Shown here piece after piece: positions 1 to 64,000 of a DNA stretch of 64,000 bases (position 1 is the first letter of the stretch; each line of letters starts with the position of its first letter). A program made the position numbers and the translations under genes. This DNA is from Chloroflexota bacterium. Its GTDB lineage: Bacteria; Chloroflexota; Anaerolineae; Aggregatilineales; Phototrophicaceae. The stretch is taken from NCBI GenBank assembly GCA_009840575.1, contig VXNO01000017.1, positions 7,497 through 71,496 on the forward strand, in the 5' to 3' direction. Below the pieces are notes generated by a model that saw nothing but the letters and a program-made list of their open reading frames with translations, did not search any database and was not told where the DNA came from.

Positions 1-391
1 CCGAGGTCGGCAAGCCATACTGGACGCCGTCGTAGACGAATGCCGCCACAGCCGAGGGCAGGAAGTCGTCGGCTACATCGGAAATGTCAATCTCCGCCAG
101 CAAACCATTGACAGCCATCTCGCCCAGCCAGTCATGGGGACCCATCAATACATCGGGGCCTTCGCCAGCCGGGGCGGCGGTCTTAAATTGGTCGCGGATA
201 TCGCCAAAGCCAACCTCATGCACGACGACCGGAATATCGTAGTCGGCGGTGAATTGGGCGGCGATTTCTTCGACGACCGGCGCATGGGCTTCGTCCGCCC
301 AGATGATCAGCCCGTCGTCCTGCGCCGAAACAGCCAGGACGGTCACCATCAGCAGAATGGCGAGTATTAAGAACAACTTGGTGAGTTTCAT
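1..391 (-). CDS. ABC sugar-transporter substrate-binding protein (family-1 SBP, MalE-like), N-terminal part; gene continues beyond window start
   Basis: Own minus-strand translation from ATG at 391-389: [47 protein letters not shown]...[24 protein letters not shown]... It shows a signal peptide plus typical SBP N-terminal motifs. It is absent from the ORF track because there is no stop in the window. Confidence 0.7.
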
Positions 392-479
392 AGCGTTTTC
401 CTCTGTATGGATAGGTATTGAGACACTTGATGCAGTGTAACAAGTATAAACTGTAGGGGTTTTTGTGCAAGTGCCTGCT

Positions 480-890
480 TCAGCCTAGCTGCTGCGGCGA
501 AAGGCGGCGCAGGTATTCCCAGGTGTAGATGCCGGTGTGGTGGCCATCATCCCAACTGGGCTGCAGCGCATAATTGCCCACCGCGCTCAAGCCGGTGATG
601 CGATAGGAGCGGGCAGGCGTCAAGGTGAGCAGATCGTCGGGGGCGAAAGCCATGCCCATGTTGGCGTGGCCACCGCGGCATTGCACGCAGGGGCAGGCTT
701 CGCGCAGTTGCGCCAGCGGATACTGGCTGACGAGGCCATCGTCCCAGCGGATTACCAACTCCGCCTTGCCTTTGTCCAGGGTAATGTGGCTTGGCTTGGC
801 GTCCATACTTGGCGCATCACCTCGCAACCGCGCTTGCTTCCAGCGCGTAATGGCTTCATAGCGGCAACCGAGTTGCGTGTATTCTAGCAC
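480..890 (-). CDS. DUF971 (gamma-butyrobetaine hydroxylase-like N-terminal domain) protein
   Basis: ORF track 136 aa. ..[30 protein letters not shown].. and ..[16 protein letters not shown].. fit the DUF971 pattern. The true start may be the internal Met at 806. Confidence 0.6.
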
Positions 891-958
891 ACAGGCACAG
901 CCCTGTCTGCCTTAGTCGCCAGCTTGCCCATCTGCTAGGATAGGGTCGCGCTGGCAAA

Positions 959-3523
959 ATGACGAAAGCAAGGTGCGCCATCAGACCTTTCGATAACTTG
1001 CGGCGACATGAACTCGACCCCGATACGCCGCTGGACTTTACTATCGCGGCGGATGCCCGCGGCAGCCGCACCGATTATTGCGATGACCAAGCCTGGCGCG
1101 TGAAACTGGGGACGCGCAATGAACCCGTGCTGGCGCTCCAGACGCAATTTGGCGGACGCGCCGACCTCGTCAGCCTGGAGCCCAGCATTCGCAGCGGCGA
1201 TATGATTTATCATCAGCAGTGGGCGTATGCGCGAAGCCCTGTCGTAACGCATTTCGCGCCGAACTTGATTCAGCTTGAGGCGTCGCTAAGCCCGGATTTG
1301 CAGTTGGTCGCGCGTTTCTGGGCGATGGAATCGCGGGCGGCTGGCGGTGAACTCCAACTGAAGAATCTCGGCGGCAAAGACATCACGCTGCAATTGGAAT
1401 TGCATGGCAGCGTAATCATCGGCGGGCGCAAACGCAAGCTGAATATGCTGACCCTGGCCGATGGCACATTGGCGCTGCACCTGGGCGAAATCGGCAATAT
1501 CAATCCTGTGCTTACGCTGGAAGGCGCAAGCAGCGAAATCTATGGCTGGCGCATCCGCAATGCCAAGCTAGGGATGCGCCTTAGGCTCTTGGCAGGGCAT
1601 TCAGCGCGCATTCCCTTTGTCTGCGCGGGGCTGGCGGACTTGCGTGATTCCTTCAGCCTGGCGATGAACTGGCTGTCACGCCCTTGGGATAGGCACTACG
1701 CGCAGATTGACCGCCAAGCCGCCGCTGTGCCAAAAATCAGCACGGGGAATGCCGATTGGGATCTCGTCATCGACTGGTCTACCGCTACCCTGCTGAAAGC
1801 CTTCTTGAATGCCACCGATGCCCTGCCAGAGCCGTCATTCGTCGGCGGGCGGGCGGTGAATCGCGGCTGGAGTCGCAATGGGCGCGGCGACGACCACATC
1901 CGCAGTTGGGCTGGGCAAGACCCGACCGTCGCCTATCTCGCCCTTCCCGCCATCGCTACCATTGAGCCGGCTTTCGCCAAGGCGATCATCCGCAATTACC
2001 TCGCAACTCAGGACGCCAGCGGCTTCGTTGACCGACAGCCGGGCTTGGCTGGGCAGCGCCAAGATATGCTGATGATGCCTTTGCTGGCACGCATGAGCTG
2101 GCTGATGGTCGAGCGGACAGCCGACATTGAATTTGCCCAAGAAGTATTCCCTGCCTTGCAGAAGTTTTTCCAGCGCTGGTTCGCCGCTGACATGGATGCC
2201 GATGGCGATGGGCTGCCCGAATGGCAATCAGAGCGGCAGATGGGTTATGTGGCTTTCCCGACTTTTGGCTCGGGGCGCGGCTGGTCGCAGGGCGCGGATA
2301 CCCGTCTGTTTGAATGCCCTGACCTGCTGGCTTATTTGATATCGGAAGCTGCCGCTTTAGTCCAACTGGCGCAAGAATTGGACGATGACGAATCGCAGAC
2401 GAAGCACAGCCAAACGCTCGCAGCTTTGGAAGCCGGGCTGGAGGCGCTCTGGGTGGGACGGCGCTATGGCTACCGCGACCGCGACACGCATGTACACAAC
2501 GTTGGCAGGGAGCTGCTGCGGGGTGGCGCTGGCGATGAGCGGCATATCATCAACGAGCGTTTTGCGCAGCCCGCCCGCGTGCTGGCGCGCATCGTCGGCG
2601 GCGTCAGCCAAGCGCCGCGCATCCGCCTCAAGCTGGACGGGCTGGACATCCATGGCGCGCCTTGCACGGTCGAAGCTGCTGCTGATGAAATCCGCTGGCA
2701 AAACCGCCAGGGGGTATTCACTTCTCCTCAACCCTTATCGGCTTTGCACAGCCTCGAAGTCGAGGGGCTGAGCCGCGTTTACAAGGTTTACGCCAGCGCC
2801 ATCGACAGCAGCCGGCTGGATATCAACGCGCTGCTGCCCCTGTGGACGGGTCGTCTGCCGCGAGCGCGCGCCCAATCATTGGTGGCTTTGGCGCTGGATG
2901 AGTCGCATTTCCTGCGGGCTAACGGCTTGTCCATGGTCAGCGCCAGCGACCCGGACTTCGACCCGTCCAATGTCCGTGGCGGTGGCGGCATCTGGATGTT
3001 TTGGCAGGCCTTGCTGGGCGAAGGTATGTTGGCGGCTGGCTTCCGCGCTGAATCGACCGCCCTGTTGCAGCGGGTACTGACGCGCCTAAGCGCTGTGCTG
3101 GGGCGCGAAGGGCGGCTGGCGCAGTTTTATCATGCCGATGAGATTCAAGGCTTCGGCGAAGCACAGCATGTGGCTGGCAGCCTGCCGCTGAAGTGGCTAA
3201 ACGATGCCCTGGGCATACAGATTCGCACTGCTGCCAGTGTGTGGGTCGGTGGCGAATTTAGCTGGGGCGCGCCCATCCGCATTGAGCAGCACGGCGTCAT
3301 CGTGCAACGCAGCGCCGCCGGTACGGAAATCCACTTTCCCTCCGGGTATAAGGAAGCGCTGCCCGCCGATGCGCCTGACCAACTGGTCATTGACCCCACA
3401 CTGACCAGGGGTGATATAGAAGAAAGGCCAGCCCTACCCGCTCCGCCCGTGCCCGCCGACCCCGACCGCGGCACAGTCGTCATCGAAGTAGAAGACGATG
3501 CAGACAGCGACACTGAGGACTAG
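959..3523 (+). CDS. Large (alpha/alpha)6 six-hairpin glycoside-hydrolase-like protein (GH63/GH15/debranching-enzyme-like) with acidic C-terminal tail
   Basis: 854-aa ORF. Segments ..DADGDGLPEWQSE.. and ..NGLSMVSASDPDFDP...GGIWMFWQALLGEGMLAAGF.. resemble six-hairpin GH catalytic-domain motifs. C-terminus is ..VVIEVEDDADSDTED. Family assignment is tentative. Confidence 0.45.
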   Translation: MTKARCAIRPFDNLRRHELDPDTPLDFTIAADARGSRTDYCDDQAWRVKLGTRNEPVLALQTQFGGRADLVSLEPSIRSGDMIYHQQWAYARSPVVTHFAPNLIQLEASLSPDLQLVARFWAMESRAAGGELQLKNLGGKDITLQLELHGSVIIGGRKRKLNMLTLADGTLALHLGEIGNINPVLTLEGASSEIYGWRIRNAKLGMRLRLLAGHSARIPFVCAGLADLRDSFSLAMNWLSRPWDRHYAQIDRQAAAVPKISTGNADWDLVIDWSTATLLKAFLNATDALPEPSFVGGRAVNRGWSRNGRGDDHIRSWAGQDPTVAYLALPAIATIEPAFAKAIIRNYLATQDASGFVDRQPGLAGQRQDMLMMPLLARMSWLMVERTADIEFAQEVFPALQKFFQRWFAADMDADGDGLPEWQSERQMGYVAFPTFGSGRGWSQGADTRLFECPDLLAYLISEAAALVQLAQELDDDESQTKHSQTLAALEAGLEALWVGRRYGYRDRDTHVHNVGRELLRGGAGDERHIINERFAQPARVLARIVGGVSQAPRIRLKLDGLDIHGAPCTVEAAADEIRWQNRQGVFTSPQPLSALHSLEVEGLSRVYKVYASAIDSSRLDINALLPLWTGRLPRARAQSLVALALDESHFLRANGLSMVSASDPDFDPSNVRGGGGIWMFWQALLGEGMLAAGFRAESTALLQRVLTRLSAVLGREGRLAQFYHADEIQGFGEAQHVAGSLPLKWLNDALGIQIRTAASVWVGGEFSWGAPIRIEQHGVIVQRSAAGTEIHFPSGYKEALPADAPDQLVIDPTLTRGDIEERPALPAPPVPADPDRGTVVIEVEDDADSDTED

Positions 3524-3526
3524 GAC

Positions 3527-5332
3527 GTGATGCTGCGCAGACGCAGGCGGGAAACCAAGCGGGGGATGGAGCGCGAAGTGCCGACGACGCCCATGCAGTG
3601 GCGGCGGCTGCTGGCTTATCTATCCAGCTACAAGCTGCGTCTGCTGGCGGCGACAGTCGGGCTGGTCTTCGCGGCTGCGCTGAGCCTGGTCTTCCCCGCC
3701 GTCCTGCAGCAAATCATCGATTCGGTCTTCAGTGAGGCGAATGTGGCGCAGCTGGACATCATCACCCTGGCGTTATTGGGCGTATTTCTTCTGCGCTCAC
3801 TAGCCAGCTTTGTGCAGACCTACAACATGAATTATGTCGGCGAGAAGATCGTGGTCGATATGCGCTGCCAGCTATACGCGCATTTGCAGTCATTGTCGCT
3901 GCGCTATTACGCCGACCGGCGCGTTGGTGAATTAATCAGCCGCTTGTCCTCCGATGTAACTGTCGTGCGCACTGTGCTCACCGGCAACATCGCCACCGTG
4001 CTGCAGCAAGCGCTCACGCTCGTCGGCGCGGTGGCGGTCATGTTCTGGCTGAATTGGCGGTTGACGCTGTTCATCATCGTGCTGATGCCGCTGGTGGTCG
4101 TGGTCGGCACCGTGCTAGGCAGAGCCATCCAGCGCACCAGCACGCGTGTCCAGGATGAGCTGGCGGGCGCGACCATCGTGGCTGAAGAAGTCTTTCAAAA
4201 TATCCGCGAGGTCAAGAGCTTCGTCCGCGAATCCTACGAAATCCAGCGCTTCAACAGCGCGATTGATGTGGCTTTTCGCGCGGCGGTCAAGCTGTTGACT
4301 GTGCGCTCGGTCTTCACGCCTATCATCGCTTTTATCGCCTTCTCGGGCTTGGCGCTGATTTTGTGGTTTGGCGGCCGCGAGGTGCTGGACGGGCGGCTGA
4401 CGGCGGGCGAACTAATCGCCTTTTTGATTTATGGCTTGACTGTGGCGGGCAGCTTCGCGGGTGTCATCGGCGTCTATTCGCAGTTGCAAGAAGCGCTGGG
4501 GGCGACCAAGCGGGTCTTTGAAATCCTGGATACGCAACCCGATGTGCAAGACGCCTTTGATGCGCGCAAGCTCCAGCCAGTGCAAGGCGCGATTGCGCTG
4601 CGCGGACTCAGCTTTGCTTATGAGGCGGAGCAAGTTGTGCTGCGCGATATCGACCTGGAGATCGCCGCGGGGGAGATCATCGCCCTGGTCGGGCCGAGCG
4701 GCGCGGGCAAAAGCACCTTATTCAACCTGATTCCGCGCTTCTATGACCCCGACTCGGGCGCGATACTTGTGGACGGCAGCGACATCCGCGGCATCACCCA
4801 GGCCAGCCTGCGCGAACAGATTGGCATCGTCCCGCAAGAGACGCTGCTCTTTGGCGGCAGCATCCGCGAGAATATCCTCTACGGCAAGCTGGAAGCCAGC
4901 GAAGCGGAGATGGTCGCCGCAGCCCGCTCCGCCAACGCCCACGACTTCATCAGCCAGTTGCCGAATGGCTATGACACTGTGGTCGGCGAGCGCGGCATCA
5001 AGCTCAGCGGCGGGCAGCGCCAGCGAGTCGCCATCGCCCGCGCCTTGTTGAAAGACCCGGCTATCCTGCTGCTGGATGAAGCGACATCCAGCCTGGATAA
5101 CGAAAGCGAACAACTGGTGCAGGAAGCGCTGGGACGGCTGATGCGCGACCGCACCACCCTCATCATCGCCCACCGCCTCAGCACCGTGCGCGTTGCCCAC
5201 CGCATCGCCGTGCTGGAGGAAGGGCGCATCATCGAGCTGGGCACGCATGAGCAACTCATGGCGGCGCGGGGTTTGTATGCCCGGCTTTATGAGATGCAAT
5301 TCCGCGAGGCCGACCTGCTCGCCAGCGCATGA
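3527..5332 (+). CDS. ABC exporter, fused permease/ATPase (ABCB/MsbA-like)
   Basis: Six-TM N-terminal half; Walker A GPSGAGKST, signature LSGGQRQRVAIARA, Walker B ILLLDEATS. Starts 4 nt after the preceding stop. Confidence 0.9.
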   Translation: MMLRRRRRETKRGMEREVPTTPMQWRRLLAYLSSYKLRLLAATVGLVFAAALSLVFPAVLQQIIDSVFSEANVAQLDIITLALLGVFLLRSLASFVQTYNMNYVGEKIVVDMRCQLYAHLQSLSLRYYADRRVGELISRLSSDVTVVRTVLTGNIATVLQQALTLVGAVAVMFWLNWRLTLFIIVLMPLVVVVGTVLGRAIQRTSTRVQDELAGATIVAEEVFQNIREVKSFVRESYEIQRFNSAIDVAFRAAVKLLTVRSVFTPIIAFIAFSGLALILWFGGREVLDGRLTAGELIAFLIYGLTVAGSFAGVIGVYSQLQEALGATKRVFEILDTQPDVQDAFDARKLQPVQGAIALRGLSFAYEAEQVVLRDIDLEIAAGEIIALVGPSGAGKSTLFNLIPRFYDPDSGAILVDGSDIRGITQASLREQIGIVPQETLLFGGSIRENILYGKLEASEAEMVAAARSANAHDFISQLPNGYDTVVGERGIKLSGGQRQRVAIARALLKDPAILLLDEATSSLDNESEQLVQEALGRLMRDRTTLIIAHRLSTVRVAHRIAVLEEGRIIELGTHEQLMAARGLYARLYEMQFREADLLASA

Positions 5333-6009
5333 CTCTGCTCGTCTTGCTGCTGGGACTGGGATTCGGCTGCTTCTTGATTTGGTGGCTGCTGATTGAGACT
5401 GAAGGCGTCTACCTGGGGCGGCGCGTTGTCATCGCCTTATACGACCTGGTGGCGCATCGCTACGACCGCATCAAGCAATTCGATGAGGTTGCCGACCAAA
5501 TCCTGATTGCGCAGGCGCTGCTGGCTGCCACCGCGCCCAAGACCGGCCCGCTCATCCTGGATGTGGCGACGGGCACAGGCCGCGTCCCCCTGCTGATGGC
5601 GCGCAACGCCGGCTTTGACGGGCATGTCGCGGGCATCGACGCCAGCCAGCGTATGCTGTCTGTGGCGCAAGAGAAAACATCTGCGCAGGACTTCGCCAGC
5701 TTCATCACCTTGCTGCGGGCGGACGCGACCGGGCTGCCCTTCCCCGCCGAGCGGTTTGATGCGGTAACTTGCCTGGAAGCGCTGGAATTTATGCCCGACC
5801 AAGCGGCTGCCTTGGCAGAGATGGCGCGCGTCTTGGCCCCGGGCGGGACGTTGCTGACCACCATTCGCATCGACACCCGCTGGATGCCCGACCGCGCCTG
5901 GGATGAACCAAAAATGCGCGCGGCTCTTGAGGCGCTGGGGCTGCGCGATATTCACTTCGCCATCTGGCAAGAAGACTACAGCCAGGTCTGGGCGCGCAAG
6001 CCACTGTGA
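5329..6009 (+). CDS. Class I SAM-dependent methyltransferase with N-terminal TM helix
   Basis: ATGA overlap with the ABC exporter stop. Hydrophobic N-terminus MTLLVLLLGLGFGCFLIWWLL; SAM motif I LDVATGTG; ..LAPGGTLL.. motif. Confidence 0.75.
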   Translation: MTLLVLLLGLGFGCFLIWWLLIETEGVYLGRRVVIALYDLVAHRYDRIKQFDEVADQILIAQALLAATAPKTGPLILDVATGTGRVPLLMARNAGFDGHVAGIDASQRMLSVAQEKTSAQDFASFITLLRADATGLPFPAERFDAVTCLEALEFMPDQAAALAEMARVLAPGGTLLTTIRIDTRWMPDRAWDEPKMRAALEALGLRDIHFAIWQEDYSQVWARKPL

Positions 6010-6104
6010 GGGCATCCCCTCAGTCCGTCCCGACGAGTTCAGAGGGAAGCAAGGCGCTCGCGTATTCTTCTGATGAGTAGGTTGGCGGGTTTCATTTTGC
6101 TGCA

Positions 6105-7910
6105 TTGCTCAGGCAAGTAGCCCCTACTTACAAACAAGCGTCTTTGCTAGACTGCGCCTGTCGCCATTTACACAGGAAAACCGCTTTGCAACAACTAAAC
6201 AAGACGTTGGAAGTCGCTATAGAAAGCGCGTTGCTAGCCGCACAGGAAAACGGCGAACTTCCGCCATTCGCTATTCCGCGCATCCCGGTCAGCCCGCCCA
6301 AACGCAGCGCCCAAGGCGACTGGGCTTATCCAGCCATGGGATTGGCGCGGCTGGCAAAAAAAAGCCCTCTGGAAATCGCGCGGCTCATCGTCGAGCGGCT
6401 GCCAGCGCTGAATTTCCTTGACAAGCTGGAAGTCGCGCCACCCGGCTTCATCAATTGCACAATCGCCGAGGACTACTTGCGCAGACAGATTGATGCGATA
6501 GCGGCGGCTGGCGTAGATTATTTCCAACTGGAACTCGGCAAAGGCAAGCGCGCGCAGGTCGAGTTCGTCAGCGCCAACCCGAGTGGTCCAATCACCATCG
6601 GACATACGCGCAACGCTGTGGTCGGGGATGCCATGGCGCGCCTGCTGGAAGCGGCTGGTTATGCCGTGCAGCGCGAATACTATTACAACAATGCCGGCAA
6701 CCAGATGATCATCCTCGGCAAGAGCTTGCAACTGCGTTATTTGCAGCAACTGGGCGAAGACGCGCCGCTGCCCGCCGACCATTATCAAGGCGAGTACCTG
6801 GTCGAGGTTGCCCGCGACCTGGCTGCCGAGCATGGCCAATCCCTGCGCGGCGCAAGCTGGCAAGTCTTCAGAGACGCGGCTGAGCAAGTGATGTTCGGCT
6901 GGATCAAGCGCTCGCTGTCAGCTATCAACATCCAGCACGATGCCTTCTACAACGAAACCTCGCTCTTTGAATCCGAAGAAATCTGGTCTGTGCTGGAAGA
7001 CTTGCGCGCAAACGGGCATATCTACCAGTCGACGCATTGGGAGGGCGCGGACGCGGACGAGATCGCCGAGACAAGCGCCAAGGGCTACGAGCCAGCGACC
7101 TGGTTTCGCAGCGCGACCTTCGGCGATGAAAAAGACCGCGTCATGGTCAAGAGCGATGGCGTGCCGACCTATACCCTGCCCGATATCGCCTATCACCGCG
7201 ACAAACTCCGGCGCGGCTTCGATGTCGCTGTCATTGTCTTGGGCACCGACCATTTTTCGCAGGCGCAAGTCGTCAAATGCGGCATCCGCGCTTTGGGGCT
7301 AGACCCCGCGCCGATTGATGTCATCTTCCTGCAGATGGTGCGCGCCGTGCGCTGGGATGAAGAACGGGGAGAGTATGAAGCGGTCAAGCAATCCAAGCGC
7401 TCGGGCGACTTCGACACGCTGGATGACCTGGTCGCCATGACCAGCGCCGATGCCGTGCGCTATCACATGCTGGCGCGCAGCCCCAATTCGCAGTTGGACT
7501 TTGATGTCGACCAGGTTGTCAAACAGAGCAATGACAACCCCGTCTATTACATTCAAAATGCCTATGTGCGCTGCGCGGGCATCTTCCGCGAGGCGGCTGA
7601 ACGCCGACTTTGCGATGCGGATGCCGACCTGAGCTTGCTGGGCGAAAGCGAGCTGCGCTTCACCCGCAAGGCGCTGGAAATTGGCAATTGTATAGAGCAG
7701 GCGGTGCGCAACTATGAGCCGCAAAAAATCGCCTTCTTCGCGCAGGAACTAGCGGGCGTCTTCCATCCAATTTATGATCAAGTGCGCGTTCTGCACAGCG
7801 AAGTGCCAGTCGAGACCGCCAAAGCGCGGCTGCGCTTTTATCGGGCGGCACAGGCGATATTCGGCTATCTCCTGGACCTGATGGGCATGAGCGCGCCAGA
7901 AAGAATGTGA
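6105..7910 (+). CDS. argS: Arginine--tRNA ligase
   Basis: ..VEFVSANPSGPITIGHTRNAVVGD.. (class I HIGH-type region), ..LGTDHFSQ.., DALR-type anticodon-binding C-terminus ending ..PERM. A likelier start is the in-frame TTG at 6186, preceded by AGGAAA (6174-6179). Confidence 0.9.
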   Translation: MLRQVAPTYKQASLLDCACRHLHRKTALQQLNKTLEVAIESALLAAQENGELPPFAIPRIPVSPPKRSAQGDWAYPAMGLARLAKKSPLEIARLIVERLPALNFLDKLEVAPPGFINCTIAEDYLRRQIDAIAAAGVDYFQLELGKGKRAQVEFVSANPSGPITIGHTRNAVVGDAMARLLEAAGYAVQREYYYNNAGNQMIILGKSLQLRYLQQLGEDAPLPADHYQGEYLVEVARDLAAEHGQSLRGASWQVFRDAAEQVMFGWIKRSLSAINIQHDAFYNETSLFESEEIWSVLEDLRANGHIYQSTHWEGADADEIAETSAKGYEPATWFRSATFGDEKDRVMVKSDGVPTYTLPDIAYHRDKLRRGFDVAVIVLGTDHFSQAQVVKCGIRALGLDPAPIDVIFLQMVRAVRWDEERGEYEAVKQSKRSGDFDTLDDLVAMTSADAVRYHMLARSPNSQLDFDVDQVVKQSNDNPVYYIQNAYVRCAGIFREAAERRLCDADADLSLLGESELRFTRKALEIGNCIEQAVRNYEPQKIAFFAQELAGVFHPIYDQVRVLHSEVPVETAKARLRFYRAAQAIFGYLLDLMGMSAPERM

Positions 7911-7919
7911 GGGAATGCC

Positions 7920-8474
7920 GTGGGACTAAAACCCGACCACTGGATCAAAGACATGGCGCGCCGTCACCGCATGATCGAGCCTTTTGTCGATTCCCAGGTG
8001 CGCGATGGCGCGATAAGTTATGGCGTGTCTTCCTATGGCTATGACATGCGCGTCTCGGACGAATTCAAGATTTTCACCAATGTGCGCTCGGCGGTGGTGG
8101 ATCCCAAGCATTTCGACACCGCGTCCTTCGTGGACTTCCGCGGCGATGTCTGCATCATCCCGCCCAACTCCTTTGTGCTGGCTCGCTCCGTCGAATACTT
8201 CCGCATCCCGCGCCGGGTGCTGACCATCTGCCTGGGCAAGTCGACCTACGCCCGTTGTGGCTTGATTGTCAATGTAACGCCTTTTGAGCCGGAATGGGAA
8301 GGCTATGTAACATTGGAAATCAGCAATACCACGCCGCTGCCTGCCAAGGTCTATGCCAACGAGGGCTTGGCGCAGGTGCTGTTCTTCGAAGCCGACGAAG
8401 TCTGCGAGCAATCCTATGCCGATAAAAAAGGCAAATACCAGGGGCAAACTGGCGTGACGCCGCCGCGTATGTAG
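7920..8474 (+). CDS. dcd: dCTP deaminase
   Basis: 184 aa, GTG start. ..IEPF...[14 protein letters not shown].. and ..[31 protein letters not shown].. are typical Dcd motifs. Confidence 0.9.
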
Positions 8475-8488
8475 GCGATTTTTTTCTC

Positions 8489-8516
8489 TTGACGCGCGCT
8501 GGCGATGCGCTATACT
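8489..8516 (+). promoter_or_regulatory. Putative sigma-70 promoter of tRNA-Val
   Basis: TTGACG (8489-8494), 16-nt spacer, TATACT (8511-8516). The tRNA 5' end is 13 nt downstream. Confidence 0.5.
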
Positions 8517-8528
8517 TGCCTTCGTAAG

Positions 8529-8601
8529 GGGCGATTAGCTCAATTGGCAGAGCATCCGGTTTACACCTGGAAGGTTGTAAGTTCGAGTCTTACATCGCCC
8601 A
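8529..8601 (+). tRNA. tRNA-Val (anticodon TAC)
   Basis: Hand-folded cloverleaf. Acceptor GGGCGAT/ATCGCCC, D-arm GCTC..GAGC, anticodon stem TCCGG/CTGGA with loop TTTACAC, T-arm GTAAG-TTCGAGT-CTTAC, discriminator A. CCA is not encoded. Confidence 0.9.
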
Positions 8602-8662
8602 TCATCTTCTAAAAAGGCGCTGGCAGAAGCTGGCGCTTGTTGCTTGGCGACTCCCCCTTCAT

Positions 8663-8697
8663 ATTCACCACAAAGACACTGAGGGCACAGAGGTTTG
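8663..8697 (+). repeat. Short dispersed repeat (ATTCACCACA + degenerate CACAGAGG-like units), copy 1
   Basis: attcaccacaaagacactgagggcacagaggtttg. By hand alignment, about 26/35 positions are identical to 46849-46883. Confidence 0.5.
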
Positions 8698-8718
8698 CCC
8701 GAGGGGCGAGGCGCTGGC

Positions 8719-8756
8719 TTGACGCGACTTTGTAAATTGTCTACAATAGGACAATA
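8719..8756 (+). promoter_or_regulatory. Promoter of the Opp/Dpp-type ATPase genes, overlapped by an ATTGTCTACAAT operator
   Basis: TTGACG (8719-8724), 17-nt spacer, TACAAT (8742-8747). The 12-mer ATTGTCTACAAT (8736-8747) is the exact reverse complement of the 12-mer at 25063-25074. It is followed by a second ACAAT (8752-8756). Confidence 0.6.
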
Positions 8757-8779
8757 TCAACCCGTGAGCGCTTGCCGAG

Positions 8780-9802
8780 ATGACATCCGCCGCCCGCAAC
8801 ATCCTGGAAGTCCGCGACCTGCGCACCTATTTCAAACTGCCAGAGGGCACGCTCAAGGCAGTCGATGGCGTGGACTTTGCGATTGCGCCGCGCCAGACTG
8901 TAGGCATCATCGGCGAGTCGGGCTCGGGCAAGAGCGTTACGGCGCAGTCCATTTTGCGCATCGTGCCGACGCCCGGCTACATCCAGTCCGGGCAGATACT
9001 GCTATCCCGTCCCGACGGCAGCGAAACCGACCTCTGCCAGTTGGCCCCGCGCAGCCGCAAAATCCGCGCGATCCGCGGGGCGGAAATCTCGATGGTCTTC
9101 CAGGAGCCGATGACCAGCCTGTCGCCGGTGCATACCATCGGCGCGCAGATCGTCGAAGTCATCCGCCTGCATGTAACCCGCGACAAAGTCAAAGCCAAAG
9201 GCATGGCGCTGGACATGATTAACCGCGTCGGCATCTCCAACCCTCGCCAGCGCTTTGACGAATATCCACATCAGCTATCGGGCGGCATGCGCCAGCGGGC
9301 GATGATCGCCATGGCGCTGTCTTGCAGCCCGTCTCTCCTGATCGCCGATGAGCCGACAACCGCGCTAGATGTAACTGTGCAGGCGCAAATCCTGGAATTG
9401 ATGAAAGCGCTGCAAGACGAATTTGGCATGGCGATTATGTATATCACGCATGACCTGGGCGTCATCGCCGAGATCGCCGACGAGGTTAATGTGATGTACC
9501 TGGGGCGGGTGGTGGAGCGCGCCGCGACCCGTGAGCTATTCAAGCATCCGCTGCATCCCTATACGCAGCGCCTGCTGAAATCCATTCCGCGGCTGGGCGG
9601 GCGTGGACGGCGGCTGGAAGCCATCCGCGGCAATGTGCCAGTGCCCCTCAACCCGCCCGCGCAGTGTGGCTTCTGTTCGCGCTGTGATGAATTCATGGCT
9701 GGCGCTTGTGATGCGGCGGTGCCAGCGCTGGTCGATATGGGCGGCAATCATTATGTTCGCTGCTATCTGCACAGCCAGGAAAGTGAAAAAGCTCATGCCT
9801 GA
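8780..9802 (+). CDS. Opp/Dpp-type ABC transporter ATP-binding protein (DppD/OppD-like)
   Basis: Walker A GESGSGKS, signature [15 protein letters not shown], Walker [13 protein letters not shown]. Cys-rich C-terminal oligopeptide-ABC extension. Confidence 0.9.
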
Positions 9803-10844
9803 GTCTGCCGCATCCGCCCGACAAGTTGGCGATGTCTTGTTGGAAGTGCGCGACCTCAAGAAGCACTTCCCGATCGAAAAAGGCTTCTTTCGCTCCGTAC
9901 AAGGGCATGTCAAGGCGGTTGACGGCGTCAGCTTTAGCATCCGCGAGGGCGAGACCTTCGGCTTGGTCGGAGAATCGGGCAGTGGCAAGACGACCTTGGG
10001 GCGCTGCGTCGTGCGCGCTATCGAGCCGACGGACGGGCAAATCTTCTTTCGTTTGCCCGCAGGCGAGACGATCGATGTCGCCGCGCTGGATAAAAAGGCG
10101 TTGCGCGCCATTCGCAAACATTTTCACATGATCTTCCAAGACCCCTATTCGTCGCTGGATCCGCGCATGTCGGTACTGCAGATCATCGCCGAGCCCATCC
10201 GCAACAACAAGCTGCTGACCGATTCGCGGGATATACAAGATCGTGTGCGCGAATTGATGGAAGTGGTCGGCTTGGATATCCAGCACCTCAACCGCTATCC
10301 CCACGCTTTTTCGGGCGGGCAGCGGCAGCGCATCGGCATCGCGCGCTCGCTGGCGCCCAACCCACGGCTGATCGTCTGCGATGAAGCCGTCTCGGCGCTG
10401 GATGTGTCGATTCAAGCCCAGATACTCAATCTATTGGAAGACTTGCAGGAAGAGTTCAACCTGACGTTTCTCTTCATCGCCCACGATTTGTCGGTTGTCG
10501 AGCACATATCCGACCGCGTTGGCGTGATGTATGTCGGCAAGCTCGTGGAAATGGCGGAGACCGAGTCGCTCTTCGCCCAGCCCAAACACCCCTACACCGA
10601 AGCCCTGCTTTCGGCTGTGCCCGCCACCGACCCTGAAATCAAGATGGACCGCATCATCCTGCCTGGCGAGGTCGCCAACCCAGCCGACCCGCCCAGTGGC
10701 TGCTATTTTCATCCCCGTTGCCGCTATGCGCAGGCTATCTGCATGACGGACGAGCCACAGTGGAAAGAAGTCGCCCCGCAGCATTTCGCGGCTTGCCACT
10801 TCGCGGAGGAGCTGGAGCTGCGCGGGCTGGCTGAAAGCCGCTGA
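9795..10844 (+). CDS. Opp/Dpp-type ABC transporter ATP-binding protein (DppF/OppF-like)
   Basis: In-frame ATG at 9795 (MPESAAS..) overlaps the upstream stop by 8 nt. The ORF-track start at 9603 would overlap DppD extensively. Walker [10 protein letters not shown], signature [15 protein letters not shown], Walker [13 protein letters not shown]. Confidence 0.9.
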
Positions 10845-11152
10845 TGGATCTGCTGGCATTATTCGCGCTGGCATCGGCATTGGGCGCGGCTGTCGTGGCT
10901 GGCGTCATCGTCTGGACGAGCGCGCGCGCGGCAAACTCAGCTATCACGCGCCACTTCAAAGCCAGCGAGCACATCCTGGAAACGGGCGAGCCGCCGCCAA
11001 ACTGGCTCACGCAGCGCAAAGACCCGCTGGCGAACCTGGATGAGTTGATCCACTTCTTTGAAAGTTGTCGCTTTTTTGAAGATGAATTTGCGAGAGAACA
11101 ACTTCTCGCGCAACTGGCGGATGTGCGCGAGGACTGGTCGCGGCGCTATTAG
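10844..11152 (+). CDS. Small membrane-anchored hypothetical protein
   Basis: 102 aa with one N-terminal TM helix (LALFALASALGAAVVAGVIVW). Its start overlaps the DppF-like stop by 1 nt (TGATG). No recognisable family. Confidence 0.4.
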   Translation: MDLLALFALASALGAAVVAGVIVWTSARAANSAITRHFKASEHILETGEPPPNWLTQRKDPLANLDELIHFFESCRFFEDEFAREQLLAQLADVREDWSRRY

Positions 11153-11161
11153 GTTTGAGCT

Positions 11162-12952
11162 TCAGGCAAGTTGCACAATTGCCCACATTTCTAGCTCGGG
11201 CACAGTGATGATGGTCGCTTGTGAATCAGCCCGGCAGGCGATTTTGCGCGCCTCAACGCCCGGCGCATATAGCCAGGCATTGGTAAAAGTTCTATTCAGC
11301 AAGCGGCTTTCGAGGCGCAAGTCAAAGTCGCGCGCAGGTTTGTACTTGTCTGTATCAAAGTCATAATTGGCATTCAGCAAGTGGCAGACGATAGTCGCGC
11401 CTTTATCGCCGGGTTTGTAGCGTGGCAGGGCAGAAATGTTGACAGCGCCAGTGATTTCAATGTCTGTATCGAGCTGCGAAAGCAAGTCTTCCGGCTCAGA
11501 GTAGGTCAGCAATTTCTCGCCAGCGCTGCGCAATTTTTCTTCCTGCCGCGCATTCAAGCCGGTCTGTTTGAAGCGCACAATAGCGCGATAAGCCGTCAGA
11601 TCCGCATTCAGTAAGCGATCGGCGACCCAGTCATCACCCGCTACCAACAAGCGGAAGGGGATGTTGGCACGGCTGAGCGACAGACAGGCTTCAACCAATT
11701 GCGTCTGCGGGGCGCTGCGATTTTGGCCGCCGAGATGCTCCTGGTTTAAGCGCTCGGACAGATATTGACGCACGGCATTGTTGCTGAAAACAAGCGCGAC
11801 GGGAGCAAGCGCTTCGTAATCATCGAATAGCTGGGGATACTCGCGCACAAAATGGTAGAGTTCGGTGTAATCATGGGTATCGGCATAATACCAGCGGTCG
11901 GCTTCACCCGGGCTGCGCAAAGTCCACATTTTGTCGGGCACCATGAAGACATGTCCGTGCGCGTAGGCTTGGGCGATCCACAAACAGATGTGGCCCGGGC
12001 GCGGCTGCAAACGATAGGGTTCGAAGGCGCTTGGCACACCGGTAATCGCGATCAACTTATCCAATGCGTCAGCCAGCTTGAATGTATAGATCGGCTCGCT
12101 CGGCAAAATCTCGTCTTCCGGCGGCTTGTATTGCATCTCAGTGGTGTAAAAGTCGTGCGCATCAACGGCATACATGAATTCCGCCCAGAAAAAAGGGGAG
12201 TTAGAGCTCATCGGCACATGCTCGCCGTATGTCTGCGCAACGCGTTTGAACGCTCGAAATAATGTGTTGACTTCGCGCCATTGAAAGTCAAAATAGGCAT
12301 TCGCCAAGGGCAGAGTCGGTGGAAAAGCCAGGATCTCAGCACGATAACGTTGGTCGGTGATGCCGCGCATACGCAAAAACTCGCCATAATCGAAGCAGTC
12401 GATATCTTGTATGCCCGCCAACTGCAACTGTTCCGGTGACATCGTCTCGCGCAGGAATTCTCGGAAACGGACCATGCAGTGCTGGCAGAAGCAGCCGCCA
12501 TAACGCGCATTCAACGTCCCGATGGTCGGGATAGCTGAGTCGATCATGAGCCAGTCTGTGCCAGCCGACATCACCCGTTGCAGTTGATAAAACAGATAAT
12601 GACGATAGCCTGGCGCATTGGTGCAATAGTGATAGGCTGGGTGCCCTTTATAAGTGTGCGTCCACCAGGTTATTGCCGGACGGTTGTCCAGGTCACGCAC
12701 GGTCGACTCCATAAAATTGGAATCAAAGTCAATCATACCCATCCAGTCAGCGTCCAGCTCAACACGGCCTTGAAACTTGACGCCGCAACGATGCGCTTCG
12801 TCGACATCACGCATCATCTCTTCGTCAGGTGGCAAACCGCGCCGATCCGGTTCTGGCAGGAAACCCCAGCCTAACCCGGTCGCGCGATAGCGGCGATAGA
12901 CTTCCATGCTACAGGGGCGCGTTATCAATACATCCGAACGTTTCAAGGTCAT
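11162..12952 (-). CDS. GH42-like (clan GH-A) glycoside hydrolase candidate
   Basis: Start taken at MTLKRS.. (12952), 14 nt after the sulfatase stop. The Cys cluster ..GGCFCQHCMVRFREFLRE.. resembles the Zn-binding C-x-C-x2-C + FREWL motif of GH42 beta-galactosidases. The C-terminal part is consistent with a trimerisation-like domain. No signal peptide. Confidence 0.45.
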   Translation of the reverse strand: MTLKRSDVLITRPCSMEVYRRYRATGLGWGFLPEPDRRGLPPDEEMMRDVDEAHRCGVKFQGRVELDADWMGMIDFDSNFMESTVRDLDNRPAITWWTHTYKGHPAYHYCTNAPGYRHYLFYQLQRVMSAGTDWLMIDSAIPTIGTLNARYGGCFCQHCMVRFREFLRETMSPEQLQLAGIQDIDCFDYGEFLRMRGITDQRYRAEILAFPPTLPLANAYFDFQWREVNTLFRAFKRVAQTYGEHVPMSSNSPFFWAEFMYAVDAHDFYTTEMQYKPPEDEILPSEPIYTFKLADALDKLIAITGVPSAFEPYRLQPRPGHICLWIAQAYAHGHVFMVPDKMWTLRSPGEADRWYYADTHDYTELYHFVREYPQLFDDYEALAPVALVFSNNAVRQYLSERLNQEHLGGQNRSAPQTQLVEACLSLSRANIPFRLLVAGDDWVADRLLNADLTAYRAIVRFKQTGLNARQEEKLRSAGEKLLTYSEPEDLLSQLDTDIEITGAVNISALPRYKPGDKGATIVCHLLNANYDFDTDKYKPARDFDLRLESRLLNRTFTNAWLYAPGVEARKIACRADSQATIITVPELEMWAIVQLA

Positions 12953-12965
12953 CGTTGGCGCTCCA

Positions 12966-14612
12966 TTATTTGCCCAGCTTCTCCGCATAAACATAATAGG
13001 TGCCGCGTTCACGACCGCCAGCCGCATCAGTCAGCCAAGTCTGCAGCTTGACTTCGCCAATCGGCAAATCCAGCCGAAAGGCCACTGCCGTATCGCCAAC
13101 CAAAACAGGCTTTTCGATTGTCTTTTCGCCCACTTGCAGACGCGCGGTTGAGGCTTGCATGGCGCGATCCGCTTCGCGTGGATGCGCCCGCAATTCGATG
13201 CGATAGCTGCCCGCCCGCGAGATATCGACCAGCCACCAGCCATTAGAATCGTAGGCAGGGTCGTCTAGCGCAGCTTGCAGCCAAGGGACTCTGCCCGAGG
13301 TGGGATGCCAGTCACGCGCCGAAAGCAGCACGGGGTTTTCGTGCCGCGTGCCAACCGGGACCGCTATTGTGCTGGCGAACACGTTTTGCAGGCTTTGCCA
13401 CCAAGCTTCGTAGTCACTGCGCAGATCTGCGACGATCTGTGTATGCGCCGCCGCCACATCGCGCTGTTGCGCCGGGTCGCTGCCGATATCGGTTAATTCG
13501 CTGCCGTTGATCAGCCGCCATCTCTCGTTCAGCACAACGCAATGATGCCACTTCTGCGGCGTATCCGGCTGCAACTGTAGGACCAAGGACCGATGCGGCA
13601 AATTGCAATCCGCGCCGAGCAGCAGATTCTTCAGGCTGATGCCGTCAAAAGGCCTGTCGCTTTCTAAACCACACAGGTCAAGCAAGGTCGGCAGCACATC
13701 GATATGGGCCGTCGGCCCTGGCAATTTGCGCCCGGCTGGAATAGTTCCCTGCCAGCGCCAGAAGCAGTTGACACGATGTCCGCCTTCGTAGACTGAGCCT
13801 TTTATACCGCGCATGCCCGCGTTGTAACCGCTATTCGCCGCGGCGTCCCAGCCAGCTGCCGTGCCATGGTCGGAGGTAAAGAGGACAATTGTGTTTTCGT
13901 CCAGCTCCAGCGCATGCAGATGCTCCAGCAACCGTCCCATATTCTCGTCGAAGTTGGCGATCATGCCGTAGAAATTGGCGCGTTTTTCTGGCATCTCCAA
14001 TTCGCGGTAGGGCGCGGCATATCGCTGCGGCGCGATGAAAGGCGAGTGCATGGCATTGGTGGACAGGTAAACAAAGAAGGGCTGGTGGCTGTGGCGGGAG
14101 ATAAAGTCCTGCGCGGCCGCAAAGAAAACATCCGTGCAATAGCCGGCGCATTGCATGGGCGAGCCATCCCGAAAATAGACATCGTCAAAATAGTTGTTTC
14201 CCCAATAATCGGGCAGCTCGCCCACGCCGCCGCCACGATGGCAGAGCGTTTCGTCAAAGCCGCGATAGTGCGGAGCAAAAGGATAATTGTCGCCCAGGTG
14301 CCACTTGCCGAACATGCCAGTGCGATAGCCACTATTGGCGAAACACTCGGCCGCGGTCACAGCGTCTGGATGCAGCAGGTGCCGGCCTTGGATGACATGC
14401 CAGACACCGTTGCGCGCCGCGTATTGTCCCGTCAGCAGCGCAGCGCGCGATGGCGAACACAGCGGGTCGTGGTGATGATCGTCCAACTGGGCGCTTTGGC
14501 TGGCTAAGCGGTCGAGGTGGGGTGTATTGAGGTGGGGATTGCCGTGGCAGCCGATATCGCCGTAGCCTTGGTCATCGGTGATGACGAAGACGACATTGGG
14601 CGCTTTAGGCAT
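12966..14612 (-). CDS. S1-family sulfatase (formylglycine-dependent), no signal peptide
   Basis: ..VVFVITDDQGYGD.. and the formylglycine motif ..LCSPSRAALLTGQ.. The N-terminus MPKAPNVVFV.. starts directly at the catalytic domain. Confidence 0.9.
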   Translation of the reverse strand: MPKAPNVVFVITDDQGYGDIGCHGNPHLNTPHLDRLASQSAQLDDHHHDPLCSPSRAALLTGQYAARNGVWHVIQGRHLLHPDAVTAAECFANSGYRTGMFGKWHLGDNYPFAPHYRGFDETLCHRGGGVGELPDYWGNNYFDDVYFRDGSPMQCAGYCTDVFFAAAQDFISRHSHQPFFVYLSTNAMHSPFIAPQRYAAPYRELEMPEKRANFYGMIANFDENMGRLLEHLHALELDENTIVLFTSDHGTAAGWDAAANSGYNAGMRGIKGSVYEGGHRVNCFWRWQGTIPAGRKLPGPTAHIDVLPTLLDLCGLESDRPFDGISLKNLLLGADCNLPHRSLVLQLQPDTPQKWHHCVVLNERWRLINGSELTDIGSDPAQQRDVAAAHTQIVADLRSDYEAWWQSLQNVFASTIAVPVGTRHENPVLLSARDWHPTSGRVPWLQAALDDPAYDSNGWWLVDISRAGSYRIELRAHPREADRAMQASTARLQVGEKTIEKPVLVGDTAVAFRLDLPIGEVKLQTWLTDAAGGRERGTYYVYAEKLGK

Positions 14613-15732
14613 CGTGCCCGTCTTTGCCTGTGGGCAACCCTTCGCGTTCCCAGCGGATGATGAAATCCCAAGGCTCGTCTATTTGGCTCAGCCCCAGCGG
14701 GTCGCGCCCCTGCCAGGCCAGGTGGGCGCTGTAGGTCGTCACATGGCTCAGCCCCCAACTCAAGCCGGACAAAGGCTCGCTGTTGTCGCTGGCTGGCACC
14801 CGCAGCGCGCCAGTGGCTTGGGGCGGCGCGATGATGGTCGACATCGGCTGGAAGTTGATGCCGTCTTGCGCGAACTGGATGGTATTTTTCTCGGGACCGC
14901 AGCGAGTCAGCAGCGCGCCCACGCCGCCCGCGTACTCCCAGACCATGACCTCGTGCCCGCTGTTGGTGATGGGGTTGAAGGGCGACTTGATATACGGGCC
15001 CAGCGCGTCATCAGCGTGCGCCACCCCCCACTTGCTTTCCATATTGCTGTGGCCGATGCCCTCGCCCTTGAAATAGAGCCAATAACGCCCCTCGCGGAAG
15101 AGCAGCGCCGGGTCGTGCACGCGCAGGCTGTCGAAGCTGCCGATGACTGTCGCCGCTTCGGGATGCGCCCGCTCATCGACTTCGCCGGATGGGTCAGGCT
15201 CGACGACCGGCGCGGGGCTTTTTGTCCAGGGTCCATGCGGCGAATCCGCCCAGGCGATAGCGATTGATTCAGGCGTGCAGCGATACGAAGGCGCGGTCGT
15301 TACCTGATAGACAAGGTAATAGCGACCGTCATGCGCCAGCACATCGGGGGTGAAGACGCTGCGTTCGTCATAGCTGCCGGCGGGACCGCGCGTAACAGCG
15401 GGGCCCTGCTCTTGCCAGTTGTGCCCATCGCGAGAGGTGGCATACCAAACATCGCACAAATCCCAGGCGACGGCAGGGATAGTCTCGCTGGCATGATCAT
15501 GTCCAACCGGGACGCAAGGGTGCGCGCCGCGCGTATACCAGACGAAGTATGTGCCATCGACCTGGATGATGCAGCTGGGGTCGCGCCGCACGATACCGCC
15601 TTCATAGCCCAGCCCCGAAACCAACTGGTAGCGAAAGCGCGTGAACCAGGGATTGTGGCGGTCGGGCTGATACCGCGCTGTGGCTGCGCTGACTGGCATG
15701 GGCGCGCCTCCAGAAGAGGAAATGGGAGCCAA
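14605..15732 (-). CDS. GH117-like glycoside hydrolase (alpha-1,3-(3,6-anhydro)-L-galactosidase family)
   Basis: Motifs shared with characterised GH117 enzymes: RRDPS, YFVWYT, WDLCDVWYATSRDG, VFTPDVL, YYLVYQ, VHDP, WLYFKGE, NPITNSGHEV, GPEKNTIQFAQDGINF, WGLSH. Its stop overlaps the sulfatase start by 8 nt. Confidence 0.8.
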   Translation of the reverse strand: MAPISSSGGAPMPVSAATARYQPDRHNPWFTRFRYQLVSGLGYEGGIVRRDPSCIIQVDGTYFVWYTRGAHPCVPVGHDHASETIPAVAWDLCDVWYATSRDGHNWQEQGPAVTRGPAGSYDERSVFTPDVLAHDGRYYLVYQVTTAPSYRCTPESIAIAWADSPHGPWTKSPAPVVEPDPSGEVDERAHPEAATVIGSFDSLRVHDPALLFREGRYWLYFKGEGIGHSNMESKWGVAHADDALGPYIKSPFNPITNSGHEVMVWEYAGGVGALLTRCGPEKNTIQFAQDGINFQPMSTIIAPPQATGALRVPASDNSEPLSGLSWGLSHVTTYSAHLAWQGRDPLGLSQIDEPWDFIIRWEREGLPTGKDGHDA

Positions 15733-15773
15733 TCGTCAAGACCAGCTCCCGCTGCCAGGAAGGTCGAGGTCAG

Positions 15774-17786
15774 CTAGTTGCTACCGCCTTCGAAGTACCA
15801 TTGTTCGGGCAAGAACAAGACCCACTGGCGGTAAGTCCAGCTCCATTGTCCAGTCGTGTCATTGGGCGGGGTGTTCTTCAAGTTCTTCTTGAAGAGCAAG
15901 GGTTGTGGCGGTCGTTGGATTGTACCAATCTGATACAAACCGCCCATCGACATGTTATAGAACTCCTTGCCCAGCGCCAGCCATTCATCAGACCCATAGG
16001 CAGAATCGAGGAATGCCTCGCCGGTTGCCCACAAATCTTTAATCTCCTGCGGCGGCTCTTCGCCTGCTTCGCCATCGGATTGCATCCATTGACGCCACAA
16101 GTGTCCTGAAGCGCGCGCGCCCCAATGCGGACGCATATTCGCCAGACTATTGGCTACCTCGCCGATATCCAACATATCGGTGCCCCAGGCTGCCATATCC
16201 ACCCCGTTGCTATCGCGCAATTCACGATACAAGCCGATTTCAATGAGCTTGTATTGTGTCTTTACGCCGACTTCGTTCCAGTAATCGGCGATCAGCTCGC
16301 CGATCCTGCGCCATGAATCTTCGGGCACAGACACCTGGAAGTTGATAAATAGCGTTTCGCCATCGGGACGCAGTCGGAAACCATCGCTATCTCGCTGGTC
16401 CAAACCCATTTCATCCAGAAGCTGGTTCGCCAGGTCAGGGTCATATTGCGCGTAATGACCGGGCATCCAATCTTCATAGAAGAGCGAAGTGGGAACAGGC
16501 GCATTCTGCGAAGCATTGGCTAAGCCGAAGTAAATAAGCTCGTTGATCTCTTCGCGGTTGATCGCCACCGACATAGCCTGGCGGAAGCGCATATCCCAGA
16601 AGATATCGCGCAAGGGCAGGTTTTCGGTCGTGAAATTGAACATGATCGAATACTCATTGCCACGGCTGTATTCAGCAGTCGCCGTGCGGTATCCGCCAGC
16701 TTCTTCATTTTCACGGTAGGTGGGATAGCTCAACAACGTGCCCCAGCCGTAATGCGAGTACTCTCCAGCAAGCGCTTTGAGGTCTTGGATTTGCAGATCT
16801 TCCACCAGGATGCGACGCAAGGTATCCGTATAGGGCAGTTGGTTGCCGGCTGGATCCACTTTGAAGAAGTAGGGATTGCGCACATAATGCTTGTTGCCCA
16901 AGCTGTCTTCGCTTTCGAAGACGAAGGTGTTGAGGGTTGGCGCGTAGGCATCCGTCTCCGAGCCCAGGTTCCAGGTGAAGTTGTAGGGGCTCATCTTGGC
17001 GTTGAACATCTGCACCCAGCCCTCAAAGCCGTTTTCTTCAGCCAGCGCGTTGGCATCCGGGTTGTAATCGAGATGAAACTGCTTGAAGTAATGCGCCGGG
17101 CGGAAACCACGATTGCCGACCTCGCTGCCCAGCGCAATCATCAACGTGGGGCGAGCCTTGGCATAGGTATAGCGCACCGTAGTCGCATCGATAATCTCAA
17201 ACTGCGGCAACTCGCCATCAACAGCCCAGGGACCGCCAGGCGATGGCGTGATGTCGCTATTGCCCAAGATGTCTTCTATGTAGAAGCGGAAGTCTTCGGC
17301 AGTGAATGGTTCGCCATCTGACCAGCGATGACCTTCGCGCAGGTGAAAAGTGAAGACCGTTTGGTCTTCGGAAACTTCAAAGTCACGGGCGACGTTAGGG
17401 ATGATTGTGGCCAGGTCAGTATCGATAGTGAAGAGTTTCTGCAAGCGCATCTCCAGCACATCCCATCCGCAGCAGACGGGGTTGGTTGAAGGACCAGCCA
17501 GCTCGCCGCCATATTCGCCGATTTGTTCCAGCGGCTGGACGACGGCTGGCTGCGCGGGCAAGCGCTCTTCGACAGGCGGCAGCTCACCCGCGGCGACCAT
17601 CTCCGCCAGCATCGGCGCTTCGCCCCACATGTCGATGCTGTTGCCGGTGGCGGCGCTGTAGGCATCCAGGTCGGCATACTGGAATGGATAGACCAACTGC
17701 CCCTCGTGCATGGCTTGCCCAAAAACGGCAGCCGGCAGCAAGACCAATGCCAGGATCGTTAGCAGTACAAATTGATTTCGCTTCAT
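15774..17786 (-). CDS. Family-5 (Opp/Dpp-type) ABC substrate-binding protein, probable oligosaccharide binder
   Basis: Start at MKRNQFVLLTILALVLLPAAVFG (ATG 17786), preceded by GAGGAG. It has a signal peptide. The large SBP_bac_5-like body and locus context argue for a sugar rather than peptide ligand. Confidence 0.8.
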   Translation of the reverse strand: MKRNQFVLLTILALVLLPAAVFGQAMHEGQLVYPFQYADLDAYSAATGNSIDMWGEAPMLAEMVAAGELPPVEERLPAQPAVVQPLEQIGEYGGELAGPSTNPVCCGWDVLEMRLQKLFTIDTDLATIIPNVARDFEVSEDQTVFTFHLREGHRWSDGEPFTAEDFRFYIEDILGNSDITPSPGGPWAVDGELPQFEIIDATTVRYTYAKARPTLMIALGSEVGNRGFRPAHYFKQFHLDYNPDANALAEENGFEGWVQMFNAKMSPYNFTWNLGSETDAYAPTLNTFVFESEDSLGNKHYVRNPYFFKVDPAGNQLPYTDTLRRILVEDLQIQDLKALAGEYSHYGWGTLLSYPTYRENEEAGGYRTATAEYSRGNEYSIMFNFTTENLPLRDIFWDMRFRQAMSVAINREEINELIYFGLANASQNAPVPTSLFYEDWMPGHYAQYDPDLANQLLDEMGLDQRDSDGFRLRPDGETLFINFQVSVPEDSWRRIGELIADYWNEVGVKTQYKLIEIGLYRELRDSNGVDMAAWGTDMLDIGEVANSLANMRPHWGARASGHLWRQWMQSDGEAGEEPPQEIKDLWATGEAFLDSAYGSDEWLALGKEFYNMSMGGLYQIGTIQRPPQPLLFKKNLKNTPPNDTTGQWSWTYRQWVLFLPEQWYFEGGSN

Positions 17787-17847
17787 GTTTATGCTCCTCT
17801 CAAAGCGTTGCACAGCAATGTTTACTCGGAAAATTGGCTACCGTCAT

Positions 17848-18975
17848 TTAGCCTCCTTTCACCTCGAACTCACGCAGTTTGTCCCACTCAAATTGCACAC
17901 CGTGGCCTGGCTCATCGCCGGCGCGCATGATGCCGTCTTTCAATTGCGGCGGATTCTTGATGAAGCGCTCCAAGCCGAAGCTGTGCACTTCCAGGAGCGA
18001 CGGATTGGGGATAGCCGCCAACAACTGCAAGTGCAGCTCATGCACGCCGTGCGAGGTTACGGGCAGGTTGTGCGCATAAGCCAGCCGCGCCACGCGCAGC
18101 CAGTTGGTGATGCCGCCAATGTTGGATACATCCGGCTCGGCAAAGGCGATGCCGGCCTCCAGCGTGTGGCGGAATTCGTAGATGGTGCGCAGGTTTTCAC
18201 CCGCGGCAATGGGCAAGCCGCCTTCGCGGGCGATGCGCCTCAAGCCGGCATAATCGTCGGGGATGGTCGGCTCTTCCAGCCAGTAGACATCGTAGTCGCG
18301 GAAGCTGCGTGCCGCGCGGATGGCTTGCTCGGTCGTCCAGCGCATATTGGCATCGACCATCAGCGGCAGGTCGGGACCCAAAAAGTCGCGCACTGCCCGC
18401 AGCCGGGCGATATCTTCGGACAGCTTGTCGCGCCCCACTTTGATTTTGATGGCGCGGAAGCCGGCTGCGAGGTTGCAGCGCATCTGCTCAACGAGTTCGT
18501 CTGGCCCCAGCTGCAAATCAATGCCGCCGGCATAAGCGCGCGCCTGCCCGGAGTAACCGCCCAGCAGCTTCCACAGCGGCTGCCCCTGGCTGCGCGCCAG
18601 CAGATCCCACAAGGCGGTATCGACCGCCGACATGGCGAAAGCGACCAGCCCGCCCCGTCCGACATAATGCAGGCAGCGCCACATGCGCTCCCAGATCTGC
18701 TCGATACGGCTGGCGTCCGCGCCCAGCAGCAGCGTCTTGATGTCGCGCTGGATCAAGGAGCGGATGGCCGCCCCGCCCCGCCCAATCGTATAGGTATAGC
18801 CGATGCCGCTGCGCCCGCAGTCGCTCTCCAGGCACACAGCCACGACTTCAAACTCAGTATGCACGCCATGGGTGGCATCGGTCATGGGATGACTGAGCGG
18901 CAATACAAAGTGCCGCGTTTCGATGCCAGCAATACGCAGTGGCGCGTTCATCGAAGAATTTGCAGAAGCTAACAT
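17848..18975 (-). CDS. Enolase-superfamily (mandelate racemase/muconate lactonising) enzyme, candidate 3,6-anhydrogalactonate cycloisomerase
   Basis: ..FRAIKIKVGRD.. (KxK), ..LMVDANMRW.., ..YWLEEP.., ..AAGENL.. metal-ligand motifs. Start taken at MLASANSS.. (18975), alternative at 18951. The ORF-track start at 19092 would run through the promoter region. Confidence 0.8.
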   Translation of the reverse strand: MLASANSSMNAPLRIAGIETRHFVLPLSHPMTDATHGVHTEFEVVAVCLESDCGRSGIGYTYTIGRGGAAIRSLIQRDIKTLLLGADASRIEQIWERMWRCLHYVGRGGLVAFAMSAVDTALWDLLARSQGQPLWKLLGGYSGQARAYAGGIDLQLGPDELVEQMRCNLAAGFRAIKIKVGRDKLSEDIARLRAVRDFLGPDLPLMVDANMRWTTEQAIRAARSFRDYDVYWLEEPTIPDDYAGLRRIAREGGLPIAAGENLRTIYEFRHTLEAGIAFAEPDVSNIGGITNWLRVARLAYAHNLPVTSHGVHELHLQLLAAIPNPSLLEVHSFGLERFIKNPPQLKDGIMRAGDEPGHGVQFEWDKLREFEVKGG

Positions 18976-18981
18976 AACAAA

Positions 18982-19049
18982 GTGATAATCGATTACTGAC
19001 AAATTGTCAAGTGTACATTGTTGACAATCTGCAATCTCGCCGCTACAAT
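18982..19049. promoter_or_regulatory. Back-to-back divergent consensus promoters with operator palindromes
   Basis: Plus strand: TTGACA (19021-19026), 17 nt, TACAAT (19044-19049). Minus strand: TTGACA (complement of 19005-19010), 17 nt, TATCAC (complement of 18982-18987). Palindromes TGACAA-A-TTGTCA (18997-19009) and ATTGTTGACAAT (19017-19028) overlap the two -35 boxes. Confidence 0.65.
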
Positions 19050-19105
19050 GCGAGCATGGTTCATCGGAAAAATATGATAGCAGCAGAGGCAAAGGTCACA
19101 GGCGC

Positions 19106-20101
19106 ATGAGGAATTATGTGCTGCAGCGGCTGGTCTATATGGTCTTTTTGCTGTGGCTGGTGACAGTCGTCACATTCATCGTGATTCAGTTGCCGCCTGG
19201 AGACTACCTCTCGACGTATATCAGCCGCCTGGAACAAGCCGGGGAAGACCTCACTGACGAAGAAGTCGCTGCGCTGCGTGAACAATATGGGCTGAATCTG
19301 CCCGTGTATGCGCGCTACTTCAAGTGGTTTGGACAAGTGCTTCAAGGCAATCTCGGCTTTTCCTACGACTGGGAGAAGCCAGTGCGAGATTTGATTGGAG
19401 AACGGCTCGCGCTGACGTTTTCGATTGCTATATTGTCAGCTATCTTCACTTATGCGGTCGCCATCCCTATAGGCATTTATTCCGCGGTGCATCAGTATTC
19501 CATCGGCGATTACATATTTTCTTTCATCGGCTTCATCGGCATGTCCATCCCCAATTTTATGCTGGCGCTGATCTTGCTGTATGTCGCTTGGTCGGAATAT
19601 GGACAAAATTTAACCGGTCTGTTCTCGCAGGAGTTTCAAGGCGCGCCTTGGAGTTGGGAGAAGCTGATTGATATGGCCAAGCACCTGCCCATTCCTATCA
19701 TTGTGATTGGCACGGGCGGGACAGCCGGCTTAATCCGCGTGATGCGCGGCACGCTTTTGGACGAGCTGAACAAGCAGTATGTCATCACCGCGCGCAGCAA
19801 AGGCTTGGGCGAAGTCAAGCTGCTCTTCAAATATCCCGTGCGCGTGGCGCTCAACCCCATCATCAGCAGCCTGGCTTGGCTCTTCCCCAGCTTGATTTCC
19901 GGCGGCACCATCACCGCCTATGTGCTGGGCTTGCCCACGGCGGGCCCCATGCTGTTGCGCTCTCTGTTGACGCAAGACACTTTTTTGACCGCGAGTTTGC
20001 TGATGTTCGTCACGATTTTGACTGTCATCGGCACGACGGTTTCCGATATTTTGCTGGTCGTGGTTGACCCGCGCATCCGCATGGAACGCGCGGCAAGCTA
20101 G
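19106..20101 (+). CDS. Opp/Dpp-type ABC transporter permease (DppB-like)
   Basis: 331 aa with N-terminus MRNYVLQRLVYMVFLLWLVTVVTFIVIQLPPGDY typical of DppB/OppB. EAA-like region ..YVITARSKGL.. Confidence 0.9.
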   Translation: MRNYVLQRLVYMVFLLWLVTVVTFIVIQLPPGDYLSTYISRLEQAGEDLTDEEVAALREQYGLNLPVYARYFKWFGQVLQGNLGFSYDWEKPVRDLIGERLALTFSIAILSAIFTYAVAIPIGIYSAVHQYSIGDYIFSFIGFIGMSIPNFMLALILLYVAWSEYGQNLTGLFSQEFQGAPWSWEKLIDMAKHLPIPIIVIGTGGTAGLIRVMRGTLLDELNKQYVITARSKGLGEVKLLFKYPVRVALNPIISSLAWLFPSLISGGTITAYVLGLPTAGPMLLRSLLTQDTFLTASLLMFVTILTVIGTTVSDILLVVVDPRIRMERAAS

Positions 20102-20113
20102 GCGGAGCGGAAA

Positions 20114-21259
20114 ATGTTGCGGCGAATCAGCAGCCGGCGCAAGGCAGCCAAAGCGCAAGCCCCCGCCTTTGACGAGAGCTATTATCTCGCCTCGCAGTGG
20201 CAGTTGATCTGGCGCAAGTTTCGCCGCCACCGGCTGGCTATCGGCTCGCTGCTTGTCATTATCGCGCTTTATTCCATGGCCCTCTTCTCCGAGTTTTATG
20301 CCATCAACGACTACCAAAAACGCCATGTCAGTTTCGCCAAGGCACCGCCGCATACTATCTATTTTGTGGACGAAGCCGGCGATTTCAGCCTGCGTCCCTT
20401 CATCTATCAGATGAAGCAGACCCTGGATATGGACACCTTGCAGCGCAATTATTCCGAAGTGCGCGATACAAAGTACCCGATACGCTTCTTTGTGCGCGGC
20501 GAGCCTTACAAGATACTGGGCTTGATAGACAGCGACATCCACTTGATGGGCGTAGAAGCGCCGGGCGTCTTCTTTCCTTTTGGCACGGATGATCTGGGGC
20601 GCGATGTATTCTCCCGCACCATGCACGCGGCGCGCATCTCGCTGTCGATTGGTTTCCTGGGCGTCATCATCAGCTTTGTGCTGGGCTGCCTCTTCGGCGG
20701 GATTTCCGGTTATTTTGGCGGCGTGGTCGACCTGGTGATTCAGCGGCTGATCGAGTTTCTGATTTCCATCCCGTCTATCCCGCTGATTATCGCGCTGGCA
20801 GCGGCGCTGCCACCGGAATGGAGCTCAACCCAGGTGTATTTTGGCATCACCATCGTGTTGGCGACAGTCGGCTGGACGACGCTGGCGCGGGCGGTGCGCG
20901 GCAAATTGCTGGAACTGCGCGAGGCGGATTTTGTCATGGCGGCGCGCATCTCCAATATGGGCGACATGGATATCATCATCAAGCACCTGCTGCCATCCTT
21001 CGCCAGCTTTCTGATCGTCGTGCTGAGCCTGTCCGTGCCGGGCATGATCCTTGCTGAGACGGCGCTGAGCTTCTTGCAGATTGGCATTCGTCCGCCCGCC
21101 GTCAGCTGGGGCGTGCTGCTGCAAGACGCGCAGAATATCCGCAGCCTCAGCCAAAGCCCCTGGCTCTTGATCCCCGGCTTGTTTGTCATCGTCACTGTGC
21201 TGGCCTTTAATTTCTTGGGCGATGGCTTGCGGGATGCCGCCGACCCCTACAAACAATAA
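20114..21259 (+). CDS. Opp/Dpp-type ABC transporter permease (DppC-like)
   Basis: 381 aa. ..FPFGTDDLGRDVFSR.. and ..DFVMAARISNMG.. motifs are typical of DppC/OppC. Confidence 0.9.
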   Translation: MLRRISSRRKAAKAQAPAFDESYYLASQWQLIWRKFRRHRLAIGSLLVIIALYSMALFSEFYAINDYQKRHVSFAKAPPHTIYFVDEAGDFSLRPFIYQMKQTLDMDTLQRNYSEVRDTKYPIRFFVRGEPYKILGLIDSDIHLMGVEAPGVFFPFGTDDLGRDVFSRTMHAARISLSIGFLGVIISFVLGCLFGGISGYFGGVVDLVIQRLIEFLISIPSIPLIIALAAALPPEWSSTQVYFGITIVLATVGWTTLARAVRGKLLELREADFVMAARISNMGDMDIIIKHLLPSFASFLIVVLSLSVPGMILAETALSFLQIGIRPPAVSWGVLLQDAQNIRSLSQSPWLLIPGLFVIVTVLAFNFLGDGLRDAADPYKQ

Positions 21260-21313
21260 TTGCTGTTACACTCAACATAGTGAAATTCATTAAGTGGAAG
21301 CAGAACTGACTCG

Positions 21314-21922
21314 ATGACCACAATCGAAATCTATCGCACCTTGCCCGAACAGATCGCCGCGCGCTTGCGCCAAGAGGTGCTATCCAACAAACTCAAACCG
21401 GGCGACCCCCTGCGCGAAGCCGATCTATCGCAGCGCTTCGGGGTCAGCCGTGGACCGGTGCGCGAGGCTTTCCGGCAGCTCACGCAGCAGGGCTTGCTGG
21501 TGCTGGAGCCAAACAAAGGCGCGCGCGTCGCCCAAAACCCCAGCGTCGAGGTGCGCCCACTGGTCGTGCAGCTGCGCCGCGCCATCGAAACTTTCGTGCT
21601 GGACAGCATCTTCGCTCGCATCACCGAGACCGATATAGCGCGCTGGGAAGCTATCCTAGCGGATATTCAGGCGGCTTGCCTGAACAACGATGTCGACGCG
21701 CTGACGGACAGCGACCTGCGCTTCCATCAAGCCATTATCCAGAGCCACGATGACAAAGACATCTTCACGTTGTGGCAGCCCATCGCCATGCGCATGATGA
21801 TGCAATATACGCGCCACGGCGACATCATGGAGAGCTACCGCGAGCACAAGCGCATCCTGGATGCCATCCGCAGCGGCGACAAGCTGGGCGCAATCGACGC
21901 CTTGTATGCCAATATCCAGTAA
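21314..21922 (+). CDS. GntR-family transcriptional regulator, FadR-type (FCD C-terminal domain)
   Basis: N-terminal winged HTH ..LKPGDPLREADLSQRFGVSRGPVREAFRQLTQQGLLVLEPNKGARV.. The helical C-terminal domain carries a His-containing FCD-like pattern. Confidence 0.85.
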   Translation: MTTIEIYRTLPEQIAARLRQEVLSNKLKPGDPLREADLSQRFGVSRGPVREAFRQLTQQGLLVLEPNKGARVAQNPSVEVRPLVVQLRRAIETFVLDSIFARITETDIARWEAILADIQAACLNNDVDALTDSDLRFHQAIIQSHDDKDIFTLWQPIAMRMMMQYTRHGDIMESYREHKRILDAIRSGDKLGAIDALYANIQ

Positions 21923-21952
21923 ATTGACCGGACGCCACAAAAGGAACAAATT

Positions 21953-22972
21953 ATGGCAGTCGCAGCCTATTACGAAGGGGAGCGCCGCATCCGCCAGGGG
22001 CAATGCCTGCCGCGCCCGCCGTCCGCCGGCGAAGTACAGTTGCGCGTTTCGCATTGTGGCATCTGTGGCACTGACCTGCACATATTTCACGGCGCGATGG
22101 ATGCGCGCGTACAGATGCCGCTGGTGATGGGCCACGAAATGTCGGGCACAGTCCACGCAGCCGGCGCGGATGTCGAAGGCTTCACGCCGGGCGATCGGGT
22201 GGTTGTGATGCCACTGGAACCCTGTCATAACTGCCCTGCCTGCGCAGCCGGGCACAGCCACATCTGCCACAACCTGAACTTCCTGGGCATCGATACGCCG
22301 GGCGCATTCCAGAGTTACTGGACGGTGCCCGCCTTTTCGCTGCATCGCGTGCCGGCTTCGCTCTCGCTGCGACATGGCGCGCTGATTGAGCCGCTGGCGG
22401 TGGCTTGCCATGATGTGCGGCTGGCCGATGTGCGGGCGGGCGACCAGGTGGTTGTGTTGGGCGGCGGACCCATCGGCATGTTGGTGGCGCTGGTGGCGCG
22501 GCAGGCGGGCGCGGATGTACTCATCTCTGAGATCAACCCCTATCGCGTCGACCTGGCGCGGCGACTGAGCTTCGCGGCGCTCAATCCACGCGATGATGAC
22601 TTGCTGGCGACTGTGCTGCGGCGCACGGGTGGCGCGGGCGCGGACATCGTCTTTGAAGTCTCTGGCTCACAGGCGGGCGCGTCTGTGATGAGCGAATTGC
22701 TGCGCACACGCGGATTGGCGGTGGTGGTCGCGATCTTCGCCCAGCCGCCCAAGCTGGATTTGTTCCGCTTCTTTTGGCGCGAGCTGCGTTTGCAGGGTGC
22801 GCGCGTTTATGAGAGCCAGGACTTCGCCGCCGCCATCGAGTTGGCTGCTGACGGCGGGCTGCCCTTGGACGAACTAATCACCGATGTCCGCCCCTTGAGC
22901 GCGTTGCAAGCCGGCTTTGAAGATATGGAAAAAGGCGGGCGCTTCATGAAGATTCTCTTGGAGGTGCCATGA
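21953..22972 (+). CDS. Zn-dependent medium-chain alcohol dehydrogenase (sorbitol/threonine-DH-like), candidate 2-keto-3-deoxy-L-galactonate 5-dehydrogenase
   Basis: ..HCGICGTDLH.., ..GHEMSG.., structural-Zn Cys cluster ..CHNCPACAAGHSHIC.., Rossmann ..VLGGGPIG.. The specific substrate is inferred from context only. Confidence 0.8.
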   Translation: MAVAAYYEGERRIRQGQCLPRPPSAGEVQLRVSHCGICGTDLHIFHGAMDARVQMPLVMGHEMSGTVHAAGADVEGFTPGDRVVVMPLEPCHNCPACAAGHSHICHNLNFLGIDTPGAFQSYWTVPAFSLHRVPASLSLRHGALIEPLAVACHDVRLADVRAGDQVVVLGGGPIGMLVALVARQAGADVLISEINPYRVDLARRLSFAALNPRDDDLLATVLRRTGGAGADIVFEVSGSQAGASVMSELLRTRGLAVVVAIFAQPPKLDLFRFFWRELRLQGARVYESQDFAAAIELAADGGLPLDELITDVRPLSALQAGFEDMEKGGRFMKILLEVP

Positions 22973-23739
22973 CTGTACTCGATTCTTTTCGGCTGGACGG
23001 CAAGACGGCGCTGGTGACCGGGGCGCGGCGCGGCATTGGCTTCGCCATGGCCAGCGCTTTAGCAGAAGCCGGCGCGGATATCATCGCCGTTAGCGCCAGC
23101 CTGGAAAACAGCGGCAGCGCGATAGAAGCGGCTGTCTCCGCGCAGGGGCGGCGCTTCGCTGGCTATCGCTGTGATTTTTCGAGGCGGGCTGAACTGAAAG
23201 ATTTCATCACGCAAGTAAGCAGCGAACACCCGGTCATCGATATTTTGGTCAACAATGCGGGGGCGGTCCTGCGCGAGCCGGCTACCTCGCATAGCGATGC
23301 CTATTGGGATCGCATCATCGAAATCAACCTGAACGCGCAGTTCGTTCTCAGCCGTGAGCTTGGTGCCCGCATGTTAGAGCGCGGCAGTGGCAAGATCATC
23401 TTCACCGCTTCGCTGCTGACATTTCAAGGTGGCATCACAGTGCCTGGTTATGCAGCCAGCAAAGGCGGCATCGGACAACTGACCAAAGCGCTGGCGAATG
23501 AATGGGCGGGCGGCGGCGTGCAGGTCAATGCCATCGCGCCCGGCTATGTGCGCACCGATGTAACCGAAGCCCTGCAAAATAACCCCGACCGGTACCGCGC
23601 CATCCTGGAGCGCATCCCGGCGGGGCGCTGGGGGCATATCGACGATTTCAAGGGCCCGGTCGTCTTCCTGGCTTCGGCGGCGTCGGATTATGTCAACGGC
23701 GAAATCCTGGTGGTCGACGGCGGCTGGATGGGTCGCTGA
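22969..23739 (+). CDS. Short-chain dehydrogenase/reductase, KduD-like
   Basis: ATGA overlap with the preceding gene. TGARRGIG cofactor motif, YAASKGG (YxxxK) catalytic motif, overall KduD-like N-terminus ..LDGKTALVTGA.. Confidence 0.85.
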   Translation: MTVLDSFRLDGKTALVTGARRGIGFAMASALAEAGADIIAVSASLENSGSAIEAAVSAQGRRFAGYRCDFSRRAELKDFITQVSSEHPVIDILVNNAGAVLREPATSHSDAYWDRIIEINLNAQFVLSRELGARMLERGSGKIIFTASLLTFQGGITVPGYAASKGGIGQLTKALANEWAGGGVQVNAIAPGYVRTDVTEALQNNPDRYRAILERIPAGRWGHIDDFKGPVVFLASAASDYVNGEILVVDGGWMGR

Positions 23740-23744
23740 GCAAC

Positions 23745-24980
23745 TTAAACGCCGATGGTCGGCTTGTCAAAATCGGTTTGTTCCGCCAGGATGCGCTCGC
23801 GCCAGTCTTCGGGCAGGCGCGCCACCTTTTGGAAAAATGTCTCTTCGCCGAAGTGCAGGTTGCTGCGCTTGAATTCCGGGCGATGGCAATCGCGCGATAA
23901 ATCACAATCAAAGCGGATGATATGACAACCGCGGCGCGAGCCATCTCCAGGCGGCGTGATGTGGCTTAAGCCCCAGGTGATGCCGCGCCCGTCGCCATTG
24001 TCCGCGAAGGCATCCGGGCAGAAAGGACCCGGCGCGACCGGCGACAACTGCACATGCGCCATGGGCTGGAAGTTGAGCCCGTCCGCCGCAAATTGAATCG
24101 TGTCTTTTTCGGGTCCGTCCAGGATCAACAAAGTGGCGATGCCGCCTTTGTAGGTCCAATACATGGTCTCATGCCCGGAATTGGTGACCGGGTTCAGCTC
24201 AGACTTGACGAACGGGCCTTCGGGCTGCTCGGCGATGGCGACGCCCTGCGCCCGCAGCAAGCCACCTGAGACTTTCTCCACTGGCGAGCCTTTGTAATAA
24301 AGCCAGACCTTGCCCTTGTAGACCAGTGGATAGGGGTCGTGAATGGCGCAGCTATCCCATTCGCCTAGCTCACCCTGCGGCACAATCGGCACATCCATGC
24401 GCGTCCAGGGACCATCGGGCGAATCGGCATGCGCCATGCTGACTCCAACGCAATCATGCGCCCGCCACATGGTGGTGAAACACTGATAATACAAATAATA
24501 ACGTCCGCCCCAGACCAAAATATCCGGCGTGGAAAGCGAGCGGTCGCCATAAGTGCCTTTGGGCGCGCGCGGTACAGCAACCCCCTGCTCCACCCAGTCG
24601 AAGCCGTCTTTTGAGGTGGCGTAACAAATATCCGCCAAGTCCCAATCAACCACCGGGATTTCGTCAGTCGCCTGGTCGATATGGAAGCGCCCAACCGGCA
24701 CATGCTCGGTGATGCGCCGCGTATACCAGACATAATAGATATCGCCGATCTTAAGCACCTTGGACGGGTCGCGCCGCGAAACCGACATCTCCGAATGGTC
24801 TTTGCCGATGCCGCCCACCCGCGAATAACGAAAATTAGTGTAGAAGGGGTTGCCCGGGTCTTGCTTGGGCGTCCACATGTCGTAGACGCGCTCGGTCGCG
24901 GCGCTCAAGGGCCGGTCGGTCGGTTTAGTTTGCGGCAACATGCCGGGGAAGGCGCGCGGTTGTTGGCTGTCGTCGTTCAT
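23745..24980 (-). CDS. GH117-like glycoside hydrolase
   Basis: Start taken at MNDDSQQP.. (24980), preceded by AAGGAG. The ORF-track start is 25091. Motifs RRDPS, YYVWYT, WDLADICYATSKDG, STPDIL, YYLYYQ, IHDP, WLYYKG, NPVTNSGHET, GPEKDTIQFAADGLNF, WGLSH. Confidence 0.85.
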   Translation of the reverse strand: MNDDSQQPRAFPGMLPQTKPTDRPLSAATERVYDMWTPKQDPGNPFYTNFRYSRVGGIGKDHSEMSVSRRDPSKVLKIGDIYYVWYTRRITEHVPVGRFHIDQATDEIPVVDWDLADICYATSKDGFDWVEQGVAVPRAPKGTYGDRSLSTPDILVWGGRYYLYYQCFTTMWRAHDCVGVSMAHADSPDGPWTRMDVPIVPQGELGEWDSCAIHDPYPLVYKGKVWLYYKGSPVEKVSGGLLRAQGVAIAEQPEGPFVKSELNPVTNSGHETMYWTYKGGIATLLILDGPEKDTIQFAADGLNFQPMAHVQLSPVAPGPFCPDAFADNGDGRGITWGLSHITPPGDGSRRGCHIIRFDCDLSRDCHRPEFKRSNLHFGEETFFQKVARLPEDWRERILAEQTDFDKPTIGV

Positions 24981-25058
24981 CTTGTCTCCTTTTCCTGTGA
25001 AACCGCATGGGCAGCGCAATTGCCACAGATAGCATTTGCCTGTCTCAGCGCTGGCACT

Positions 25059-25080
25059 GTCAATTGTAGACAATCGACAA
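25059..25080. promoter_or_regulatory. Operator-like 22-mer GTCAATTGTAGACAATCGACAA upstream of the GH117 gene
   Basis: Contains ATTGTAGACAAT (25063-25074). It differs at one position from the 22-mer at 26094-26115. Confidence 0.6.
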
Positions 25081-25127
25081 GCGCGGGGCAAACAAAGAGC
25101 AAAAATGGGGAAGCTTGGCGCGCTGCC

Positions 25128-25390
25128 TCAGCCCTTGAGGCCGGAGTAGCTGATGCCTTCGACGAAGTAGCGCTGGAAGAACAAAAAGATAAGCGCCATT
25201 GGCAAGGTTGTGATGACCGAGCCAGCCAGCACCAAATCGTACTGGATATCCTGCCCGCTGCCGCGCAGCACCGTCAAGTCCAGCGGCAGGTTATACAAGT
25301 CGGTGTTGCCGCCCAGGATAATCAGCGCGTCCATGAAGTTATTCCAATTGCCCTGGAAGCTAAATATTGTCAGTGCCGTCAGCGAGGCTT
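25128..25390 (-). pseudogene. 3' remnant of a CUT1-type (MalG-like) sugar ABC permease gene
   Basis: Own translation upstream of the 68-aa ORF gives ..[27 protein letters not shown]...[32 protein letters not shown], the conserved C-terminal quarter of MalG-type permeases. Similarity is lost near 25390 and an in-frame stop lies at about 25416. No N-terminal part is present. Confidence 0.7.
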
Positions 25391-25415
25391 GCTCGCATCT
25401 TGTGTACTCTGGCTT

Positions 25416-25982
25416 TCAGCGTAGAGAGCCCAGCTTGAACAGTCGAGAGGAAGCGCTGATCAATGAAGTTCCAATACAGCAAGCCGCAATGGCGAACAAG
25501 CCGATGATGCTGCCTGGAACGATTCCTGCGCTAGTGGATAGCAGGAATGCAATCAGCAGTCCGATGAGCGTCGCCACTTTCATTTTGAGCGTGCCAAAGA
25601 ATCCGACTCCGAAATAGAGGATTGTGACGGGAATCATGATGTGCAGATTGCCGACGTAATCAAACACCGCTCCAAGAACATAGCTGCCGATTCCAAGAGC
25701 GCCGCCGACAAATCTAGCTGGCCCTGAGTTCTCTATACCGTCTTTGATGTTGCCCAAGCGCCGCGAAAGGTCGTTTTGCCAGTTGTCGAATCCTCTTCGC
25801 ATCTTGTCAAAGACGGTTCGCTGCGCGGCGATTTCAGCTTGCACATGCTGATAACGCGCGTACCCGGCGACAGAGACCGCAACCACAATGAAGACGAAGA
25901 CTGCAAGAGAAACATAGGGGCGGCGGCTGATTTTGGCCTTGGCAGAGCGGTATCTCGCCTTGATGAAACTTTGCGCCTTCAT
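25416..25982 (-). CDS. Hypothetical polytopic membrane protein (possible recent insertion)
   Basis: Start at MKAQSFIK.. (25982), preceded by GGAG. 188 aa with several TM segments. It uses visibly more A/T-ending codons than its neighbours (by eye, not computed). No recognised family. Confidence 0.5.
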   Translation of the reverse strand: MKAQSFIKARYRSAKAKISRRPYVSLAVFVFIVVAVSVAGYARYQHVQAEIAAQRTVFDKMRRGFDNWQNDLSRRLGNIKDGIENSGPARFVGGALGIGSYVLGAVFDYVGNLHIMIPVTILYFGVGFFGTLKMKVATLIGLLIAFLLSTSAGIVPGSIIGLFAIAACCIGTSLISASSRLFKLGSLR

Positions 25983-26093
25983 GAAAGCTCCTTCTAGTAT
26001 GCAGTGGACTTCGCAACTAGGCTGAACATGAGCGGGATGCGCTGGAACAAGCGCCAGGCCCGAATGATATGCGCATAACTTGACACTGGTAAA

Positions 26094-26115
26094 GTCAATT
26101 ATAGACAATCGACAA
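26094..26115. promoter_or_regulatory. Operator-like 22-mer GTCAATTATAGACAATCGACAA upstream of the GMC oxidoreductase/GH117-fusion operon
   Basis: 21 of 22 positions match 25059-25080. A TTGACA box lies at 26080-26085 just upstream. Confidence 0.6.
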
Positions 26116-26129
26116 ATCTGGGTCAAGCA

Positions 26130-27764
26130 ATGGCGCAAAATGCCGGCTATGCTTGGTGGCTGTCGGCTGGAGGAGAGCACACGGTGATACGCGAGGCGGA
26201 CTACATCATCATCGGCGCTGGCTCGGCTGGGGCAGCGGTTGCGGCGCGCCTAAGCGAAGACCCGCGCGCGACTGTGCTGCTGTTGGAAGCTGGCGGACCA
26301 GACAGCGACCCGACCATCCATGTGCCGGCGCGTTTTTCCGAACTTTTCCACAGCGATATCGACTGGGATTATGAAACTGTGCCTCAGCCGGGCTTGAATG
26401 GGCGGCGGGAATATGTACCGCGCGGAAAAGTGTATGGCGGCACCAGCTCCATGAACGCCATGGTTTATCAGCGCGGGCATCCTTCTGATTATGATGGCTG
26501 GGCGGAGGCGGGCAACCAAGGCTGGGCATACCAGGATCTGCTGCCTTGGTTCAAGAAGATGCAGCATCAGGAGCGCGGTGAATCGTGGCATCACGGCAGC
26601 GGCGGGCCAATCAACGTGGCTGACCTGCAAGACCCGAATCCATTGAGTCGGGCTTTTGTGGCTGGCGCGCTAGAGCTAGGATATGCGCCGCGCGAAGATT
26701 TCAACGCGGGACAGCAAGAAGGTTTTGGGCTATACCAGGTTACGCAGAAGCGCGGACAGCGGCACAGCAGCGCGGTCGGATACTTGCGACCAGCTTTGCA
26801 GCGCCCGAACTTCACCGCCCTGCCCTATGCTCATGCCACTCGCTTGTGTATTGAGGGCAAACGGTGCCAGGCGGTCGAGTTCTGGTGCCAGGGCGAGCGC
26901 AAAACAGCCTATGCCAGAAGGGAAGTCATCGTCTGTGGCGGCGCGATCAACTCGCCACAACTGCTGCTGCTTTCGGGCATAGGCGCGGCCGCGCAGCTTT
27001 CCAAGCACGGCATCCCAGTCGTAGTAGACCTACCTGGCGTTGGGCTGGGCTTGACCGATCATATGCAAGTGCCAGTCGCTTATCATTGCACTGCGCCAAT
27101 CAGCCTAGCCGGCAAAGACACCGCCGAGCAATTGCGGCTATATGAAGCAGGGCGCAGAGGCTTGCTGACATCAAACCTGGGCGAGGCGGGTGGATTTGTA
27201 CGGCTCGACTCGCGTTCACCAGCGCCCGAGCTGCAATATCATTTCGGGCCTGATTGGTTCATTCGGCACGGATTCGATCCGCCGCCGGGGCACGGCTTCA
27301 CTATTTTGGCTGGTTTGGTCGGCACAAAGAGCGCTGGCAAATTGGAGCTGGCATCGGCAGATCCCTTCGCTGCGCCCTTGATCGACTTTGCCTGCCTGAG
27401 CCACCCTGAGGATGTGCGCGTCCTGCTGGCGGGGGTCAAGTTGGCGCGGCGCATCGCCCAAAGCAGCGCATTTGATGCCTACCGCGGCGAAGAGTTCTTG
27501 CCCGGCGCGCAGCTAAGGGATGACGCGGAGTTGACCCGCTTCATCCGCAAGTTCGCCACCACGATCTATCATCCCGCCTGCAGCTGCAAGATGGGCAAAG
27601 ACCGACTGGCGGTGGTGGACGAACGACTTCGTCTACATGGAATTGAAGGACTGCGCGTGGCTGACGCTTCAATTATGCCGCGCATCGTCAACGCCAACAC
27701 CAATGCGCCCTGCATTATGATCGGCGAAAAAGCGGCGGACATGATCCGCGAGGACAATAGATAA
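26130..27764 (+). CDS. GMC-family FAD oxidoreductase (choline/glucose dehydrogenase-like)
   Basis: ..DYIIIGAGSAGAAVAARLSED.. FAD-binding fold, ..GGTSSMNAMVYQRG.. GMC signature, C-terminal ..YHPACSCKMG.. active-site His region. The true start may be slightly downstream. Confidence 0.9.
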   Translation: MAQNAGYAWWLSAGGEHTVIREADYIIIGAGSAGAAVAARLSEDPRATVLLLEAGGPDSDPTIHVPARFSELFHSDIDWDYETVPQPGLNGRREYVPRGKVYGGTSSMNAMVYQRGHPSDYDGWAEAGNQGWAYQDLLPWFKKMQHQERGESWHHGSGGPINVADLQDPNPLSRAFVAGALELGYAPREDFNAGQQEGFGLYQVTQKRGQRHSSAVGYLRPALQRPNFTALPYAHATRLCIEGKRCQAVEFWCQGERKTAYARREVIVCGGAINSPQLLLLSGIGAAAQLSKHGIPVVVDLPGVGLGLTDHMQVPVAYHCTAPISLAGKDTAEQLRLYEAGRRGLLTSNLGEAGGFVRLDSRSPAPELQYHFGPDWFIRHGFDPPPGHGFTILAGLVGTKSAGKLELASADPFAAPLIDFACLSHPEDVRVLLAGVKLARRIAQSSAFDAYRGEEFLPGAQLRDDAELTRFIRKFATTIYHPACSCKMGKDRLAVVDERLRLHGIEGLRVADASIMPRIVNANTNAPCIMIGEKAADMIREDNR

Positions 27765-30241
27765 TGACAGCCTCACAACACAAGCCGCGCCTGCCTGGCG
27801 AGCCAAGCGTGAATAAACCCAAGGATCGTCAGCTTAGCGCCGCAACGCGCCGTCTGTACGACAAGTGGGGACGGTATCAAGATTCCACCAGCGAGTTCTA
27901 TACGACATTCAAATACAGCCGCCTCACAGGAATCGGCAAGCAAGCCGGCATCACCCGCCGCGACCCGACCACTGTGCTTCGAATAGACGGCACCTATTTC
28001 GTCTGGTACACGCGCCGCCAAACAGAAAATGACCGCGACATCCGCAACAAGCCTCCTCATCAACAGCAGACCTGGCATACACCTGTCTACGATTGGGACC
28101 TGGCGGAGATATGGTACGCCACATCGCAAGATGGCTTTCATTGGCAAGAGCGCGGCGTGGCCATCAGGCGCGGACCGAAAGATGCTTACGATGGCCGTTC
28201 GGTCTTCACACCCGATGTCCTGATGACTAAGCAGGGCTACTATCTGTATTATCAAGCTGTCGATTATCCCTATTGCACGCGCACGCGCAACAGCATCGGC
28301 ATGTCATTCGCAAGCTCGCCGCATGGGCCTTGGCAGCGCGTCGAAAGACCAGTGTTGCGACCCGGCGCGGCAGGCGAATGGCTAAACGATGATGACTCGG
28401 ACGAAGTCATCCGCTATGGTGATTGGGACAGCCACAAAGTGCATGACCCTTTCATCCTGGCGCGGGATGGTCGCTACTGGCTATATTACAAAGGACAGCC
28501 CATGGGTTGGACGACCCGCTATTCTCGCGGCATCGGCTGGGGTGTCGCAATCGCCGACCAGCCCGATGGACCTTTCGTGAAATCGCCACTCAATCCCCTC
28601 ACCAACAGCGGGCATGAGACTTGTCTGTTCCCGTATGGCGAAGGCTTGTTAGCGATTTGCGGACACGATGGCCCCGAGAAAGACACTATCCAATATGCAG
28701 CTGATGGGCTGAACTTCGAAGTAGTTGCGCATGTCACGCTGCCCCCGCCAGCTGGAGGGCCTTTCGCGCCAGATTCCTATGCGGACACAGCTGATGGCAG
28801 CGGCATCACCTGGGGGCTCGCGCATATCGCCACTGAAGAGCTGAAGCGCGGCAACTCCTATCTCATTCGTTTTGATTGCAACTTGCGCCCTGGGCTCGAG
28901 CGACCCGGTTTTCGCGGCACGAATATCCGCTTCCCCGAATCAGTCTATTTTTCGCCGGATATCGCGCTGAACGAAGACAACAAACAACCTTTGCGCTATG
29001 CAAGCAAGCCAGAGCCGCCGCCGCGGGCCCCGCTACTTGAAACCCTGAGCCGGGCATCTCAACGCGTGTACAAGACTTTTGGGCAGTACAAAGACCAAGG
29101 CAGTGAGTTCTTCTCGGCATTTAAATATTCGTCAATCAGCGGACTGGGAAAAGAGCTGGGCTGCACGCGGCGCGACCCATCCAAGGTCATCCGCGTCGGC
29201 GAAAAGTATTTTGTCTGGTATACACGCCGCAAAACCGCACAGACCTGGCGCGGCACCCAGCAAGCCAGCAGTACGCGCCCAGCCTGGGCCTGGGACATGG
29301 CGGATATCTGGTACGCTGAATCACCAGATGGATTCCATTGGCGGGAATGCGGACCCGCTGTGCTTCGTGGCGCGCCGGGCAGCTTTGACGACCGCTCGGT
29401 ATTCACTCCCGATATCTTGATACATGGTGGCAAATTCTATCTATACTACCAAGTATCACAGGGTATATGGACTCAGCGGGCGCGCCACCTGATCGGCATG
29501 GCTTGGGCGGAATCCCCATATGGTCCCTGGACGAAGCTCGACCAGCCGGTATTGCAGCCCGGCCTGGCTGGCGAGATTGTTGGCGCGGATGATGATGCCG
29601 ATGCAATCGGCAGCTTCGGCGAATGGGACTCGCACAAATTGCATGATCCCTTTGTCTTGCGCTACCGCGGGCAGATTTGGCTGTATTACAAAGGTGTGCA
29701 ATACGGGCGGACATATCGTCATGATCTGGGCATCGGCTGGGGCGTGGCTATGGCGGATGACCCGCGAGGACCCTTTGTCAAGTCGTCTTTGAACCCGATC
29801 ACCAACAGTGGCCACGAGACCTTTCTCTATCCTTTCCGCAAAGGCATAGTCGCTATCACCAGCCACGAAGGCCCCGAGAAGAATACAGTCCAATACGCAA
29901 GCGATGGGCTAAACTTCCAAGTAGTCGGCAAAGTATCTGTGCCGCCCGTTGCGGCTGGCCCCTATGTGCCCGATGCTTTCACCGACAGCCAAGACGGACG
30001 CGGCATCAGTTGGGGCTTGTCACACATCCACCACGATGATGCAGGGCCGCTCGCGGATTCTTACTTGGTACGTTTCGACTGCAACCTCAGTCGAGACGAG
30101 CAGCGCGCCGACTTTTACCGCGCCTGGAATTACCGCTTTCCTGAATCAGCCTATTTCAGCCAGGGATTTGCGCTGACACCACAAATGAAAAGCGAAGCGC
30201 TGCAGCTCATGCAAGCGATAGACACAGATACGATTGTCTGA
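27764..30241 (+). CDS. Tandem GH117-GH117 fusion protein (two complete GH117-like domains)
   Basis: 825 aa; start overlaps the GMC stop (TAATG). Each half has the full motif set: RRDPT/RRDPS, YFVWYTRR, WD(L/M)A(E/D)IWYA, VFTPD(V/I)L, YYLYYQ, SHK(V/L)HDPF, WLYYKG, NP(L/I)TNSGHET, GPEK(D/N)T(I/V)QYA(A/S)DGLNF, WGL(A/S)HI, (L/V)(I/V)RFDCNL. The Pro-rich linker ..ASKPEPPPRAP.. lies at about 29000-29035. Confidence 0.85.
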   Translation: MTASQHKPRLPGEPSVNKPKDRQLSAATRRLYDKWGRYQDSTSEFYTTFKYSRLTGIGKQAGITRRDPTTVLRIDGTYFVWYTRRQTENDRDIRNKPPHQQQTWHTPVYDWDLAEIWYATSQDGFHWQERGVAIRRGPKDAYDGRSVFTPDVLMTKQGYYLYYQAVDYPYCTRTRNSIGMSFASSPHGPWQRVERPVLRPGAAGEWLNDDDSDEVIRYGDWDSHKVHDPFILARDGRYWLYYKGQPMGWTTRYSRGIGWGVAIADQPDGPFVKSPLNPLTNSGHETCLFPYGEGLLAICGHDGPEKDTIQYAADGLNFEVVAHVTLPPPAGGPFAPDSYADTADGSGITWGLAHIATEELKRGNSYLIRFDCNLRPGLERPGFRGTNIRFPESVYFSPDIALNEDNKQPLRYASKPEPPPRAPLLETLSRASQRVYKTFGQYKDQGSEFFSAFKYSSISGLGKELGCTRRDPSKVIRVGEKYFVWYTRRKTAQTWRGTQQASSTRPAWAWDMADIWYAESPDGFHWRECGPAVLRGAPGSFDDRSVFTPDILIHGGKFYLYYQVSQGIWTQRARHLIGMAWAESPYGPWTKLDQPVLQPGLAGEIVGADDDADAIGSFGEWDSHKLHDPFVLRYRGQIWLYYKGVQYGRTYRHDLGIGWGVAMADDPRGPFVKSSLNPITNSGHETFLYPFRKGIVAITSHEGPEKNTVQYASDGLNFQVVGKVSVPPVAAGPYVPDAFTDSQDGRGISWGLSHIHHDDAGPLADSYLVRFDCNLSRDEQRADFYRAWNYRFPESAYFSQGFALTPQMKSEALQLMQAIDTDTIV

Positions 30242-30270
30242 TTCCTGAGGAGAATCGCAATGTCTGCGAA

Positions 30271-31125
30271 TTACACGACCTTTTCCGCGGCCAGGCTGAA
30301 CATGAGCGGGATGCGCTGGGGCAGGTGGCTGGGCATGGCATAACGGCGTCCGCCCAGCTCACGCATATCGGGCATGGGCTTGAAGCCGTTGCAATGGTCG
30401 TATTCGCGCAGGTGAGTCAGCCGCAAGCCCGCGCCCAGCAGCGCCATGATAACCTCGGCGATGCCCCATTGGTATTCGAAGCCGGGGTGCGGATTCACGA
30501 AGTCGACCACGCCGGCTTGCAGTTGCTTGGTCTCGGCGGCGCTGCCAGTTAGCGCCACATAATCACCCACGCCCGACTCGAATTCATAGACGACGCCACC
30601 CATGAAGTCGTAGCGAAGCCGCCACTGCTCATCGAACATGGCGAAGGCGGGGTGAAAATCCACCAGCACAAAGCGCCCGCCCGGCATTAAACAATTGGCG
30701 ATGCCACGTCCCCAAGCCGCCAGGTCAGAAAGCCAGCACAACACGCCATAAGACGCAAATGCGACAGCATATTCCCGCTCGCTTTGCTCAAAATAGTCGT
30801 AAATATCGGCGCGCAAAAAGTCGGCAGCGATGCCTGTGTCCTGCGATAGCTGCCGCGCAAAACGGATTGCCTCGTCGCTGATATCCACGCCAGTGCAGCG
30901 CGCGCCCAAATGCCTGGCGATGCTCAAGGTATCTTGCCCAGCATTGCATTGCAGGTGCAGCAGGGTTTTGCCAGCCACATCGCTGAGCAGCGTAGTCTCT
31001 TCGGAGAATAACGTACTGCCGCCCGCCCGGAAGAAGTCGGCTTGGTCACCCTTGTGGCTGTTGTGCGCCTTTGTGCCTTCATTCCAAGCCAGGCGGTTGC
31101 TCTCGTGCTGTCTGCGGTTGGGCAT
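30271..31125 (-). CDS. Class I SAM-dependent methyltransferase
   Basis: Start taken at MPNRRQHE.. (31125). Motif I-like ..LLHLQCNAGQDTL.., ..GVDISDEAI.., ..LMPGGRFVL.. Confidence 0.7.
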   Translation of the reverse strand: MPNRRQHESNRLAWNEGTKAHNSHKGDQADFFRAGGSTLFSEETTLLSDVAGKTLLHLQCNAGQDTLSIARHLGARCTGVDISDEAIRFARQLSQDTGIAADFLRADIYDYFEQSEREYAVAFASYGVLCWLSDLAAWGRGIANCLMPGGRFVLVDFHPAFAMFDEQWRLRYDFMGGVVYEFESGVGDYVALTGSAAETKQLQAGVVDFVNPHPGFEYQWGIAEVIMALLGAGLRLTHLREYDHCNGFKPMPDMRELGGRRYAMPSHLPQRIPLMFSLAAEKVV

Positions 31126-31189
31126 GGTGGAGTTTACTCTGCGTTTTTTTGGATGGACAGCGAACATTCTAATTGCAGGATTGCCCGCC

Positions 31190-31228
31190 GGCAAGCGGCT
31201 TGCCGCCGCGACTCGCGCGCACTATAAT
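31190..31228 (+). promoter_or_regulatory. Promoter of the XRE regulator gene with a palindrome over the -35 box
   Basis: TTGCCG (31200-31205), 17 nt, TATAAT (31223-31228). A perfect inverted repeat GGCAAGC-G-GCTTGCC lies at 31190-31204. Confidence 0.55.
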
Positions 31229-31243
31229 GCCCGCTATACGAGT

Positions 31244-31969
31244 ATGAGCGTCCTGATGCCTGCAACCGACCTGGCGAGCGCTGTCGTTGCTGCCCTGCAA
31301 CCAGCCGCCGACAATCCGCCAGCCGCGCGGAACCTGCCCCTGGCGAAGTGCCTGCGCGCCAAGATCATCGGTCTGCTGCTGCGCAAGACGCGGTTGGCTG
31401 CCGAATGCACTTCCACAGCCTGCGCTGAGTTCTTGCAGGTCCCGCCAGCGCGCTACGTGGCTTGGGAACATGGCGAAGCAGTCCCCAGCCTGCCTGAGCT
31501 TGAGTTGCTCGCCGGCTTCCTGCAAGGAGCGCCAACTCCGCGCCAACAAAGCGACTACCGCTTGCTGCGCCAGCGCATCATCGGCGCGCAACTGCAAATG
31601 GCTCGTCAAGCGTCTGGTGAAGCTGCTGCGCGCAGCATAGTCCCGCCCGAGACGCTGCGAGCATACGAACTAGGCGAGCGCAGCATCCCGATGACAAATC
31701 TCAGCGCGCTGGCTCAAGCTTTTGGCATCAAGCTAAGCGCTTTCCTGAAAACCACCCCAACAAACAGTAGCGCCGCGCAAGCAACCGATGGCAACGCAGC
31801 GACCTTGCCTGGCTTCGCTGCCAATCGACAGAACGCCGCTTATATCCGCCTGGCGATGGCGTTTCGTCACATCCAGGCGGAGGACTTGAATCATATCGCC
31901 GATGCGCTCTTCGCCATCATCAAGGAGCGCGCCCAAGGCGACATCGCCGAGCCCAATGCCGCGTCTTGA
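31244..31969 (+). CDS. XRE-family transcriptional regulator with two tandem HTH units
   Basis: Start taken at MSVLMPATD.. (31244). The longer ORF-track N-terminus is antisense to the methyltransferase. The two XRE-like units are ..AEFLQVPPARYVAWEHGEAVPSLPELELLAGFL.. and ..RSIVPPETLRAYELGERSIPMTNLSALAQAFGIKLSAFL.. Confidence 0.7.
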   Translation: MSVLMPATDLASAVVAALQPAADNPPAARNLPLAKCLRAKIIGLLLRKTRLAAECTSTACAEFLQVPPARYVAWEHGEAVPSLPELELLAGFLQGAPTPRQQSDYRLLRQRIIGAQLQMARQASGEAAARSIVPPETLRAYELGERSIPMTNLSALAQAFGIKLSAFLKTTPTNSSAAQATDGNAATLPGFAANRQNAAYIRLAMAFRHIQAEDLNHIADALFAIIKERAQGDIAEPNAAS

Positions 31970-34379
31970 TGCCGGCGCAATGGCTGCCAGCCGCAAGCTG
32001 TTGCACCGCGCCCGCTTGTGCCTGCTGCTAATTGTCTTGATGGCTGGCGTCTATCTGCTGAGCTTCCGAGCGGTGCCTCAGTCGGGCGATACCCTGCGTA
32101 CCTTCGACGCCATTACCAGCTATGCTCGCTTTGGTGATTGGCTGCTGGATGAATCGAACTGGACAGAATTGCCGCAGCGCATCCGGGCGTCTTATAAGCT
32201 GCCCCTGCGCAAGTACGATGTCGAAGAGCGGCTGCAGGTTAGGCTCGCCCTGCCCTTGCTGCAACTGGCGCAAAGCCTGCCCCGCTTCGGCAACATTCAC
32301 GCCGTCTGGCTATTCAATGTCATTGTAACCGCTCTGGCTGTCGCGCTGATTTTTCTGCTGGCGCGCGGGATGGGCTATGGCGATACCACTGCCCTGCTCG
32401 TCGCCCTGAGTAGCGGGCTGGCGACCAATCTGTGGGCATATAGCCAGGCGCTCTTCCGTGAGCCGCTGGCGGCGTTTTTCATTCTTTTATCCCTATATTT
32501 CTTGCAACTCAGCAGGCGGCGAAGCTGGTGGCTGCGCCTGCTCGGCTGGTTCTGCGCGGCTGGGGCGCTGCTGCTGGCGACGCAAGTCAAGATGTCGGCG
32601 GCGCTGGCATTGCCGGCTGTCTTGGTCTTTGCCTTGCCCGAGTCAGACGAAGCGCCCAGTTGGCTGGCAACCGTCTACAAAACGTTATTGGCTGCCCCGC
32701 TGCTGGCGCTGGCTGTGTTCATGCTGCTGGATCCGCTGCCTGAGGCGCTGCTCGACCAACTGGCTGGCGCGGGCTTGGCTGGCGAGTATATCAGCTTCGC
32801 TTTGCGCAGCTATTTATTAAGCCCTGGCGCGAGCCTCTGGGGAACTTCGCCGGTCGCGCTGCTGGCGGTCGCTGGCTGCCTGCTGCTGGCTCGGCGCGGA
32901 CGCTGGCGCTTGCCCACGACCATTGCCCTGCTGGTAGCGGCTTATGCGCTAGGCCATGCGCTGCTGGTGGGCAGGCACTGGTTCGGCGGGCTGAGCTTCC
33001 CGCCGCGTTTCCTGACGCCCGTATTGCCGGCGCTGATGCTGGGGAGCGCGCCAGTCTTCCAGCGCATCTGGCAGGGGCGCAACCGCAAATTGGCGGCGTT
33101 GTGGGTCGCGCTCCTGCTCTACGGACTGTGGATTCAGTTCAGCGCGGTATCGCTCAGCTGGAGGCATTATGGCGAGTCCCTGCCGGCGGAGTCGGGTGGC
33201 TTGGCGGAGTGGCTGCCCTCAATGTTGCAGCCGCAGTATTTTCGCTGGTTCGTCTTGCCGCGGCGCTGGGCGGACCTCGGCTTTGACTTTGTATGGACCC
33301 GCGCTGACCTGCCGATTTGGGGCATCAGTTTCGGCATCTTGGTCACTGCTATTGCCGCCTGCCTGTGGCGAATCCTGCGCGACCCCGCCAGCCGCTGGCG
33401 ACATGCCGCGCTGCCCCTGGTGTTTTTATGCCTGCCCTTGGCCCTGCTGAACCTCAGCGCTACCTATACAAAAGACCCGCGAACTCGCTCGCAGGATTCA
33501 GCGCTGCGCGAAGCCATCCAGTATCTGGAAGAGCATAGCCGCGCCGACGATGTATTATTGCTGGGCAGCAACGATTATGCCGATTTCGTGATGAACCACC
33601 TGGACGCCGACCAGCCGCGCCCGATCACTTTGCCGCGTCCTTTGGCGCAAGCCGCCAGCGACAAACAGCCAGCGCTGGTCGAATCATCCAACCCCAATGA
33701 CTGGCTGGATGAACAAAGCGCGCGCGCAATTCAGCACCTGGCGCAACGGCAAGAGCGACTGTGGCTCTTGGCGGAGACCAGCCCCTTCATGACGTGGAGC
33801 TTCCGCCCGCTGGAGCGCTACCTGGCGCTGCACTACTACCCGCTGCGGGAGGTCACGCTGGGGCACAATGACCCAGCGGTGCGCCTGTTGGAGTACAGCA
33901 CAGCCGCCGCATTCAATCCGCTCAGCGCGTATGCCGGGGACATCGCCAGCGGCCTGCGCTATGGCGAGCATATTCGCCTGGACAGCATCACCTTGCCAAA
34001 TGGACTGCGCTACCCGCCGGGCGCAAGCATCGAAATCTTGCTGTATTGGCGGACGAACGCGCCCCTCGCGGAGGACTATACTGTGGCGATCTTCGTCGTC
34101 GACGCGGGCGCGCAGCGGGTCATCGCGCAAGGGCAGGATTCACCCCCACAAGCCGGTTTTGCGCCGACATCCGATTGGAATACGCTAGCGGGCGTCTGGG
34201 ACAATCGCGCGCTGCGCCTGCCCGATGACGCCCCGATTGGTGAGCTGCAATTGTGGCTGGCGCTGTATCGCTGGGATGAGGAAATCGGCGATATCCGACG
34301 TTTGCCAGTCACCCGCGGGCAGGCAGTGCACCAAGGCGAGATTGGTGTCTTGCCCCTTACTATCGTTGTGGTGCATTAA
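31956..34379 (+). CDS. Polytopic membrane protein, GT-C-fold glycosyltransferase-like, with C-terminal beta-rich soluble domain
   Basis: ATG at 31956 overlaps the regulator stop; alternative ATG at 31980. More than 10 hydrophobic segments with ArnT/PMT_2-like organisation. The C-terminal ..IEILLYWRT..DYTVAIFVVD.. domain is shared with the 38070 gene. Confidence 0.55.
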   Translation: MPRLDAGAMAASRKLLHRARLCLLLIVLMAGVYLLSFRAVPQSGDTLRTFDAITSYARFGDWLLDESNWTELPQRIRASYKLPLRKYDVEERLQVRLALPLLQLAQSLPRFGNIHAVWLFNVIVTALAVALIFLLARGMGYGDTTALLVALSSGLATNLWAYSQALFREPLAAFFILLSLYFLQLSRRRSWWLRLLGWFCAAGALLLATQVKMSAALALPAVLVFALPESDEAPSWLATVYKTLLAAPLLALAVFMLLDPLPEALLDQLAGAGLAGEYISFALRSYLLSPGASLWGTSPVALLAVAGCLLLARRGRWRLPTTIALLVAAYALGHALLVGRHWFGGLSFPPRFLTPVLPALMLGSAPVFQRIWQGRNRKLAALWVALLLYGLWIQFSAVSLSWRHYGESLPAESGGLAEWLPSMLQPQYFRWFVLPRRWADLGFDFVWTRADLPIWGISFGILVTAIAACLWRILRDPASRWRHAALPLVFLCLPLALLNLSATYTKDPRTRSQDSALREAIQYLEEHSRADDVLLLGSNDYADFVMNHLDADQPRPITLPRPLAQAASDKQPALVESSNPNDWLDEQSARAIQHLAQRQERLWLLAETSPFMTWSFRPLERYLALHYYPLREVTLGHNDPAVRLLEYSTAAAFNPLSAYAGDIASGLRYGEHIRLDSITLPNGLRYPPGASIEILLYWRTNAPLAEDYTVAIFVVDAGAQRVIAQGQDSPPQAGFAPTSDWNTLAGVWDNRALRLPDDAPIGELQLWLALYRWDEEIGDIRRLPVTRGQAVHQGEIGVLPLTIVVVH

Positions 34380-34451
34380 ATCGCTTATACTGCTTTTCGC
34401 CAGACTCGGGTAGACTTGAAGCTGCGCAGGCGTCATCATCAGAGGCAAGTA

Positions 34452-36245
34452 ATGTCCGCTGAATTCCTCGTCAATTCGCCGATTAGCAGCAACCACAACA
34501 GCCCTTTCCGCTTCATCCTTTCGCATATCTTGCGGCATCCGATAGCCGCGCTGCTGCTGGTGGTGGGCGCATTTTGCAACGCTTTTTTGGCGGGTGTCGT
34601 GCCGGGCGCGGTGGGCAGCGCCTTTGACGCCATCCTGCTGGGCGGCGAGGGGACGATGCGCCTGGTGCTGAACAACGTGCTGCTCATCATCGGCTCGCAG
34701 TCCTTGCGCTCGCTGCTGCAATTCCTGCGCAATTTCTCGGCTGAAGTCTTTGCCCAGCGCTTCGAGCGCGATGTCCGCGATGAGCTGTATTCCAGCCTGC
34801 TGGGCAAGAGCATGAGCTATCACGACAGGCAGCCCGTCGGCGAGACGATGGCGCGCGTTACAAACGATGTGCGTGAGATGAACCTGATGATGAACCCGGG
34901 CATCAACCTGGTCATGGGCGCGAATATGTTTTTGATCATGCCGGCTTTGTACGCGCCGGGCATCCACCCGCAGTTGATCCTGGCGCCACTGCTGTTCATC
35001 GTCGCGCACCTGGTTGTGCAAGTATATTTTGTTCTGCGCCTGCACCCGATCGCGCAGCAAGTCCGCGGCAGCTTCGGGCGTATGAACGCACGCTTGGCTG
35101 AGTCGCTGGATGGCTTGGAAGTGGTCAAAGGCGCAGCGCAGGAGGAAAGCGAAATGCGCGCCTTCAACAGCCTGGCTGACCTGGTGCGCGACAAGTTCAT
35201 CGACCAAGGCGAATTCGAAGCCCGCTATTTGTCGATCTTGCTTTTTGGCTTGACGGTGGTGATGGCTTTGGCGCATGCAGCCAGCTTGTTCGAGGCAGGC
35301 CTTATCGCCGAGGGCGACGTGGTCGCCTATTTGGGTTTGATTAACCTCTTCCAGTTCCCTGTGTTCATCTCGCTGTTTTCTTCATCACGCATCGCATCGG
35401 GCTATGCCAGCGCCGCCCGCATATTGGAAGTCATCAAAACGCGCACGTTGCTGGACCAAAACCAACGCGGCTATAGCGGCGAAATCCGCGGCGAAATCGT
35501 CTTTGAGGGGGTCAGTTTCGGCTATTCCACAGATGATGAAGTCCTCAATGATATTTCCTTTCGCGTGCGGCCCGGGCAGACGGTCGCCATCGTCGGGCAG
35601 ACTGGCGCGGGCAAGAGCACGGTCAGCAAGCTGATTAACCGCATCTATGATGTACATAGCGGGCGTGTGCTGGTGGACGGCGTGGATGTGCGCGAGTGGA
35701 ATCTGCAAGCGCTGCGCTCGCAAATCAGCATCATTGAGCAGGATATCTTCTTGTTCAGCCGCAACGTGGCGGAGAATATCGCCTTTGGCAGCGAGCAACT
35801 CGACATGGAAGGCATCATCGACGCGGCCAAAGCGGCGCAGGCGCATGACTTCATCTCCAGCTTCCCGGCTGGCTACGAAACCATCATCGGCCAGCGCGGC
35901 ATGACTCTCAGCGGTGGTCAGCGCCAGCGGCTGGCATTGGCGCGCGCCTTCCAGACCGACCCGCCCGTGCTCATCCTGGATGACAGCACCAGCGCCATCG
36001 ACAGCGCCACAGAAGACAAGATTCAACGGGCAATCTGGTCGGCGGCGCATGGACGCACGACGTTGCTCATCACCCACCGTCTGTCGCAGATTCGCTGGGC
36101 GGACCATATCGTTGTGCTACGCAGGGGGCGGGTGGTGGCGCAGGGCAGTCACGAGGATTTACTGCGCACTTCACAATCCTACCGGCATATCTTCGACCGC
36201 TACGCCCCCGCCGACAGCCAGGCGCGAGTGGGGCGAGGAGGCTAG
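34452..36245 (+). CDS. ABC exporter subunit (fused permease/ATPase) with non-canonical Walker B catalytic residue
   Basis: Start at MSAEFLV.. (34452), after a GAGG. Walker A GQTGAGKST, canonical signature LSGGQRQRLALARAF, but Walker B is VLILDDSTSAID (Asp in place of the catalytic Glu). Confidence 0.9.
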   Translation: MSAEFLVNSPISSNHNSPFRFILSHILRHPIAALLLVVGAFCNAFLAGVVPGAVGSAFDAILLGGEGTMRLVLNNVLLIIGSQSLRSLLQFLRNFSAEVFAQRFERDVRDELYSSLLGKSMSYHDRQPVGETMARVTNDVREMNLMMNPGINLVMGANMFLIMPALYAPGIHPQLILAPLLFIVAHLVVQVYFVLRLHPIAQQVRGSFGRMNARLAESLDGLEVVKGAAQEESEMRAFNSLADLVRDKFIDQGEFEARYLSILLFGLTVVMALAHAASLFEAGLIAEGDVVAYLGLINLFQFPVFISLFSSSRIASGYASAARILEVIKTRTLLDQNQRGYSGEIRGEIVFEGVSFGYSTDDEVLNDISFRVRPGQTVAIVGQTGAGKSTVSKLINRIYDVHSGRVLVDGVDVREWNLQALRSQISIIEQDIFLFSRNVAENIAFGSEQLDMEGIIDAAKAAQAHDFISSFPAGYETIIGQRGMTLSGGQRQRLALARAFQTDPPVLILDDSTSAIDSATEDKIQRAIWSAAHGRTTLLITHRLSQIRWADHIVVLRRGRVVAQGSHEDLLRTSQSYRHIFDRYAPADSQARVGRGG

Positions 36246-36247
36246 GC

Positions 36248-38068
36248 ATGGCGGCGATTTTCGGCGGACTGCAAAGCGATAAATACGACCGGCATTATTC
36301 CGACACCTATCTGTTTCGGCGCATTGGCGAATACCTCAGCGAGCACAAGCGGCTGGTCGGGCTGGGTTTGCTGGGTTTTTTGGTGGTGGGCATCGCGCGC
36401 GCCATCCGTCCCGTTTTCATCAGCGCGGCCATCGATGACATGGTGACGGCTGGCGATTTGCTGAGCTTGATCCTGCTGGTTTTGGCTGCCATCGCCATCT
36501 CGGAATACCTGTTCAATTATGGGCGGCGGCGCTTCACTGTGGTTGTTATCGGCCGCGTCGTGGCACAACTGCGCAAGGACGCCTTCCATGCCGCTATCGA
36601 GCGCGACTTGGCATTTTATGACCGGCAGAAATCCGGCGCGGTCATCAGCCGCATCACCAGCGACACGCAGGAATTTGGCGATGTCATGCTGCTGGGCAGC
36701 GATGTCGTCTCGCAGTTCCTCAGTGTGGTGATTTTGTTCGCCGCGCTGCTGAGCTATTCGGTCGAGCTGACGGGCATCTTGCTCTTGACAATGCCCATGG
36801 TCGTTGTGGCGGCGCTGGTCTTTCGCGTCCTGGCGCGCATCGTAACTCGGCAAGGCGCGCGGGCAATGGCGGTGGTCAACGACAACATCCAGGAGAGCGT
36901 GACCGGCATCAGCGTCGCCAAGAATTTCCGTCAGGAAGCGATGATCTATAACGAGTTTTCGGCAATCAACAATTTGAGCTATACGATCAACTTGCGACGC
37001 GGGCTGGTGATGTCGCTGGTCTTCCCCACGATGGGCGTCTTGTCAGCAGTGGCGCTATCGGTGCTGGTTTGGGCGGGCGCGGAATCAGTGCTGGCGGGCA
37101 TGATCAGCGCTGGCGCATGGTATCTATTTATTCAGGGTGTGGATCGCTTCTGGTTCCCGTTTATGAACTTGGCTTCGTTTTGGAGCCAATTCCAGCAGGG
37201 GTTGAGCGCCGCCGAGCGCATCTTCGCATTGATTGACGCTGAAAACTCGGTCCTGCAATCCGCCCATAATAAAGTTACCCGGCTGCCCGGGCGCATCCAG
37301 TTTGACAAAGTATCCTTCCAATACGAGCGCGGCCAACCTATCTTGCGCGATTTCTGCCTGGAAATCAAACCGGGCGAAAATGTGGCATTTGTGGGGCACA
37401 CCGGCGCGGGCAAAAGCACAATCGCCAAGCTGATAACGCGCTATTACGAATTTCAACAGGGGCGCATCTTCATCGACGGCGCGGACATCCGCCGCCTGGA
37501 TATGCAAAGTTACCGCGCGCGGCTGGGCATCGTGCCCCAGCAACCCTTCCTGTTCAGCGGCACCGTGCTGGACAACATTCGTTATGGCAATCCGCAAGCG
37601 ACACTGCAAGAAATCAAACAAGTCGCCGGGAGCATCGGCAATGGCGAGTGGCTGGACAGCCTGCCGGATGGGCTGAATAGCGACGTGGGCGAGCGCGGCG
37701 CTATGCTCAGCGTCGGGCAGCGGCAATTGGTCAGTCTGCTGCGCGTGCTGGTGCAGAAGCTCTCTATATTCATCCTGGACGAAGCCACCGCCAGCATCGA
37801 CCCCTTCACAGAATCGCAGATTCAAGACGCTATCGAGCTCATCCTGGCGCGCTCGACCGCCATCCTCATCGCGCATCGCCTCAGCACAGTGCGCAGCGCC
37901 GACCGCATCATCGTGCTGCGTGATGGCGCAATCATCGAAGAAGGCAATCACGACCAGCTCTTGCTCGCGGCTGGACATTATGCTGAACTGTACAATACCT
38001 ACTTCCGGCATCAATCGCTAAGCTATGTTGAGGGCGCGCGGGACATGTTCGCGGCGGCGGGTTCCTGA
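36248..38068 (+). CDS. ABC exporter subunit (fused permease/ATPase) with degenerate signature motif
   Basis: Starts 2 nt after the upstream stop. Walker A GHTGAGKST, Walker B IFILDEATASID (canonical), but the signature is LSVGQRQLVSLLRVL (degenerate). Confidence 0.9.
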   Translation: MAAIFGGLQSDKYDRHYSDTYLFRRIGEYLSEHKRLVGLGLLGFLVVGIARAIRPVFISAAIDDMVTAGDLLSLILLVLAAIAISEYLFNYGRRRFTVVVIGRVVAQLRKDAFHAAIERDLAFYDRQKSGAVISRITSDTQEFGDVMLLGSDVVSQFLSVVILFAALLSYSVELTGILLLTMPMVVVAALVFRVLARIVTRQGARAMAVVNDNIQESVTGISVAKNFRQEAMIYNEFSAINNLSYTINLRRGLVMSLVFPTMGVLSAVALSVLVWAGAESVLAGMISAGAWYLFIQGVDRFWFPFMNLASFWSQFQQGLSAAERIFALIDAENSVLQSAHNKVTRLPGRIQFDKVSFQYERGQPILRDFCLEIKPGENVAFVGHTGAGKSTIAKLITRYYEFQQGRIFIDGADIRRLDMQSYRARLGIVPQQPFLFSGTVLDNIRYGNPQATLQEIKQVAGSIGNGEWLDSLPDGLNSDVGERGAMLSVGQRQLVSLLRVLVQKLSIFILDEATASIDPFTESQIQDAIELILARSTAILIAHRLSTVRSADRIIVLRDGAIIEEGNHDQLLLAAGHYAELYNTYFRHQSLSYVEGARDMFAAAGS

Positions 38069-38069
38069 T

Positions 38070-40688
38070 ATGGCTGGCGGGCTGGGACAGCGGATGAAAG
38101 CGGCTGCGAGCGAAATGCTGCGCTTGGCTCACGGCCGGCTGCGGCGCGGCTTGGCTCCTTTGCGAGCGGTGGCGCGTTCCGCCCTCCTGCTGCTTTTTCG
38201 GCAGGTGGCGGGCGTCTGGCGCTGGTTCGATTCGCTGAATATCCCGCTGAGCCCGCTGCAATGGCTGCTGGGGTTTTATGCGATCTTCGGCGTCTTATAC
38301 CTCTTCGCCACACCCATATTTGAAGCCAACGAAGAACTATGGCACTTTGGCTATGTGCAGCGCCTGCGCGAGACCAGCAGCCTGCCCGTGCAGGATTTGG
38401 CGATGCGCGACACGGTCTATGGACAGCATGGCAGCCAGCCGCCGCTGTATTATCTGGCGATTGCGGCGGTTACCGCGCCGATACGCCTGGATGATGCCGA
38501 TGCTTACCGCCAACTGAATCCCCATGTCCTGGACAACCAGCCTGCGGCTTTCGGCAACAAAAACCGCGTAGCGCATGATGAAAGCCTGCCTGCCGGGCAA
38601 GGTACAGGATTGGCTGTGCTGGTGGCGCGTATAGTGGGGTTGCTGCTGGGCGCTGGCACGATTTATTTTGTCTATCACATCGGGCAGATCATCGCGCCGC
38701 AACGCCCGACTGTCGCTTTTGTGGCGGCTGCCTTGACCGCCTTGAACCCCATGTTCATTTTCGTTAGCGCCTCGGTCAACAACGACAGCCTGGCGATGTG
38801 CCTCAACAGCGCGTTGGTCCTGCTGCTGCTGCGGACATTGCGGGATGGCTTCTCCACCCGCGCCAGCCTGGCGATGGCGCTGCTCTTTGGCTTGGCCTGC
38901 CTGACAAAAATAACTTCGCTGGTCTTGCTGCCAGCTTTGCTCGGCGTGGCTTTGTTCCTGCGCCGCAAGACAGGCGACCGCCGCGGCTTGTTGACGATGC
39001 TCGCGCTGCTGGCGCTAGGCTGGCTGCTGATTGCTGGCTGGTGGTATATTCGCAACTTGCAGCTCTATGGCGAGCCACTGGGCATCATCACCCAGACGAC
39101 CCTGGCGGGTACACGCGGGATGTATTTTGACCTCGCAGACCTCTTCACCGAATTTCATCAGTTCCGCATGTCCTATTGGGGGCTGTTTGGCGCGTCCAAT
39201 ATCCAACTGGGCAGCATTGTCTATGTTCTCTTCGACCTGGCTACTTTCCTCAGTTTGGCGGGCTGCCTGTTTTTGATACTGCAGCTGCTCGCTATCCGCG
39301 ACTTCGCCTACGCTCGCTATGAACTGGCGCACCTCTTGACCTTGGCTGGCAGCCTGGCTTTGTTGTGGCTGGGCATCCTGTACCTTAGCAGTTTGACGCC
39401 GGTTACGCAGGGGCGGCTGCTCTTCCCATTAATCGGCGTGATTAGCCCGCTGCTGGCGGTGGGGTTGGTGGAAGCGGTCTGGTGGCTGGTTTTTTGGCTG
39501 CGTCCGCCCAGCCTGGATTTCGTGCGCGCGGGTGATGCTGTGCCAGCCCAATTGCTGCGCGGCAGCATGTTGTGGCAGTTGCGCGCGCTGGGCATCATCG
39601 CCTTCTTAGTGCCCTTGACGGTCATCGCCGGGCAATATGACGCGCCCAGCCCGGTCGATTCTCCGCCGCCCAATTCCCGCCCGGTCTATGCCGACTATGG
39701 GGATGTGGCGCTGATCGCCTACGAACACAGCGACCGGCGCTATTCGGCTGGCGACCAGGTGCGCCTCACCTTGTATTGGCAGGTGCTCGCGCCCTCGACA
39801 GACGACAACAGCCTGGCATTGCGCCTGGTGGACGACAACTTGCACGCAATCGGCAGTTATACGACTTATCCCGGCGCGGGCAGCTTACGCACATCTCAGT
39901 GGCGCGAAGCCGCGATTTACCCGGACGAATATATCATTCCCATCAGCGCGGCGGCTTATGGGGGCTATCCGCTGGACCTGCGCGTGGAGTGGCAGGGCAA
40001 GTCGGGCAGCATCCACGCCACCGATGGCAGCGGGCGGCATATTGAGCCCGTCCTGCTGGATATTGGCGCAGTCGTAACGCCGCGCCAGCAGCCCGCCGCA
40101 GGCGAATTTAATGCGATACCTGCCGATGAACAGCCTGTCTTTGACGAGGTCATCCGCCTGGAAGGCTTCAGCCTGAGTATCAGTCGCAACGAAATCACCC
40201 TGCACTGGAAGGCGGATTCCGCGCCAGAAGAAAATTACACTGTCTTCGCGCATCTGCTGGACGAAGGGGACGAAATCCTTTCCCAAGCCGATGCCGCGCC
40301 GCGCCTGCCCACCCGCTACTGGCGCTGGGGCGAGACCTTCACCACCTATCACCAATTCCCGCCCGAGCCGTCGATGCTGGAGCATCAGGTACTGGTCGGT
40401 TTGTACCTGCGCGATATAAATGGCTACCCCAAAGCTGAATTCGTCCTGCAGCCACAAGAAGACCCGGAGTCGCCCACGCCTGACTCGATCCAATTTACAG
40501 AAGACGCAACCGAGGACGAGGCTGAGGGCGAGGAGTTGGCTGATGAGTTCACAGAGGAAAGCGAAGAAATCCTGGATGCCTACGCCATCAATTGGGAGGC
40601 GGCGACGGAAGTGCTGGCGCTTACGCCGACGCCTGAGCCCGCCCCTGACGAAGAGAATAGCGAAGCAGCTAGCGTAGACGAGACTTAG
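38070..40688 (+). CDS. ArnT/PMT_2-like GT-C-fold membrane glycosyltransferase candidate with two C-terminal beta-rich repeats and an acidic tail
   Basis: ATG at 38070 lies 1 nt after the ABC stop. The first-loop motif ..FEANEELWHFGYV.., ..SQPPLYYL.. and ..FVSASVNNDSL.. are typical of the PMT_2 family. C-terminal repeats ..VRLTLYWQV.. and ..EITLHWKA..NYTVFAHLLD.. The tail is rich in D/E. Confidence 0.65.
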   Translation: MAGGLGQRMKAAASEMLRLAHGRLRRGLAPLRAVARSALLLLFRQVAGVWRWFDSLNIPLSPLQWLLGFYAIFGVLYLFATPIFEANEELWHFGYVQRLRETSSLPVQDLAMRDTVYGQHGSQPPLYYLAIAAVTAPIRLDDADAYRQLNPHVLDNQPAAFGNKNRVAHDESLPAGQGTGLAVLVARIVGLLLGAGTIYFVYHIGQIIAPQRPTVAFVAAALTALNPMFIFVSASVNNDSLAMCLNSALVLLLLRTLRDGFSTRASLAMALLFGLACLTKITSLVLLPALLGVALFLRRKTGDRRGLLTMLALLALGWLLIAGWWYIRNLQLYGEPLGIITQTTLAGTRGMYFDLADLFTEFHQFRMSYWGLFGASNIQLGSIVYVLFDLATFLSLAGCLFLILQLLAIRDFAYARYELAHLLTLAGSLALLWLGILYLSSLTPVTQGRLLFPLIGVISPLLAVGLVEAVWWLVFWLRPPSLDFVRAGDAVPAQLLRGSMLWQLRALGIIAFLVPLTVIAGQYDAPSPVDSPPPNSRPVYADYGDVALIAYEHSDRRYSAGDQVRLTLYWQVLAPSTDDNSLALRLVDDNLHAIGSYTTYPGAGSLRTSQWREAAIYPDEYIIPISAAAYGGYPLDLRVEWQGKSGSIHATDGSGRHIEPVLLDIGAVVTPRQQPAAGEFNAIPADEQPVFDEVIRLEGFSLSISRNEITLHWKADSAPEENYTVFAHLLDEGDEILSQADAAPRLPTRYWRWGETFTTYHQFPPEPSMLEHQVLVGLYLRDINGYPKAEFVLQPQEDPESPTPDSIQFTEDATEDEAEGEELADEFTEESEEILDAYAINWEAATEVLALTPTPEPAPDEENSEAASVDET

Positions 40689-40764
40689 GCGCGCCCGGTG
40701 GCAAAGAAAAATTGACGGGATTGACTTGTATCAATGCGCAATAAGCTAGCGAACCTGTGAACAG

Positions 40765-41517
40765 ATGACATTGACTTCTGGACGTTTGGCAAAGACCTTG
40801 CCGACGCCGTTTCGTTATTTCCAGCGCATCGGCAGCACCAACGATGCCGCCCGCGACTGGCTGATGAAAGGCGCGCCCGCGAATGCTGTTGTCATCGCCG
40901 ACGAGCAAAGCGCGGGCAGGGGACGCCGAGGCAAAAGCTGGCATACCCCGCCGGGCGCGGCGCTGGCTATATCGATGATCCTGAAGCCGCAAGCGCGCTG
41001 GCTGCCCCGCCTCACTATGCTGGGCGGGCTGGCGGTTTGCGAACTGGCAGAGAGCCTCGGCTGTGAAGACCTCGGCATCAAGTGGCCCAACGATGTGCAA
41101 ATTGGCGGCAAGAAAGTCAGCGGCATCTTGTGCGAGGCGACTTGGGCTGGCGACCGTCTCTGCGGCGCGGCGCTTGGCATCGGACTCAATGTGCGCGTGG
41201 ACTTCCAAGGCACAACGCTGGCGGCAAGCGCGACCAGCCTGGAATCGGCAATTGACGCGCGGCTGGATCGCTCGCAACTGGCAGGGAGCTTGTGTGAGCG
41301 CATCTTACATTGGCAGCGGCGCATCGCTACGGACGAGCTCTTTGCTAGCTGGCGAGCGCGACTAAACATGCTCGGTCAAATGGTGAGTGCGAATGGCGCA
41401 ATTGGCATGGCGCTGGATGTTACTGCGGATGGCGCGCTGCTCCTCAGCGATGAGCGCGGCGAGCGGCATACAATCCATGTCGGTGAGCTTGTGCCACTGG
41501 CAGGAGAAGGCTTGTGA
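40765..41517 (+). CDS. birA: Biotin--[acetyl-CoA-carboxylase] ligase (class I, no HTH domain)
   Basis: ..QSAGRGRRGKSWHTPPGAAL.. (GRGRRGR-W motif) and ..GIKWPNDV..GGKKVSGILCE.. Confidence 0.85.
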   Translation: MTLTSGRLAKTLPTPFRYFQRIGSTNDAARDWLMKGAPANAVVIADEQSAGRGRRGKSWHTPPGAALAISMILKPQARWLPRLTMLGGLAVCELAESLGCEDLGIKWPNDVQIGGKKVSGILCEATWAGDRLCGAALGIGLNVRVDFQGTTLAASATSLESAIDARLDRSQLAGSLCERILHWQRRIATDELFASWRARLNMLGQMVSANGAIGMALDVTADGALLLSDERGERHTIHVGELVPLAGEGL

Positions 41518-42341
41518 GCCGCATCCGCTTTGAGTGGGAGGTCGAGGCGGATTTAATCGACCAGCCCGATGGCGAAGACCCGCAGCGCAAGCGAAATCGT
41601 CATCGCGCCTTGCGCCGGTTGTTGATTTTGTGCGCGCTGCTGATCGTCGCCTGCGTTCTGGGCGGGCTGGCTCTGTACCTGCGGATCGTGCAAGCGCAAA
41701 ACGAGATCGCGCAGCAGCTAACCGACACCATCAAGGTCGAGGTGGCTGCCCTGCGCATCGGCGATCGCAGCGCATATTTGCAGATTCAAAGCGGCGATGC
41801 AAGCTGGCAGGCGGCGCAAACGGCGCAATTTGAGCGGGTTCAAACGTTGAAAGCCGCGAATGCCATCGAGTTGCCTGGCGACATCCTGGCGATGGCAATT
41901 GAAGGCGAGCGCGCGCGCGTCCTGGTGCGGGAAGATGTCTATGGCTTGCCTTATGCGCGGCTGTCATTCTATCGGCGCGAAGGGGGCCTCTGGCGGCATA
42001 CCGCGCCCGATTTCAGTTTTTGGGGTGAGCAGCAACAAATCGAATCGGAGTATGCAATTGTCACTTATCGAGATGCCGATGCGGATTTCGCCAGCCAGTT
42101 GAGCGCGGAATTGGAGGAATGGCTCACTGCGCAGTGTGAGGTCGCCGACTGCGCTGATGACGCCAAGTTGCAAGTCGCTATCGCGCCCGAGGCAGAAGCG
42201 GCTTTGGCTTGGCAGGATGCTGGCGCAAGGCAAGCGCTGATTCGCTCGCCCTATTTGGAAATCGTGCGCGCCGATACACCGTTTGATAGTGAGCTGGCTG
42301 CGCAACTCTACGAACTAATTGAAGAGCATTGGGGGTTCTAA
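41514..42341 (+). CDS. Hypothetical single-pass membrane protein
   Basis: GTGA overlap with the birA stop. One TM helix (LLILCALLIVACVLGGLALYL) followed by an extracytoplasmic domain of about 210 aa. No recognised family. Confidence 0.5.
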   Translation: MSRIRFEWEVEADLIDQPDGEDPQRKRNRHRALRRLLILCALLIVACVLGGLALYLRIVQAQNEIAQQLTDTIKVEVAALRIGDRSAYLQIQSGDASWQAAQTAQFERVQTLKAANAIELPGDILAMAIEGERARVLVREDVYGLPYARLSFYRREGGLWRHTAPDFSFWGEQQQIESEYAIVTYRDADADFASQLSAELEEWLTAQCEVADCADDAKLQVAIAPEAEAALAWQDAGARQALIRSPYLEIVRADTPFDSELAAQLYELIEEHWGF

Positions 42342-42371
42342 TCACAAAGAAAAACCCGGGCTGGCAAGCTG
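42336..42371 (-). terminator. Intrinsic terminator-like hairpin between convergent genes
   Basis: CCCGGGCTGGCA-AGC-TGCCGACCCGGG (42345-42371). On the minus strand it is followed by TTTTTCTTT (complement of 42336-42344). Confidence 0.55.
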
Positions 42372-42413
42372 CCGACCCGGGCACACTGAACGAACTGGGT
42401 GGATGAAGACTGA

Positions 42414-42830
42414 TTAGCTGTCCATGCCAAAGGCAGCATTGCGCAGGACGACCAGGAACGCAAGGACATGCCCGTAGATGATATGCCCAAACAGGCTCGG
42501 ATCCGTCAGGGAAATCTGCAGCAACTCGCCGCCAGCGATCGCGGGCATAATGATGAGACCGCCGACGATCCACCAGATGACGCCGTAGATGAGGCCGCCG
42601 ACAGCGATGTCCAGCAGCGGGTTGTTCATCTTGACATATTGCACGAAGACGCCGGTGTAAAGCGCGCCGATGACTGCGCTGATGATGATATGCAGGATGA
42701 AGCCAATCAAACCATCACCCGAAATCATCCCGCCGACCATGTCCGCCATGCCCGGACCCATAAAAGCCATGAATACATAGCCGGACATAATGCCCGGTAT
42801 GATCCCCTTCCTCATACTGTCGCTGTCCAT
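42414..42830 (-). CDS. Hypothetical small integral membrane protein (about 4 TM)
   Basis: 138 aa, Gly/Ile-rich TM segments. AGGAGG lies 6 nt upstream of the ATG. No recognised family. Confidence 0.55.
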   Translation of the reverse strand: MDSDSMRKGIIPGIMSGYVFMAFMGPGMADMVGGMISGDGLIGFILHIIISAVIGALYTGVFVQYVKMNNPLLDIAVGGLIYGVIWWIVGGLIIMPAIAGGELLQISLTDPSLFGHIIYGHVLAFLVVLRNAAFGMDS

Positions 42831-43120
42831 TACTTGCCTCCTGTAAGTACTGATATACTACTTTCGGTTAGGTTGGATTCCTGCGCGCCTGTCTCCTTCC
42901 TCGGCGGATAGCGCCGCAAAAATATCTTATTGATAATTATAACCCAAAAATAGAAAGCGCAAGTTTTTTTCTTGAAATTATCCGCAATTTGCTTTTGGGT
43001 CTTAATAATCCTTGGTTTTGCGCTGCTTTTTTCTCCGCCACCTGCGCAGGCAACTTGTCATTCGCTGTTCCAGTCCCGCGCCCACCATAGCGTTTTTCCT
43101 TGCCTTGTGGTAAGATTCCT

Positions 43121-43328
43121 GTAGAAATTTCGGTAGTGGTGGCACGGTAAGTGATATGAGTTGAACGTTGGAACAAGACCTTGCGCCAGCGCCTTGGGCG
43201 TTTCGCGCGCCGAACCTTGTCCTTCTCGAAAATCGATGAGCATCATTATCGAATGACGCTGTGGTACATCATTGAATACAATCGCGAGGTCGCATCACTT
43301 ACCAAGTGACCACTACCGAAATTTCTAC
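43121..43328. repeat. 35-bp inverted repeat pair flanking the putative gyrA promoter
   Basis: Left arm 43121-43155 is GTAGAAATTTCGGTAGTGGTGGCACGGTAAGTGAT. The reverse complement of the right arm 43294-43328 is GTAGAAATTTCGGTAGTGGTCACTTGGTAAGTGAT. The outer 20 and inner 10 nt are identical and the central 5 nt differ. The arms are 138 bp apart. Confidence 0.8.
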
Positions 43329-43369
43329 TGGGATAAGCCCACGAATCGAAGGTCGGGAAGCCGCAAAGC

Positions 43370-45916
43370 ATGGACGAATCAAGCAGTAAAACCAGCGCCG
43401 ATTTCGCCGGCAGCATCCGCAGCGTCGCTATCAACGAAGAAATGCGCGGCAGCTACCTCAGCTATGCCATGAGCGTAATTGTTGCCCGCGCCCTGCCCGA
43501 TGCCCGCGATGGCTTAAAGCCCGTACACCGCCGCATCTTGTATGCCATGCACGATATGGGCTTGCGGCCCGGCAGCTCCTACAAAAAAAGCGCGCGGCTC
43601 GTCGGCGAGGTGATGGGCAAATATCACCCGCATGGCGACCAGGCGATTTACGATGCCATGGCGCGTCTGGCGCAACATTTCTCGCTGCGCTACCCCTTGG
43701 TGGATGGGCAAGGCAACTTCGGCAGCCAGGATGGCGACAAACCCGCCGCCATGCGTTACACCGAAGCGCGCATGGCAAACATCGCCGGCGAGATGCTGAC
43801 CGATATTAATATGGACACGGTCGACTTCGTCGAGAATTACGACACGACCCAAGACGAGCCCAGCGTGCTGCCGGCGCGCTTGCCCAACCTGTTGCTGAAT
43901 GGCGCCAGCGGCATCGCTGTGGGCATGGCGACCAACATCCCGCCGCATAATCTGCGCGAGCTGGCGGCAGCCATCACCCACCTCATCGACAACTACGATG
44001 ATATCGAGTCGGTAACAGTCGATGATTTGATGGAGTTTGTGAAGGGCCCCGACTTCCCGACCGGCGCGACTATCGTGGTTGGCGACGAACTCAAGCAAGC
44101 CTATGCCAATGGCAAGGGGCGAGTCGTCGTCCGCTCCAGCGCGCATTTTGAAGAAGCGGCTGGCGGCGGCATCAACATCGTCTTCACTTCAATCCCCTAT
44201 CAATTGAGCAAATCGACCATCATTGAGCGCATCGTCAGCCTGGCGCGCGGCGGGCGCATCGAAGCCATCCGCGACCTGCGCGATGAATCCGACCGCCAGG
44301 GGCTGCGACTGGTGGTCGAGCTAAAACGCCATGCCCAGCCCCAGCGCGTGCTGAATCAGCTCTATCGCTTTACCCAGCTGCAAAACGTCTTCAGCATCCA
44401 GATGTTGGCTTTGGTGGCTGGCGAGCCGCGCACGTTGCCATTGAAACGGTGCCTGCGCGTGTATATTGAGCATCGGCGCGATGTCATCGTGCGGCGCTCG
44501 CGGTATGACCTGGCGCGACAGCAAGCCCGCGCCCATATTTTGAGCGGCTTGCTCAAGGCGGTCGCCAACATTGACGCGGTCATCCAAACCATTCGCAATT
44601 CGCCTGATGTCGAAGCGGCGCGCGCCCAATTGATAGCGAACTTCGCGCTGGATGAAAGGCAAGCCAACGCCATCCTGGATATGCAGCTGCGGCGGCTGGC
44701 GGCGCTGGAACGGCAAAAGCTGCAAGATGAATACGCGGCGGTGCAAGCGCGCATCGCTTACCTGGAAGACTTGCTGGCTTCCCCGCAGAAGGTCTTGCAA
44801 CTCATCCGCGACGACATTCAAGAGATTGCCGAGAGGTATGGCGACGAGCGCAAGACCGATGTGGTCTATGGCAATATCGACTTCCACGAGGGCGATTTGT
44901 ATCGGCGTGAGAATGTAGTCATCAGCCTGACGGAAAATGGCTACATCAAACGGGTGGCGGCGCGGCATTATCGCGGGCAGCGGCGCGGCGGCAAAGGCAT
45001 GCGCGGCTTCACACTAAAAGACGACGACGCCTTGCTGGATGTCTTTTTCGCCTATAGCCACGATACTATGCTGTTTTTCAGCGATCGCGGGCGTGTTTAT
45101 TCCTGCAGCGCCTACGAAATCGCCGATACAGCGCGCGAGAAACGCGGGGCGCTCATCCAGTCCCTGCTGCCGCTGGAAGGCGACGAGAAGATCAGCGCTA
45201 TATTCGCTTTGCCCGAAAGCCAAGCCGAAGACGAGGCTGGGTACTTTGTATTAGCCACCGCAGGCGGCAAGATCAAACGGGTCGAACAGCGCGAATTCAT
45301 GGACATCCGCCGCAGCGGCTTGGTCGCCATGGGCTTGCTGCCCGGCGATTTGCTGCGCTGGGCCAAGCGAACCGATGGCGACCAGCGAATCTTGATGGCC
45401 ACCGCTGATGGGCAGTGCATCCTGTTTCACGAGAGCGATGTGCGCGCGATGGGCAGGCAAGCCGCTGGCGTCCGCGGCATCAAACTGCGCCAGGGCGATC
45501 AAGTAGTCTGCATGGACGTTGTGGGCGCGGAGGACAGCCACGTGCTGGTGGCGACGAAAAAAGGGCTGGGCAAGGTATCGGCGCTGGAAAATTATAATTC
45601 ACAGGGGCGGGGCGGCATGGGTTCACTCACCCAGCGTGTCACTGAGCGCTCGGGACCAGTCGTGGCGGCGCGCAGCGTGCGGCGCAGCGACAAGCTCATG
45701 CTGATGCTGATGACCGAAAAAGGCAAGGTCCTGCGCACGAAGATCGCCGAAATCAGCGTCATCGGGCGCAACACCCAAGGCGTCAACTTGATGGATATTG
45801 ATGAAGATGACGAGGTAGCTGGCATCGCCATCATGCGCGGCGAAGAAGAACAATCCCTGCCCGAGCTCGAAGCGGCGGATGCAGACCGGCCAGCAAACAA
45901 CGGTCGTTTGCTATAG
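43370..45916 (+). CDS. gyrA: DNA gyrase subunit A
   Basis: ..[38 protein letters not shown].., active-site region ..[10 protein letters not shown].., C-terminal beta-pinwheel repeats. Confidence 0.95.
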
Positions 45917-45932
45917 GCGATTTTTCACAGAA

Positions 45933-46568
45933 CTACTCAGCGGGCGCTGCGTCTGCGGTTTCTTCGCCCTCGAGTTCGCCGTCTTCTTCATCCAGCTCCG
46001 CATCAGCGCGAGCGGCGGCCGGCTGAACGATCTTCGCCAGCATTTCGTTGGAGTCATTGTGCACGGTGACATTCTCGCCGAAGCGGAGATCGCCCACCAG
46101 CACTTCCGCGCCCAATTCGGTCAGTTGCGTCAGGTCGATGACGATGCGGTTGCGGATATCGCTGGGGAAGACCTCCAACGTCAGCGAGCTGCGACCGGTG
46201 ATGAGGATGCCTTCGCGCGCGGCAACCACCGGGCTGCTGCCCTTCATGACGATGGGCACTTCCACCGAGATGCGCTGGGATTGGTCGACAGCCAGGAAGT
46301 CGACATGCAGGATATCGCCGCGCACGACATCGCGCTGCACCTCACGCGCCAGCGATGGATACACCGCCCCTTCGACTTCAATGTCGATCAGGTTGGTGCC
46401 ACCGGCTTCCATCAGCATGACTTCAACCGCGCGGTAGGGAAATTGCACGCTGAGCGGCTCGATTGATGGTCCATATAGGATGCCTGGCACAAAGCCATCC
46501 CGCCGCAACTGGCGATTTTTCTTGCCGTGCGCCCGGCGCTTTTGGGCGGCAAGCTGAAAGTCGGACAT
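45933..46568 (-). CDS. rplY: 50S ribosomal protein L25, Ctc-form
   Basis: ..AAQKRRAHGKKNRQLRRDGFVPGILYG.. N-terminus, two-domain length (211 aa), acidic C-terminal tail. Confidence 0.9.
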   Translation of the reverse strand: MSDFQLAAQKRRAHGKKNRQLRRDGFVPGILYGPSIEPLSVQFPYRAVEVMLMEAGGTNLIDIEVEGAVYPSLAREVQRDVVRGDILHVDFLAVDQSQRISVEVPIVMKGSSPVVAAREGILITGRSSLTLEVFPSDIRNRIVIDLTQLTELGAEVLVGDLRFGENVTVHNDSNEMLAKIVQPAAARADAELDEEDGELEGEETADAAPAE

Positions 46569-46635
46569 AGCAATACGCTCCTATGCGCGCGGAAGGCAGC
46601 GCGCACCCTGCTCTTATAAAGAATGCTTCACGCCC

Positions 46636-46664
46636 ATGCTATTGCCCGGTTGCGCGCAAGTCAA
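46636..46664 (-). promoter_or_regulatory. Putative sigma-70 promoter of rplY
   Basis: Minus strand TTGACT (complement of 46659-46664), 17 nt, TAGCAT (complement of 46636-46641). The leader of about 60 nt contains a GCGCGC-N8-GCGCGC hairpin. Confidence 0.45.
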
Positions 46665-46703
46665 TAGGCGAACAGGCACAAGGCTTGGAAATAATCCCTT
46701 TAT

Positions 46704-46776
46704 AGCGGGCAACGGGACTCGAACCCGTGACCTACTGCTTGGGAAGCAGTTGCTCTACCGACTGAGCTATACCCGC
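46704..46776 (-). tRNA. tRNA-Gly (anticodon CCC)
   Basis: Hand-folded from the reverse complement GCGGGTATAGCTCAGTCGGTAGAGCAACTGCTTCCCAAGCAGTAGGTCACGGGTTCGAGTCCCGTTGCCCGCT. Acceptor has 7 bp (one G-U). Anticodon stem ACTGC/GCAGT with loop TTCCCAA. T-arm ACGGG-TTCGAGT-CCCGT. Confidence 0.9.
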
Positions 46777-46787
46777 GCTGTCCAGGT

Positions 46788-46816
46788 AGTGTAGAGTTCG
46801 TCTGCGCCCGTGTCAA
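46788..46816 (-). promoter_or_regulatory. Putative sigma-70 promoter of tRNA-Gly
   Basis: Minus strand TTGACA (complement of 46811-46816), 17 nt, TACACT (complement of 46788-46793). The tRNA 5' end is 12 nt downstream. Confidence 0.55.
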
Positions 46817-46848
46817 GCGGCTGTGGCAGGGCAATCGCTTAAAAATTA

Positions 46849-46883
46849 ATTCACCACAGAGGCGCAGAAGACACAGGGATTTG
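46849..46883 (+). repeat. Short dispersed repeat (ATTCACCACA + degenerate CACAGAGG-like units), copy 2
   Basis: attcaccacagaggcgcagaagacacagggatttg. Same length and ends as 8663-8697. Confidence 0.5.
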
Positions 46884-47088
46884 GTGTAAGAGACAGGCGG
46901 TGACTCGCCCGTCCCCCCCTCCGACAAGTCAGGGAGAAGCAAAGTACGCGCGCAGATTCTGGATTTATCTGGCGAAGGGTTTATCAGGTTGCCGTTACAG
47001 TCAACAATTTCGCGTGGATCCACAACGTAAATCTTTATTTTCCTATCGGTGTACTCCTTAAACTCGGCGCGCTCGATGGTGAAAAGAT

Positions 47089-47116
47089 TTGGCGCGCTTG
47101 CCGATTGTGATACAAT
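47089..47116 (+). promoter_or_regulatory. Putative extended -10 promoter of the GT4 / giant-membrane-protein array
   Basis: TTGGCG (47089-47094), 16 nt ending in TGa, TACAAT (47111-47116). The ATG of the GT4 gene is at 47138. Confidence 0.45.
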
Positions 47117-47137
47117 GCACGGCTGCGTCCAGCAACG

Positions 47138-48337
47138 ATGGGAAGCAAAATGGCAACAGCCGGGCAGGCTGCTGGCGGCGAGCGGCGCAAGCTCAAGATC
47201 TTGATGCTGCTGCTCTATTATCATCCGCATTCCACTGGTTTGACCAATTATGTGCGCATGCTGGCGGAGGCGCTGGCGCGGCGCGGGCACGAGGTCACCG
47301 TCGTGGCTTCGCAGCATACAAAGGCGCTGCCGCGTGGCGAGTCCATGCTGAATGGCGTGCGGGTTGTGCGTTTGTGGGCACCCCTGCGCATCAGCCGCGG
47401 CTTCATCCTGCCCACCTATCCCTGGCAGGTGTACAGTCTCATCCGCCAGCACGATATCGTCAACATCCACATCCCGCTGCTAGAGACGGCGCTAGTGGCA
47501 TTCCTGGCGGGCTTGGCTGGCGTCAAGCTCATCGCCACCCACCACGGCGACTTAATCTTGCCAGCCGGGCGCTTCAATCGTTTCGTCACCCGGTCTATGT
47601 TCGCCATGTACAAGCTGATGGCGCGGCGCAGCGCCTGTTTGGTTGGTTACAGCGATGACTATGCGGATAACTCCTATTACTTAAAGCCCTTCCGCGATCA
47701 AGTGCGCGTCATCTATCCGCCTGTGCAGATTCCAGTCCCCGACCAGGAAAAAGCCAAGCAGTGGCGCGCCCGCTGGCAGCAGGATGGGGGGGCAATCATC
47801 GGCTTCTCGGGGCGCTTTGTGCAGGAAAAACGACCCGACCTGCTCATCCGCGCGCTGGAGATCATCAACAAGCGCTATCCGCAGGCGCGCATCGTCTTCG
47901 CTGGCGAATACGACATTCCCTACGAAGGCACCTGGCAGCGGCATTCGGCCTTGGTCGACAAGTATCGAGAGCAACTGATCTTCCTGGGGCTGCTGCGCGA
48001 CCCGCAAGAACTGGCCAACTTTTACGCAGCCTGCGATGTGCTGGCGCTGCCCAGCGACAGTGATTGTTTTGCCTTGGTGCAGGTCGAAGCCATGCTCTGC
48101 GGCACGCCCGTGGTCATGACAGACATCCCCGGCGGCCGCGTGCCCGTGCAAGTTACTGGCATGGGCGCGCTGGCGCAGGCAGGTGATGCCATCTCGTTTG
48201 GCGAGGCTGTGCTGGCTGTGCTGGCTGACCGCGCCAAGTATAGCAAGCCGCGTGCCGAAATCGCGCGGGTTTTTTCATTCGACAAAACCTTGCGGGAATA
48301 CGAGCAAATGTTCCTGCAGCATGCGCGCAAACGATAG
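47138..48337 (+). CDS. GT4-family (GT-B fold) glycosyltransferase
   Basis: ..LKILMLLLYYHPHSTGLTNYV.. N-terminal domain. C-terminal ..RFVQEKRPDLL.. and ..ALPSDSDCFALVQVEAMLCGTPVV.. are the Glycos_transf_1 motif. Confidence 0.85.
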   Translation: MGSKMATAGQAAGGERRKLKILMLLLYYHPHSTGLTNYVRMLAEALARRGHEVTVVASQHTKALPRGESMLNGVRVVRLWAPLRISRGFILPTYPWQVYSLIRQHDIVNIHIPLLETALVAFLAGLAGVKLIATHHGDLILPAGRFNRFVTRSMFAMYKLMARRSACLVGYSDDYADNSYYLKPFRDQVRVIYPPVQIPVPDQEKAKQWRARWQQDGGAIIGFSGRFVQEKRPDLLIRALEIINKRYPQARIVFAGEYDIPYEGTWQRHSALVDKYREQLIFLGLLRDPQELANFYAACDVLALPSDSDCFALVQVEAMLCGTPVVMTDIPGGRVPVQVTGMGALAQAGDAISFGEAVLAVLADRAKYSKPRAEIARVFSFDKTLREYEQMFLQHARKR

Positions 48338-48454
48338 AAAATAGCAAGGGTTAGTCGCTACAATAGACGCAATCAATATGAGCTCGCGCGAAAATAGCCC
48401 AAGGCAGTCGCTGCGCAGCGGACGATCAACCGCATATATGGATGAGACAGACAA

Positions 48455-51109
48455 GTGACCGACGACCCAGCTCAGCTTGGCAACACCGAATCTACAGCGG
48501 ATGCCAACCTGGAAAAGTCGCTGGAAGACTTGACGGTTGCCCAGCTACTCGGCTTGTTAATCAGGAAGCCGATGGCGACCAAGCGCCGTTTTCAGCCTGC
48601 GGCAGCCGCACCTGCCCTGCTGAGCGAAGCCGCTACATCGCCGCCAAGCTCAACGCAAGCGGCGGGCTTGGCGGGCGACTGGCAACGCAGAGCAGGCCGG
48701 CTCTTGCAGGAGAAGCATTTACAGTTGCTTCTCTACCTTGCCGCCCTGTTGTTTGCCTATATCGGCAGTGTCTACGGGCGGGGCAGCCCGGAGATCTCCC
48801 GCGCGAATTATTATTCGATGGAAGTCGCCGCGCCTTACCTGTGGGCGGGCTTTCTGCTGTGGCTGCTGGCGGAGCTGGTCGGCAACTGGCAAGCGCTACG
48901 CACTGGCTGGCGCAGGCTCGACGCCGCCGACCGTTGGCGCTGGCTGGCGCGGATTGCCCCGGCGCTGATTTGGGTCAACGCCGTCTTTATGCTAGGCACA
49001 TCCCTTAACGCGCCCACGGACGAATCAGTGCCAATGGCAGCCGTTGCCCTCCTGCGCATGGCAATCGGCGGAGTCGCCTGGCTGGGCATCAATCTGATGT
49101 TTCGATTTTTTCGGGGGCGTCAGCCGCCGCTGAATCCAGGCGAAGCAGTGGATGATCCGCCACTGATCCACCAACGCCAGCCGCTGCGACTGCCGATATG
49201 GCGCGATATCAGCCCATTGCGCGCGGTGACCTTCGGCATCGCTTGCCTTTGCAGCCTGCATGTATGGGAGGACTCGACCGGCAACTACATCCCGTTGAAC
49301 ACGATACAAGTCTGGTTTGTCGCGGCTTTGCTGTGGTGCTGCGTCTTTGCGCCGCTGCGCTGGAACATCTTTGATTCCGCCAGCAAGACAATTGACCATT
49401 GGCGGCGCATCCGCTGGCGGAACTATCGCGGCGTGATAATCGCCTTCGCCCTGCTGATGCTGCTCGGTTTCAGCTTCCGTTACGACATGCTGGATCAACA
49501 TCCGCGCTATCTATACGGCGACCTGGTCGAGAAAATCCAGGACGCGCACAAGATTTATTACCATGACGATTATCGCATCTTCATGGAAAACATCGGCGGT
49601 CGCGAACCGCTGCACTTTTACCTGCTGTCTGTCTTGGCCAGTCAGGAAGGCATGAACTTCGACCACTTCGCGCTCAAAAGCATGACAGCGTTGTGGTCGA
49701 TATTGGCGCTGCCGCTGATGTTCTGGCTTGCCGTGGAAGCCTTTTATGGCTTAAAGCGCGATCGCCGGTGGTCGCTGATTGTGGGCTTAGCAATGCTGGG
49801 CTTGGTGGCGGGCAGCTTTTGGCATGTGATGCTGGGCAGACAGGGTTTGCGCACGGGCGTGACATCGTTCTGGACGCCAGCCATCATGATTTTCTTCGTG
49901 AGGGCGCTGCGCAGCAACCGCCGCGTTAACTTTATATTGGCAGGCCTTTGTCTGGGCTTCGGCTTAATCAGCTACCAAGCCATGCGCATGATGCCCGCTT
50001 CAATTGTAGCTGGGGTCTTGACCGCCCTGCTGGTACGCCGCTATTCCTGGCGGGAGCGCGCCAGCTATTTGCTGAACCTGGCTGTGCTGGCTACCGTCGC
50101 TTTCACTGTCTTTATGCCGATTATGCGCTATTGGACGGAATATCCGGAAGACTATATGCGGCGTACCAGCACGCGCATATTCGGGGACATGCCCACCTCG
50201 CCCGAGGAGCGCACAGAATTTTTGCTGGAGAACGGCGCGCGGCTCTTGAAGAACTGGCACGACCAATTGTTGATGGTTCACTATAATGGCGAAGCCACAT
50301 TCATCAGCAGCGCGCCCGACAAACCACATTTTGACCCACTGGTCGCCGCCCTCATCACTTTGGGCGTCGCCGCCTGGATTGCGCTGATGGCGAAGACGCG
50401 CGACCAATTCGTCTGGTATATGCCGGCATTTCTGTTTTTTGCGATGCTGCCGTCGGCGCTTGCCCTTTCCTTTTCTATCGAAGTACCCAGCCTCACCCGC
50501 GGCAACACCGCCATCACGCCGCTTTATCTCATCGCCGCGCTGCCGCTGGCTTTGATATGCCGCCAAATTTATCGCTGCCTGCCCAAGCGGCTGGGCTGGC
50601 TGGCGGGCGTCGGCTTCGGCGCGCTGGTTATCCTGGCATCCAACGAATACAACGCCGACTATTACTTCGGCTATTTCACCGACAACTTCAACGCCTCATC
50701 GCACCCATATGTCGAGGTCGGCAATGTGCTGCGCGGCTTTGTGGAAAGCGACGGCGCTTTTGGCAATGCCTTCGTGGTGGCGATTCCCCATTGGCTGGAC
50801 CACCGAGCGGTTGGCATTGAAGCGGGCGTCATGTACTTCGACAATGGCGGATTCATCAACAACATTCCTTGGCTCATACGTCGCAATTTCCTCAGCCCGG
50901 GCTCGTGGACTCTCGTTCCGCAGCGCGATTTGCTCTTTATTTATGCCAATGCCGACCTGGAAACGCCGCAAGTGCTCGCGGAGTGGTTCCCACAAGGCAG
51001 GAGTCTCTTCATAGAAGCGCATCACCCTAACCGCGGCTTCTATATCTACCGCGTGCCCGCTCTGGGGGCGCAGGGCATAAACGACTTCATCGATCAATAC
51101 GCATCATGA
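48455..51109 (+). CDS. Giant polytopic membrane protein, GT-C-like (ArnT/PMT-like core with N-terminal TM extension)
   Basis: 884 aa, GTG start, more than 12 hydrophobic segments. The core ..GGREPLHFYLLSVLAS...ALKSMTALWSILALPLMFWL.. resembles ArnT/PMT_2 proteins. Confidence 0.5.
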   Translation: MTDDPAQLGNTESTADANLEKSLEDLTVAQLLGLLIRKPMATKRRFQPAAAAPALLSEAATSPPSSTQAAGLAGDWQRRAGRLLQEKHLQLLLYLAALLFAYIGSVYGRGSPEISRANYYSMEVAAPYLWAGFLLWLLAELVGNWQALRTGWRRLDAADRWRWLARIAPALIWVNAVFMLGTSLNAPTDESVPMAAVALLRMAIGGVAWLGINLMFRFFRGRQPPLNPGEAVDDPPLIHQRQPLRLPIWRDISPLRAVTFGIACLCSLHVWEDSTGNYIPLNTIQVWFVAALLWCCVFAPLRWNIFDSASKTIDHWRRIRWRNYRGVIIAFALLMLLGFSFRYDMLDQHPRYLYGDLVEKIQDAHKIYYHDDYRIFMENIGGREPLHFYLLSVLASQEGMNFDHFALKSMTALWSILALPLMFWLAVEAFYGLKRDRRWSLIVGLAMLGLVAGSFWHVMLGRQGLRTGVTSFWTPAIMIFFVRALRSNRRVNFILAGLCLGFGLISYQAMRMMPASIVAGVLTALLVRRYSWRERASYLLNLAVLATVAFTVFMPIMRYWTEYPEDYMRRTSTRIFGDMPTSPEERTEFLLENGARLLKNWHDQLLMVHYNGEATFISSAPDKPHFDPLVAALITLGVAAWIALMAKTRDQFVWYMPAFLFFAMLPSALALSFSIEVPSLTRGNTAITPLYLIAALPLALICRQIYRCLPKRLGWLAGVGFGALVILASNEYNADYYFGYFTDNFNASSHPYVEVGNVLRGFVESDGAFGNAFVVAIPHWLDHRAVGIEAGVMYFDNGGFINNIPWLIRRNFLSPGSWTLVPQRDLLFIYANADLETPQVLAEWFPQGRSLFIEAHHPNRGFYIYRVPALGAQGINDFIDQYAS

Positions 51110-54100
51110 CGCACTCGCCAGCGCATCAAGCAACCCGAACCGAGCAGCTTCTACCTGTTAGCCGCGCGCTCAGCCGGCGGGGTGTCATCATCAGCCTGCT
51201 GCTGCCGCTTGTCTTGATTTATGGCGTGGGGTTGCGCCTGGTGGGGCAGAATTGGGATGACTATTCACATACGCATCCTGATGAGATGTTCCTGACCTTG
51301 CTGACCTTGCCGCATTTGGGCGGCTCCAACAATTTCACGGTGGACGCGGTCAACTTCCCCCGTCAGCAGATTTTCGTACATACCCAGACGCCTGATATCC
51401 GCACGCACTATGACGTCCTTAATAAGGTCGCTGCATTGCGCTTGGGCGCAGTGGCGGGCAGTTTCGCGGCGGAGGCGGCGCATTGGCTGAGCAATGGCAA
51501 TGCGGTCGCCGAATACAGCGACATGACAGCCGCCCAGTCTGCGCTGCGCTCGCGGCAAGTGGATGTCTTGCTAGCAAGCGTCACGTGGTCGATCAGCGAG
51601 CCGGAAATTGTGGCGGGGGGTGTGATCGAATCAGTCGACCTGCAAGACCTGTATTGCCGCTACCACAGCCCCGGCAGCGATGGTATCGGCGGTTATTTTG
51701 ATACGCGCTGCTCGCCGCTCAACCCGCACAATGCAACGCAGCCATTTTTTGTTTATGGGACATTGCCGATTTTCCTGGCGCATTTTGGCAGCGAGATGCT
51801 GCGCGCCGGCACCGAAGCGGGCTGGCTCTTCTTCGACTTTCAAGCGCCGCATTTGGTTTGGCGCGGCATCAGCATGGTCTTTGATTGTTTGTCGATTCTG
51901 GTGGTATTTCTCTTGGGTCGGCGCGCGCATGATTCGCGGGTGGGTTTGCTGGCGGCGCTGTTGTACGCGTCTTCTCCGTTGGCGATCCAGCTGGCGCATT
52001 TTGGCACAGTCAATTCCATCGCTTGTTTCTGGGTATGCCTGGCGCTGTATTTCGCGGTGGCTGCCCAGCAGCATGGCAAGCGCGGCGCGTACTGGTGGTT
52101 CGGCATCGCCTGTGGCGCGGCGGTGGCCAGCCGCATCAACCTGGCACCACTGGCTGGCATCATCGTGCTGGCGGCTGCGGTGCAGGTATTGCCGGCGCTA
52201 GGCCCGACACTGGGCAGCAGGCTGCGCCGGCACCTCATCTTGCACACTGTCGGCGGGTTGCTGCTGGCGGGCGTGGCGGCTTTTCTGGCTTTTCGCATCT
52301 TGAACCCTTATGCCTTCGCCGGTCCTGGTTTCTTGAACATCCTGCCCAATGACCGCTGGCTGGAGAATATGCAGCGGGTCAGCGCGACTGTCTCCAGCCC
52401 GCAAGAGTTCCCGCCCAACTGGCAGTGGCTGGCGAAGTCTTCGGTTGTGCATCCAGCCAAAGACATGTTGTTTTGGGGCATGGGTCTCAGCTTCGGCTTG
52501 CTGGGCTGGTTTGGCTGGGGCTGGGCGGCGCTGCGGCTGCTCAACCTGGGGGCGGGCGCGACTCGTCACCTGCTGCTTCTGGTCTGGGTGGGCGGCTACA
52601 CGGTCTGGATGGCGCGGCTCTTCGCCATGACGATCCGCTATTACCTGCCGCTCTATGGCGCGCTGGCTGTCCTGGCGGGTTGGTGCCTGGTTGAATTGTG
52701 GCGGCGCGCGCAACAATCCGAACGGAGTCCGCCGATTGCCGCGGGGCTGCTGCTGTGTTTTGGCGGCTTCCTGACTGTCGTCGGCTTGGCTCATGCGCTG
52801 GGCGTGACAGCCGACGCCACCGCCATTACAGCTATCCTGATGGGCTTGGCTCTGTTAGCAGCTGCGATTGCGCCGGGCTTTCGGCGTGGGCGCGTCATCG
52901 TGCTGGGCGGATTCGCGCTGGGTTTCGCATGCCTTTGGGGATTGATGAGCGCGGGCAGATACCAGCATCAGACGACGCTCGTGCAGGGCTCGCGCTACCT
53001 GTTTGAGCAGGTGCCGGGCGACTTTGCCATGCGCGTAGATGGCGCAGGCAGCCATGCGCCGCTGATCAACATCGCTTTCCACAATAGCGGCATACCCCTG
53101 CCCGGCTTTGAAGACACGGCTTATCGTGGCGCAAACCACTATCGCGAAAACGAACCCAAACGTCAGTCCTTTATCGCGCCAGCCAGCGGCACAGTTTCAT
53201 CGGTATTTGCGCCGCATCTTTTCGACCTGCATGACGATAGCGAGCCAGAACACCTGGCGATTCGCCTCTACACGGGGGATGGCGCGACACTGCTGGCGGA
53301 TGCGAATCTGCGGGGGGATTTACCGCGCGATAGGCATCCGCTGGGTGATGCCTATGAAATCCCCTTTGCCAGCCAGGCCACAGTCAAGCAAGGCGAGCGC
53401 TATACATTCGAAGTCCTGGTGATGCCGGGCAGCGGCGATGTCGGCGGCTCTGGCTCAGTGGTGTTGGTAGAGGGGGCATGGGATAACCGCGTCACCGGCA
53501 TCCATACCTGCGAGCTGCCCGCGGGCATGAGCCTGGCGGATGATCTGCCGGCGGGTTACTTCCGCCCCAACGAATGCCGCGGCACGCAAGCCTGGTATGG
53601 CTTGGTCAACTCGCTTGACCAGATCATGTCCTACCCGGTCGATGATCAAATCAAGCGCGACGACATCCTGCGCAGCCTTGAGCTAGGCGATTACCTGACC
53701 ATCGCCAGCAACCGCTTCTACGATCATCTGCGCCGCAACCTGAAGCGCTGGCCCCTATCGACCCTCTATTATGAGAAGCTATTTGCCGGCGAGCTGGGCT
53801 ACGAACTCATCCTGACCATAGACGAGCCCTTCGAATGGGGTCCCTGGCGCGTCTCCGACCAGCATCTGCCGACCTATGCCTCGCCCGTGTGGCTGGATGA
53901 GCTGGAAGCCGACGAAGCCTACCATGTTTATGACCATCCAGCCGTCTTCATCTTTCGCAAGCGCGACGACTATTCGCAGGCGCGGGTCGAAGCCGTTCTC
54001 AGCCAGGTATCCCTGCGGCAATATCATCAATTGCAGCCAGGCGCAGAAGTAGCGCAAGACCTGGGCGTGTTTTACTGGAATCTCGAAGAAGCCGAGCGAG

Positions 54101-57012
54101 CCCCCAGCGCGCTGATGTTCCCGCCCGAAGAACTCGCCACACAGTCCGAAGGCGGCACCTGGTCGGAGCGCTTCTTCAGCGAGAGCATCGCCAACAGCAA
54201 CCAGGTCATCGGCGTAGTCGTCTGGTATGCGGCGATATTCTTCATCGGCGCGCTGGTCTTCCCCTTGGTGTATAGCCTCTTTCCTGCTCTGGCGGATGGC
54301 GGCTATGGAGTCAGCAAGCTGGTGGGCCTGCTGCTGATGGCTTGGCTGGCTTGGGCGGTCTCCAGCTTGAAGATCCCGCTCTGGTCGCAGTCGGGTTTGC
54401 TCTTGTCGCTGCTGCTGATTGGCTTGCTCAGCGCCTTGCTTGGCTATCGGAATCGCGCCGGGCTATGGGGCTTTCTGCGCGCGCGCTGGCGGCGGCTGGC
54501 TTGGATAGAGCTGCTTTCGATCGCCGCGTTTATGCTGATGATCGGCATCCGCCTGAGCAATCCTGATCTTTGGCATGCCTACAAAGGCGGCGAGAAACCA
54601 ATGGATTTCGCCTATTTGAATGGCGTGCTGCGCAGTAGCACCTTCCCGCCGATTGACCCCTGGTTCGCCGGCGGCTTCATCAACTACTACTATTTTGGTT
54701 ATGTGCTGTTGGGCGCGCCGGCGCTGCTGCTGGGCATCGTGCCCGCCTTCGCTTACAACTTGATGATCCCCACGATTTTCAGCCTGACTGGGCTAGGCGC
54801 ATTTTCAGCCGCTTTCAATATCACCGCTCGCCTGCGCCGGCAAGAGGGCGAAGGCAGCGCCAAACGTAGCCGCCCCGGTGGCAGCGCCTGGCTGGCTGGC
54901 ATGACCGCGCTGCTGCTCTGCGTCGTATTGGGCAACCTGGATACCGTGCGCGTGCTGGGGCATGGCTTTGCGCGGCTGGGCGGTTACAGCATCCCCGAAG
55001 GCTTGGAACCCTTCCTGGTCGACGAGTACCTGGTGGCGAAGGAATCCGCTATCACGGTCGAAGCGCGCCAGGAATTATCAGAGCGGGCGGCTGCGGGCTT
55101 GTTCATCGATTCGCTGCGTTACGAGCTGGACAATTCCTTGCAGTTGGTTGACGGCATCGTCCGCGGCATCGGGCAAGCGCTGGCGGGGGAGTCCTTGCCC
55201 ATCGGCAGCGACCGCTGGTATTGGGGTCCTTCGCGCATATTAGCGGAGACGCCGGGCGTCGGTGGCGGCGCAATCACCGAGATGCCTTTCTTCACCTTTG
55301 TTTATGGCGACCTGCACGCGCACATGATCAATATGCCGCTGATTCTGCTGACGGCGCTCTACCTCTTCAGCGAGTTAACCCAGGTCGGGCGCGAGCGGCG
55401 CGGCAACTTGGAGCGCTGGCTGGGGCTGGGGCTGCTGGCGATGACGGTCGGGCTTATGCAGGCAACCAACACCTGGGATTATCCGTCTATGCTGCTCTTC
55501 GCGCTGGTGGGCTTGGCTTATGCTTGGTATTTGCGCTGGGGGGCGAGCTTCCGCCCGGTGCCCGATGCCCGTTTCTATGCGGCGCTGCTGGGCGTCGGCG
55601 CGCTGATCGTGGCTTTGCTGTCGGTCCTTGCCAGCAATGACATCGGCAGCTTGTTAAATTCATCGTTACGCCTCGCCGAAGTCGCCATGGCGGCGCGGAC
55701 GGCTTTGCTGCTGTGTATAGGCATGGCGCTGGGCTGGCTGGTACTGCGCAACTGGATGACGCGGGCGTCGGCGCTGGATTTAGCGGCGAGCCTGGGTGGC
55801 TTTGCCCTGCTCAGCTGGGCATTTGCCCTGCCCTATAGCTCCTGGTACGCCGCGAGCTACGGCAGCATCGCGCTTTGGCAAGGCGGCAAGACGCCGCTGT
55901 GGGCTTACCTGGATATTCATGGGCTTTTCTTGTTCCTGCTGGTATCGCTGCTGGTTTGGGATACGGCGCACTGGCTGCGCACAACGCGCGTTTCTAGCCT
56001 GCAAGCCAACTGGCGGCGGCTGCGCTGGGCATTGGCGGGCAGCCTGGCGATTTTGCTGCTGGCTGTGTTGATGAGCCTGGCGCACATCCAGGTCGCGCTG
56101 ATTGCGCTGCCGCTGATTTGCTGGATCGCCTGGCTCTTCTTCCGGTCCGGCCAGTCGCTGGCGCTGCGTTATTGCCTGGTCTTGGCTGGTTTGGCGCTGG
56201 CGATGACCCTGGGCGTAGAAATTGTTGTCATCGGTGGCGATATCGGACGGCAAAATACGGTCTTCAAATTCTACATCCAAGCCTGGCTGCTGCTGAGCGT
56301 CCCTGGCGGCGTGGCTTTTGCCTGCCTGCTGCGTTCCAGCGACGCCTTCAGCCCCAGGTTGCGCTGGCTCTGGACGGTTCCCTGCCTGGGGCTGTTTATC
56401 GTCGCTGGGCTCTTCCCCATTATGGCGACGCGGGGACGATCTTTCGACAGGATGGCAGCCGCCATCCCCTTGACGCTCAATGGCTTGGATTATATGCGTG
56501 AGGCAACACATTTCCAGTACAGTGAATCGGGCGGGCCACCCGTGGCGATACCCCTGCGCACTGACCACGCGCTAATCCGCTGGCTGCAAGAACATGTCGA
56601 GGGCTCGCCGGCCATCATGGAAGGTCGTCACTTCCCCAGCGAATACCAGTACAACGGGCGCATCTCGATCGCGACGGGCTTGCCTTCGGCGCTGGGCTGG
56701 AACTTCCACCAGCGGCAGCAGCGCACCCTCTCCCCCATGCACCAGATGATCAACCAGCGCGAGGCGAATATCCGCCTGTTCTACACGACCGACAGTATCG
56801 ATATCGCCGTCGACCTGCTGCACTTCTACGCCGTCAAGTACATCATCGTCAGCGATTTCGAGGCGCTTCATGCCAGCCCTGAAGGCTTGGCGAAGTTCCA
56901 GCGCATGGTCGACCGCGGCTTGCTGGTGGTTGCCTTTGCGACGGACGGCGGCACGATTTACAAAGTTCGTGAAGACACCCTGCTTGATTATCTGGCGGAC
57001 CGTTCCCGATGA
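51106..57012 (+). CDS. 1968-aa membrane protein: GT-C-like N-terminal module + soluble domain + DUF2298 (chlor_Arch_YYY) module
   Basis: ATGA overlap at 51106-51109. N-terminal module ..FFVYGTLPIFLAHFG.., ..SSPLAIQLAHFGTVNS.. A non-hydrophobic stretch spans about 52960-54200. The DUF2298-type motifs are ..GGEKPMDFAYLN.., ..FPPIDPWFAGGFINYYYFGYV.. (YYY at 54685-54693) and ..EMPFFTFVYGDLHAHM.. Confidence 0.7.
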   Translation: MTHSPAHQATRTEQLLPVSRALSRRGVIISLLLPLVLIYGVGLRLVGQNWDDYSHTHPDEMFLTLLTLPHLGGSNNFTVDAVNFPRQQIFVHTQTPDIRTHYDVLNKVAALRLGAVAGSFAAEAAHWLSNGNAVAEYSDMTAAQSALRSRQVDVLLASVTWSISEPEIVAGGVIESVDLQDLYCRYHSPGSDGIGGYFDTRCSPLNPHNATQPFFVYGTLPIFLAHFGSEMLRAGTEAGWLFFDFQAPHLVWRGISMVFDCLSILVVFLLGRRAHDSRVGLLAALLYASSPLAIQLAHFGTVNSIACFWVCLALYFAVAAQQHGKRGAYWWFGIACGAAVASRINLAPLAGIIVLAAAVQVLPALGPTLGSRLRRHLILHTVGGLLLAGVAAFLAFRILNPYAFAGPGFLNILPNDRWLENMQRVSATVSSPQEFPPNWQWLAKSSVVHPAKDMLFWGMGLSFGLLGWFGWGWAALRLLNLGAGATRHLLLLVWVGGYTVWMARLFAMTIRYYLPLYGALAVLAGWCLVELWRRAQQSERSPPIAAGLLLCFGGFLTVVGLAHALGVTADATAITAILMGLALLAAAIAPGFRRGRVIVLGGFALGFACLWGLMSAGRYQHQTTLVQGSRYLFEQVPGDFAMRVDGAGSHAPLINIAFHNSGIPLPGFEDTAYRGANHYRENEPKRQSFIAPASGTVSSVFAPHLFDLHDDSEPEHLAIRLYTGDGATLLADANLRGDLPRDRHPLGDAYEIPFASQATVKQGERYTFEVLVMPGSGDVGGSGSVVLVEGAWDNRVTGIHTCELPAGMSLADDLPAGYFRPNECRGTQAWYGLVNSLDQIMSYPVDDQIKRDDILRSLELGDYLTIASNRFYDHLRRNLKRWPLSTLYYEKLFAGELGYELILTIDEPFEWGPWRVSDQHLPTYASPVWLDELEADEAYHVYDHPAVFIFRKRDDYSQARVEAVLSQVSLRQYHQLQPGAEVAQDLGVFYWNLEEAERAPSALMFPPEELATQSEGGTWSERFFSESIANSNQVIGVVVWYAAIFFIGALVFPLVYSLFPALADGGYGVSKLVGLLLMAWLAWAVSSLKIPLWSQSGLLLSLLLIGLLSALLGYRNRAGLWGFLRARWRRLAWIELLSIAAFMLMIGIRLSNPDLWHAYKGGEKPMDFAYLNGVLRSSTFPPIDPWFAGGFINYYYFGYVLLGAPALLLGIVPAFAYNLMIPTIFSLTGLGAFSAAFNITARLRRQEGEGSAKRSRPGGSAWLAGMTALLLCVVLGNLDTVRVLGHGFARLGGYSIPEGLEPFLVDEYLVAKESAITVEARQELSERAAAGLFIDSLRYELDNSLQLVDGIVRGIGQALAGESLPIGSDRWYWGPSRILAETPGVGGGAITEMPFFTFVYGDLHAHMINMPLILLTALYLFSELTQVGRERRGNLERWLGLGLLAMTVGLMQATNTWDYPSMLLFALVGLAYAWYLRWGASFRPVPDARFYAALLGVGALIVALLSVLASNDIGSLLNSSLRLAEVAMAARTALLLCIGMALGWLVLRNWMTRASALDLAASLGGFALLSWAFALPYSSWYAASYGSIALWQGGKTPLWAYLDIHGLFLFLLVSLLVWDTAHWLRTTRVSSLQANWRRLRWALAGSLAILLLAVLMSLAHIQVALIALPLICWIAWLFFRSGQSLALRYCLVLAGLALAMTLGVEIVVIGGDIGRQNTVFKFYIQAWLLLSVPGGVAFACLLRSSDAFSPRLRWLWTVPCLGLFIVAGLFPIMATRGRSFDRMAAAIPLTLNGLDYMREATHFQYSESGGPPVAIPLRTDHALIRWLQEHVEGSPAIMEGRHFPSEYQYNGRISIATGLPSALGWNFHQRQQRTLSPMHQMINQREANIRLFYTTDSIDIAVDLLHFYAVKYIIVSDFEALHASPEGLAKFQRMVDRGLLVVAFATDGGTIYKVREDTLLDYLADRSR

Positions 57013-59714
57013 CTTTGCTGAGCGACTGGCTGGCGCGCGAAGGGCATGTTCTGCTGGGCTGGTGGCTGTGGATTAACCTGGCGGGCTTGGCTGCGCTGCC
57101 TTTGTGCTGGCGGCTGCTGGCTGGCTTGCCCGACCGCGGCTATACACTGGCGCGCGCCCTGGGACTGCTGCTGGTGGCGAGCTTGCATTGGCTGCTGGGC
57201 AGTTATGGCTTCCTGGACAACTCGGCGGGCAGCCTGGTCTTCTGCTGGCTGTTGATCCTCATGGGCGCGAGCCTGCTTTGCTGGCTGCTGCCGGGTAGTT
57301 TTTCCGTCCGAGCATGGTGGCGCGAACATAGAGCGCTGGTCCTGACCAGCGAATTGATCTTCGCCGCGTTATTCGTCGCCTGGGCGCTCTATCGCGCTTT
57401 TCAACCGGAATTGTACACAACCGAAAAACCTATGGAACTGGCTTTCATCAGCGCCAGCCAACGCAGCCTGAGCTTCCCCCCGGCTGACCCCTGGATGTCG
57501 GGTTACGCGATTAGTTATTACTACCTGGGCTATGTAATGTCCGCGGGGCTGGCTCTGCTCAATGGGTTGGGCAGCGCAATCGCCTTCACCTTGACCAATG
57601 CCAGCTTGGTCGCGCTGACGGGCGCTTGCGCCTTTGGGCTGGCTTACAACCTCGTGCGCTCGCGCGGGCGGAACGCGGCGATGCCCGGCAGCGCCTTGCT
57701 GACAGGCGGCTTGGCTATGGCGATGCTGACCTTGATGGGCAACTTCCAGTTCTTGCTGATCGAAGCGCCTTATCAAAGCCGCGCAGCGCCACCCGAATAC
57801 TTTGAATTTTGGGGGCTGCAACAGCGCAGCCAAGCCCCCGCCGAAGCCAGTGCGCTGAGCCTGGATACCAGCCGTTGGTCGCATTGGTGGTGGTTTCAAG
57901 CCAGCCGCGTGCTCAGCGACTACACCTTGGACGGCAACCTGACCGCATACCAGCCCATAGACGAATTTCCGGCGTTCAGTTTCGTGCTGGCGGACAACCA
58001 TCCCCATGTCCTGGCGCTGCCGTTCGTGGCGCTCATGATGGGCTTGATGCTGAATTTGCTGCTGCTGCGCCGGGGCGCAACTGGCTGGGAGGTGATTCTA
58101 TATGGCGTGGCGCTGGGTGGGCTGGCTTTCCTGAATGCCTGGGATAGCCCGATTTATCTGGCTGGCATGATCGGCGTCGAGGCGCTGCGCCGCTTGATGA
58201 GCAGCGAACGCGGCCGGCTGGAGCGCTACGATTGGCTGGGCTTGGCGCGCTTCGCCGTGAAGCTGGTCATCGTCGCTGTCTTGGCCTACCTGCCCTATTT
58301 TGTGGGTTTTCGCTCACAGGCGGGGGGCATCTTGCCTAACCTGGTCAACCCGACCTATTTTCCCCGTTTCTTCATTATGTTTGGTCCGTTCATCTTCATA
58401 CTAGGGGCTTATCTGCTGGTCGAAACCTGGCGCGGCAGGGGCGTTCGCTTCAACTGGCGCTTGGGCTGGCAGGTGGCGGCTGCGGTCTTGGGCATCAGCG
58501 CGGGGCTGCTGGCTTTGGCGGCGCTGGCGCAAGCGCAGGCGTATCCACAGGCGCTCTTCCCGGGCGTCGGCTCAACGACGGCCAGCACAGGAAGGGAATG
58601 GCTGAGCCTGGTCTGGGAGCGGCGGCTTTCGCACAGCGCCGTTTCGATCCTGCTGCTGCTGGGCATGGTACTTGTCCTGGCGCGCATTTTCCCCGCTCGG
58701 CATAACCCGCGCCACGATGCCTTTGTGGCGATTCGCTGGATAACTTATTCGCCAGCGAGCGGGTTTTGCCTGCTGCTGATCGCCATGGGTTTGGCGCTGG
58801 CTTTCGCGGTTGAGTTTTTCTTTCTCCGCGACAATTTTGGCGCGCGCCTCAATACGATCTTCAAGTTCTATTATCAGGCTTGGGCGCTGTGGAGCATCGC
58901 TGGCGCATACGCCATCTTCAGCATGACCCTGGATCGCGCAGACCCTAAGCCACATGGGCTAATCCGCTTGGGGATTTTGGGTTTGGCTCTTGCCAGTGTC
59001 GTCGCTGGCTGCGCCTATACGATTGCCGCCACGCATCACCGCGCCTGGATCGAAACCGGGCGGCAGCAGGCGCGGATTTCCGCGCGCTATGTCGCTCCGT
59101 CCGACTGGGAAGACAGCATCCGCCACGTCGCGGAGGGGGAGAGGGTATCGCCCGGGGCGCTGCTTTTTTCCCGCGCCGGCGGAGAAGCGGACGCTAGCGC
59201 CGAGACTGCGCTTTCGCTGCACGGTGGCATCACGTTGCTGGACGGAGATGCGCTGATCGTACAGAAGCCGCTTTCTTTGCGGGGTGACCTGGGCGGACTA
59301 AGTCGAGATGAGCAAGCCGTCATCGCTTGTTTGAGCGAGTTGGTCGGGCGCGGCGAAGCTGTCGTGGCCGAAGCGGCGCGGGATGCCTATGATATTCGCT
59401 ACGGGCGCGTCGGCAGTTTGGCGGGCATCCCCATCGTGTTGGGCTGGGAGAATCACCAACAGCAATGGCGCGGCGCTACTTACGATTCTATCGCTGGCAC
59501 GCGGCGCGATGACCTGCGCCAACTCTACACAGCCGCCGATTTCGCGGCGGTCGAAGCCAGCATAGCGCGGCAGGGCATCACGCATATACTCTACGGAAGC
59601 ACCGAACGCGCGCAGTATGGCAGCCTGGGCGAAGAGATTTTGCTAGCGCGGCTGCCAGTCGTCTGCGAAGCCGGCGAATCGCGTGTCTACGCGACCACCT
59701 TGGCGTCAACATGA
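57009..59714 (+). CDS. DUF2298 (chlor_Arch_YYY, TIGR03662-type) membrane protein
   Basis: ATGA overlap at 57009-57012; 901 aa. ..TEKPMELAFISA.., ..FPPADPWMSGYAISYYYLGYV.. (YYY at 57516-57524), ..DEFPAFSFVLADNHPHV.. and ..GWENHQQQWRG.. parallel the 1968-aa protein. Confidence 0.75.
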   Translation: MTLLSDWLAREGHVLLGWWLWINLAGLAALPLCWRLLAGLPDRGYTLARALGLLLVASLHWLLGSYGFLDNSAGSLVFCWLLILMGASLLCWLLPGSFSVRAWWREHRALVLTSELIFAALFVAWALYRAFQPELYTTEKPMELAFISASQRSLSFPPADPWMSGYAISYYYLGYVMSAGLALLNGLGSAIAFTLTNASLVALTGACAFGLAYNLVRSRGRNAAMPGSALLTGGLAMAMLTLMGNFQFLLIEAPYQSRAAPPEYFEFWGLQQRSQAPAEASALSLDTSRWSHWWWFQASRVLSDYTLDGNLTAYQPIDEFPAFSFVLADNHPHVLALPFVALMMGLMLNLLLLRRGATGWEVILYGVALGGLAFLNAWDSPIYLAGMIGVEALRRLMSSERGRLERYDWLGLARFAVKLVIVAVLAYLPYFVGFRSQAGGILPNLVNPTYFPRFFIMFGPFIFILGAYLLVETWRGRGVRFNWRLGWQVAAAVLGISAGLLALAALAQAQAYPQALFPGVGSTTASTGREWLSLVWERRLSHSAVSILLLLGMVLVLARIFPARHNPRHDAFVAIRWITYSPASGFCLLLIAMGLALAFAVEFFFLRDNFGARLNTIFKFYYQAWALWSIAGAYAIFSMTLDRADPKPHGLIRLGILGLALASVVAGCAYTIAATHHRAWIETGRQQARISARYVAPSDWEDSIRHVAEGERVSPGALLFSRAGGEADASAETALSLHGGITLLDGDALIVQKPLSLRGDLGGLSRDEQAVIACLSELVGRGEAVVAEAARDAYDIRYGRVGSLAGIPIVLGWENHQQQWRGATYDSIAGTRRDDLRQLYTAADFAAVEASIARQGITHILYGSTERAQYGSLGEEILLARLPVVCEAGESRVYATTLAST

Positions 59715-61744
59715 ATAGAGAGTTGGGCAGCTTGACAGCGACATCGCGGCTACAGGACTCGAGCGCGGCATCTGTACCGGCGAATGACAGCGGGCAGCGG
59801 GCTATTTCGGTCGAGTGGCTGGCTTACCTGTGCCTGGGGCTGCTGGGACTGTTGCTGCGCGTCGCCGAGCTGGGCAGCCTGCCTCTGAACGATGCCGAAG
59901 TTGGCAATGCCCTGCATGCCTGGCACAGCCTGGAAGACGCTGCGCCGGGCAGCGCCACCCCCGCCAACAGCCCGTTGACCTATATCAGTCAAATGCTCAG
60001 TTTCAGCCTGCTGGGCGCGAATGAGTTCAGCGCGCGCCTCCTGTCTATGCTGGCTGGCTGCGCCCTGACATTGACGCCGCTGCTCTTCCGCGAGCATCTG
60101 GGGCGAACGCGCGCTTTTGTGTGGGCGGCGCTGCTTTCCTTATTGGCAATCCCAATCGCCACTTCGCGCGCAGCCGATGGCAGCAGTTTTATGCTGCTTT
60201 TCGCGCTGCTGGCGGTTTGGATGGTGCGCCGTTACTGGTATTCACAGCGACTTTCGGACGCGCGCTGGGCATTTGCCTTGGTCACGCTGATGACACTGTT
60301 GTCCAGCCCATCCGGGCTTCCCTTGCTGATCATCATGCTGGCGGCGGGTTGGCTGGCGGTCTGGCGGACAGCCATCAGCGCTCCCCAGCGCCTCAACCTG
60401 CCCGGCGATGATATTTTGCAGCTGGCGATGCGCCGGTTGCGCGCCTTCCCGCTGGGGCAAACAGCGCTTGTGCCGCTTATGACAGTTGGCTTGGTGGCCA
60501 CAGGCTTCATGTTGAACCCCGCGGGGCTGCGCGCAGTCAGCCAGTTGCTCGCCGATGCCCTGGCTGGCTTCACACAGAGCGCGGGCATTGACGGCACACG
60601 GCTGGGGCTGGCGGCGCTGCTGGTATATGAGCCGCTGCTGATTGTCTTTGCTATGGGCGGTGCCTGGCTGCTGTGGCGGCAGGGCGCTGTAACTTATCTC
60701 GATCGCTTCGCCGCGGCCTGGGCGCTGATCGGCGCGCTTGGATTGCTGCTGTATCCCGGCGCGAAACCCGCCGATGCCATGTGGGTCGTGCTGCCGCTGA
60801 CCCTGCTGGCCAGCTATGGCATTGCCCAACTGATGGTCGACAGACGCGTGGTCATCTTGTGGGATACGGAAGATGACGCGGAGGGGGGCACCGGCGAGCT
60901 TGGTGGCGCTGAGTTGTACAGCACCGCCTATTGGTGGGTGAAGTGGTTAATCTGCGCGGTGGTATTGACATTGCTGTTAATCCTGTCTGTGCAATTCATG
61001 CAAGTGGCGCGGCTGATGCTGACGTTGCCAGCCGATGCTGGTTTGGGCGAGGCGCTGGGGCTGCTCGCGGATTCCAGTCAGCTACGCTTGCTACAAGCCT
61101 TGGGCATGTTGCTGCTGGCAGCGATTGTGATGATCGCTACCTGCCTGCTGCTGGCGAATTACTGGGGCACAGGCACTTGTTTGCAAGGCATTGGCTTGGG
61201 CTTTCTCGGTTTGATGCTGCTTTCGGGGCTGGGCGGCGGCTGGGGAATTGCCGCGGCTGACCCCGCTGAGCCGGATGGATTATGGCGTCAAAAGGCGCTC
61301 AGCCACGATGTGAAATTGCTGCAAGCTACCTTGCGTGAGCTAGCCATGCAGCAAAGCGGCGGCTTCCCCTATCTCGCTGTAACCATCGTCGAAGACAGCA
61401 ATAACGGCATCAGCGGCACAGGCAGGGTCGCCTGGCTGCTGCGCGATTATGTCCATGCCCGATTTGTGCCCAGCGCCTCACAAGCCAGTGGCGAGCCAGT
61501 CCTGCTGATCGCGGACGATGAATCGCAGGCGGCGCAGTTAAGCGGTGATTACGTCGGGCAGCGCTTCTTGCTGAGTCGCAGCTGGTCCTGGGCACAGCAG
61601 AGCCTCTGGGATCTACCCGCCTGGTGGACGCAGACGCGTCGTCGACCGGGAGGCGACCTGCGCGAAGCAGCGCTCATCCTCTGGCTGCGGCAGGATGTGT
61701 ATGCTGGCGCGCCGCCACGAGAAAGCAATTCTGTGGGATACTGA
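59711..61744 (+). CDS. Polytopic membrane protein, divergent TIGR03663/GT-C-like paralogue
   Basis: ATGA overlap at 59711-59714; 677 aa. The N-terminal region ..LLLRVAELGSLPLNDAEVGNALHAW...FSARLLSMLAGCALTLTPLLFR.. aligns loosely with the 63009 gene (..FSRFHMLGERVMSHDESLHTRYS...FSGRLYTATLGVLLVMFPLLWR..). Confidence 0.45.
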   Translation: MNRELGSLTATSRLQDSSAASVPANDSGQRAISVEWLAYLCLGLLGLLLRVAELGSLPLNDAEVGNALHAWHSLEDAAPGSATPANSPLTYISQMLSFSLLGANEFSARLLSMLAGCALTLTPLLFREHLGRTRAFVWAALLSLLAIPIATSRAADGSSFMLLFALLAVWMVRRYWYSQRLSDARWAFALVTLMTLLSSPSGLPLLIIMLAAGWLAVWRTAISAPQRLNLPGDDILQLAMRRLRAFPLGQTALVPLMTVGLVATGFMLNPAGLRAVSQLLADALAGFTQSAGIDGTRLGLAALLVYEPLLIVFAMGGAWLLWRQGAVTYLDRFAAAWALIGALGLLLYPGAKPADAMWVVLPLTLLASYGIAQLMVDRRVVILWDTEDDAEGGTGELGGAELYSTAYWWVKWLICAVVLTLLLILSVQFMQVARLMLTLPADAGLGEALGLLADSSQLRLLQALGMLLLAAIVMIATCLLLANYWGTGTCLQGIGLGFLGLMLLSGLGGGWGIAAADPAEPDGLWRQKALSHDVKLLQATLRELAMQQSGGFPYLAVTIVEDSNNGISGTGRVAWLLRDYVHARFVPSASQASGEPVLLIADDESQAAQLSGDYVGQRFLLSRSWSWAQQSLWDLPAWWTQTRRRPGGDLREAALILWLRQDVYAGAPPRESNSVGY

Positions 61745-61810
61745 GGAAAACGCCGCGATCTTGTGTAGAAACAGAAGTGCCAGCACAACAGTCAGCTTGA
61801 GGCTTCGACT

Positions 61811-62416
61811 ATGACCGTTCGCCGCGGACAGTACAATGCCAAGATTGACAATGCAATTGCGCGCGCCTTGCATGGCGATCAAAGCGCTTATGCCGCGCTC
61901 TATGACCAGTACGCAGCCGGTCTGTATCGACTCTGCTACAGCTTGCTGATGGATGAGCAAGACGCCGAAGACATTTTGCAGGAGTCCTTCTTGTACGCCT
62001 TCAAGAATCTGCATCGCTATGATTCACGCAAGGCGGCGCTCAAAACCTGGCTCTACACCATTGCCGTCAGCCGCTGCCGCAATACCTATCGGCGCAAACG
62101 GTTTCTGACCGTGGATATATCGCAATGGTTTGGCGCGGAGATAAAAGCCCCGGCGGCGGAAGCGCCGGAAGTCGCTCTCATGCGCCGCGATGCCAGCGAC
62201 TCGATCATGCGCGCGCTGGGAGAATTATCGCCCCGCCTGCGCGAAGCCATCGTGCTGCGCTATGGGCAAGGCATGACCTACCGCGAAATCGGCGAGGTCG
62301 TGGGCTGCCCACAGAAAACAGCCGAAAGCCGCGTGCGCCTGGGGCACCAACGATTGCGCCAATCGCTACAGACGGTCGGCATGGGTTTGCTCGAAGAATT
62401 GCTGCGTGTACATTGA
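61811..62416 (+). CDS. ECF-type RNA polymerase sigma-70 factor
   Basis: Region 2 ..DAEDILQESFLYAFKNLHRYD...TWLYTIAVSRCRN.. and region 4 ..LRYGQGMTYREIGEVVGCPQKTAESRVRLGHQRL.. Confidence 0.9.
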   Translation: MTVRRGQYNAKIDNAIARALHGDQSAYAALYDQYAAGLYRLCYSLLMDEQDAEDILQESFLYAFKNLHRYDSRKAALKTWLYTIAVSRCRNTYRRKRFLTVDISQWFGAEIKAPAAEAPEVALMRRDASDSIMRALGELSPRLREAIVLRYGQGMTYREIGEVVGCPQKTAESRVRLGHQRLRQSLQTVGMGLLEELLRVH

Positions 62417-62429
62417 GGTTATAATAAAA

Positions 62430-62960
62430 ATGTTGATTCGCTTCAAATACCAATACTGCAAGGTTCACATGGTGCGCTTCGTCGCCGGCGATTTGTCCGC
62501 TGCGGCGCGGCGGCGGGTCGCCCGATACATTGACGAATGCCCGGATTGCTACCGCGAGTATATGCGTCACCGCGCCTTCGACCAGAAGCTGTCGCACGGG
62601 CTGCCGGCACTGGGACGTCCCAGCAAGCGGCAACTGGATGGCATGTGGCTGGCGCTGCAAAGCGAGCTGTCCGCGCCGGAAAAGCCTGCCAAGAGCATAA
62701 GCGACTTTGCGCGCCGCAGCAGCCTGTCTTTCAGTTCTGGCGTGATCGCTTTGGCCATCTGCCTGGCGGCGCTCTTGCCGATTACGTTGGGCTACCACGC
62801 GTCGGTCGCCAACGTCGAGATGCGTCCGGGTCCGCAGTTGGTGTCTGTATCGCGCATGCCGACCGCGGGCAATTTCAATCGCTCGGCATGGCTTGCCGTG
62901 ACTCCGCCGCCGGCCAATGCCAGCCATCCGCAGCTGCAAAACACGCCCGAGCCGCGTTGA
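62430..62960 (+). CDS. Anti-sigma factor (zf-HC2 type) with one TM helix
   Basis: Start taken at MLIRFKY.. (62430), 14 nt after the sigma stop. ..H-x23-CPDC.. zinc-finger pattern (..KVHMVRF...YIDECPDCYREY..). TM segment ..GVIALAICLAALLPITLG.. Confidence 0.75.
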   Translation: MLIRFKYQYCKVHMVRFVAGDLSAAARRRVARYIDECPDCYREYMRHRAFDQKLSHGLPALGRPSKRQLDGMWLALQSELSAPEKPAKSISDFARRSSLSFSSGVIALAICLAALLPITLGYHASVANVEMRPGPQLVSVSRMPTAGNFNRSAWLAVTPPPANASHPQLQNTPEPR

Positions 62961-63008
62961 TGCGCGCCTGGCTAGCTTGTCCACTTCTGACGCGCAGGTC
63001 TATAGCCA

Positions 63009-64000
63009 ATGATTACAACACCCAATCAAATTGAAGATAATGTCCTCAGCCGCCTTTTGAGCCTGCGCCTGGAGGCAAACTGGTACCTCGCCGCTTGGAT
63101 TCTCATCTTCCTGCTGGCGCTGTTCAGCCGCTTCCACATGTTGGGCGAGCGCGTCATGAGCCACGACGAGAGCCTGCACACCCGCTATTCCTACAATTTG
63201 TATAATGATGGCAACTTCACGCATACGCCGCTGATGCACGGTCCCGTGCTCTTCCACGCCACCGCCCTGTCCTTCTATCTCTTCGGCGATAGCGACTTCA
63301 GCGGCCGCCTGTACACTGCCACGCTGGGCGTCTTGCTGGTGATGTTTCCCCTGCTGTGGCGGCGCTGGCTGGGGCGCTGGGGCTCGCTGCTGGCGGCGCT
63401 GCTGATTTTGATCTCGCCGCTGCTGCTCTATTATAGCCGCTACATCCGCCATGATATGCCGTCGATCTTTTTTGGCGTGGTCATGGTCTATTGCCTATTG
63501 AACTACCTGGATGGCGAGCCACAGGTCAGGCGGCGCGGTTATTGGCTCTATCTCTTCGCGGCGGCGATGATATTGAACCTGGGCTCAAAAGAAACCGCTT
63601 TCATTTACCTGGGCATTTTTGGCAGCTTCCTGGCGATTTTTTTCCTGGCGCGGCTGGCGCAGGCGCGCTGGAGCTGGCGCGGCAAAACGCTATTTCAGCA
63701 GATTATGTTAGGCATTTTGCTGGGCGGGGTGATGACATTGGGTATGTATATCGTCGTCGATATCATCCCGGCGCAAATCATCCCCGGTCGCGGCACAAGT
63801 TGGGAATTTTTGAGCGAATTGCAACGGTCGACATTTGCCGGCTGGATGGCGCTCGCAATCGGCAGCGGCGGATTTATTTTGGCAACAACCGCGCTATACG
63901 CCTTCCGGGATTCCTGGCGGCGCATCCCCTGGCGCGAGCTGGGCGGCATCTTTCTCATCGCGCTGCTGACCGCGGGCGGGCTGCTATTCATCGAGGAGCT
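63009..64000 (+). CDS. TIGR03663-type (Agl23-like) / GT-C-like polytopic membrane protein, N-terminal part; continues beyond window end
   Basis: Own translation from ATG 63009: MITTPNQIEDNVLSRLLSLRLEANWYLAAWILIFLLALFSRFHMLGERVMSHDESLHTRYSYNLYNDGNFTHTPLMHGPVLFHATALSFYLFGDSDFSGRLY... It is open to position 64000 and absent from the ORF track because it has no stop. Confidence 0.6.
   Translation, partial: MITTPNQIEDNVLSRLLSLRLEANWYLAAWILIFLLALFSRFHMLGERVMSHDESLHTRYSYNLYNDGNFTHTPLMHGPVLFHATALSFYLFGDSDFSGRLYTATLGVLLVMFPLLWRRWLGRWGSLLAALLILISPLLLYYSRYIRHDMPSIFFGVVMVYCLLNYLDGEPQVRRRGYWLYLFAAAMILNLGSKETAFIYLGIFGSFLAIFFLARLAQARWSWRGKTLFQQIMLGILLGGVMTLGMYIVVDIIPAQIIPGRGTSWEFLSELQRSTFAGWMALAIGSGGFILATTALYAFRDSWRRIPWRELGGIFLIALLTAGGLLFIEE

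Follow-up and report, generated by a model that had tools for sequence, protein, structure and literature searches.

Gene content and extent of the locus

The locus is carried by an Anaerolineae MAG (Aggregatilineales/Phototrophicaceae) of the phylum Chloroflexota, and a host outside Bacteroidota and Proteobacteria, as foreseen in the preliminary description, is thus confirmed. Within the window, i.e., the whole 64-kb stretch of DNA analysed, an ORF listing and a Pfam profile search found every gene named in that description in its place. Its start of the locus at 11162 was, however, moved upstream to ~8736, because OppD and OppF belong to the system. The features are as follows.

8736..8747, unstranded: putative operator ATTGTCTACAAT, 33 nt 5' of oppD (exact match to ATTGTnnACAAT)
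8780..9802, + strand: OppD-type ABC ATPase (PF00005 and PF08352 oligo_HPY)
9795..10844, + strand: OppF-type ABC ATPase, ATG at 9795 (PF00005 and PF08352)
11162..12952, - strand: GH96-like (alpha-agarase-like) protein, 596 aa from Met26 (match to PDB 9m0b)
12966..14612, - strand: S1 formylglycine-type sulfatase, predicted cytoplasmic (PF00884 at 1.3e-58; CSPSR motif)
14605..15699, - strand: GH117, 364 aa, deep clade A member, candidate alpha-1,3-(3,6-anhydro)-L-galactosidase (structure matches, tree, motifs)
15774..17786, - strand: family-5 solute-binding protein (SBP_bac_5) with N-terminal signal/anchor (PF00496 at 4.3e-55; hydrophobic N-terminus)
17848..18951, - strand: 3,6-anhydro-L-galactonate cycloisomerase (ACI) orthologue, enolase superfamily (matches to PDB 2ovl and 5xd7)
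19017..19028, unstranded: putative operator ATTGTTGACAAT, divergent ACI/oppB promoter region (exact match)
19106..20101, + strand: OppB-type permease (PF00528 and PF19300)
20114..21259, + strand: OppC-type permease (PF00528 and PF12911)
21314..21922, + strand: GntR/FCD transcription regulator (PF00392 and PF07729)
21953..22972, + strand: Zn-dependent alcohol dehydrogenase (Zn-ADH), candidate 2-keto-3-deoxy-L-galactonate 5-dehydrogenase (PF08240 and PF00107)
22969..23739, + strand: KduD-like SDR, candidate 2,5-diketo-3-deoxy-L-galactonate 5-reductase (TIGR01832 match)
23745..24980, - strand: GH117, clade-B-related, 411 aa, predicted cytoplasmic (structure matches, tree, motifs)
25063..25074, unstranded: putative operator ATTGTAGACAAT, 5' of the 411-aa GH117 gene (exact match)
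25128..25982, - strand: lineage-specific insertion with small ORFs of 68 and 188 aa, the longer one having a single hydrophobic segment (ORFs called in identical contigs)
26098..26109, unstranded: second putative operator copy ATTATAGACAAT, 21 nt 5' of the GMC gene (1 mismatch)
26130..27764, + strand: GMC (choline-dehydrogenase-like) FAD oxidoreductase (PF00732 and PF05199)
27764..30241, + strand: fused two-domain GH117, 825 aa, N domain ~1-405, C domain ~406-825, predicted cytoplasmic (structure matches, motifs, tree)

The core, comprising ACI, OppBC, GntR, Zn-ADH, SDR, GH117, GMC, and the fused GH117, is syntenic across ~50 species-level genomes. The locus is kept in dozens of MAGs with names pointing to sponge or coral hosts, and the gene set is probably that of a sponge or coral symbiont. 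Agar is not known from sponges or corals, and the source of the substrate is therefore an assumption. The insertion at 25128..25982, for which no homologue was found in related loci and no meaningful match in Pfam, interrupts a divergent promoter region that is otherwise ~125 bp long, as judged from the spacing in a related locus (L019).

A conserved palindrome in all promoter regions

A 12-bp palindrome, ATTGTnnACAAT, is found as a putative operator in all four promoter regions of the locus, three times exactly and once with a single mismatch, while 0.94 matches with at most one mismatch would be expected by chance in 64 kb. Among related loci, an exact site is present in 47 of the 49 ACI-OppB intergenic regions and in 44 of 46 regions between the 411-aa GH117 gene and the GMC gene. 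A site also occurs at the equivalent position 5' of oppD in one of them (L073) and 5' of the GntR gene in Luteolibacter. The gene for the GntR/FCD regulator is itself kept in the syntenic loci. Judged from these sites, the conserved palindrome defines a predicted GntR regulon, in which the regulator would bind ATTGTnnACAAT in the four promoter regions and presumably be released by a sugar acid of the pathway.

These patterns also bear on whether the genes form a system at all. It could be by chance that an Opp transporter for peptides and sugar-acid genes with no relation to it lie beside generic GH43-like hydrolases, as Pfam gives the hydrolases weak GH43 matches only and labels the transporter as oligopeptide-type. 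Yet, the four GH117-like domains in three genes noted previously each match solved GH117 structures with E-values of 1e-80 to 1e-114, compared to 1e-4 to 1e-6 for GH43 structures. Furthermore, the closest solved proteins of the SBP include a sugar binder, and the operator is common to every promoter region, that of oppDF included. Chance neighbourhood is refuted by the synteny and the operator pattern.

Transport and cellular location

The oppF start overlaps the oppD end by 8 nt, and oppD copies of 70-82% identity lie within several related loci (L057, L059, L061, L071-L073, and L083). The nearest PDB entries of the SBP are 5ipw, SPH1118 (7ver), and 6epy; the last was deposited as an alpha-galactoside-binding protein, and the relatives of the SBP are thus not peptide binders only. 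The secreted or anchored SBP and the OppBCDF-type importer would bring oligosaccharides into the cytoplasm. When the N-terminal 45 residues were scanned for hydropathy, a signal-like hydrophobic stretch was confined to the SBP, the OppB permease, and one small membrane ORF, and the hydrolases, sulfatase, and oxidoreductases lack a signal peptide, as proposed before. The window encodes no secreted depolymerase, and the suggestion that the organism scavenges oligosaccharides made by others stands.

GH117 proteins

Phylogenetic placement assigns one GH117 domain to clade A, one to a clade-B-related position, and two to a clade of their own. The 364-aa protein, which shares an operon with the SBP gene, clusters with clade A (100% bootstrap), is 51% identical to SdNABH, and scores 333, 312, 305, and 304 bits to 3r4y, 5ta7, 4ak5, and 3p2n, compared to 229 and 193 bits to 4u6d and 4u6b. 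The 411-aa protein shows the reverse (387 and 373 bits to 4u6d and 4u6b versus 221-249 for clade A) and branches as the sister group of clade B and the PVC tandems together (88% bootstrap). Both domains of the fused protein form their clade at 100% bootstrap, scoring 270-296 bits per domain to solved GH117 structures of every clade. All four domains retain the catalytic motifs, as defined in PMC13118177, and the dimerisation motif SxAxxR, and the fused protein probably imitates the obligate dimer of this family.

Three of the four domains hence fall outside clade A, the characterised clade, and GH117 has been reported in a preprint to be polyspecific, with alpha-L-galactosidase, weak alpha-L-fucosidase, and beta-D-galactofuranosidase activities, the first of these on desulfated oligo-porphyran. 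The earlier caveat that the true substrate may differ thus still holds, above all for the clade-B-related domain and the two fused ones. It could be speculated that the same machinery serves a substrate other than classical agarose fragments. This might be a galactan of the porphyran type or with another sulfation, or else a glycan of host or microbial origin, so far undescribed, that carries alpha-L-galactose, 3,6-anhydro-L-galactose (L-AHG), or methylated forms of these. In that case, the clade-B-related and fused GH117s would be alpha-L-galactosidases or similar, and the GMC enzyme would oxidise L-galactose or another sugar instead of L-AHG. The retention of the locus in the MAGs with sponge- or coral-derived names would fit such a substrate. 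Yet, the clade-A-like GH117 in the SBP operon speaks against it, and, according to the preprint, anhydro-L-galactose has so far been reported from agars only. We consider this reading possible but rather unlikely.

Sulfatase and GH96-like protein

The catalytic domain of the sulfatase begins at residue 5. Its closest solved structures are the exo-4S-kappa/iota-carrageenan S1 sulfatases 6prm and 6bia (172-187 bits), placing it nearest to carrageenan galactose-4-sulfatases and not to porphyran sulfatase. The sulfatase is conserved, and a 49%-identical homologue in Pirellulaceae is even fused to a two-domain GH117, which is in line with the reading with another substrate. The structural matches could also point to a carrageenan (D-AHG) utilisation locus, all the more as the D-AHG pathway too has an enolase-superfamily cycloisomerase (PMC5943477). 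However, the D-AHG-releasing enzymes are assigned to GH127/GH129 and not GH117, as quoted in the same paper, and the window showed no member of either family.

The neighbouring protein is called at 596 aa and labelled "hypothetical protein" in all public copies and has no Pfam or NCBIfam match. Its former GH42-like label was abandoned, as the GH42 match (3tts) is weak (E 1.5e-3) compared to that with the solved alpha-agarase 9m0b (E 3.6e-35, residues 44-621). The hydropathy scan revealed no signal peptide, and the protein is apparently cytoplasmic. Its gene adjoins the fused GH117 in an Armatimonadia locus (L068) and is found in Lentisphaerae (L078). The statement that the window holds no endo-agarase is accordingly true of beta-agarases (no GH16, GH50, or GH86) and of secreted enzymes, but no longer of agarases in general, given the GH96-like protein.

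Proposed anhydrogalactose catabolism

The ACI orthologue matches PDB 2ovl (6e-116) and 5xd7 (8.6e-113), the latter titled "3,6-anhydro-alpha-L-galactonate cycloisomerase", at 380-390 bits. The next family match reaches 2.4e-57 (198 bits), and 5olc, which we take to be the D-type cycloisomerase DauB of Zobellia, only 2e-38 (135 bits), which argues against carrageenan. The SDR matches TIGR01832 (kduD) at 3.5e-90 and 302 bits, under the cut-off of 339, and its gene overlaps that of the Zn-ADH by 4 nt (ATGA). In the published L-AHG pathway, an L-AHG dehydrogenase and a cycloisomerase are followed by an L-KDGal 5-dehydrogenase, a dehydrogenase converting L-DDGal to KDG, and a KDG kinase (PMC5943477, PMC11219438). 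Based on homology, the Zn-ADH/KduD-like pair matches the two steps after the cycloisomerase; such a pair is typical of the L-pathway, while the D-pathway has a kinase and an aldolase (PMC5943477). A carrageenan locus is thus disfavoured and highly improbable.

No ALDH-type L-AHG dehydrogenase is encoded within the 64-kb window, and we hypothesise that the GMC oxidoreductase may substitute for it. The enzyme scores 597 bits to PRK02106 (cut-off 605), 413 bits to choline dehydrogenase 9lq0, and 395 bits to the chloramphenicol-inactivating oxidoreductase 8b7s. Its gene is translationally coupled to that of the fused GH117, the stop codon of the one overlapping the start of the other (TAATG), and lies immediately 5' of the fused gene in 56 loci.

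Proposed pathway

Taken together, the region 8736-30241 likely constitutes a single GntR-controlled regulon that scavenges and catabolises small, partly sulfated, L-AHG-containing oligosaccharides of the red-algal agar type. Opp-type ABC import followed by cytoplasmic desulfation and hydrolysis, as first suggested, gains support from ACI orthology, the Zn-ADH/SDR pair, the SBP relatives, and the shared operator. After import, the S1 sulfatase would remove sulfate, the four GH117 active sites would release alpha-1,3-linked L-AHG, and perhaps similar alpha-L residues, at non-reducing ends, and the GH96-like enzyme may cut further linkages. No beta-galactosidase (GH2/GH35/GH42) is evident in the window, leaving full breakdown of the Gal-beta-1,4-AHG bond unexplained. 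L-AHG could be oxidised to 3,6-anhydro-L-galactonate by the GMC oxidoreductase or an enzyme encoded elsewhere, and ACI would, by analogy to published pathways, yield 2-keto-3-deoxy-L-galactonate. From this, the Zn-ADH and SDR would form KDG, which would enter Entner-Doudoroff-type metabolism. Genes for a KDG kinase, a KDPG aldolase, and a formylglycine-generating enzyme are absent from the window.

Comparison with known systems

The canonical ALDH-ACI-ZnADH-SDR-GH117 operon is seen in Luteolibacter algae, where the order is GntR, ALDH, ACI, Zn-ADH, SDR, transporter, epimerase, and three GH117 genes. The Chloroflexota Zn-ADH and SDR are syntenic with it and 51% and 70% identical, respectively, to its members, the Zn-ADH counterpart being the gene after ACI. 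In contrast to the GH117s of the Chloroflexota locus, the Luteolibacter homologues have a signal-like N-terminus. Three Anaerolineae relatives (L086, L067, and L083) share the same Opp, GntR, ACI, Zn-ADH, SDR, and GH117 parts, but here an ALDH adjoins ACI, and L086 also carries two GH2 genes, unlike the window. In L067, the ALDH adjoins ACI while a GMC gene adjoins the fused GH117, suggesting a separate role for the GMC enzyme, as the reading with another substrate would have it. Yet, in Spirochaetia and Pirellulaceae, too, ACI accompanies the fused GH117, and its conservation alongside the fusion in four phyla argues that L-AHG is a product. With agar-type oligosaccharides as substrate, the locus would add a further phylum to those with this known pathway, in a version whose enzyme set is rearranged.

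Gene content of the locus

The preliminary description proposed that agar-type oligosaccharides are imported and broken down by the products of this locus, and that interpretation is supported, with corrections to the gene map and with the functional steps standing as predictions. Every gene it named was recovered in the ORF listing and Pfam scans, and database gene calls set the probable starts, giving proteins of 596, 364, 670, 367, and 411 aa. The start of the locus had to be moved outwards, as the ABC ATPases OppD and OppF sit just beyond the position first assigned. As the locus is flanked by genes for ArgRS, dCTP deaminase, and GyrA, it is considered chromosomal.

Transporter ATPase and GH117 genes of the locus (window coordinates)
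8780-9802, ABC ATPase OppD
9795-10844, ABC ATPase OppF
14605-15699, GH117 protein of 364 aa
23745-24980, GH117 protein of 411 aa
27764-30241, fused two-domain GH117 protein of 825 aa

Catabolism of 3,6-anhydro-L-galactose

The enolase-superfamily protein matched two solved structures far above all others, namely 2ovl (390 bits, 6e-116) and the Vibrio 3,6-anhydro-alpha-L-galactonate cycloisomerase 5xd7 (380 bits, 8.6e-113), while the next family scored 198 bits (2.4e-57) and 5olc only 135 bits. We take 2ovl to be SCO3480 from the agarase cluster of Streptomyces coelicolor, and 5olc is presumably the D-type enzyme DauB. From these matches, the protein is assigned as an orthologue of 3,6-anhydro-L-galactonate cycloisomerase (ACI), and this similarity is the strongest single indicator that 3,6-anhydro-L-galactose (L-AHG) would be the sugar metabolised. 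A carrageenan locus feeding on D-AHG was also considered, and is rejected on the cycloisomerase similarity together with the enzyme families present.

In the published pathway, L-AHG is oxidised to AHGA by an ALDH-family dehydrogenase, AHGA is converted to L-KDGal by the cycloisomerase and L-KDGal to L-DDGal by a 5-dehydrogenase, and a further dehydrogenase step then yields KDG, the substrate of KDG kinase (PMC5943477, PMC11219438). The Zn-ADH and KduD-like SDR form an overlapping gene pair and are 51% and 70% identical, respectively, to the genes following ACI in the operon of Luteolibacter algae. The pair fits as a candidate for the two steps after the cycloisomerase, i.e., L-KDGal 5-dehydrogenase and L-DDGal 5-reductase. 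Pfam scans of the window ORFs revealed neither KDG kinase nor KDPG aldolase, and both are presumably encoded elsewhere in the genome. No beta-galactosidase is evident at the locus, GH2 being absent there, and the beta-1,4 bond must be covered by the GH96-like protein or by a gene elsewhere.

Four GH117 domains of different clades

GH117 is not represented by a Pfam model, and only partial GH43 matches were obtained for the three hydrolase genes. Against solved structures, the 364-aa protein matched GH117 at E 2.5e-98 (top match 3r4y), the 411-aa protein at E 1.6e-114 (top match 4u6d), the N domain of the fused protein at E 6.9e-87, and its C-terminal half, queried separately, at E 2.1e-83, while GH43 structures reached only E 1e-4 to 1e-6. 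With 270-390 bits for GH117 structures versus ~22-30 for GH43, a generic "GH43-like" reading of the hydrolases is ruled out. The motifs RRDP, (F/W)DSxxxHDP, and NSGHE are kept in all four domains, in register with BpGH117 4ak5, 3r4y, and 4u6d in an alignment built with transcribed PDB sequences. Reportedly, these three motifs hold the catalytic residues Asp90, Asp245, His302, and Glu303 (BpGH117 numbering) described by Hehemann et al. in 2012. The motif list RRDP/HDP/NSGHE of PMC13118177 agrees, and the same paper describes an N-terminal SxAxxR helix-turn-helix mediating the dimerisation that GH117 needs; this motif is likewise found in each domain, as SAATAR, SAATER, SAATRR, and SRASQR.

A neighbour-joining reference tree was built from 24 sequences with 100 bootstraps, three partial PDB sequences having been transcribed from alignments; Zg3597, Zg4663, and BuGH117B were compared by bit score alone. 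Within the characterised clade A, the 364-aa protein branches deepest (100% bootstrap); it is 51% identical to SdNABH and the only member of the window set inside this clade. The 411-aa protein branches as the sister of clade B (Zg3615) plus the two-domain proteins of the PVC group (88% bootstrap), outside the Zg3615 group. It is 48% identical to Zg3615 (4u6d) of Zobellia galactanivorans, and both lack the clade-A loop and carry a C-terminal "RFDCDLS" extension, although the window protein is predicted to be cytoplasmic and the Zobellia proteins Zg3615 and Zg3597 (4u6b) are periplasmic or lipoproteins.

Both halves of the fused protein, 53% identical to each other, form a separate clade with their Chloroflexota and Spirochaetia orthologues (100% bootstrap), and have both the loop of clade A and the C-terminal extension of clade B. 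Two-domain GH117 proteins from Planctomycetota and Verrucomicrobiota (P0097, P0104, P0113, P0120) group apart from those of Chloroflexota and Spirochaetia, each set having its own N and C subclades; since the former constitute a separate clade, the tandem fusion probably arose at least twice. An apparent "tandem" match in Luteolibacter was rejected as an orthologue, as it consists of two separate clade-B-type genes with signal peptides. As GH117 enzymes need dimerisation, the fused protein would most simply be a covalent heterodimer. According to a 2026 preprint, alpha-L-anhydrogalactosidase activity occurs in a distant clade of GH117, and activities of alpha-L-galactosidase, weak fucosidase, and galactofuranosidase type are found within the family as well. 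Because GH117 is reported to be polyspecific, family membership does not fix the specificity of three of the four window domains.

The GH96-like protein and the sulfatase

The protein previously described as GH42-like was reassigned, as its GH42 match is marginal (3tts, 1.5e-3), whereas the solved alpha-agarase 9m0b matches at E 3.6e-35. Residues 44-621 align to residues 201-768 of the 9m0b chain, covering the whole catalytic module at roughly 25-30% identity as judged by eye from the alignment. The protein has no Pfam or NCBIfam match and is labelled "hypothetical protein" in all public copies. In this alignment, its residues Asp163 and Glu297 fall opposite Asp323 and Glu458 of 9m0b. In the GH96 enzyme AgaB, mutagenesis has defined D333 and E468 as catalytic (PMC10740060); compared by spacing rather than by alignment, the two pairs agree, with 135 residues between Asp323 and Glu458 of 9m0b as between D333 and E468. 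This makes a catalytic role of Asp163/Glu297 suggestive, not proven. A signal peptide and a CBM were looked for in the GH96-like protein, and neither was found; it is therefore expected to see imported oligosaccharides only and not to act on extracellular polymer, and may be either an alpha-agarase specific for oligosaccharides or some other glycosidase.

The sulfatase matches PF00884 at 1.3e-58, its catalytic domain begins at residue 5, and CSPSR near residue 52 fits the C/S-x-P-x-R maturation motif. Its closest solved structures carry the labels exo-4S-kappa-carrageenan S1 sulfatase, iota-carrageenan sulfatase, S1_16, and S1_19. No sulfatase-maturating enzyme is encoded in the 64-kb window.

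A putative GntR operator and its regulon

The GntR regulator combines PF00392 and PF07729, i.e., a winged helix with an FCD domain. Its putative operator, the 12-bp palindrome ATTGTnnACAAT, was first spotted by eye in intergenic sequence and afterwards tested as a pattern; the ACI/oppB intergenic region, for example, holds ATTGTTGACAAT. An inverted-repeat search of the intergenic regions gave nothing useful and missed the operator because its arms are only 5 nt. Allowing at most one mismatch, ATTGTnnACAAT has six matches in 64 kb versus 0.94 expected, and no shuffle reached six.

Putative operator copies upstream of locus genes (window positions)
8736, exact copy of ATTGTnnACAAT, 33 nt upstream of oppD
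19017, exact copy, ACI/oppB region
25063, exact copy, upstream of the 411-aa GH117 gene
26098, one mismatch, 21 nt upstream of the GMC oxidoreductase gene

This distribution shows a predicted co-regulation of four transcription units, including oppDF. In related loci retrieved from other genomes, exact sites occur in 44 of 46 intergenic regions between the 411-aa GH117 and GMC genes and in 47 of 49 between ACI and oppB, and the palindrome is also present in the promoter regions of two further Anaerolineae loci, L086 and L067. In the L-AHG operon of Luteolibacter algae, it precedes the GntR gene by ~60 nt (L074:2435-2446). ATTGTnnACAAT is a phylogenetic footprint of the predicted GntR/FCD operator, and the regulator-operator pair appears to be conserved across phyla. 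Operators of the GntR/FadR subfamily are said to follow a palindromic consensus of the tnGTnnnACna type, as described by Rigali et al. in 2002. The window also carries a 1.15-kb insertion between the 411-aa GH117 and GMC genes, with small ORFs of 68 aa and 188 aa, the latter with one hydrophobic segment (25128-25982). None of the related loci has this insertion, which divides the promoter region between GH117 and GMC and leaves an operator copy to each side of it.

Conservation and host range

Conservation was assessed by scanning a genome collection with the fused-GH117 alignment and then querying the loci so obtained with every window protein by tblastn. The core, in the order ACI-OppB-OppC-GntR-ZnADH-SDR-GH117(411)-GMC-fused GH117, is syntenic in ~50 Anaerolineae species at 70-95% identity, while the second arm (OppDF, GH96-like protein, sulfatase, clade-A GH117, and the family-5 solute-binding protein, SBP) was seen in loci L071-L073. 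Outside this class, Spirochaetia and Pirellulaceae have the fused GH117 together with ACI, while the fused gene adjoins a GH96-like gene in Armatimonadia and lies near one in Lentisphaerae. A Pirellulaceae MAG (L064:8204-12451; also P0114-P0117) carries, directly downstream of an ACI homologue, one ORF of 1415-1421 aa in which an S1 sulfatase, 49% identical to that of the window, is fused to a two-domain GH117. This ORF is a putative gene-fusion link between desulfation and GH117 action. Being independent of one another, these associations tie the sulfatase, GH96-like protein, fused GH117, and ACI to one function.

Contigs of two MAGs, GCA_026705115.1 and GCA_026705065.1, encode the exact 825-aa protein, as do several metagenome assemblies. 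Its source is listed at NCBI as "Chloroflexi bacterium", and the closest GTDB species representatives are titled Anaerolineae, Aggregatilineales or Phototrophicaceae. Judged by isolate names (SB0661, COS, APA, Plut, ENGE20), many of the MAGs look like bins of sponge or coral metagenomes. A literature search on GH117 in sponges or Chloroflexota, or on agar use by sponge Anaerolineae, found no relevant paper.

Import and cellular location

In a hydropathy scan, a signal-like N-terminus was seen on the binding protein only, upholding the earlier claim that the enzymes lack signal peptides; the GH117 homologues of Luteolibacter do carry leaders. The best solved relatives of the SBP are 5ipw, annotated as a putative oligopeptide binder, and SPH1118, followed farther off by a deposited alpha-galactoside-binding protein, while classical dipeptide binders scored far lower. 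In Sphingomonas sp. A1, SPH1118 serves as a binder of pectin oligosaccharides. These relatives, the operator, and the synteny jointly support an importer that would carry sugar and not peptide. Pfam scans of the window detected no TonB-dependent receptor and no SusD, the locus having an ABC importer instead of a SusC/SusD system.

The missing L-AHG dehydrogenase and the GMC oxidoreductase

With the Luteolibacter ALDH as tblastn query, neither the 64-kb window nor the main-clade loci gave a match for an ALDH-type L-AHG dehydrogenase. None of the best 120 relatives of the ALDH of locus L067 (56-100% identical) could be assigned to a complete Phototrophicaceae chromosome, which is indirect evidence and compatible with a gene elsewhere. 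In the Anaerolineae loci L086, L067, and L083, an ALDH gene sits exactly between oppB and ACI.

The GMC gene lies upstream of the fused GH117 gene in every Anaerolineae locus, and in the window its stop overlaps the GH117 start (TAATG), so that the two would be translationally coupled. The nearest structures of the GMC protein are choline dehydrogenase, a chloramphenicol-inactivating oxidoreductase, and alcohol oxidases. Choline dehydrogenases and oxidases, as well as the chloramphenicol oxidase, take an alcohol via the aldehyde to the acid; since its relatives run this sequence, oxidation of the aldehyde hydrate of L-AHG by the GMC protein would be chemically reasonable. It could be speculated that the GMC protein has replaced the NAD(P)+-dependent ALDH as the L-AHG oxidiser in this Anaerolineae clade, which seems to live with sponges and corals, but we regard the replacement as rather unlikely. 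The strict form of the idea is weakened by L067, which has both GMC and ALDH, and by the Spirochaetia and Pirellulaceae loci, which have neither within 10 kb. A broader reading joins this exchange, with the GMC protein acting on the aldehyde hydrate of L-AHG as its relatives do with betaine aldehyde, to the fused GH117 as a covalent heterodimer of two specificities for decorated agar fragments and to the regulon; it would give animal-associated Chloroflexota a molecular route to the dissolved organic matter of red algae on reefs, and we hold it to be similarly doubtful as a whole.

Variant loci and neighbouring regions

Some Anaerolineae loci without a nearby ACI (L006:5814-7758 and L085:11475-13345) encode a GFO/IDH/MocA oxidoreductase and an AP_endonuc_2 (xylose-isomerase-like) protein, adjoining GH117 and GMC genes in L006 and an ALDH gene in L085. 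The pair may represent an alternative oxidative route for an anhydro sugar. The Aggregatilineales locus L073:7995-12235 (OY760098.2) has an extra GH117 domain or gene before the clade-A GH117 and a second SBP_bac_5, and the window has neither.

Beyond the locus, window positions 31902-61744 hold a long plus-strand run of genes for large membrane proteins with PMT/PMT_2, DUF2142, and DUF2298 domains, among them one 1968-aa ORF with PMT_2 and DUF2298, together with a GT4 glycosyltransferase, two ABC exporter gene pairs, and an ECF sigma factor. The region has a strongly negative AT skew, -0.12 to -0.23 beyond 50 kb, and looks like a cell-envelope glycosylation cluster. At 959-3523, an 854-aa protein with an MGH1-like (mannosylglycerate hydrolase-type) glycoside hydrolase domain is encoded, followed by an ABC exporter and a methyltransferase; this region appears unrelated to the agar locus.

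Significance

Much is known of agar degradation and L-AHG catabolism in Bacteroidota, Gammaproteobacteria, and a few Actinobacteria and Firmicutes. Chloroflexota would gain a complete, co-regulated version of import and catabolism, conserved in ~50 species-level genomes. If confirmed, the gene set could be used to ask whether animal-associated Chloroflexota use dissolved polysaccharide fragments of red algae, and GntR with ATTGTnnACAAT could serve to predict which genes belong to the regulon in other genomes, those of Verrucomicrobiota among them. The locus also supplies candidates for characterisation, i.e., the fused GH117 clade, a GH96-like enzyme that is predicted to be cytoplasmic and listed everywhere as hypothetical, and a flavin-dependent protein that may substitute for the AHG dehydrogenase.

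Comparison with known systems

The L-AHG and agarolytic clusters known from Vibrio sp. EJY3, Pseudoalteromonas atlantica T6c, Paraglaciecola hydrolytica S66, and Streptomyces coelicolor combine GH117 with an AHG dehydrogenase, an AHGA cycloisomerase, an L-KDGal 5-dehydrogenase, and a reductase. The window locus shares with them a GH117 exo-enzyme, an ACI orthologue (52-55%-class similarity), and the Zn-ADH and KduD-like SDR that follow, and intracellular oligosaccharide processing would proceed as in published agarolytic schemes. In contrast to those clusters, it has no ALDH-type AHG dehydrogenase, GH16/50/86 beta-agarase or GH2 beta-galactosidase, uses an Opp-type importer with a family-5 SBP in place of SusCD/TonB or CUT1, and adds the GMC oxidoreductase, the sulfatase, the GH96-like protein, and three GH117 domains outside clade A, all in a Chloroflexota host. 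A typical GH96 alpha-agarase would be a secreted enzyme acting endo on agarose polymer, unlike what is predicted for the window protein.

In the cultured verrucomicrobium Luteolibacter algae KCTC 22040 (L074), the order is GntR-ALDH-ACI-ZnADH-SDR-RhaT-like transporter-aldose epimerase-three GH117. Identity to the window is 46% for GntR/FCD and 48% for ACI, with the Zn-ADH and SDR values as already given, and both loci have clade-A and clade-B-type GH117. L074 has a canonical ALDH and no GMC, whereas the window has the reverse; its GH117 proteins are encoded by separate genes and carry signal peptides (periplasmic), whereas the window has a fused GH117, and its transporter is of a monosaccharide type instead of Opp. 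The Anaerolineae relatives L086, L067, and L083 share with the window OppBCDF/SBP5, GntR, ACI, Zn-ADH, SDR, GH117, and the operator, yet L086 encodes two GH2 and a GH29, and the 21 kb read there contain no GMC, fused GH117, sulfatase or GH96-like gene.

Overall, the system is predicted to work like the known pathways for L-AHG and agar oligosaccharides. It differs in its missing ALDH and beta-galactosidase, in its enzyme set (fused GH117, GH96-like protein, sulfatase, and GMC oxidoreductase), in the location of all hydrolases, in the type of transporter, and in the phylum of its host.

Follow-up and report, generated by a model that had tools for sequence, protein, structure and literature searches.

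The last and keystone step in the saccharification of agar falls to GH117 enzymes, which are known to depend on their dimer for a complete active site. The neoagarobiose hydrolases SdNABH (3R4Y) and ZgAhgA (3P2N), which serve the final stage of agar degradation in agarolytic Gammaproteobacteria and Bacteroidota, possess one unit per chain and dimerise via a swapped N-terminal HTH arm. BpGH117/PpGH117 of Phocaeicola plebeius (4AK5-4AK7) and BuGH117B (5TA7), both clade-A exo-alpha-1,3-(3,6-anhydro)-L-galactosidases, are single-unit proteins of around 400 aa forming non-covalent homodimers, in which His392 in the C-terminal loop of the partner completes the +1 subsite. For BpGH117, Asp90 is described as the general base and His302 as the general acid, with Asp320 in a dyad, in addition to Glu303, Asp245, Glu167 and Lys260 (PMC11574756); SxAxxR is the dimerisation motif of the family (PMC13118177). 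Zg3615 (4U6D) and Zg3597 (4U6B) of Zobellia galactanivorans, both of which lie outside clade A, are single-unit and exported. Dimerisation is not universal in GH117, because the characterised Ahg943 of Gayadomonas joobiniege is a monomer, showing that quaternary structure in the family is plastic.

The gene described here belongs to the same family as SdNABH and ZgAhgA, but it is situated in a member of the Chloroflexota, probably a sponge symbiont, and carries two units in a single chain. Its position in the window (the whole stretch of 64,000 nucleotides that was analysed) is as follows:

27764..30241, +: tandem GH117-GH117 gene, uninterrupted frame of 825 aa plus stop
27764..28993, +: N unit (aa 1-410), with HTH arm, predicted five-bladed propeller and RFDCNL C-terminal region
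28976..29047, +: junction (aa 405-428), DNKQPLRYASKPEPPPRAPLLETL, pLDDT around 72
28994..30238, +: C unit (aa 411-825), with HTH arm, predicted propeller, RFDCNL region and an extra C-terminal helix (806-819)

Reality and distribution of the tandem gene

Searched with a unit HMM, the 825-aa protein resolves into two GH117 units of full length (residues 1-414 and 411-822). For the N half, the match to BpGH117 (4ak5) has E=6.9e-87 and covers N-unit residues 15-357, with other GH117 chains following down to around 1e-80; the C half alone matches 4u6d, its best sequence match, at E=4.8e-83 and 4ak5 at E=3.8e-81, whereas GH43, the next family for the tandem protein, reaches merely 1e-4 to 1e-6. By the sequence similarity that defines a CAZy family, the protein belongs to GH117, and the earlier note was right in reading the frame as a genuine tandem of two such units. 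The halves share 51.8% identity with each other (398 aa, E=4e-149). Since they are only 65% identical in DNA (656 nt), the tandem is not a recent repeat, as had also been claimed. Aligned to the two single-unit paralogues in the window (14605-15732 and 23745-24980, both on the minus strand), as the same note had proposed, they exhibit 44-48% identity.

That two neighbouring paralogous genes were merged by a sequencing or assembly error, or that the gene is a pseudogene, has practically no probability: the identical 825-aa protein is found on at least 24 contigs of separate assemblies, more than 100 homologues, down to 39% identity and some of them on complete chromosomes, have this fused frame as well, and codon-position GC runs evenly through the unit junction. 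Among the matches listed, 120 of 120 homologues show the two-unit layout, those below about 750 aa being ended by a contig edge. A frameshift or assembly artefact was rejected on these grounds, and no stop or frameshift splitting the frame, named beforehand as a refuting result, appears in any of the 24 contigs.

The best 80 loci in species-representative genomes match over nearly the full length of the tandem protein and belong to Chloroflexota, Planctomycetota, Verrucomicrobiota and other phyla. Many public MAG proteins with this layout carry the sole label 'family 43 glycosylhydrolase', such that double GH117s are hidden under that annotation. No paper on a tandem GH117 was found in the literature searched. 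As a variation within a familiar enzyme family, the two-unit layout is genuine and, it seems, previously undescribed, in line with the earlier note; it is widespread, neither rare nor unique to this window. No signal peptide is present (hydropathy at the N-terminus peaks at -0.74), and the tandem protein is therefore predicted to be cytoplasmic, unlike Zg3615 and Zg3597.

Motifs, junction and predicted structure

Concerning the dimerisation and catalytic motifs, both units are equipped as follows:

27836..27853, +: N-unit SxAxxR dimerisation motif (S25-A-A-T-R-R30), HTH arm helix 26-35
27956..27967, +: N-unit RRDP motif; D67 corresponds to the general base Asp90 of BpGH117
28604..28618, +: N-unit NSGHE motif; H284 and E285 correspond to His302 and Glu303
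28667-28669, +: N-unit dyad Asp, D302
29048..29065, +: C-unit SxAxxR motif (S429-R-A-S-Q-R434), HTH arm helix 430-439
29168..29179, +: C-unit RRDP motif; D471
29804..29818, +: C-unit NSGHE motif; H684 and E685
29867-29869, +: C-unit dyad position, E702

The four motifs that had been reported as kept in both halves are all located at the amino acid level: RRDPT 65-69, FTPD 148-151, HDP 227-229 and NSGHE 281-285 in the N unit, and RRDPS 469-473, FTPD 547-550, HDP 627-629 and NSGHE 681-685 in the C unit. The catalytic set thus comprises D67, D151, D228, K243, H284, E285 and D302 in the former and D471, D550, D628, K643, H684, E685 and E702 in the latter, and neither half lacks catalytic residues, the other outcome that would have spoken against the earlier proposal. 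As in BpGH117, equivalents of Asp90, Asp245, Lys260, His302 and Glu303 are found in both units and the dyad Asp320 in the N unit; unlike BpGH117, Glu167 is replaced by Asp in both units and Asp320 by Glu in the C unit, both changes being conservative. Judged from their residues, both units possess the GH117 catalytic machinery, and both active sites of the tandem protein look competent. An N-terminal HTH arm with SxAxxR is likewise present in both, and within the tandem family the motif is found in 101 of 104 N units and 96 of 104 C units.

Between the units, a Pro-rich stretch ('ASKPEPPPRAPLL') is situated at about 28997-29035. It had been described as a Pro-rich linker at about 29000-29035; position and Pro-richness are correct, but the junction has its homologue in the Pro-rich leader found natively ahead of the HTH arm in single-unit GH117s, and an inserted linker was rejected, the stretch being the C unit's own leader. 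No Met for an internal start near the junction exists between aa 247 and 512.

The AF2 model of the 825-aa chain forms one compact body (pLDDT 93.9, pTM 0.93) in which the HTH arms of both units reach pLDDT 89-97. In a Foldseek search with this model, the top 18 matches are all GH117 chains (target TM 0.80-0.88), Zg3615 being the best structural match (TM 0.88); the best query-normalised TM is 0.41, Foldseek comparing single chains. The model predicts the five-bladed beta-propeller of GH117, and with it and the N-terminal HTH arm the tandem resembles BpGH117 and BuGH117B (E 1e-81 to 1e-87). At the C-terminal end the similarity lies elsewhere: full-length alignments to 4ak5 end at around residue 376, the last 85 N-unit residues align with 4u6b and 4u6d only and with no clade-A chain, and the 'RFDC[DN]L' region of Zg3615 and Zg3597 is common to both tandem units. 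The clade-A C-terminal loop with its partner-inserting His (His392 of BpGH117/BuGH117B) was not found in the alignment of the N-unit C-terminus; it is not alignable in the tandem, whose C-terminal regions follow the Zg3597/Zg3615 type, so that the His392 of a partner subunit is unmappable.

Since the chain holds two complete copies of a normally two-subunit enzyme, the GH117 pair is probably hard-wired into it, the opposite of Ahg943, in which the dimer has been lost. The propellers of one chain would probably pack together like the subunits of the canonical GH117 homodimer. With fusion, the obligatory dimer would no longer depend on concentration, and both halves could diverge freely. A pTM as high as 0.93 excludes, by inference, two freely hinged domains; it is not independent proof of the pairing, because AF2 tends to put homologous halves in the known homo-oligomeric mode. 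In a fused chain a single site can be mutated, which is impossible in a homodimer, and the contribution of each subunit to its partner's site can thus be tested. For biotechnology, the fused chain may be a stabler, concentration-independent scaffold for 3,6-anhydro-L-galactose production.

Evolution of the fusion and divergence of the units

The fusion goes back to a tandem duplication of an ancestral GH117 gene, the copies being joined head to tail; from the C-terminal region of unit 1 the chain passes straight into unit 2, which starts with its native Pro-rich leader followed by the HTH arm. In a neighbour-joining phylogeny (308 columns, 200 bootstraps), N and C units of the Chloroflexi type cluster with each other in 165/200 bootstraps and Planctomycete-type units with four single-unit proteins in 197/200, and groupings by position (N with N, C with C) are found in 0/200. 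In a third, distant tandem (P0147), the units are sisters in the point-estimate neighbour-joining tree, without bootstraps. The phylogeny suggests that the fusion arose at least twice, a pattern of independent origins that gene conversion between the halves could mimic.

The two units differ in their conservation. All seven catalytic or essential positions are intact in 111 of 111 readable N units (two more are cut at a contig end), and the N unit would thus constitute a strictly conserved catalytic core. The C unit evolves faster, with Glu at the dyad, and in some relatives it may be a non-catalytic structural partner: in ten of them its catalytic positions are lost, the unit still being full-length, and one such protein is predicted to be compact (pTM 0.89). 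In this subclade the C-unit arm retains 67% identity versus 58% in the C-unit propeller. Fourteen conserved substitutions are unit-specific, four of which adjoin catalytic residues, including the Asp to Glu exchange at the C-unit dyad. The 100-kDa mammalian hexokinases are duplicated-and-fused enzymes with one decaying half. By analogy only, they are alike in that a whole catalytic unit was duplicated, the halves diverged and, in some lineages, one half lost catalysis but kept its fold; they are unlike the tandem GH117 in their unrelated fold and chemistry. Read as a series, homodimer, fused heterodimer and catalytic-plus-pseudoenzyme pair would be captured within one family, with apparent independent origins and living intermediates.

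From this asymmetry it could be argued that only one active site works and that the C unit, with little or no turnover of its own, mainly supports the N unit in structure or substrate binding and is on its way to becoming a pseudo-enzyme. C units have fewer columns of at least 90% conservation than N units (179 vs 212) and lower mean identity (62.9% vs 70.7%), all those of the Chloroflexi type carry Glu at the Asp320 dyad position, and every catalytic loss in the tandem family falls in a C unit. For the protein studied here we nevertheless consider this doubtful, as it and 102 of 113 relatives keep the C-unit set (D, D, D, K, H, E plus an acidic dyad residue) and Asp to Glu is a conservative change; strict retention of these residues across around 50% sequence divergence points to selection for catalysis in the C unit. 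The units might instead be independent modules strung on one chain, each pairing with a unit of another chain in dimers of tandems or open-ended assemblies, the fusion merely securing 1:1 co-expression of two paralogous enzymes. Complete dimerisation arms in both units could equally serve such intermolecular pairing, and glycoside hydrolases with several catalytic modules are common; still, this arrangement is unlikely, since there is no free linker (confidence at the junction is lower yet moderate, pLDDT around 72), the modelled pTM of 0.93 points to one rigid body, and independent enzymes would give little reason for dead C units to persist at full length. The reading we prefer, with a probability of roughly 0.65, is that of a cytoplasmic single-chain GH117 pseudo-dimer, a fused duplicate with paired propellers that, to judge by the locus, would release AHG or a close analogue. 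The covalent GH117 dimer put forward in the earlier note is consistent with the SxAxxR arms of both units, the missing added linker, the predicted compactness, the recurrent fusion and the dead C units.

Neighbouring genes and possible substrates

The substrate is deduced from the neighbouring genes only, because GH117 now takes in weak fucosidase, alpha-L-galactosidase and galactofuranosidase activities. These neighbours are:

26130..27764, +: GMC-family FAD oxidoreductase, candidate oxidase/dehydrogenase for the released sugar
23745..24980, -: single-unit GH117 paralogue, 411 aa, of the same GH117 subclade as the tandem units
21314..23739, +: GntR/FCD regulator, Zn-dependent alcohol dehydrogenase and KduD-like short-chain dehydrogenase, candidates for downstream sugar-acid steps
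15774..21259, mixed strands: Opp/Dpp-type ABC importer parts, with the cycloisomerase gene inside the span
19106-20101 and 20114-21259, +: permeases of the ABC importer
17848..19092, -: enolase-superfamily enzyme, close homologue of 3,6-anhydro-alpha-L-galactonate cycloisomerase (5xd7, E=1.3e-112)
15774-17813, -: solute-binding protein of the ABC importer
14605..15732, -: second single-unit GH117 paralogue, 375 aa, more distant
12966..14612, -: sulfatase
11162..13027, -: alpha-agarase-like protein, 621 aa, unannotated (solved alpha-agarase 9m0b, E=3.6e-35)
8780-10844, +: ATPases of the ABC importer

The ATG of the tandem gene and the TAA stop of the GMC gene upstream share one base (TAATG), and the two genes are therefore probably co-translated. 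The enolase-superfamily protein matches 5xd7/5xd9 at around 1e-112 over its full length, with the next named family at 3e-57, and is thus a putative 3,6-anhydro-L-galactonate cycloisomerase such as expected in an L-AHG locus. An aldehyde dehydrogenase-family domain, as in the NAD(P)-dependent AHG dehydrogenase, was found in none of the scanned ORFs; in its place the locus holds the GMC oxidoreductase, the Zn-ADH and the SDR. The 621-aa protein has no Pfam or NCBIfam match.

These genes fit a cytoplasmic release and breakdown of 3,6-anhydro-L-galactose. Oligosaccharides would enter by the adjacent Opp-type ABC system, the tandem GH117 would release 3,6-anhydro-L-galactose or a close analogue, the GMC oxidoreductase may oxidise it, and the cycloisomerase homologue and the two dehydrogenases may then process the oxidised sugar. 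With the cycloisomerase homologue, the alpha-agarase-like protein and the sulfatase as its context, the tandem is a predicted exo-alpha-1,3-(3,6-anhydro)-L-galactosidase, an activity that in GH117 proceeds with inversion. The locus thereby points to anhydro-galactose catabolism in sponge-associated Chloroflexota, of which no discussion was found in the searchable literature.

A further-reaching proposal takes the fusion as a functional heterodimer whose two sites differ in specificity, within a sponge-associated AHG-type route in which the GMC flavoenzyme replaces the canonical AHG dehydrogenase; as a whole we regard it as improbable. Different specificities of the two sites, for instance for the sulfated or methylated substrates suggested at the outset, are speculation; plain 3,6-anhydro-L-galactose might be handled by one site, and by the other a decorated residue or a non-anhydro one of the alpha-L-galactose/fucose type. 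If this were true, one cytoplasmic protein would strip mixed oligosaccharides of red-algal-type or host-derived galactans, and sponge holobionts would supply or require anhydro-galactose-type sugars in a way not recognised so far.

Parts of the neighbourhood recur elsewhere: a counterpart of the 23745..24980 paralogue is conserved in related loci, the same ABC importer module adjoins tandem GH117 genes in two of them (L006 and L007), and in L006 a GMC oxidoreductase also adjoins the tandem gene.

Two GH117 units in one reading frame

The tandem gene at 27764-30241 (+) is a single unbroken ORF of 825 aa, the ATG of which shares one base with the stop codon TAA of the GMC oxidoreductase gene lying upstream (TAATG). 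A unit profile built from both halves and from the two single-unit paralogues of the window, 14605-15732 (-) and 23745-24980 (-), matches the protein with two full-length units, at residues 1-414 and 411-822. Compared with the complete set of PDB sequences, the N half hits BpGH117, an anhydro-alpha-L-galactosidase (4ak5, E=6.9e-87), and the C half hits 4u6d (4.8e-83) and 4ak5 (3.8e-81); the remaining strong matches of both halves (3p2n, 3r4y, 5ta7, 4u6b) are all GH117 as well. As Pfam and NCBIfam hold no GH117 model and give only partial GH43 or GH32 matches for the tandem protein, the assignment rests on the PDB sequences and the fold, by all criteria of which both units are GH117. The gap in these collections also fits the public name of tandem proteins, where they have one, which is usually 'family 43 glycosylhydrolase'.

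The two halves are 51.8% identical across 398 residues; compared as DNA, they agree in only 65% across 656 nt, and the duplication is therefore old. The earlier note had described a tandem GH117-GH117 protein in one ORF, with markedly diverged halves, no recent duplication, and RRDP[TS], FTPD, HDP and NSGHE in both halves, all of which is borne out, the motifs lying at the positions claimed; the alignment of each half to the single-unit paralogues that it had proposed gave 44-48% identity.

An identical 825-aa protein, each time with the same gene neighbourhood, is found on at least 24 contigs of separate assemblies (among them two NCBI MAGs, one assembly from ENA, and Logan assemblies of single runs), and the GC content by codon position is steady through the junction. 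A database search, likewise suggested in the earlier note, returned 261 relatives at E<=1e-20, with two units in 120 of 120 among the matches listed; listed relatives shorter than about 750 aa end at a contig edge. By the identical protein on 24 contigs, the two-unit homologues, and the steady GC, a frameshift or assembly artefact is ruled out; the note had excluded an assembly artefact of identical repeats and had named an ORF-splitting frameshift or stop as a possible refutation.

In species-representative genomes, the best 80 loci match nearly the whole query length. Most of them belong to Anaerolineae, Aggregatilineales or Phototrophicaceae MAGs; the other labels are Spirochaetia, Phycisphaerales, Planctomycetaceae, Pirellulaceae, Fuerstiella, Verrucomicrobiales, Akkermansiaceae, Acidiferrobacteraceae, Armatimonadia, and Bacteroides. 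After clustering at 50%, the tandem layout accounts for about three clusters and one distant case among 117 GH117-like clusters (E<=1e-30). Two Chloroflexi-type tandem genes (loci L063 and L065, 59-61% identity) are situated on chromosomes of 4.5-5 Mb labelled 'Spirochaetia bacterium', and in L007, which is on the same contig as L065, the importer, GntR, and cycloisomerase-type neighbours are as in the window; either the module as a whole was transferred horizontally or the MAG is mislabelled. Four proteins of Pirellulaceae MAGs (P0114-P0117, 1407-1421 aa) are triple fusions, in which an N-terminal sulfatase (PF00884/PF16347) is followed by two GH117 units at around 565-981 and 996-1411; they would join desulfation and exo-glycosidase steps in a single exported protein.

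Arms, junction, and dimer geometry

Each unit begins with a helix-turn-helix arm carrying SxAxxR (S25/A27/R30 and S429/A431/R434), the motif described as mediator of GH117 dimerisation (PMC13118177). Across the tandem family, 101 of 104 N units and 96 of 104 C units carry SxAxxR; in the C units of Planctomycete type, SxSxxR stands in its place. At the junction, the conserved C-terminal motifs of unit 1 end with RFPES, and around 36 residues lie between it and SxAxxR in unit 2. The Pro-rich stretch noted earlier as a linker exists (around 28997-29035); however, its homologue is the Pro-rich leader (…P..P..KP.DRPLSAA…) found ahead of the arm in the N unit as well as in paralogue 23745 and single-unit relatives, such that by homology it is the native leader of unit 2 and not an inserted spacer. 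Residues 247-512 contain no Met, so that separate production of unit 2 is impossible, and a separately translated C unit is ruled out. No hydrophobic N terminus was found in the tandem protein, whereas the Planctomycete-type relatives possess signal-peptide-like N termini.

In GH117 dimers, the N-terminal arm is swapped and the interface is extended by C-terminal elements (PMC9728383), a geometry that makes direct C-to-N fusion easy; furthermore, the partner subunit supplies the His (H392) that completes the +1 subsite, such that the intact dimer is required (PMC5849685). AlphaFold2, run on a 52-sequence alignment, yielded for the whole chain a mean pLDDT of 93.9 and a pTM of 0.93, with both arms at 89-97 and the junction at about 72. 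So high a pTM would require a defined relative placement of the two propellers, and by this reasoning the inter-unit interface would probably be that of the canonical GH117 dimer. A chain-wise Foldseek search of the PDB recovered the GH117 fold for each unit (target TM 0.80-0.88); no single solved chain spans both propellers, the best query-normalised TM being 0.41.

Active sites and evolution of the fusion

In PpGH117, QM/MM work assigns Asp90 as general base and His302, paired with Asp320, as general acid; Glu303, Asp245, and Glu167 are each needed for activity, and Lys260 stabilises the glycosidic oxygen at the transition state (PMC11574756).

Equivalents of the PpGH117 catalytic residues (PpGH117; N unit; C unit)
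Asp90; D67; D471
His302; H284; H684
Asp320; D302; E702
Glu303; E285; E685
Asp245; D228; D628
Glu167; D151; D550
Lys260; K243; K643

As all equivalents are found in both units, both sites look competent; the loss of catalytic residues from one half, considered beforehand as a possible refutation, is thus not seen, and the only systematic catalytic difference between the units is the Glu at the dyad position of the C unit. The C-terminal regions align to Zg3597 and Zg3615 only, and the partner-inserting His392 of clade A has no mappable counterpart; the C-terminal His loop present in clade-A GH117 is thus a feature that the tandem protein does not exhibit. Among 78 Chloroflexi-type proteins, 212 columns of the N unit and 179 of the C unit are conserved at >=90%. 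Fourteen positions are conserved within each unit yet differ between the units, four of them within 4 residues of a catalytic residue (Q245/V645, F289/Y689, C299/T699, D302/E702), which shows that the two sites are not identical, without bearing on which substrates each prefers.

In a tree built by neighbour joining (Kimura distances, 200 bootstraps) from the N and C units together with representative single-unit proteins, the Chloroflexi-type N and C units form one clade (165/200 replicates), and the Planctomycete-type N and C units form another together with four single-unit proteins (197/200). N units never grouped with N units, nor C units with C units, across the two types (0/200), and one ancient fusion common to both is therefore rejected. 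In the distant GH117/GH43-like protein P0147 (1346 aa), tandem propellers at 519-832 and 820-1135 are each other's sisters in the point-estimate tree, and neither has an HTH arm; the pair looks like a separate, independent duplication. The simplest reading of these sequences is that tandem fusion occurred independently at least twice and probably three times; gene conversion between the halves is the alternative.

The seven catalytic positions were compared across 113 tandem proteins: every N unit in which they can be read (111; two more are cut at a contig end) has them intact, whereas catalytic residues are lost in ten C units, all still full-length. In one of these, P0057, the loss is a single D245H change; in the other nine (one group of P0081, P0084, P0087-P0090, and P0096, and besides it P0110 and P0121) the His/Glu/Asp catalytic residues are gone, e.g., K-H-E-D to R-R-A-A, and the fold and the SxAxxR arm are kept, making them candidates for natural catalytic-plus-pseudoenzyme pairs. 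The ten losses probably represent only about three events, such that the asymmetry between N and C units is suggestive and not statistically strong. For P0089, with a dead C unit, AlphaFold2 predicts a compact two-propeller body (pLDDT 87.6, pTM 0.89). In its subclade, of six sequences only, conservation amounts to 76% in the N propeller, 58% in the C propeller, and 67% in the C-unit arm, which retains SxAxxR and, if the dimer is swapped, would pack on the active N unit.

Taken together, we infer that the tandem protein is a single-chain version of an obligate dimer, recurrent in evolution and with one half a pseudo-enzyme in some lineages. No tandem, bimodular or fused GH117 was found in the literature searched, to which subscription journals and CAZy did not belong; CAZy may already have entries of this modular type. 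That oligomeric enzymes undergo internal duplication and fusion is well known, so that the tandem GH117 is not categorically new and would overturn no belief of CAZyme specialists; it is a neat system, tractable by experiment, and it corrects annotation.

Gene neighbourhood and source

The tandem gene closes a locus of around 8.8 to 30.2 kb with an importer, hydrolases, a regulator, and dehydrogenases.

Features of the locus besides the tandem GH117
within the locus: Opp-type ABC ATPases
11162-13027 (-): 621-aa protein similar to the solved alpha-agarase 9m0b (E=3.6e-35)
within the locus: sulfatase, overlapped by the 5' end of the 621-aa ORF
14605-15732 (-): GH117 single unit
within the locus: family-5 solute-binding protein
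17848-19092 (-): enolase-superfamily enzyme; 3,6-anhydro-alpha-L-galactonate cycloisomerase 5xd7, E=1.3e-112 (next named family 3e-57)
within the locus: two permeases
within the locus: GntR regulator
21953-23739 (+): Zn-dependent alcohol dehydrogenase and KduD-like short-chain dehydrogenase
23745-24980 (-): second GH117 single unit
26130-27764 (+): GMC oxidoreductase, translationally coupled to the tandem GH117

The 621-aa protein has no match in Pfam or NCBIfam; its residues 44-621 align to 201-768 of the 9m0b chain, and a GH96-like enzyme, here in a Chloroflexota locus, is one possibility. The ORF and the sulfatase gene share about 60 nt, so that its actual start codon may lie further downstream. 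At 25416-26180 (-) there is a mechanical ORF of 254 aa without family match, in place of which gene callers on identical contigs predict two small genes (68 and 188 aa, function unassigned) between the single GH117 and the GMC gene.

In two related loci, L006 and L007, an importer and a divergent single GH117 adjoin a divergent tandem gene; L007 also shares the GntR regulator and the cycloisomerase-type enzyme, and L006 the GMC enzyme and the sulfatase. The locus content supports a route in which oligosaccharides are imported, 3,6-anhydro-L-galactose (AHG) or a close analogue is released from them by exo-cleavage in the cytoplasm, and sugar-acid catabolism follows. Concerning the substrate, caution is advised, as a 2026 preprint reports weak alpha-L-fucosidases, one alpha-L-galactosidase, and one galactofuranosidase in GH117 as well. 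No AHG dehydrogenase of the aldehyde-dehydrogenase type was present in the ORFs scanned; the GMC flavoenzyme coupled to the tandem GH117 might stand in for it.

Relatives of the tandem protein occur in bins with the names APA_bin and SB0661_bin; a published study identifies these bins as sponge symbionts, from Aplysina aerophoba and Ircinia ramosa, and a sponge-symbiont origin of the window is therefore likely. In content, the locus resembles an AHG-type pathway, and the Chloroflexota genome is probably that of a sponge symbiont; the literature searched contained nothing relevant on GH117 in sponges and no discussion of such a pathway in sponge-symbiont Chloroflexota.

The downstream half of the window (31-64 kb) encodes membrane glycosyltransferase-like proteins, ABC exporters, gyrase A, and a sigma factor, and is unrelated to the tandem GH117. 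At 31902-34379 (+), 38025-40688 (+), and 51106-61744 (+), a run of membrane proteins of very large size carries PMT/PMT_2 (glycosyltransferase-C-like) and DUF2298 domains; ABC exporters lie between its members, one of which is an ORF of 1968 aa. One protein of the run is also exactly 825 aa long, a coincidence of length unrelated to GH117.

What the first reader, a model, noticed from the sequence alone, without database searches (positions are those of the whole stretch)
26130..27764. GMC flavoenzyme translationally coupled to the GH117 fusion: candidate replacement for the missing AHG dehydrogenase, or an oxidative sugar-processing step
Seen: the GMC oxidoreductase stop overlaps the GH117-fusion start (TAATG at 27762-27766). 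The pair has its own operator-bearing upstream region. No aldehyde-dehydrogenase-family gene is present anywhere in the locus. Established: in the described AHG pathway, the first step (AHG to 3,6-anhydrogalactonate) is catalysed by an NAD(P)-dependent aldehyde dehydrogenase. GMC enzymes oxidise sugar hydroxyls or hemiacetals (glucose, pyranose and glucoside dehydrogenases). Inference: the GMC enzyme might oxidise AHG at C1 in an FAD-dependent variant of the pathway. Alternatively it might oxidise the oligosaccharide (for example to a 3-keto sugar) before cleavage.
Basis: inference. Interest (0 to 1): 0.6.

Follow-up and report, generated by a model that had tools for sequence, protein, structure and literature searches.

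The report
Flavoenzyme candidate for missing anhydrogalactose oxidation step
A choline-dehydrogenase-like flavoenzyme gene is locked into an anhydrogalactose (agar-sugar) utilisation locus of sponge-symbiont Chloroflexota that has lost the usual aldehyde dehydrogenase, so it is the best candidate for that pathway's first oxidation step, but no enzyme assay has tested this.

Summary
A 526-aa GMC flavoenzyme gene (probable start GTG 26184, not ATG 26130) ends in a TAATG overlap with an 825-aa GH117-GH117 fusion. A GntR-type operator overlaps its predicted -10. No ALDH gene lies on the 80-kb contig.

The host is a sponge-associated Chloroflexota MAG (Aggregatilineales/Phototrophicaceae). About 55 related species genomes keep the core GH117 <> GMC -> GH117x2 with the same operator, even where the locus is rearranged.

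The locus encodes a clear orthologue of 3,6-anhydro-L-galactonate cycloisomerase, so anhydrogalactonate must be made. No AHG-dehydrogenase-type ALDH was found in this genome or in the two other genomes of its genus that were searched. One sister genus still has that ALDH coupled to the cycloisomerase. A relative there retains only deleted remnants of it, with the GMC intact.

The GMC belongs to the BetA / choline oxidase / chloramphenicol oxidase clade, which oxidises alcohols and aldehyde hydrates. It has lost the choline-binding Glu (Gln295). It is far from sugar 3-oxidases.

Best reading (about 0.45): an FAD-dependent AHG-to-anhydrogalactonate dehydrogenase that displaced the ALDH.

Main caveats: GMC and ALDH coexist in one genus. 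The GH117s flanking the GMC belong to subgroups whose closest solved structures carry no activity in their PDB titles. There is no biochemistry.

The parts
26184..27764 (+). BetA-like but not a choline dehydrogenase. Candidate FAD-dependent AHG dehydrogenase.
   Evidence: Pfam GMC_N and GMC_C. NF002550 scores 597.1 bits, below the 605 cut-off. Best PDB matches are 9lq0 choline DH, 8b7s chloramphenicol oxidase and 8rpg alcohol oxidase. Homologues are about 522-539 aa. Key residues are Q295, H353, H463 and N505.
26169..26175 (+). Shine-Dalgarno-like GGAGGAG, 8 nt before the GTG at 26184.
   Evidence: Read directly from the sequence.
26080..26109 (+). Promoter-like site TTGACA-18-GACAAT. Its -10 overlaps the operator variant ATTATAGACAAT (26098-26109).
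   Evidence: The consensus ATTGTAGACAAT lies within 350 nt upstream of the GMC in most related loci.
27762..27766 (+). TAATG stop/start overlap between the GMC and the GH117-GH117 fusion.
   Evidence: Estimated junction distances run from a small overlap to about +20 nt in most relatives.
27764..30241 (+). GH117-GH117 tandem fusion, 825 aa, second gene of the operon.
   Evidence: The N half matches 4ak5 anhydro-alpha-L-galactosidase and the C half matches 4u6d. It is conserved downstream of the GMC.
23745..25091 (-). GH117 gene closest to 4u6d/4u6b, divergent partner of the GMC operon in relatives. Operator ATTGTAGACAAT at 25063-25074.
   Evidence: Synteny.
25128..25982 (-). Insertion peculiar to this genome between the divergent GH117 gene and the GMC: a small membrane-protein ORF plus a permease remnant. 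It separates the two operator copies.
Evidence: The ORF 25416-26180 has no Pfam hit. In relatives the GH117-to-GMC gap is only about 115-280 nt.
17848..19092 (-). 3,6-anhydro-L-galactonate cycloisomerase (ACI) orthologue. The true start is probably near 18975. Operator at 19017-19028 in the divergent promoter region.
   Evidence: PDB 5xd7 ACI scores 379.8 bits and 2ovl 390.1 bits, against 197 bits for the next family. Operator.
21314..21922 (+). GntR/FCD regulator, the likely binder of the ATTGTAGACAAT operator.
   Evidence: Pfam GntR and FCD. Assigning the operator to this regulator is an inference.
21953..23739 (+). Zn-ADH (21953-22972) and KduD-like SDR (22969-23739). Candidates for converting 2-keto-3-deoxy-L-galactonate to KDG.
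   Evidence: The same pair accompanies the ALDH and ACI in L074.
14605..15732 (-). GH117 closest to chains titled as 3,6-anhydro-alpha-L-galactosidases. Probable source of free AHG.
   Evidence: PDB 3r4y at 333 bits, and 4ak5 and 3p2n at about 304 bits.
12966..14612 (-). S1 sulfatase of the locus.
   Evidence: Pfam Sulfatase, E 1.3e-58.
15774..17813 (-). Family-5 solute-binding protein of the Opp-type importer. The permease genes lie at 19106-21259 (+).
8736..8747 (.). Fourth operator copy, upstream of the Opp-type ATPase genes (8780-10844).

Best explanation
The GMC protein is a cytoplasmic FAD-dependent dehydrogenase or oxidase. It oxidises the aldehyde (hydrate) of 3,6-anhydro-L-galactose, or of a close derivative released by the neighbouring GH117 enzymes, to 3,6-anhydro-L-galactonate, the substrate of the locus cycloisomerase. 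It thereby does the job that an NAD(P)-dependent AldA-type ALDH (AHGD) does in Vibrio, Bacteroides and Streptomyces. Catalysis would use the conserved His463/Asn505 pair, as in choline oxidase acting on betaine-aldehyde hydrate. The gene is co-transcribed and translationally coupled with the GH117 fusion and repressed through the same GntR-type operator as the rest of the pathway. What is shown: the gene anatomy, the synteny, the operator, the ACI orthology, the failure to find an AHGD-type ALDH, and the clade placement. What is inferred: the substrate, the product and the electron acceptor.
For: 1. AHGA must be produced. The MR_MLE gene is a clear ACI orthologue (5xd7 at 379.8 bits and S. coelicolor 2ovl at 390.1 bits, next family 197 bits). 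It is retained in nearly all related loci.
2. The canonical oxidiser was not found. No ALDH lies on the contig. The best own-genome hit to the AHGD-like ALDH of L074 is 34% identical. The two generic ALDHs fall in other subgroups: C120 resembles 5kf0/ALDH21/GAPN and C106 resembles the 767-aa 6mvr chain. They have non-AHG neighbours and no operator. The same-genus genomes G059 (1 contig) and G029 (2 contigs) reach only E about 1e-73.
3. ALDH loss happens beside an intact GMC. G054/L074 has ALDH(484 aa)-ACI overlapping. G023, a single-contig genome scored 94% complete, keeps only N- and C-terminal remnants of that ALDH upstream of ACI (L088:12035-12283), and still has the GMC, ACI and the GH117 genes.
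4. The GMC is a fixed locus member. The arrangement GH117 <> GMC -> GH117x2 is kept in about 55 species genomes and in rearranged loci of genera g24 and g33. The junction is tight and ATTGTAGACAAT lies upstream in most. All six sampled family genomes that carry the GMC-flanking GH117 type have the GMC orthologue next to it.
5. The chemistry fits. The nearest solved relatives are BetA, chloramphenicol oxidase CmO, alcohol oxidases and choline oxidase (413-312 bits). From my own knowledge, several of these carry aldehyde hydrates on to acids.
6. It is not a choline enzyme. The residue equivalent to Glu312 of choline oxidase is Gln295 in 63 of 69 relatives, while true BetA-like hits keep Glu. It scores below both NCBIfam betA cut-offs.
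Against: 1. In genus g24 the GMC coexists with an intact AHGD-like ALDH (G054/L074).
2. In G078 the GMC, the ALDH, a Gfo/Idh/MocA gene and an AP_endonuc_2 gene persist, although no GH117 or ACI was found there at 94% completeness. This suggests a role not strictly tied to GH117 and ACI.
3. A 65%-identical homologue (L013) sits among sulfatases and a GH3 gene, with no GH117 within 10 kb.
4. The GH117 genes that flank the GMC are closest to 4u6d/4u6b, whose PDB titles name no activity. Their product may therefore not be plain AHG.
5. Functional AHGDs can be only 40% identical to each other (PMC9706016). A divergent unlinked ALDH, or the Zn-ADH or SDR of the locus, cannot be excluded as the AHG oxidiser.
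6. No GMC has been reported to act on AHG (0 or irrelevant papers).
7. The association is confined to one lineage, so synteny is largely shared ancestry. The nearest outgroup GMCs (51-56% identity) have unrelated contexts.
Confidence: 0.45

Rival explanations
1. The GMC oxidises a different locus-related metabolite. Candidates are a primary alcohol or aldehyde on a modified sugar, or a group released by the adjacent 4u6d/4u6b-like GH117 enzymes, or the C6-OH of galactose or an oligosaccharide. In genus g24 the aldehyde made this way would be passed to the ALDH, as in BetA/BetB or AlkJ/AlkH pairs. AHG oxidation in ALDH-less genomes would then be done by some other enzyme.
For: The GMC and an intact AHGD-like ALDH coexist in G054 and G078. 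G078 keeps GMC + ALDH + GFO + AP_endonuc_2 although no GH117 or ACI was found. An outgroup GMC (P0122, 56% identity) is followed directly by an ALDH. The flanking GH117s are closest to 4u6d/4u6b, whose PDB titles name no activity. L013 lies in a sulfatase/GH3 context. This clade typically oxidises primary alcohols.
Against: This leaves the AHG to AHGA step without any candidate in more than 50 genomes that keep ACI. The ALDH of g24 is coupled to ACI, not to the GMC. No additional pathway genes for such a product are conserved next to the GMC in g1 and g33.
Confidence: 0.28
2. The GMC oxidises a secondary hydroxyl of the oligosaccharide, for example to a 3-keto sugar, before or instead of hydrolysis. 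This would be an oxidative deglycosylation step of the FAD-glycoside-oxidoreductase or CarA type.
For: It is translationally coupled to a glycosidase. In g24 a Gfo/Idh/MocA gene and an AP_endonuc_2 (xylose-isomerase-like) gene lie beside the GMC. From my own knowledge, that pair is typical of keto-sugar and elimination pathways. GMC-type glycoside oxidoreductases exist (PMC6950322).
Against: No pyranose 2-oxidase or glycoside 3-oxidase type structure is matched at E <= 1e-20. Pyranose dehydrogenase, glucose oxidase and oligosaccharide dehydrogenase score 143-191 bits, against 413 for BetA. The GFO/AP_endonuc_2 pair was not found in the g1 and g33 loci. The GH117 domains look like intact hydrolases by similarity to solved enzymes.
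Confidence: 0.07
3. It is an ordinary choline or generic alcohol dehydrogenase that hitch-hikes in the locus with no role in anhydrogalactose metabolism.
For: It scores 597 bits to the NCBIfam choline dehydrogenase subfamily model, just under the 605 cut-off. Databases name relatives 'choline dehydrogenase'.
Against: The residue equivalent to the choline-binding Glu312 is Gln. There is no betB, betI or betT nearby. The position, coupling and operator are conserved across three genera and across rearrangements.
Confidence: 0.03

Closest known systems
NAD(P)+-dependent 3,6-anhydro-L-galactose dehydrogenase (AHGD: VejAHGD of Vibrio sp. EJY3, SCO3486 of S. coelicolor, NP1_28 of B. uniformis NP1). 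An ALDH superfamily enzyme of the AldA-like subgroup.
   Same: The proposed reaction (AHG to 3,6-anhydro-L-galactonate) and the pathway position upstream of ACI are the same. The locus company is also the same: GH117, ACI, Zn-ADH and a KduD-like SDR (PMC9706016; PMC5849685; L074).
   Different: The fold and cofactor are unrelated: a GMC flavoprotein using FAD rather than an ALDH using a Cys thiohemiacetal and NAD(P)+. The gene is coupled to a GH117 gene rather than to ACI. The activity is not demonstrated.
Choline dehydrogenase BetA / choline oxidase (PDB 9lq0, 2jbv)
   Same: They are the closest solved relatives (413 and 311 bits). They share the FAD Rossmann motif, the equivalents of His351 and His466, and Asn510. 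From my own knowledge, these enzymes oxidise an aldehyde hydrate (betaine aldehyde) to the acid.
   Different: Glu312, which binds the trimethylammonium group, is Gln295 here. The covalent-FAD His99 is Met or Ile. The protein scores below the betA cut-offs. There is no bet operon context.
Chloramphenicol-inactivating oxidoreductase CmO (PDB 8b7s) and bacterial alcohol oxidases (8rpg, 8rpf)
   Same: They are the second and third best structural relatives (395 and 378 bits). From my own knowledge, CmO oxidises a primary alcohol via the aldehyde to the carboxylic acid.
   Different: The substrate and the genomic context differ.
FAD-dependent glycoside 3-oxidoreductases (FAD-GO, CarA, pyranose 2-oxidase-like GMCs)
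   Same: They are GMC-superfamily enzymes that act in glycoside breakdown.
   Different: No detectable close similarity: they are absent from PDB matches at E <= 1e-20. They oxidise C3/C2 secondary alcohols.

Membership tests
GMC oxidoreductase superfamily (PF00732 + PF05199) | N-terminal GxGxxG FAD-binding Rossmann motif and both GMC domains | tested here: met
   The sequence IIIGAGSAG occupies residues 8-16. GMC_oxred_N E 1.8e-52 and GMC_oxred_C E 1.7e-36.
GMC oxidoreductase superfamily (PF00732 + PF05199) | Catalytic His plus His/Asn pair in the C-terminal domain | tested here: met
   H463 and N505 align with His466 and Asn510 of choline oxidase and are invariant in 69 relatives.
Choline dehydrogenase BetA (NF002550 / TIGR01810) | Score above the curated cut-off | tested here: not met
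   597.1 bits against 605, and 531.9 bits against 732.1.
Choline dehydrogenase BetA (NF002550 / TIGR01810) | Acidic residue that binds the trimethylammonium group (Glu312 of choline oxidase; Glu in 9lq0) | tested here: not met
   The residue is Gln295 here and in 63 of 69 relatives. The BetA-like hits L067 and L070 keep Glu.
Choline dehydrogenase BetA (NF002550 / TIGR01810) | bet operon context (betB ALDH, betI, betT) | tested here: not met
   No ALDH lies on the contig. The neighbours are GH117 genes.
ALDH-type AHG dehydrogenase (AHGD) | Aldehyde dehydrogenase fold (PF00171) with a catalytic Cys | tested here: not met
   The protein has GMC domains only. It can only be a functional analogue, not a family member.
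ALDH-type AHG dehydrogenase (AHGD) | Oxidises AHG to 3,6-anhydro-L-galactonate | not testable with these tools
   This needs an enzyme assay.
FAD-glycoside 3-oxidoreductase / pyranose 2-oxidase-like GMCs | Sequence similarity to that subfamily | tested here: not met
   No such chain is among the 50 PDB matches at E <= 1e-20. Sugar-acting GMCs score 191 bits or less, against 413 for BetA.
3,6-anhydro-L-galactose catabolic pathway (system) | GH117 enzyme that releases AHG | tested here: met
   Four GH117 domains are present. The 375-aa enzyme is closest to 3r4y, 4ak5 and 3p2n. Activity is inferred.
3,6-anhydro-L-galactose catabolic pathway (system) | 3,6-anhydro-L-galactonate cycloisomerase | tested here: met
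   5xd7 at 379.8 bits and 2ovl at 390.1 bits; the next family scores 197 bits.
3,6-anhydro-L-galactose catabolic pathway (system) | AldA-type AHG dehydrogenase | tested here: not met
   The best genome hit to the L074 ALDH is 34% identical, and the own ALDHs fall in other subgroups. The genome is 94.7% complete.
3,6-anhydro-L-galactose catabolic pathway (system) | Lower steps: KDGal to KDG, KDG kinase, KDPG aldolase | tested here: inconclusive
   A Zn-ADH and a KduD-like SDR are in the locus. Two PF01081 and 19 PfkB matches lie elsewhere in the genome. Their specificities are unknown.

The most novel reading that the evidence does not exclude
A GMC flavoenzyme has displaced the NAD(P)-dependent ALDH as the first enzyme of 3,6-anhydro-L-galactose catabolism in a clade of sponge-symbiont Chloroflexota. 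The displacement is caught at three stages: both enzymes present (G054/L074), the ALDH reduced to remnants (G023), and the ALDH gone (genera g1 and g33). The enzyme would be the first FAD-dependent anhydro-sugar dehydrogenase. It is produced in fixed ratio with a covalent GH117 pseudo-dimer, possibly to remove the reactive aldehyde as it is released.
Probability: 0.4. Interest if true: 0.65.

Novelty: new variant of a known kind. Interest (0 to 1): 0.55.

Why it matters
AHG catabolism is the bottleneck in converting red-algal agar. So far it is known with only one kind of first enzyme, an NAD(P)-dependent ALDH.

An FAD-dependent alternative would be a new catalyst that needs no nicotinamide cofactor, and it would be a clear case of non-orthologous gene displacement.

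It would also change annotation practice. Pathway predictors that require an ALDH would call these genomes AHG-negative, and databases label this protein 'choline dehydrogenase'.

Ecologically, it points to agar-type or anhydrogalactose-containing oligosaccharides as a carbon source for abundant sponge-associated Chloroflexota.

Tried and rejected
1. Expression. Contigs from two sponge metatranscriptome runs (X19, X20) match pieces of the GMC gene (26326-26503, 26974-27260), of the GH117 fusion (29752-30292) and of the SBP gene exactly. They are short and low in depth, and DNA carry-over cannot be excluded. I do not count them as proof of transcription or co-transcription.

2. Independent GMC-GH117 linkage outside this lineage.
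- Outgroup GMC representatives at 51-56% identity (P0122, P0124, P0125) lie in unrelated contexts.
- GH117 was not found in 300 other sampled Chloroflexota.
- There is therefore no independent replicate of the association.

3. Literature.
- No paper in the library links GH117 with choline dehydrogenase.
- The only paper with both 'anhydro-L-galactose' and 'GMC oxidoreductase' discusses AA3 enzymes of Zobellia in general.
- Searches for '6J75', 'Zg3597' and the combined terms GH117, Chloroflexi and sponge gave nothing usable.
- My recollections are therefore unverified here: that 6j75 and 3k2w are AHG dehydrogenases, that 4u6b and 4u6d are Zobellia GH117 paralogues of unknown substrate, that 6mvr is an ALDH16, and that free AHG is mainly an aldehyde hydrate.

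4. Co-regulated ALDH elsewhere. A genome-wide scan for the operator found the strict motif only on the window's contig and at C167:13340, which lies inside or beside DUF4438 and aminotransferase genes. None is near an ALDH gene.

5. Paralogues. The own-genome paralogue on C27 (56% identical) has Arg at position 295 and Ile at position 353. The G033-type paralogue lies among creatinase-like, 2-oxoacid dehydrogenase and arginase-family genes. Neither helps with substrate assignment.

6. A quick FastTree places these paralogues inside the GH117-linked group. Support values were not examined, so I draw no conclusion on the order of events.

7. Not run.
- Complex prediction: GMC plus the fusion exceeds the size limit, halving a pseudo-dimer would expose artificial surfaces, and I make no binding claim.
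- Structure prediction: the fold is not in doubt.

8. The genome search could not reach the record behind L012. This was solved by a look-up of its ACI protein.
Full report
**What is in the sequence**

The ORF 26130-27764 (+) is real. It encodes a two-domain GMC flavoprotein: GMC_oxred_N E 1.8e-52 and GMC_oxred_C E 1.7e-36.
- The listed homologues are about 522-539 aa and align from the GTG at 26184, which is preceded by GGAGGAG at the right spacing. The protein is therefore most likely 526 aa, starting directly with the FAD motif (IIIGAGSAG) and without a signal peptide.
- Its TAA stop overlaps the ATG of an 825-aa ORF (TAATG, 27762-27766). Both halves of that ORF match solved GH117 structures.
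- Upstream lies ATTATAGACAAT (26098-26109). This is one of four ATTNTNNACAAT sites in the window, against 0.12 expected by chance. It overlaps the -10 of a TTGACA-18-GACAAT promoter-like site.
- No ALDH-family gene lies on the 80.6-kb contig.

**The surrounding locus**

On both strands the locus encodes the following:
- an S1 sulfatase
- a 375-aa GH117
- a family-5 SBP with Opp-type permeases, with the ATPase genes 8 kb away
- an enolase-superfamily enzyme
- a GntR/FCD regulator
- a Zn-ADH
- a KduD-like SDR
- a 448-aa GH117 divergent from the GMC

The enolase-superfamily enzyme is a clear orthologue of 3,6-anhydro-L-galactonate cycloisomerase. It scores 379.8 bits to 5xd7 and 390.1 bits to 2ovl, a S. 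coelicolor putative racemase, and 197 bits to the next family. PMC9706016 showed that the S. coelicolor racemase-annotated SCO3480 is an ACI. That 2ovl is SCO3480 is my recollection.

The GH117 domains differ in their nearest solved relatives:
- The 375-aa enzyme is closest to chains titled as anhydro-alpha-L-galactosidases (3r4y, 4ak5, 3p2n).
- The 448-aa enzyme and the C half of the fusion are closest to 4u6d/4u6b. From memory these are Zobellia paralogues with unknown substrate.

KDPG-aldolase and PfkB-kinase homologues exist elsewhere in the genome.

**Host and distribution**

- Named relatives of the GMC are Chloroflexota MAGs.
- A scan of species genomes found 54 loci at 70-87% identity in MAGs labelled Anaerolineae, Aggregatilineales or Phototrophicaceae.
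- The DNA is held almost exactly by sponge metagenomes from several studies.
- In nearly all of these loci the same genes recur: GH117 <> GMC -> GH117x2, SDR, Zn-ADH, GntR, ACI and SBP. No ALDH lies within 10 kb.
- The estimated GMC-to-GH117x2 junction runs from a small overlap to about +20 nt in most, and ATTGTAGACAAT lies upstream of the GMC in most.
- Rearranged loci in two other genera still keep GH117 <> GMC -> GH117x2 (L014/L083 in g33; L012/L074/L082 in g24).
- In one close relative (L009/L019) the fusion is absent but the GMC stays.
- Within a sample of 81 family genomes, the GMC-flanking GH117 type occurs in six, and each has the GMC orthologue adjacent.
- GH117 was not found in 300 other sampled Chloroflexota.

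The association is therefore robust but confined to one lineage. Most of it is shared ancestry, and only the rearranged loci add some independent weight.

**The missing dehydrogenase**

A more distant relative (L074, genus g24) carries a 484-aa ALDH whose stop region overlaps the ACI start.
- Its best PDB matches are 6j75 (524 bits) and 3k2w (506 bits), above E. coli AldA at 425 bits.
- I recall 6j75 and 3k2w as AHG dehydrogenases but could not verify this in the paper library. Its position beside ACI is the canonical one in any case.

Orthologues of this ALDH are rare in the family:
- They occur in only 2 of 81 family genomes (99% and 88% identity). Everything else is 41% or below.
- The window's genome has nothing above 34%. 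Its two generic ALDHs belong to other subgroups, lie in unrelated neighbourhoods and lack the operator.
- The same-genus genomes G059 (1 contig) and G029 (2 contigs) behave the same way.
- Most telling is G023, a single-contig g24 genome scored 94% complete. It retains only short N- and C-terminal remnants of the ALDH directly upstream of ACI (L088:12035-12283). Its GMC, ACI and GH117 genes are intact.

The ALDH is therefore dispensable in genomes that keep ACI and the GMC.

**What kind of GMC it is**

- The nearest solved relatives are choline dehydrogenase (413 bits), the chloramphenicol oxidase CmO (395), bacterial alcohol oxidases (378, 309) and choline oxidase (about 312). Fatty-acid photodecarboxylase, pyridoxine 4-oxidase, aryl-alcohol oxidase and HMF oxidase follow.
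- Pyranose dehydrogenase, glucose oxidase and oligosaccharide dehydrogenase score 143-191 bits. No pyranose 2-oxidase or glycoside 3-oxidase type chain appears at E <= 1e-20.
- The residue-level alignment shows H353, H463 and N505 conserved. These correspond to His351, His466 and Asn510 of choline oxidase.
- The covalent-FAD His99 is Met. The choline-binding Glu312 is Gln295, in 63 of 69 relatives. The proteobacterial BetA-like hits retain Glu.
- The protein also falls below both NCBIfam betA cut-offs.

It is therefore a BetA-clade enzyme that is not a choline dehydrogenase. From my own knowledge, members of this clade (BetA, choline oxidase, CmO, HMF oxidase) oxidise aldehyde hydrates to carboxylic acids, and free AHG exists largely as the aldehyde hydrate. 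Both points make C1 oxidation of AHG chemically plausible.

**Interpretation**

The simplest account of all this is that the GMC supplies 3,6-anhydro-L-galactonate to ACI. It would be a non-orthologous replacement of AHGD, expressed from the same regulon and in fixed ratio with the GH117 fusion. I put this at about 0.45.

The main counter-evidence:
- The GMC coexists with an intact ALDH-ACI pair in G054/L074.
- In G078 the GMC, the ALDH, a Gfo/Idh/MocA gene and an AP_endonuc_2 gene survive deletions that removed the GH117 genes, ACI, the Zn-ADH, the SDR and GntR. There the Gln295 position is His.
- This pattern fits redundancy during a displacement. It fits equally well a distinct ancestral role, such as oxidising another alcohol or aldehyde produced by the 4u6d/4u6b-like GH117s, with the ALDH acting downstream as in BetA/BetB pairs (rival, about 0.28).
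- Functional AHGDs can be only 40% identical to each other. A divergent unlinked ALDH therefore cannot be excluded in some genomes, for example the 41% hits in G023 and G062.
- The Zn-ADH and the SDR are formally possible AHG oxidisers. However, they also accompany the ALDH in L074, which argues that they have their own steps.

The 3-keto-sugar idea (0.07) and a hitch-hiking choline dehydrogenase (0.03) are disfavoured by the clade placement, by Gln295 and by the conserved coupling.

**Novelty**

The AHG pathway, GH117, ACI and GMC enzymes are all known. An FAD-dependent first step has not been described in the literature I could search. If confirmed, it is a new variant of a known pathway, not a new kind of system. 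Moderate interest (0.55) reflects a specific, cheap and decisive biochemical test and a clear annotation consequence, set against the lack of any experimental or independent phylogenetic replicate.

Noticed in passing
L088:12035-12283 (G023:C1, about 188035-188283): Heavily deleted remnant of the AHGD-like ALDH directly upstream of the ACI gene. Residues 1-69 and 423-483 are recognisable, each with an internal gap. This is a pseudogene in a single-contig genome that keeps the GMC and the GH117 genes.
   Followed up: partly
L081 (G078:C2:48000-67900): A reduced locus. The GMC, AP_endonuc_2, Gfo/Idh/MocA, AHGD-like ALDH and esterase genes are intact, but no GH117, ACI, Zn-ADH, KduD-like SDR or GntR was found. 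The GMC now abuts a second Opp-type permease pair, a Bmp-family protein and an SBP5. The Gln295 position is His.
   Followed up: partly
L074:17238-19182 and L012:11578-12168: In genus g24 a Gfo/Idh/MocA + AP_endonuc_2 pair sits between the GH117 gene and the GMC. Three tiny ORFs (71, 41 and 72 aa) separate the GMC from the GH117 fusion. Their functions are unknown. The pair recalls keto-sugar and elimination pathways for anhydro sugars.
   Followed up: no
window 25128-26180: About 1.1 kb lies between the divergent GH117 gene and the GMC, where relatives have only about 115-280 nt. It holds a membrane-protein ORF with no Pfam hit and splits the control region into two operator copies (25063 consensus, 26098 variant).
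   Followed up: partly
window 17848-19092 (-): The longest ORF of the ACI gene (414 aa) has an N-terminal extension of about 40-50 aa. The solved ACI and the racemase-like chain are 368-371 aa and the related called genes 362-410 aa, and similarity starts near residue 54. The true start is probably near 18975. No ALDH remnant is detectable upstream.
   Followed up: partly
whole family sample: GH117 genes occur in only about four of 42 sampled genera of the family and in none of 300 other sampled Chloroflexota. The whole locus was probably acquired horizontally by sponge-associated lineages.
   Followed up: partly
G000:C27:14423-16027 (L084:8424-10028): A paralogous BetA-like GMC, 56% identical, with Arg at position 295 and Ile at position 353. 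It lies about 1.1 kb from a 906-aa protein with galactarate/altronate-dehydratase domains.
   Followed up: partly
G000:C106:6255-8678 (L086): An 807-aa ALDH with a second partial ALDH-like domain, matching the 767-aa chain 6mvr at 696 bits (from memory an ALDH16-type enzyme). Its neighbours are DnaJ-like, M20 peptidase and 5'-nucleotidase genes.
   Followed up: partly
G000:C167:12303-14068 (L085:4963-6728): Two tandem DUF4438 genes next to an aminotransferase and a CUT1-type ABC system. The only other exact ATTGTCTACAAT copy in the genome (C167:13340) lies inside or at the start of the second one.
   Followed up: no
L013 (ENA contig, 4.29 Mb genome): A 65%-identical GMC with the same active-site signature lies among several sulfatases, a GH3, PhyH-family proteins and an FAA-hydrolase gene, with no GH117 within 10 kb.
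   Followed up: no
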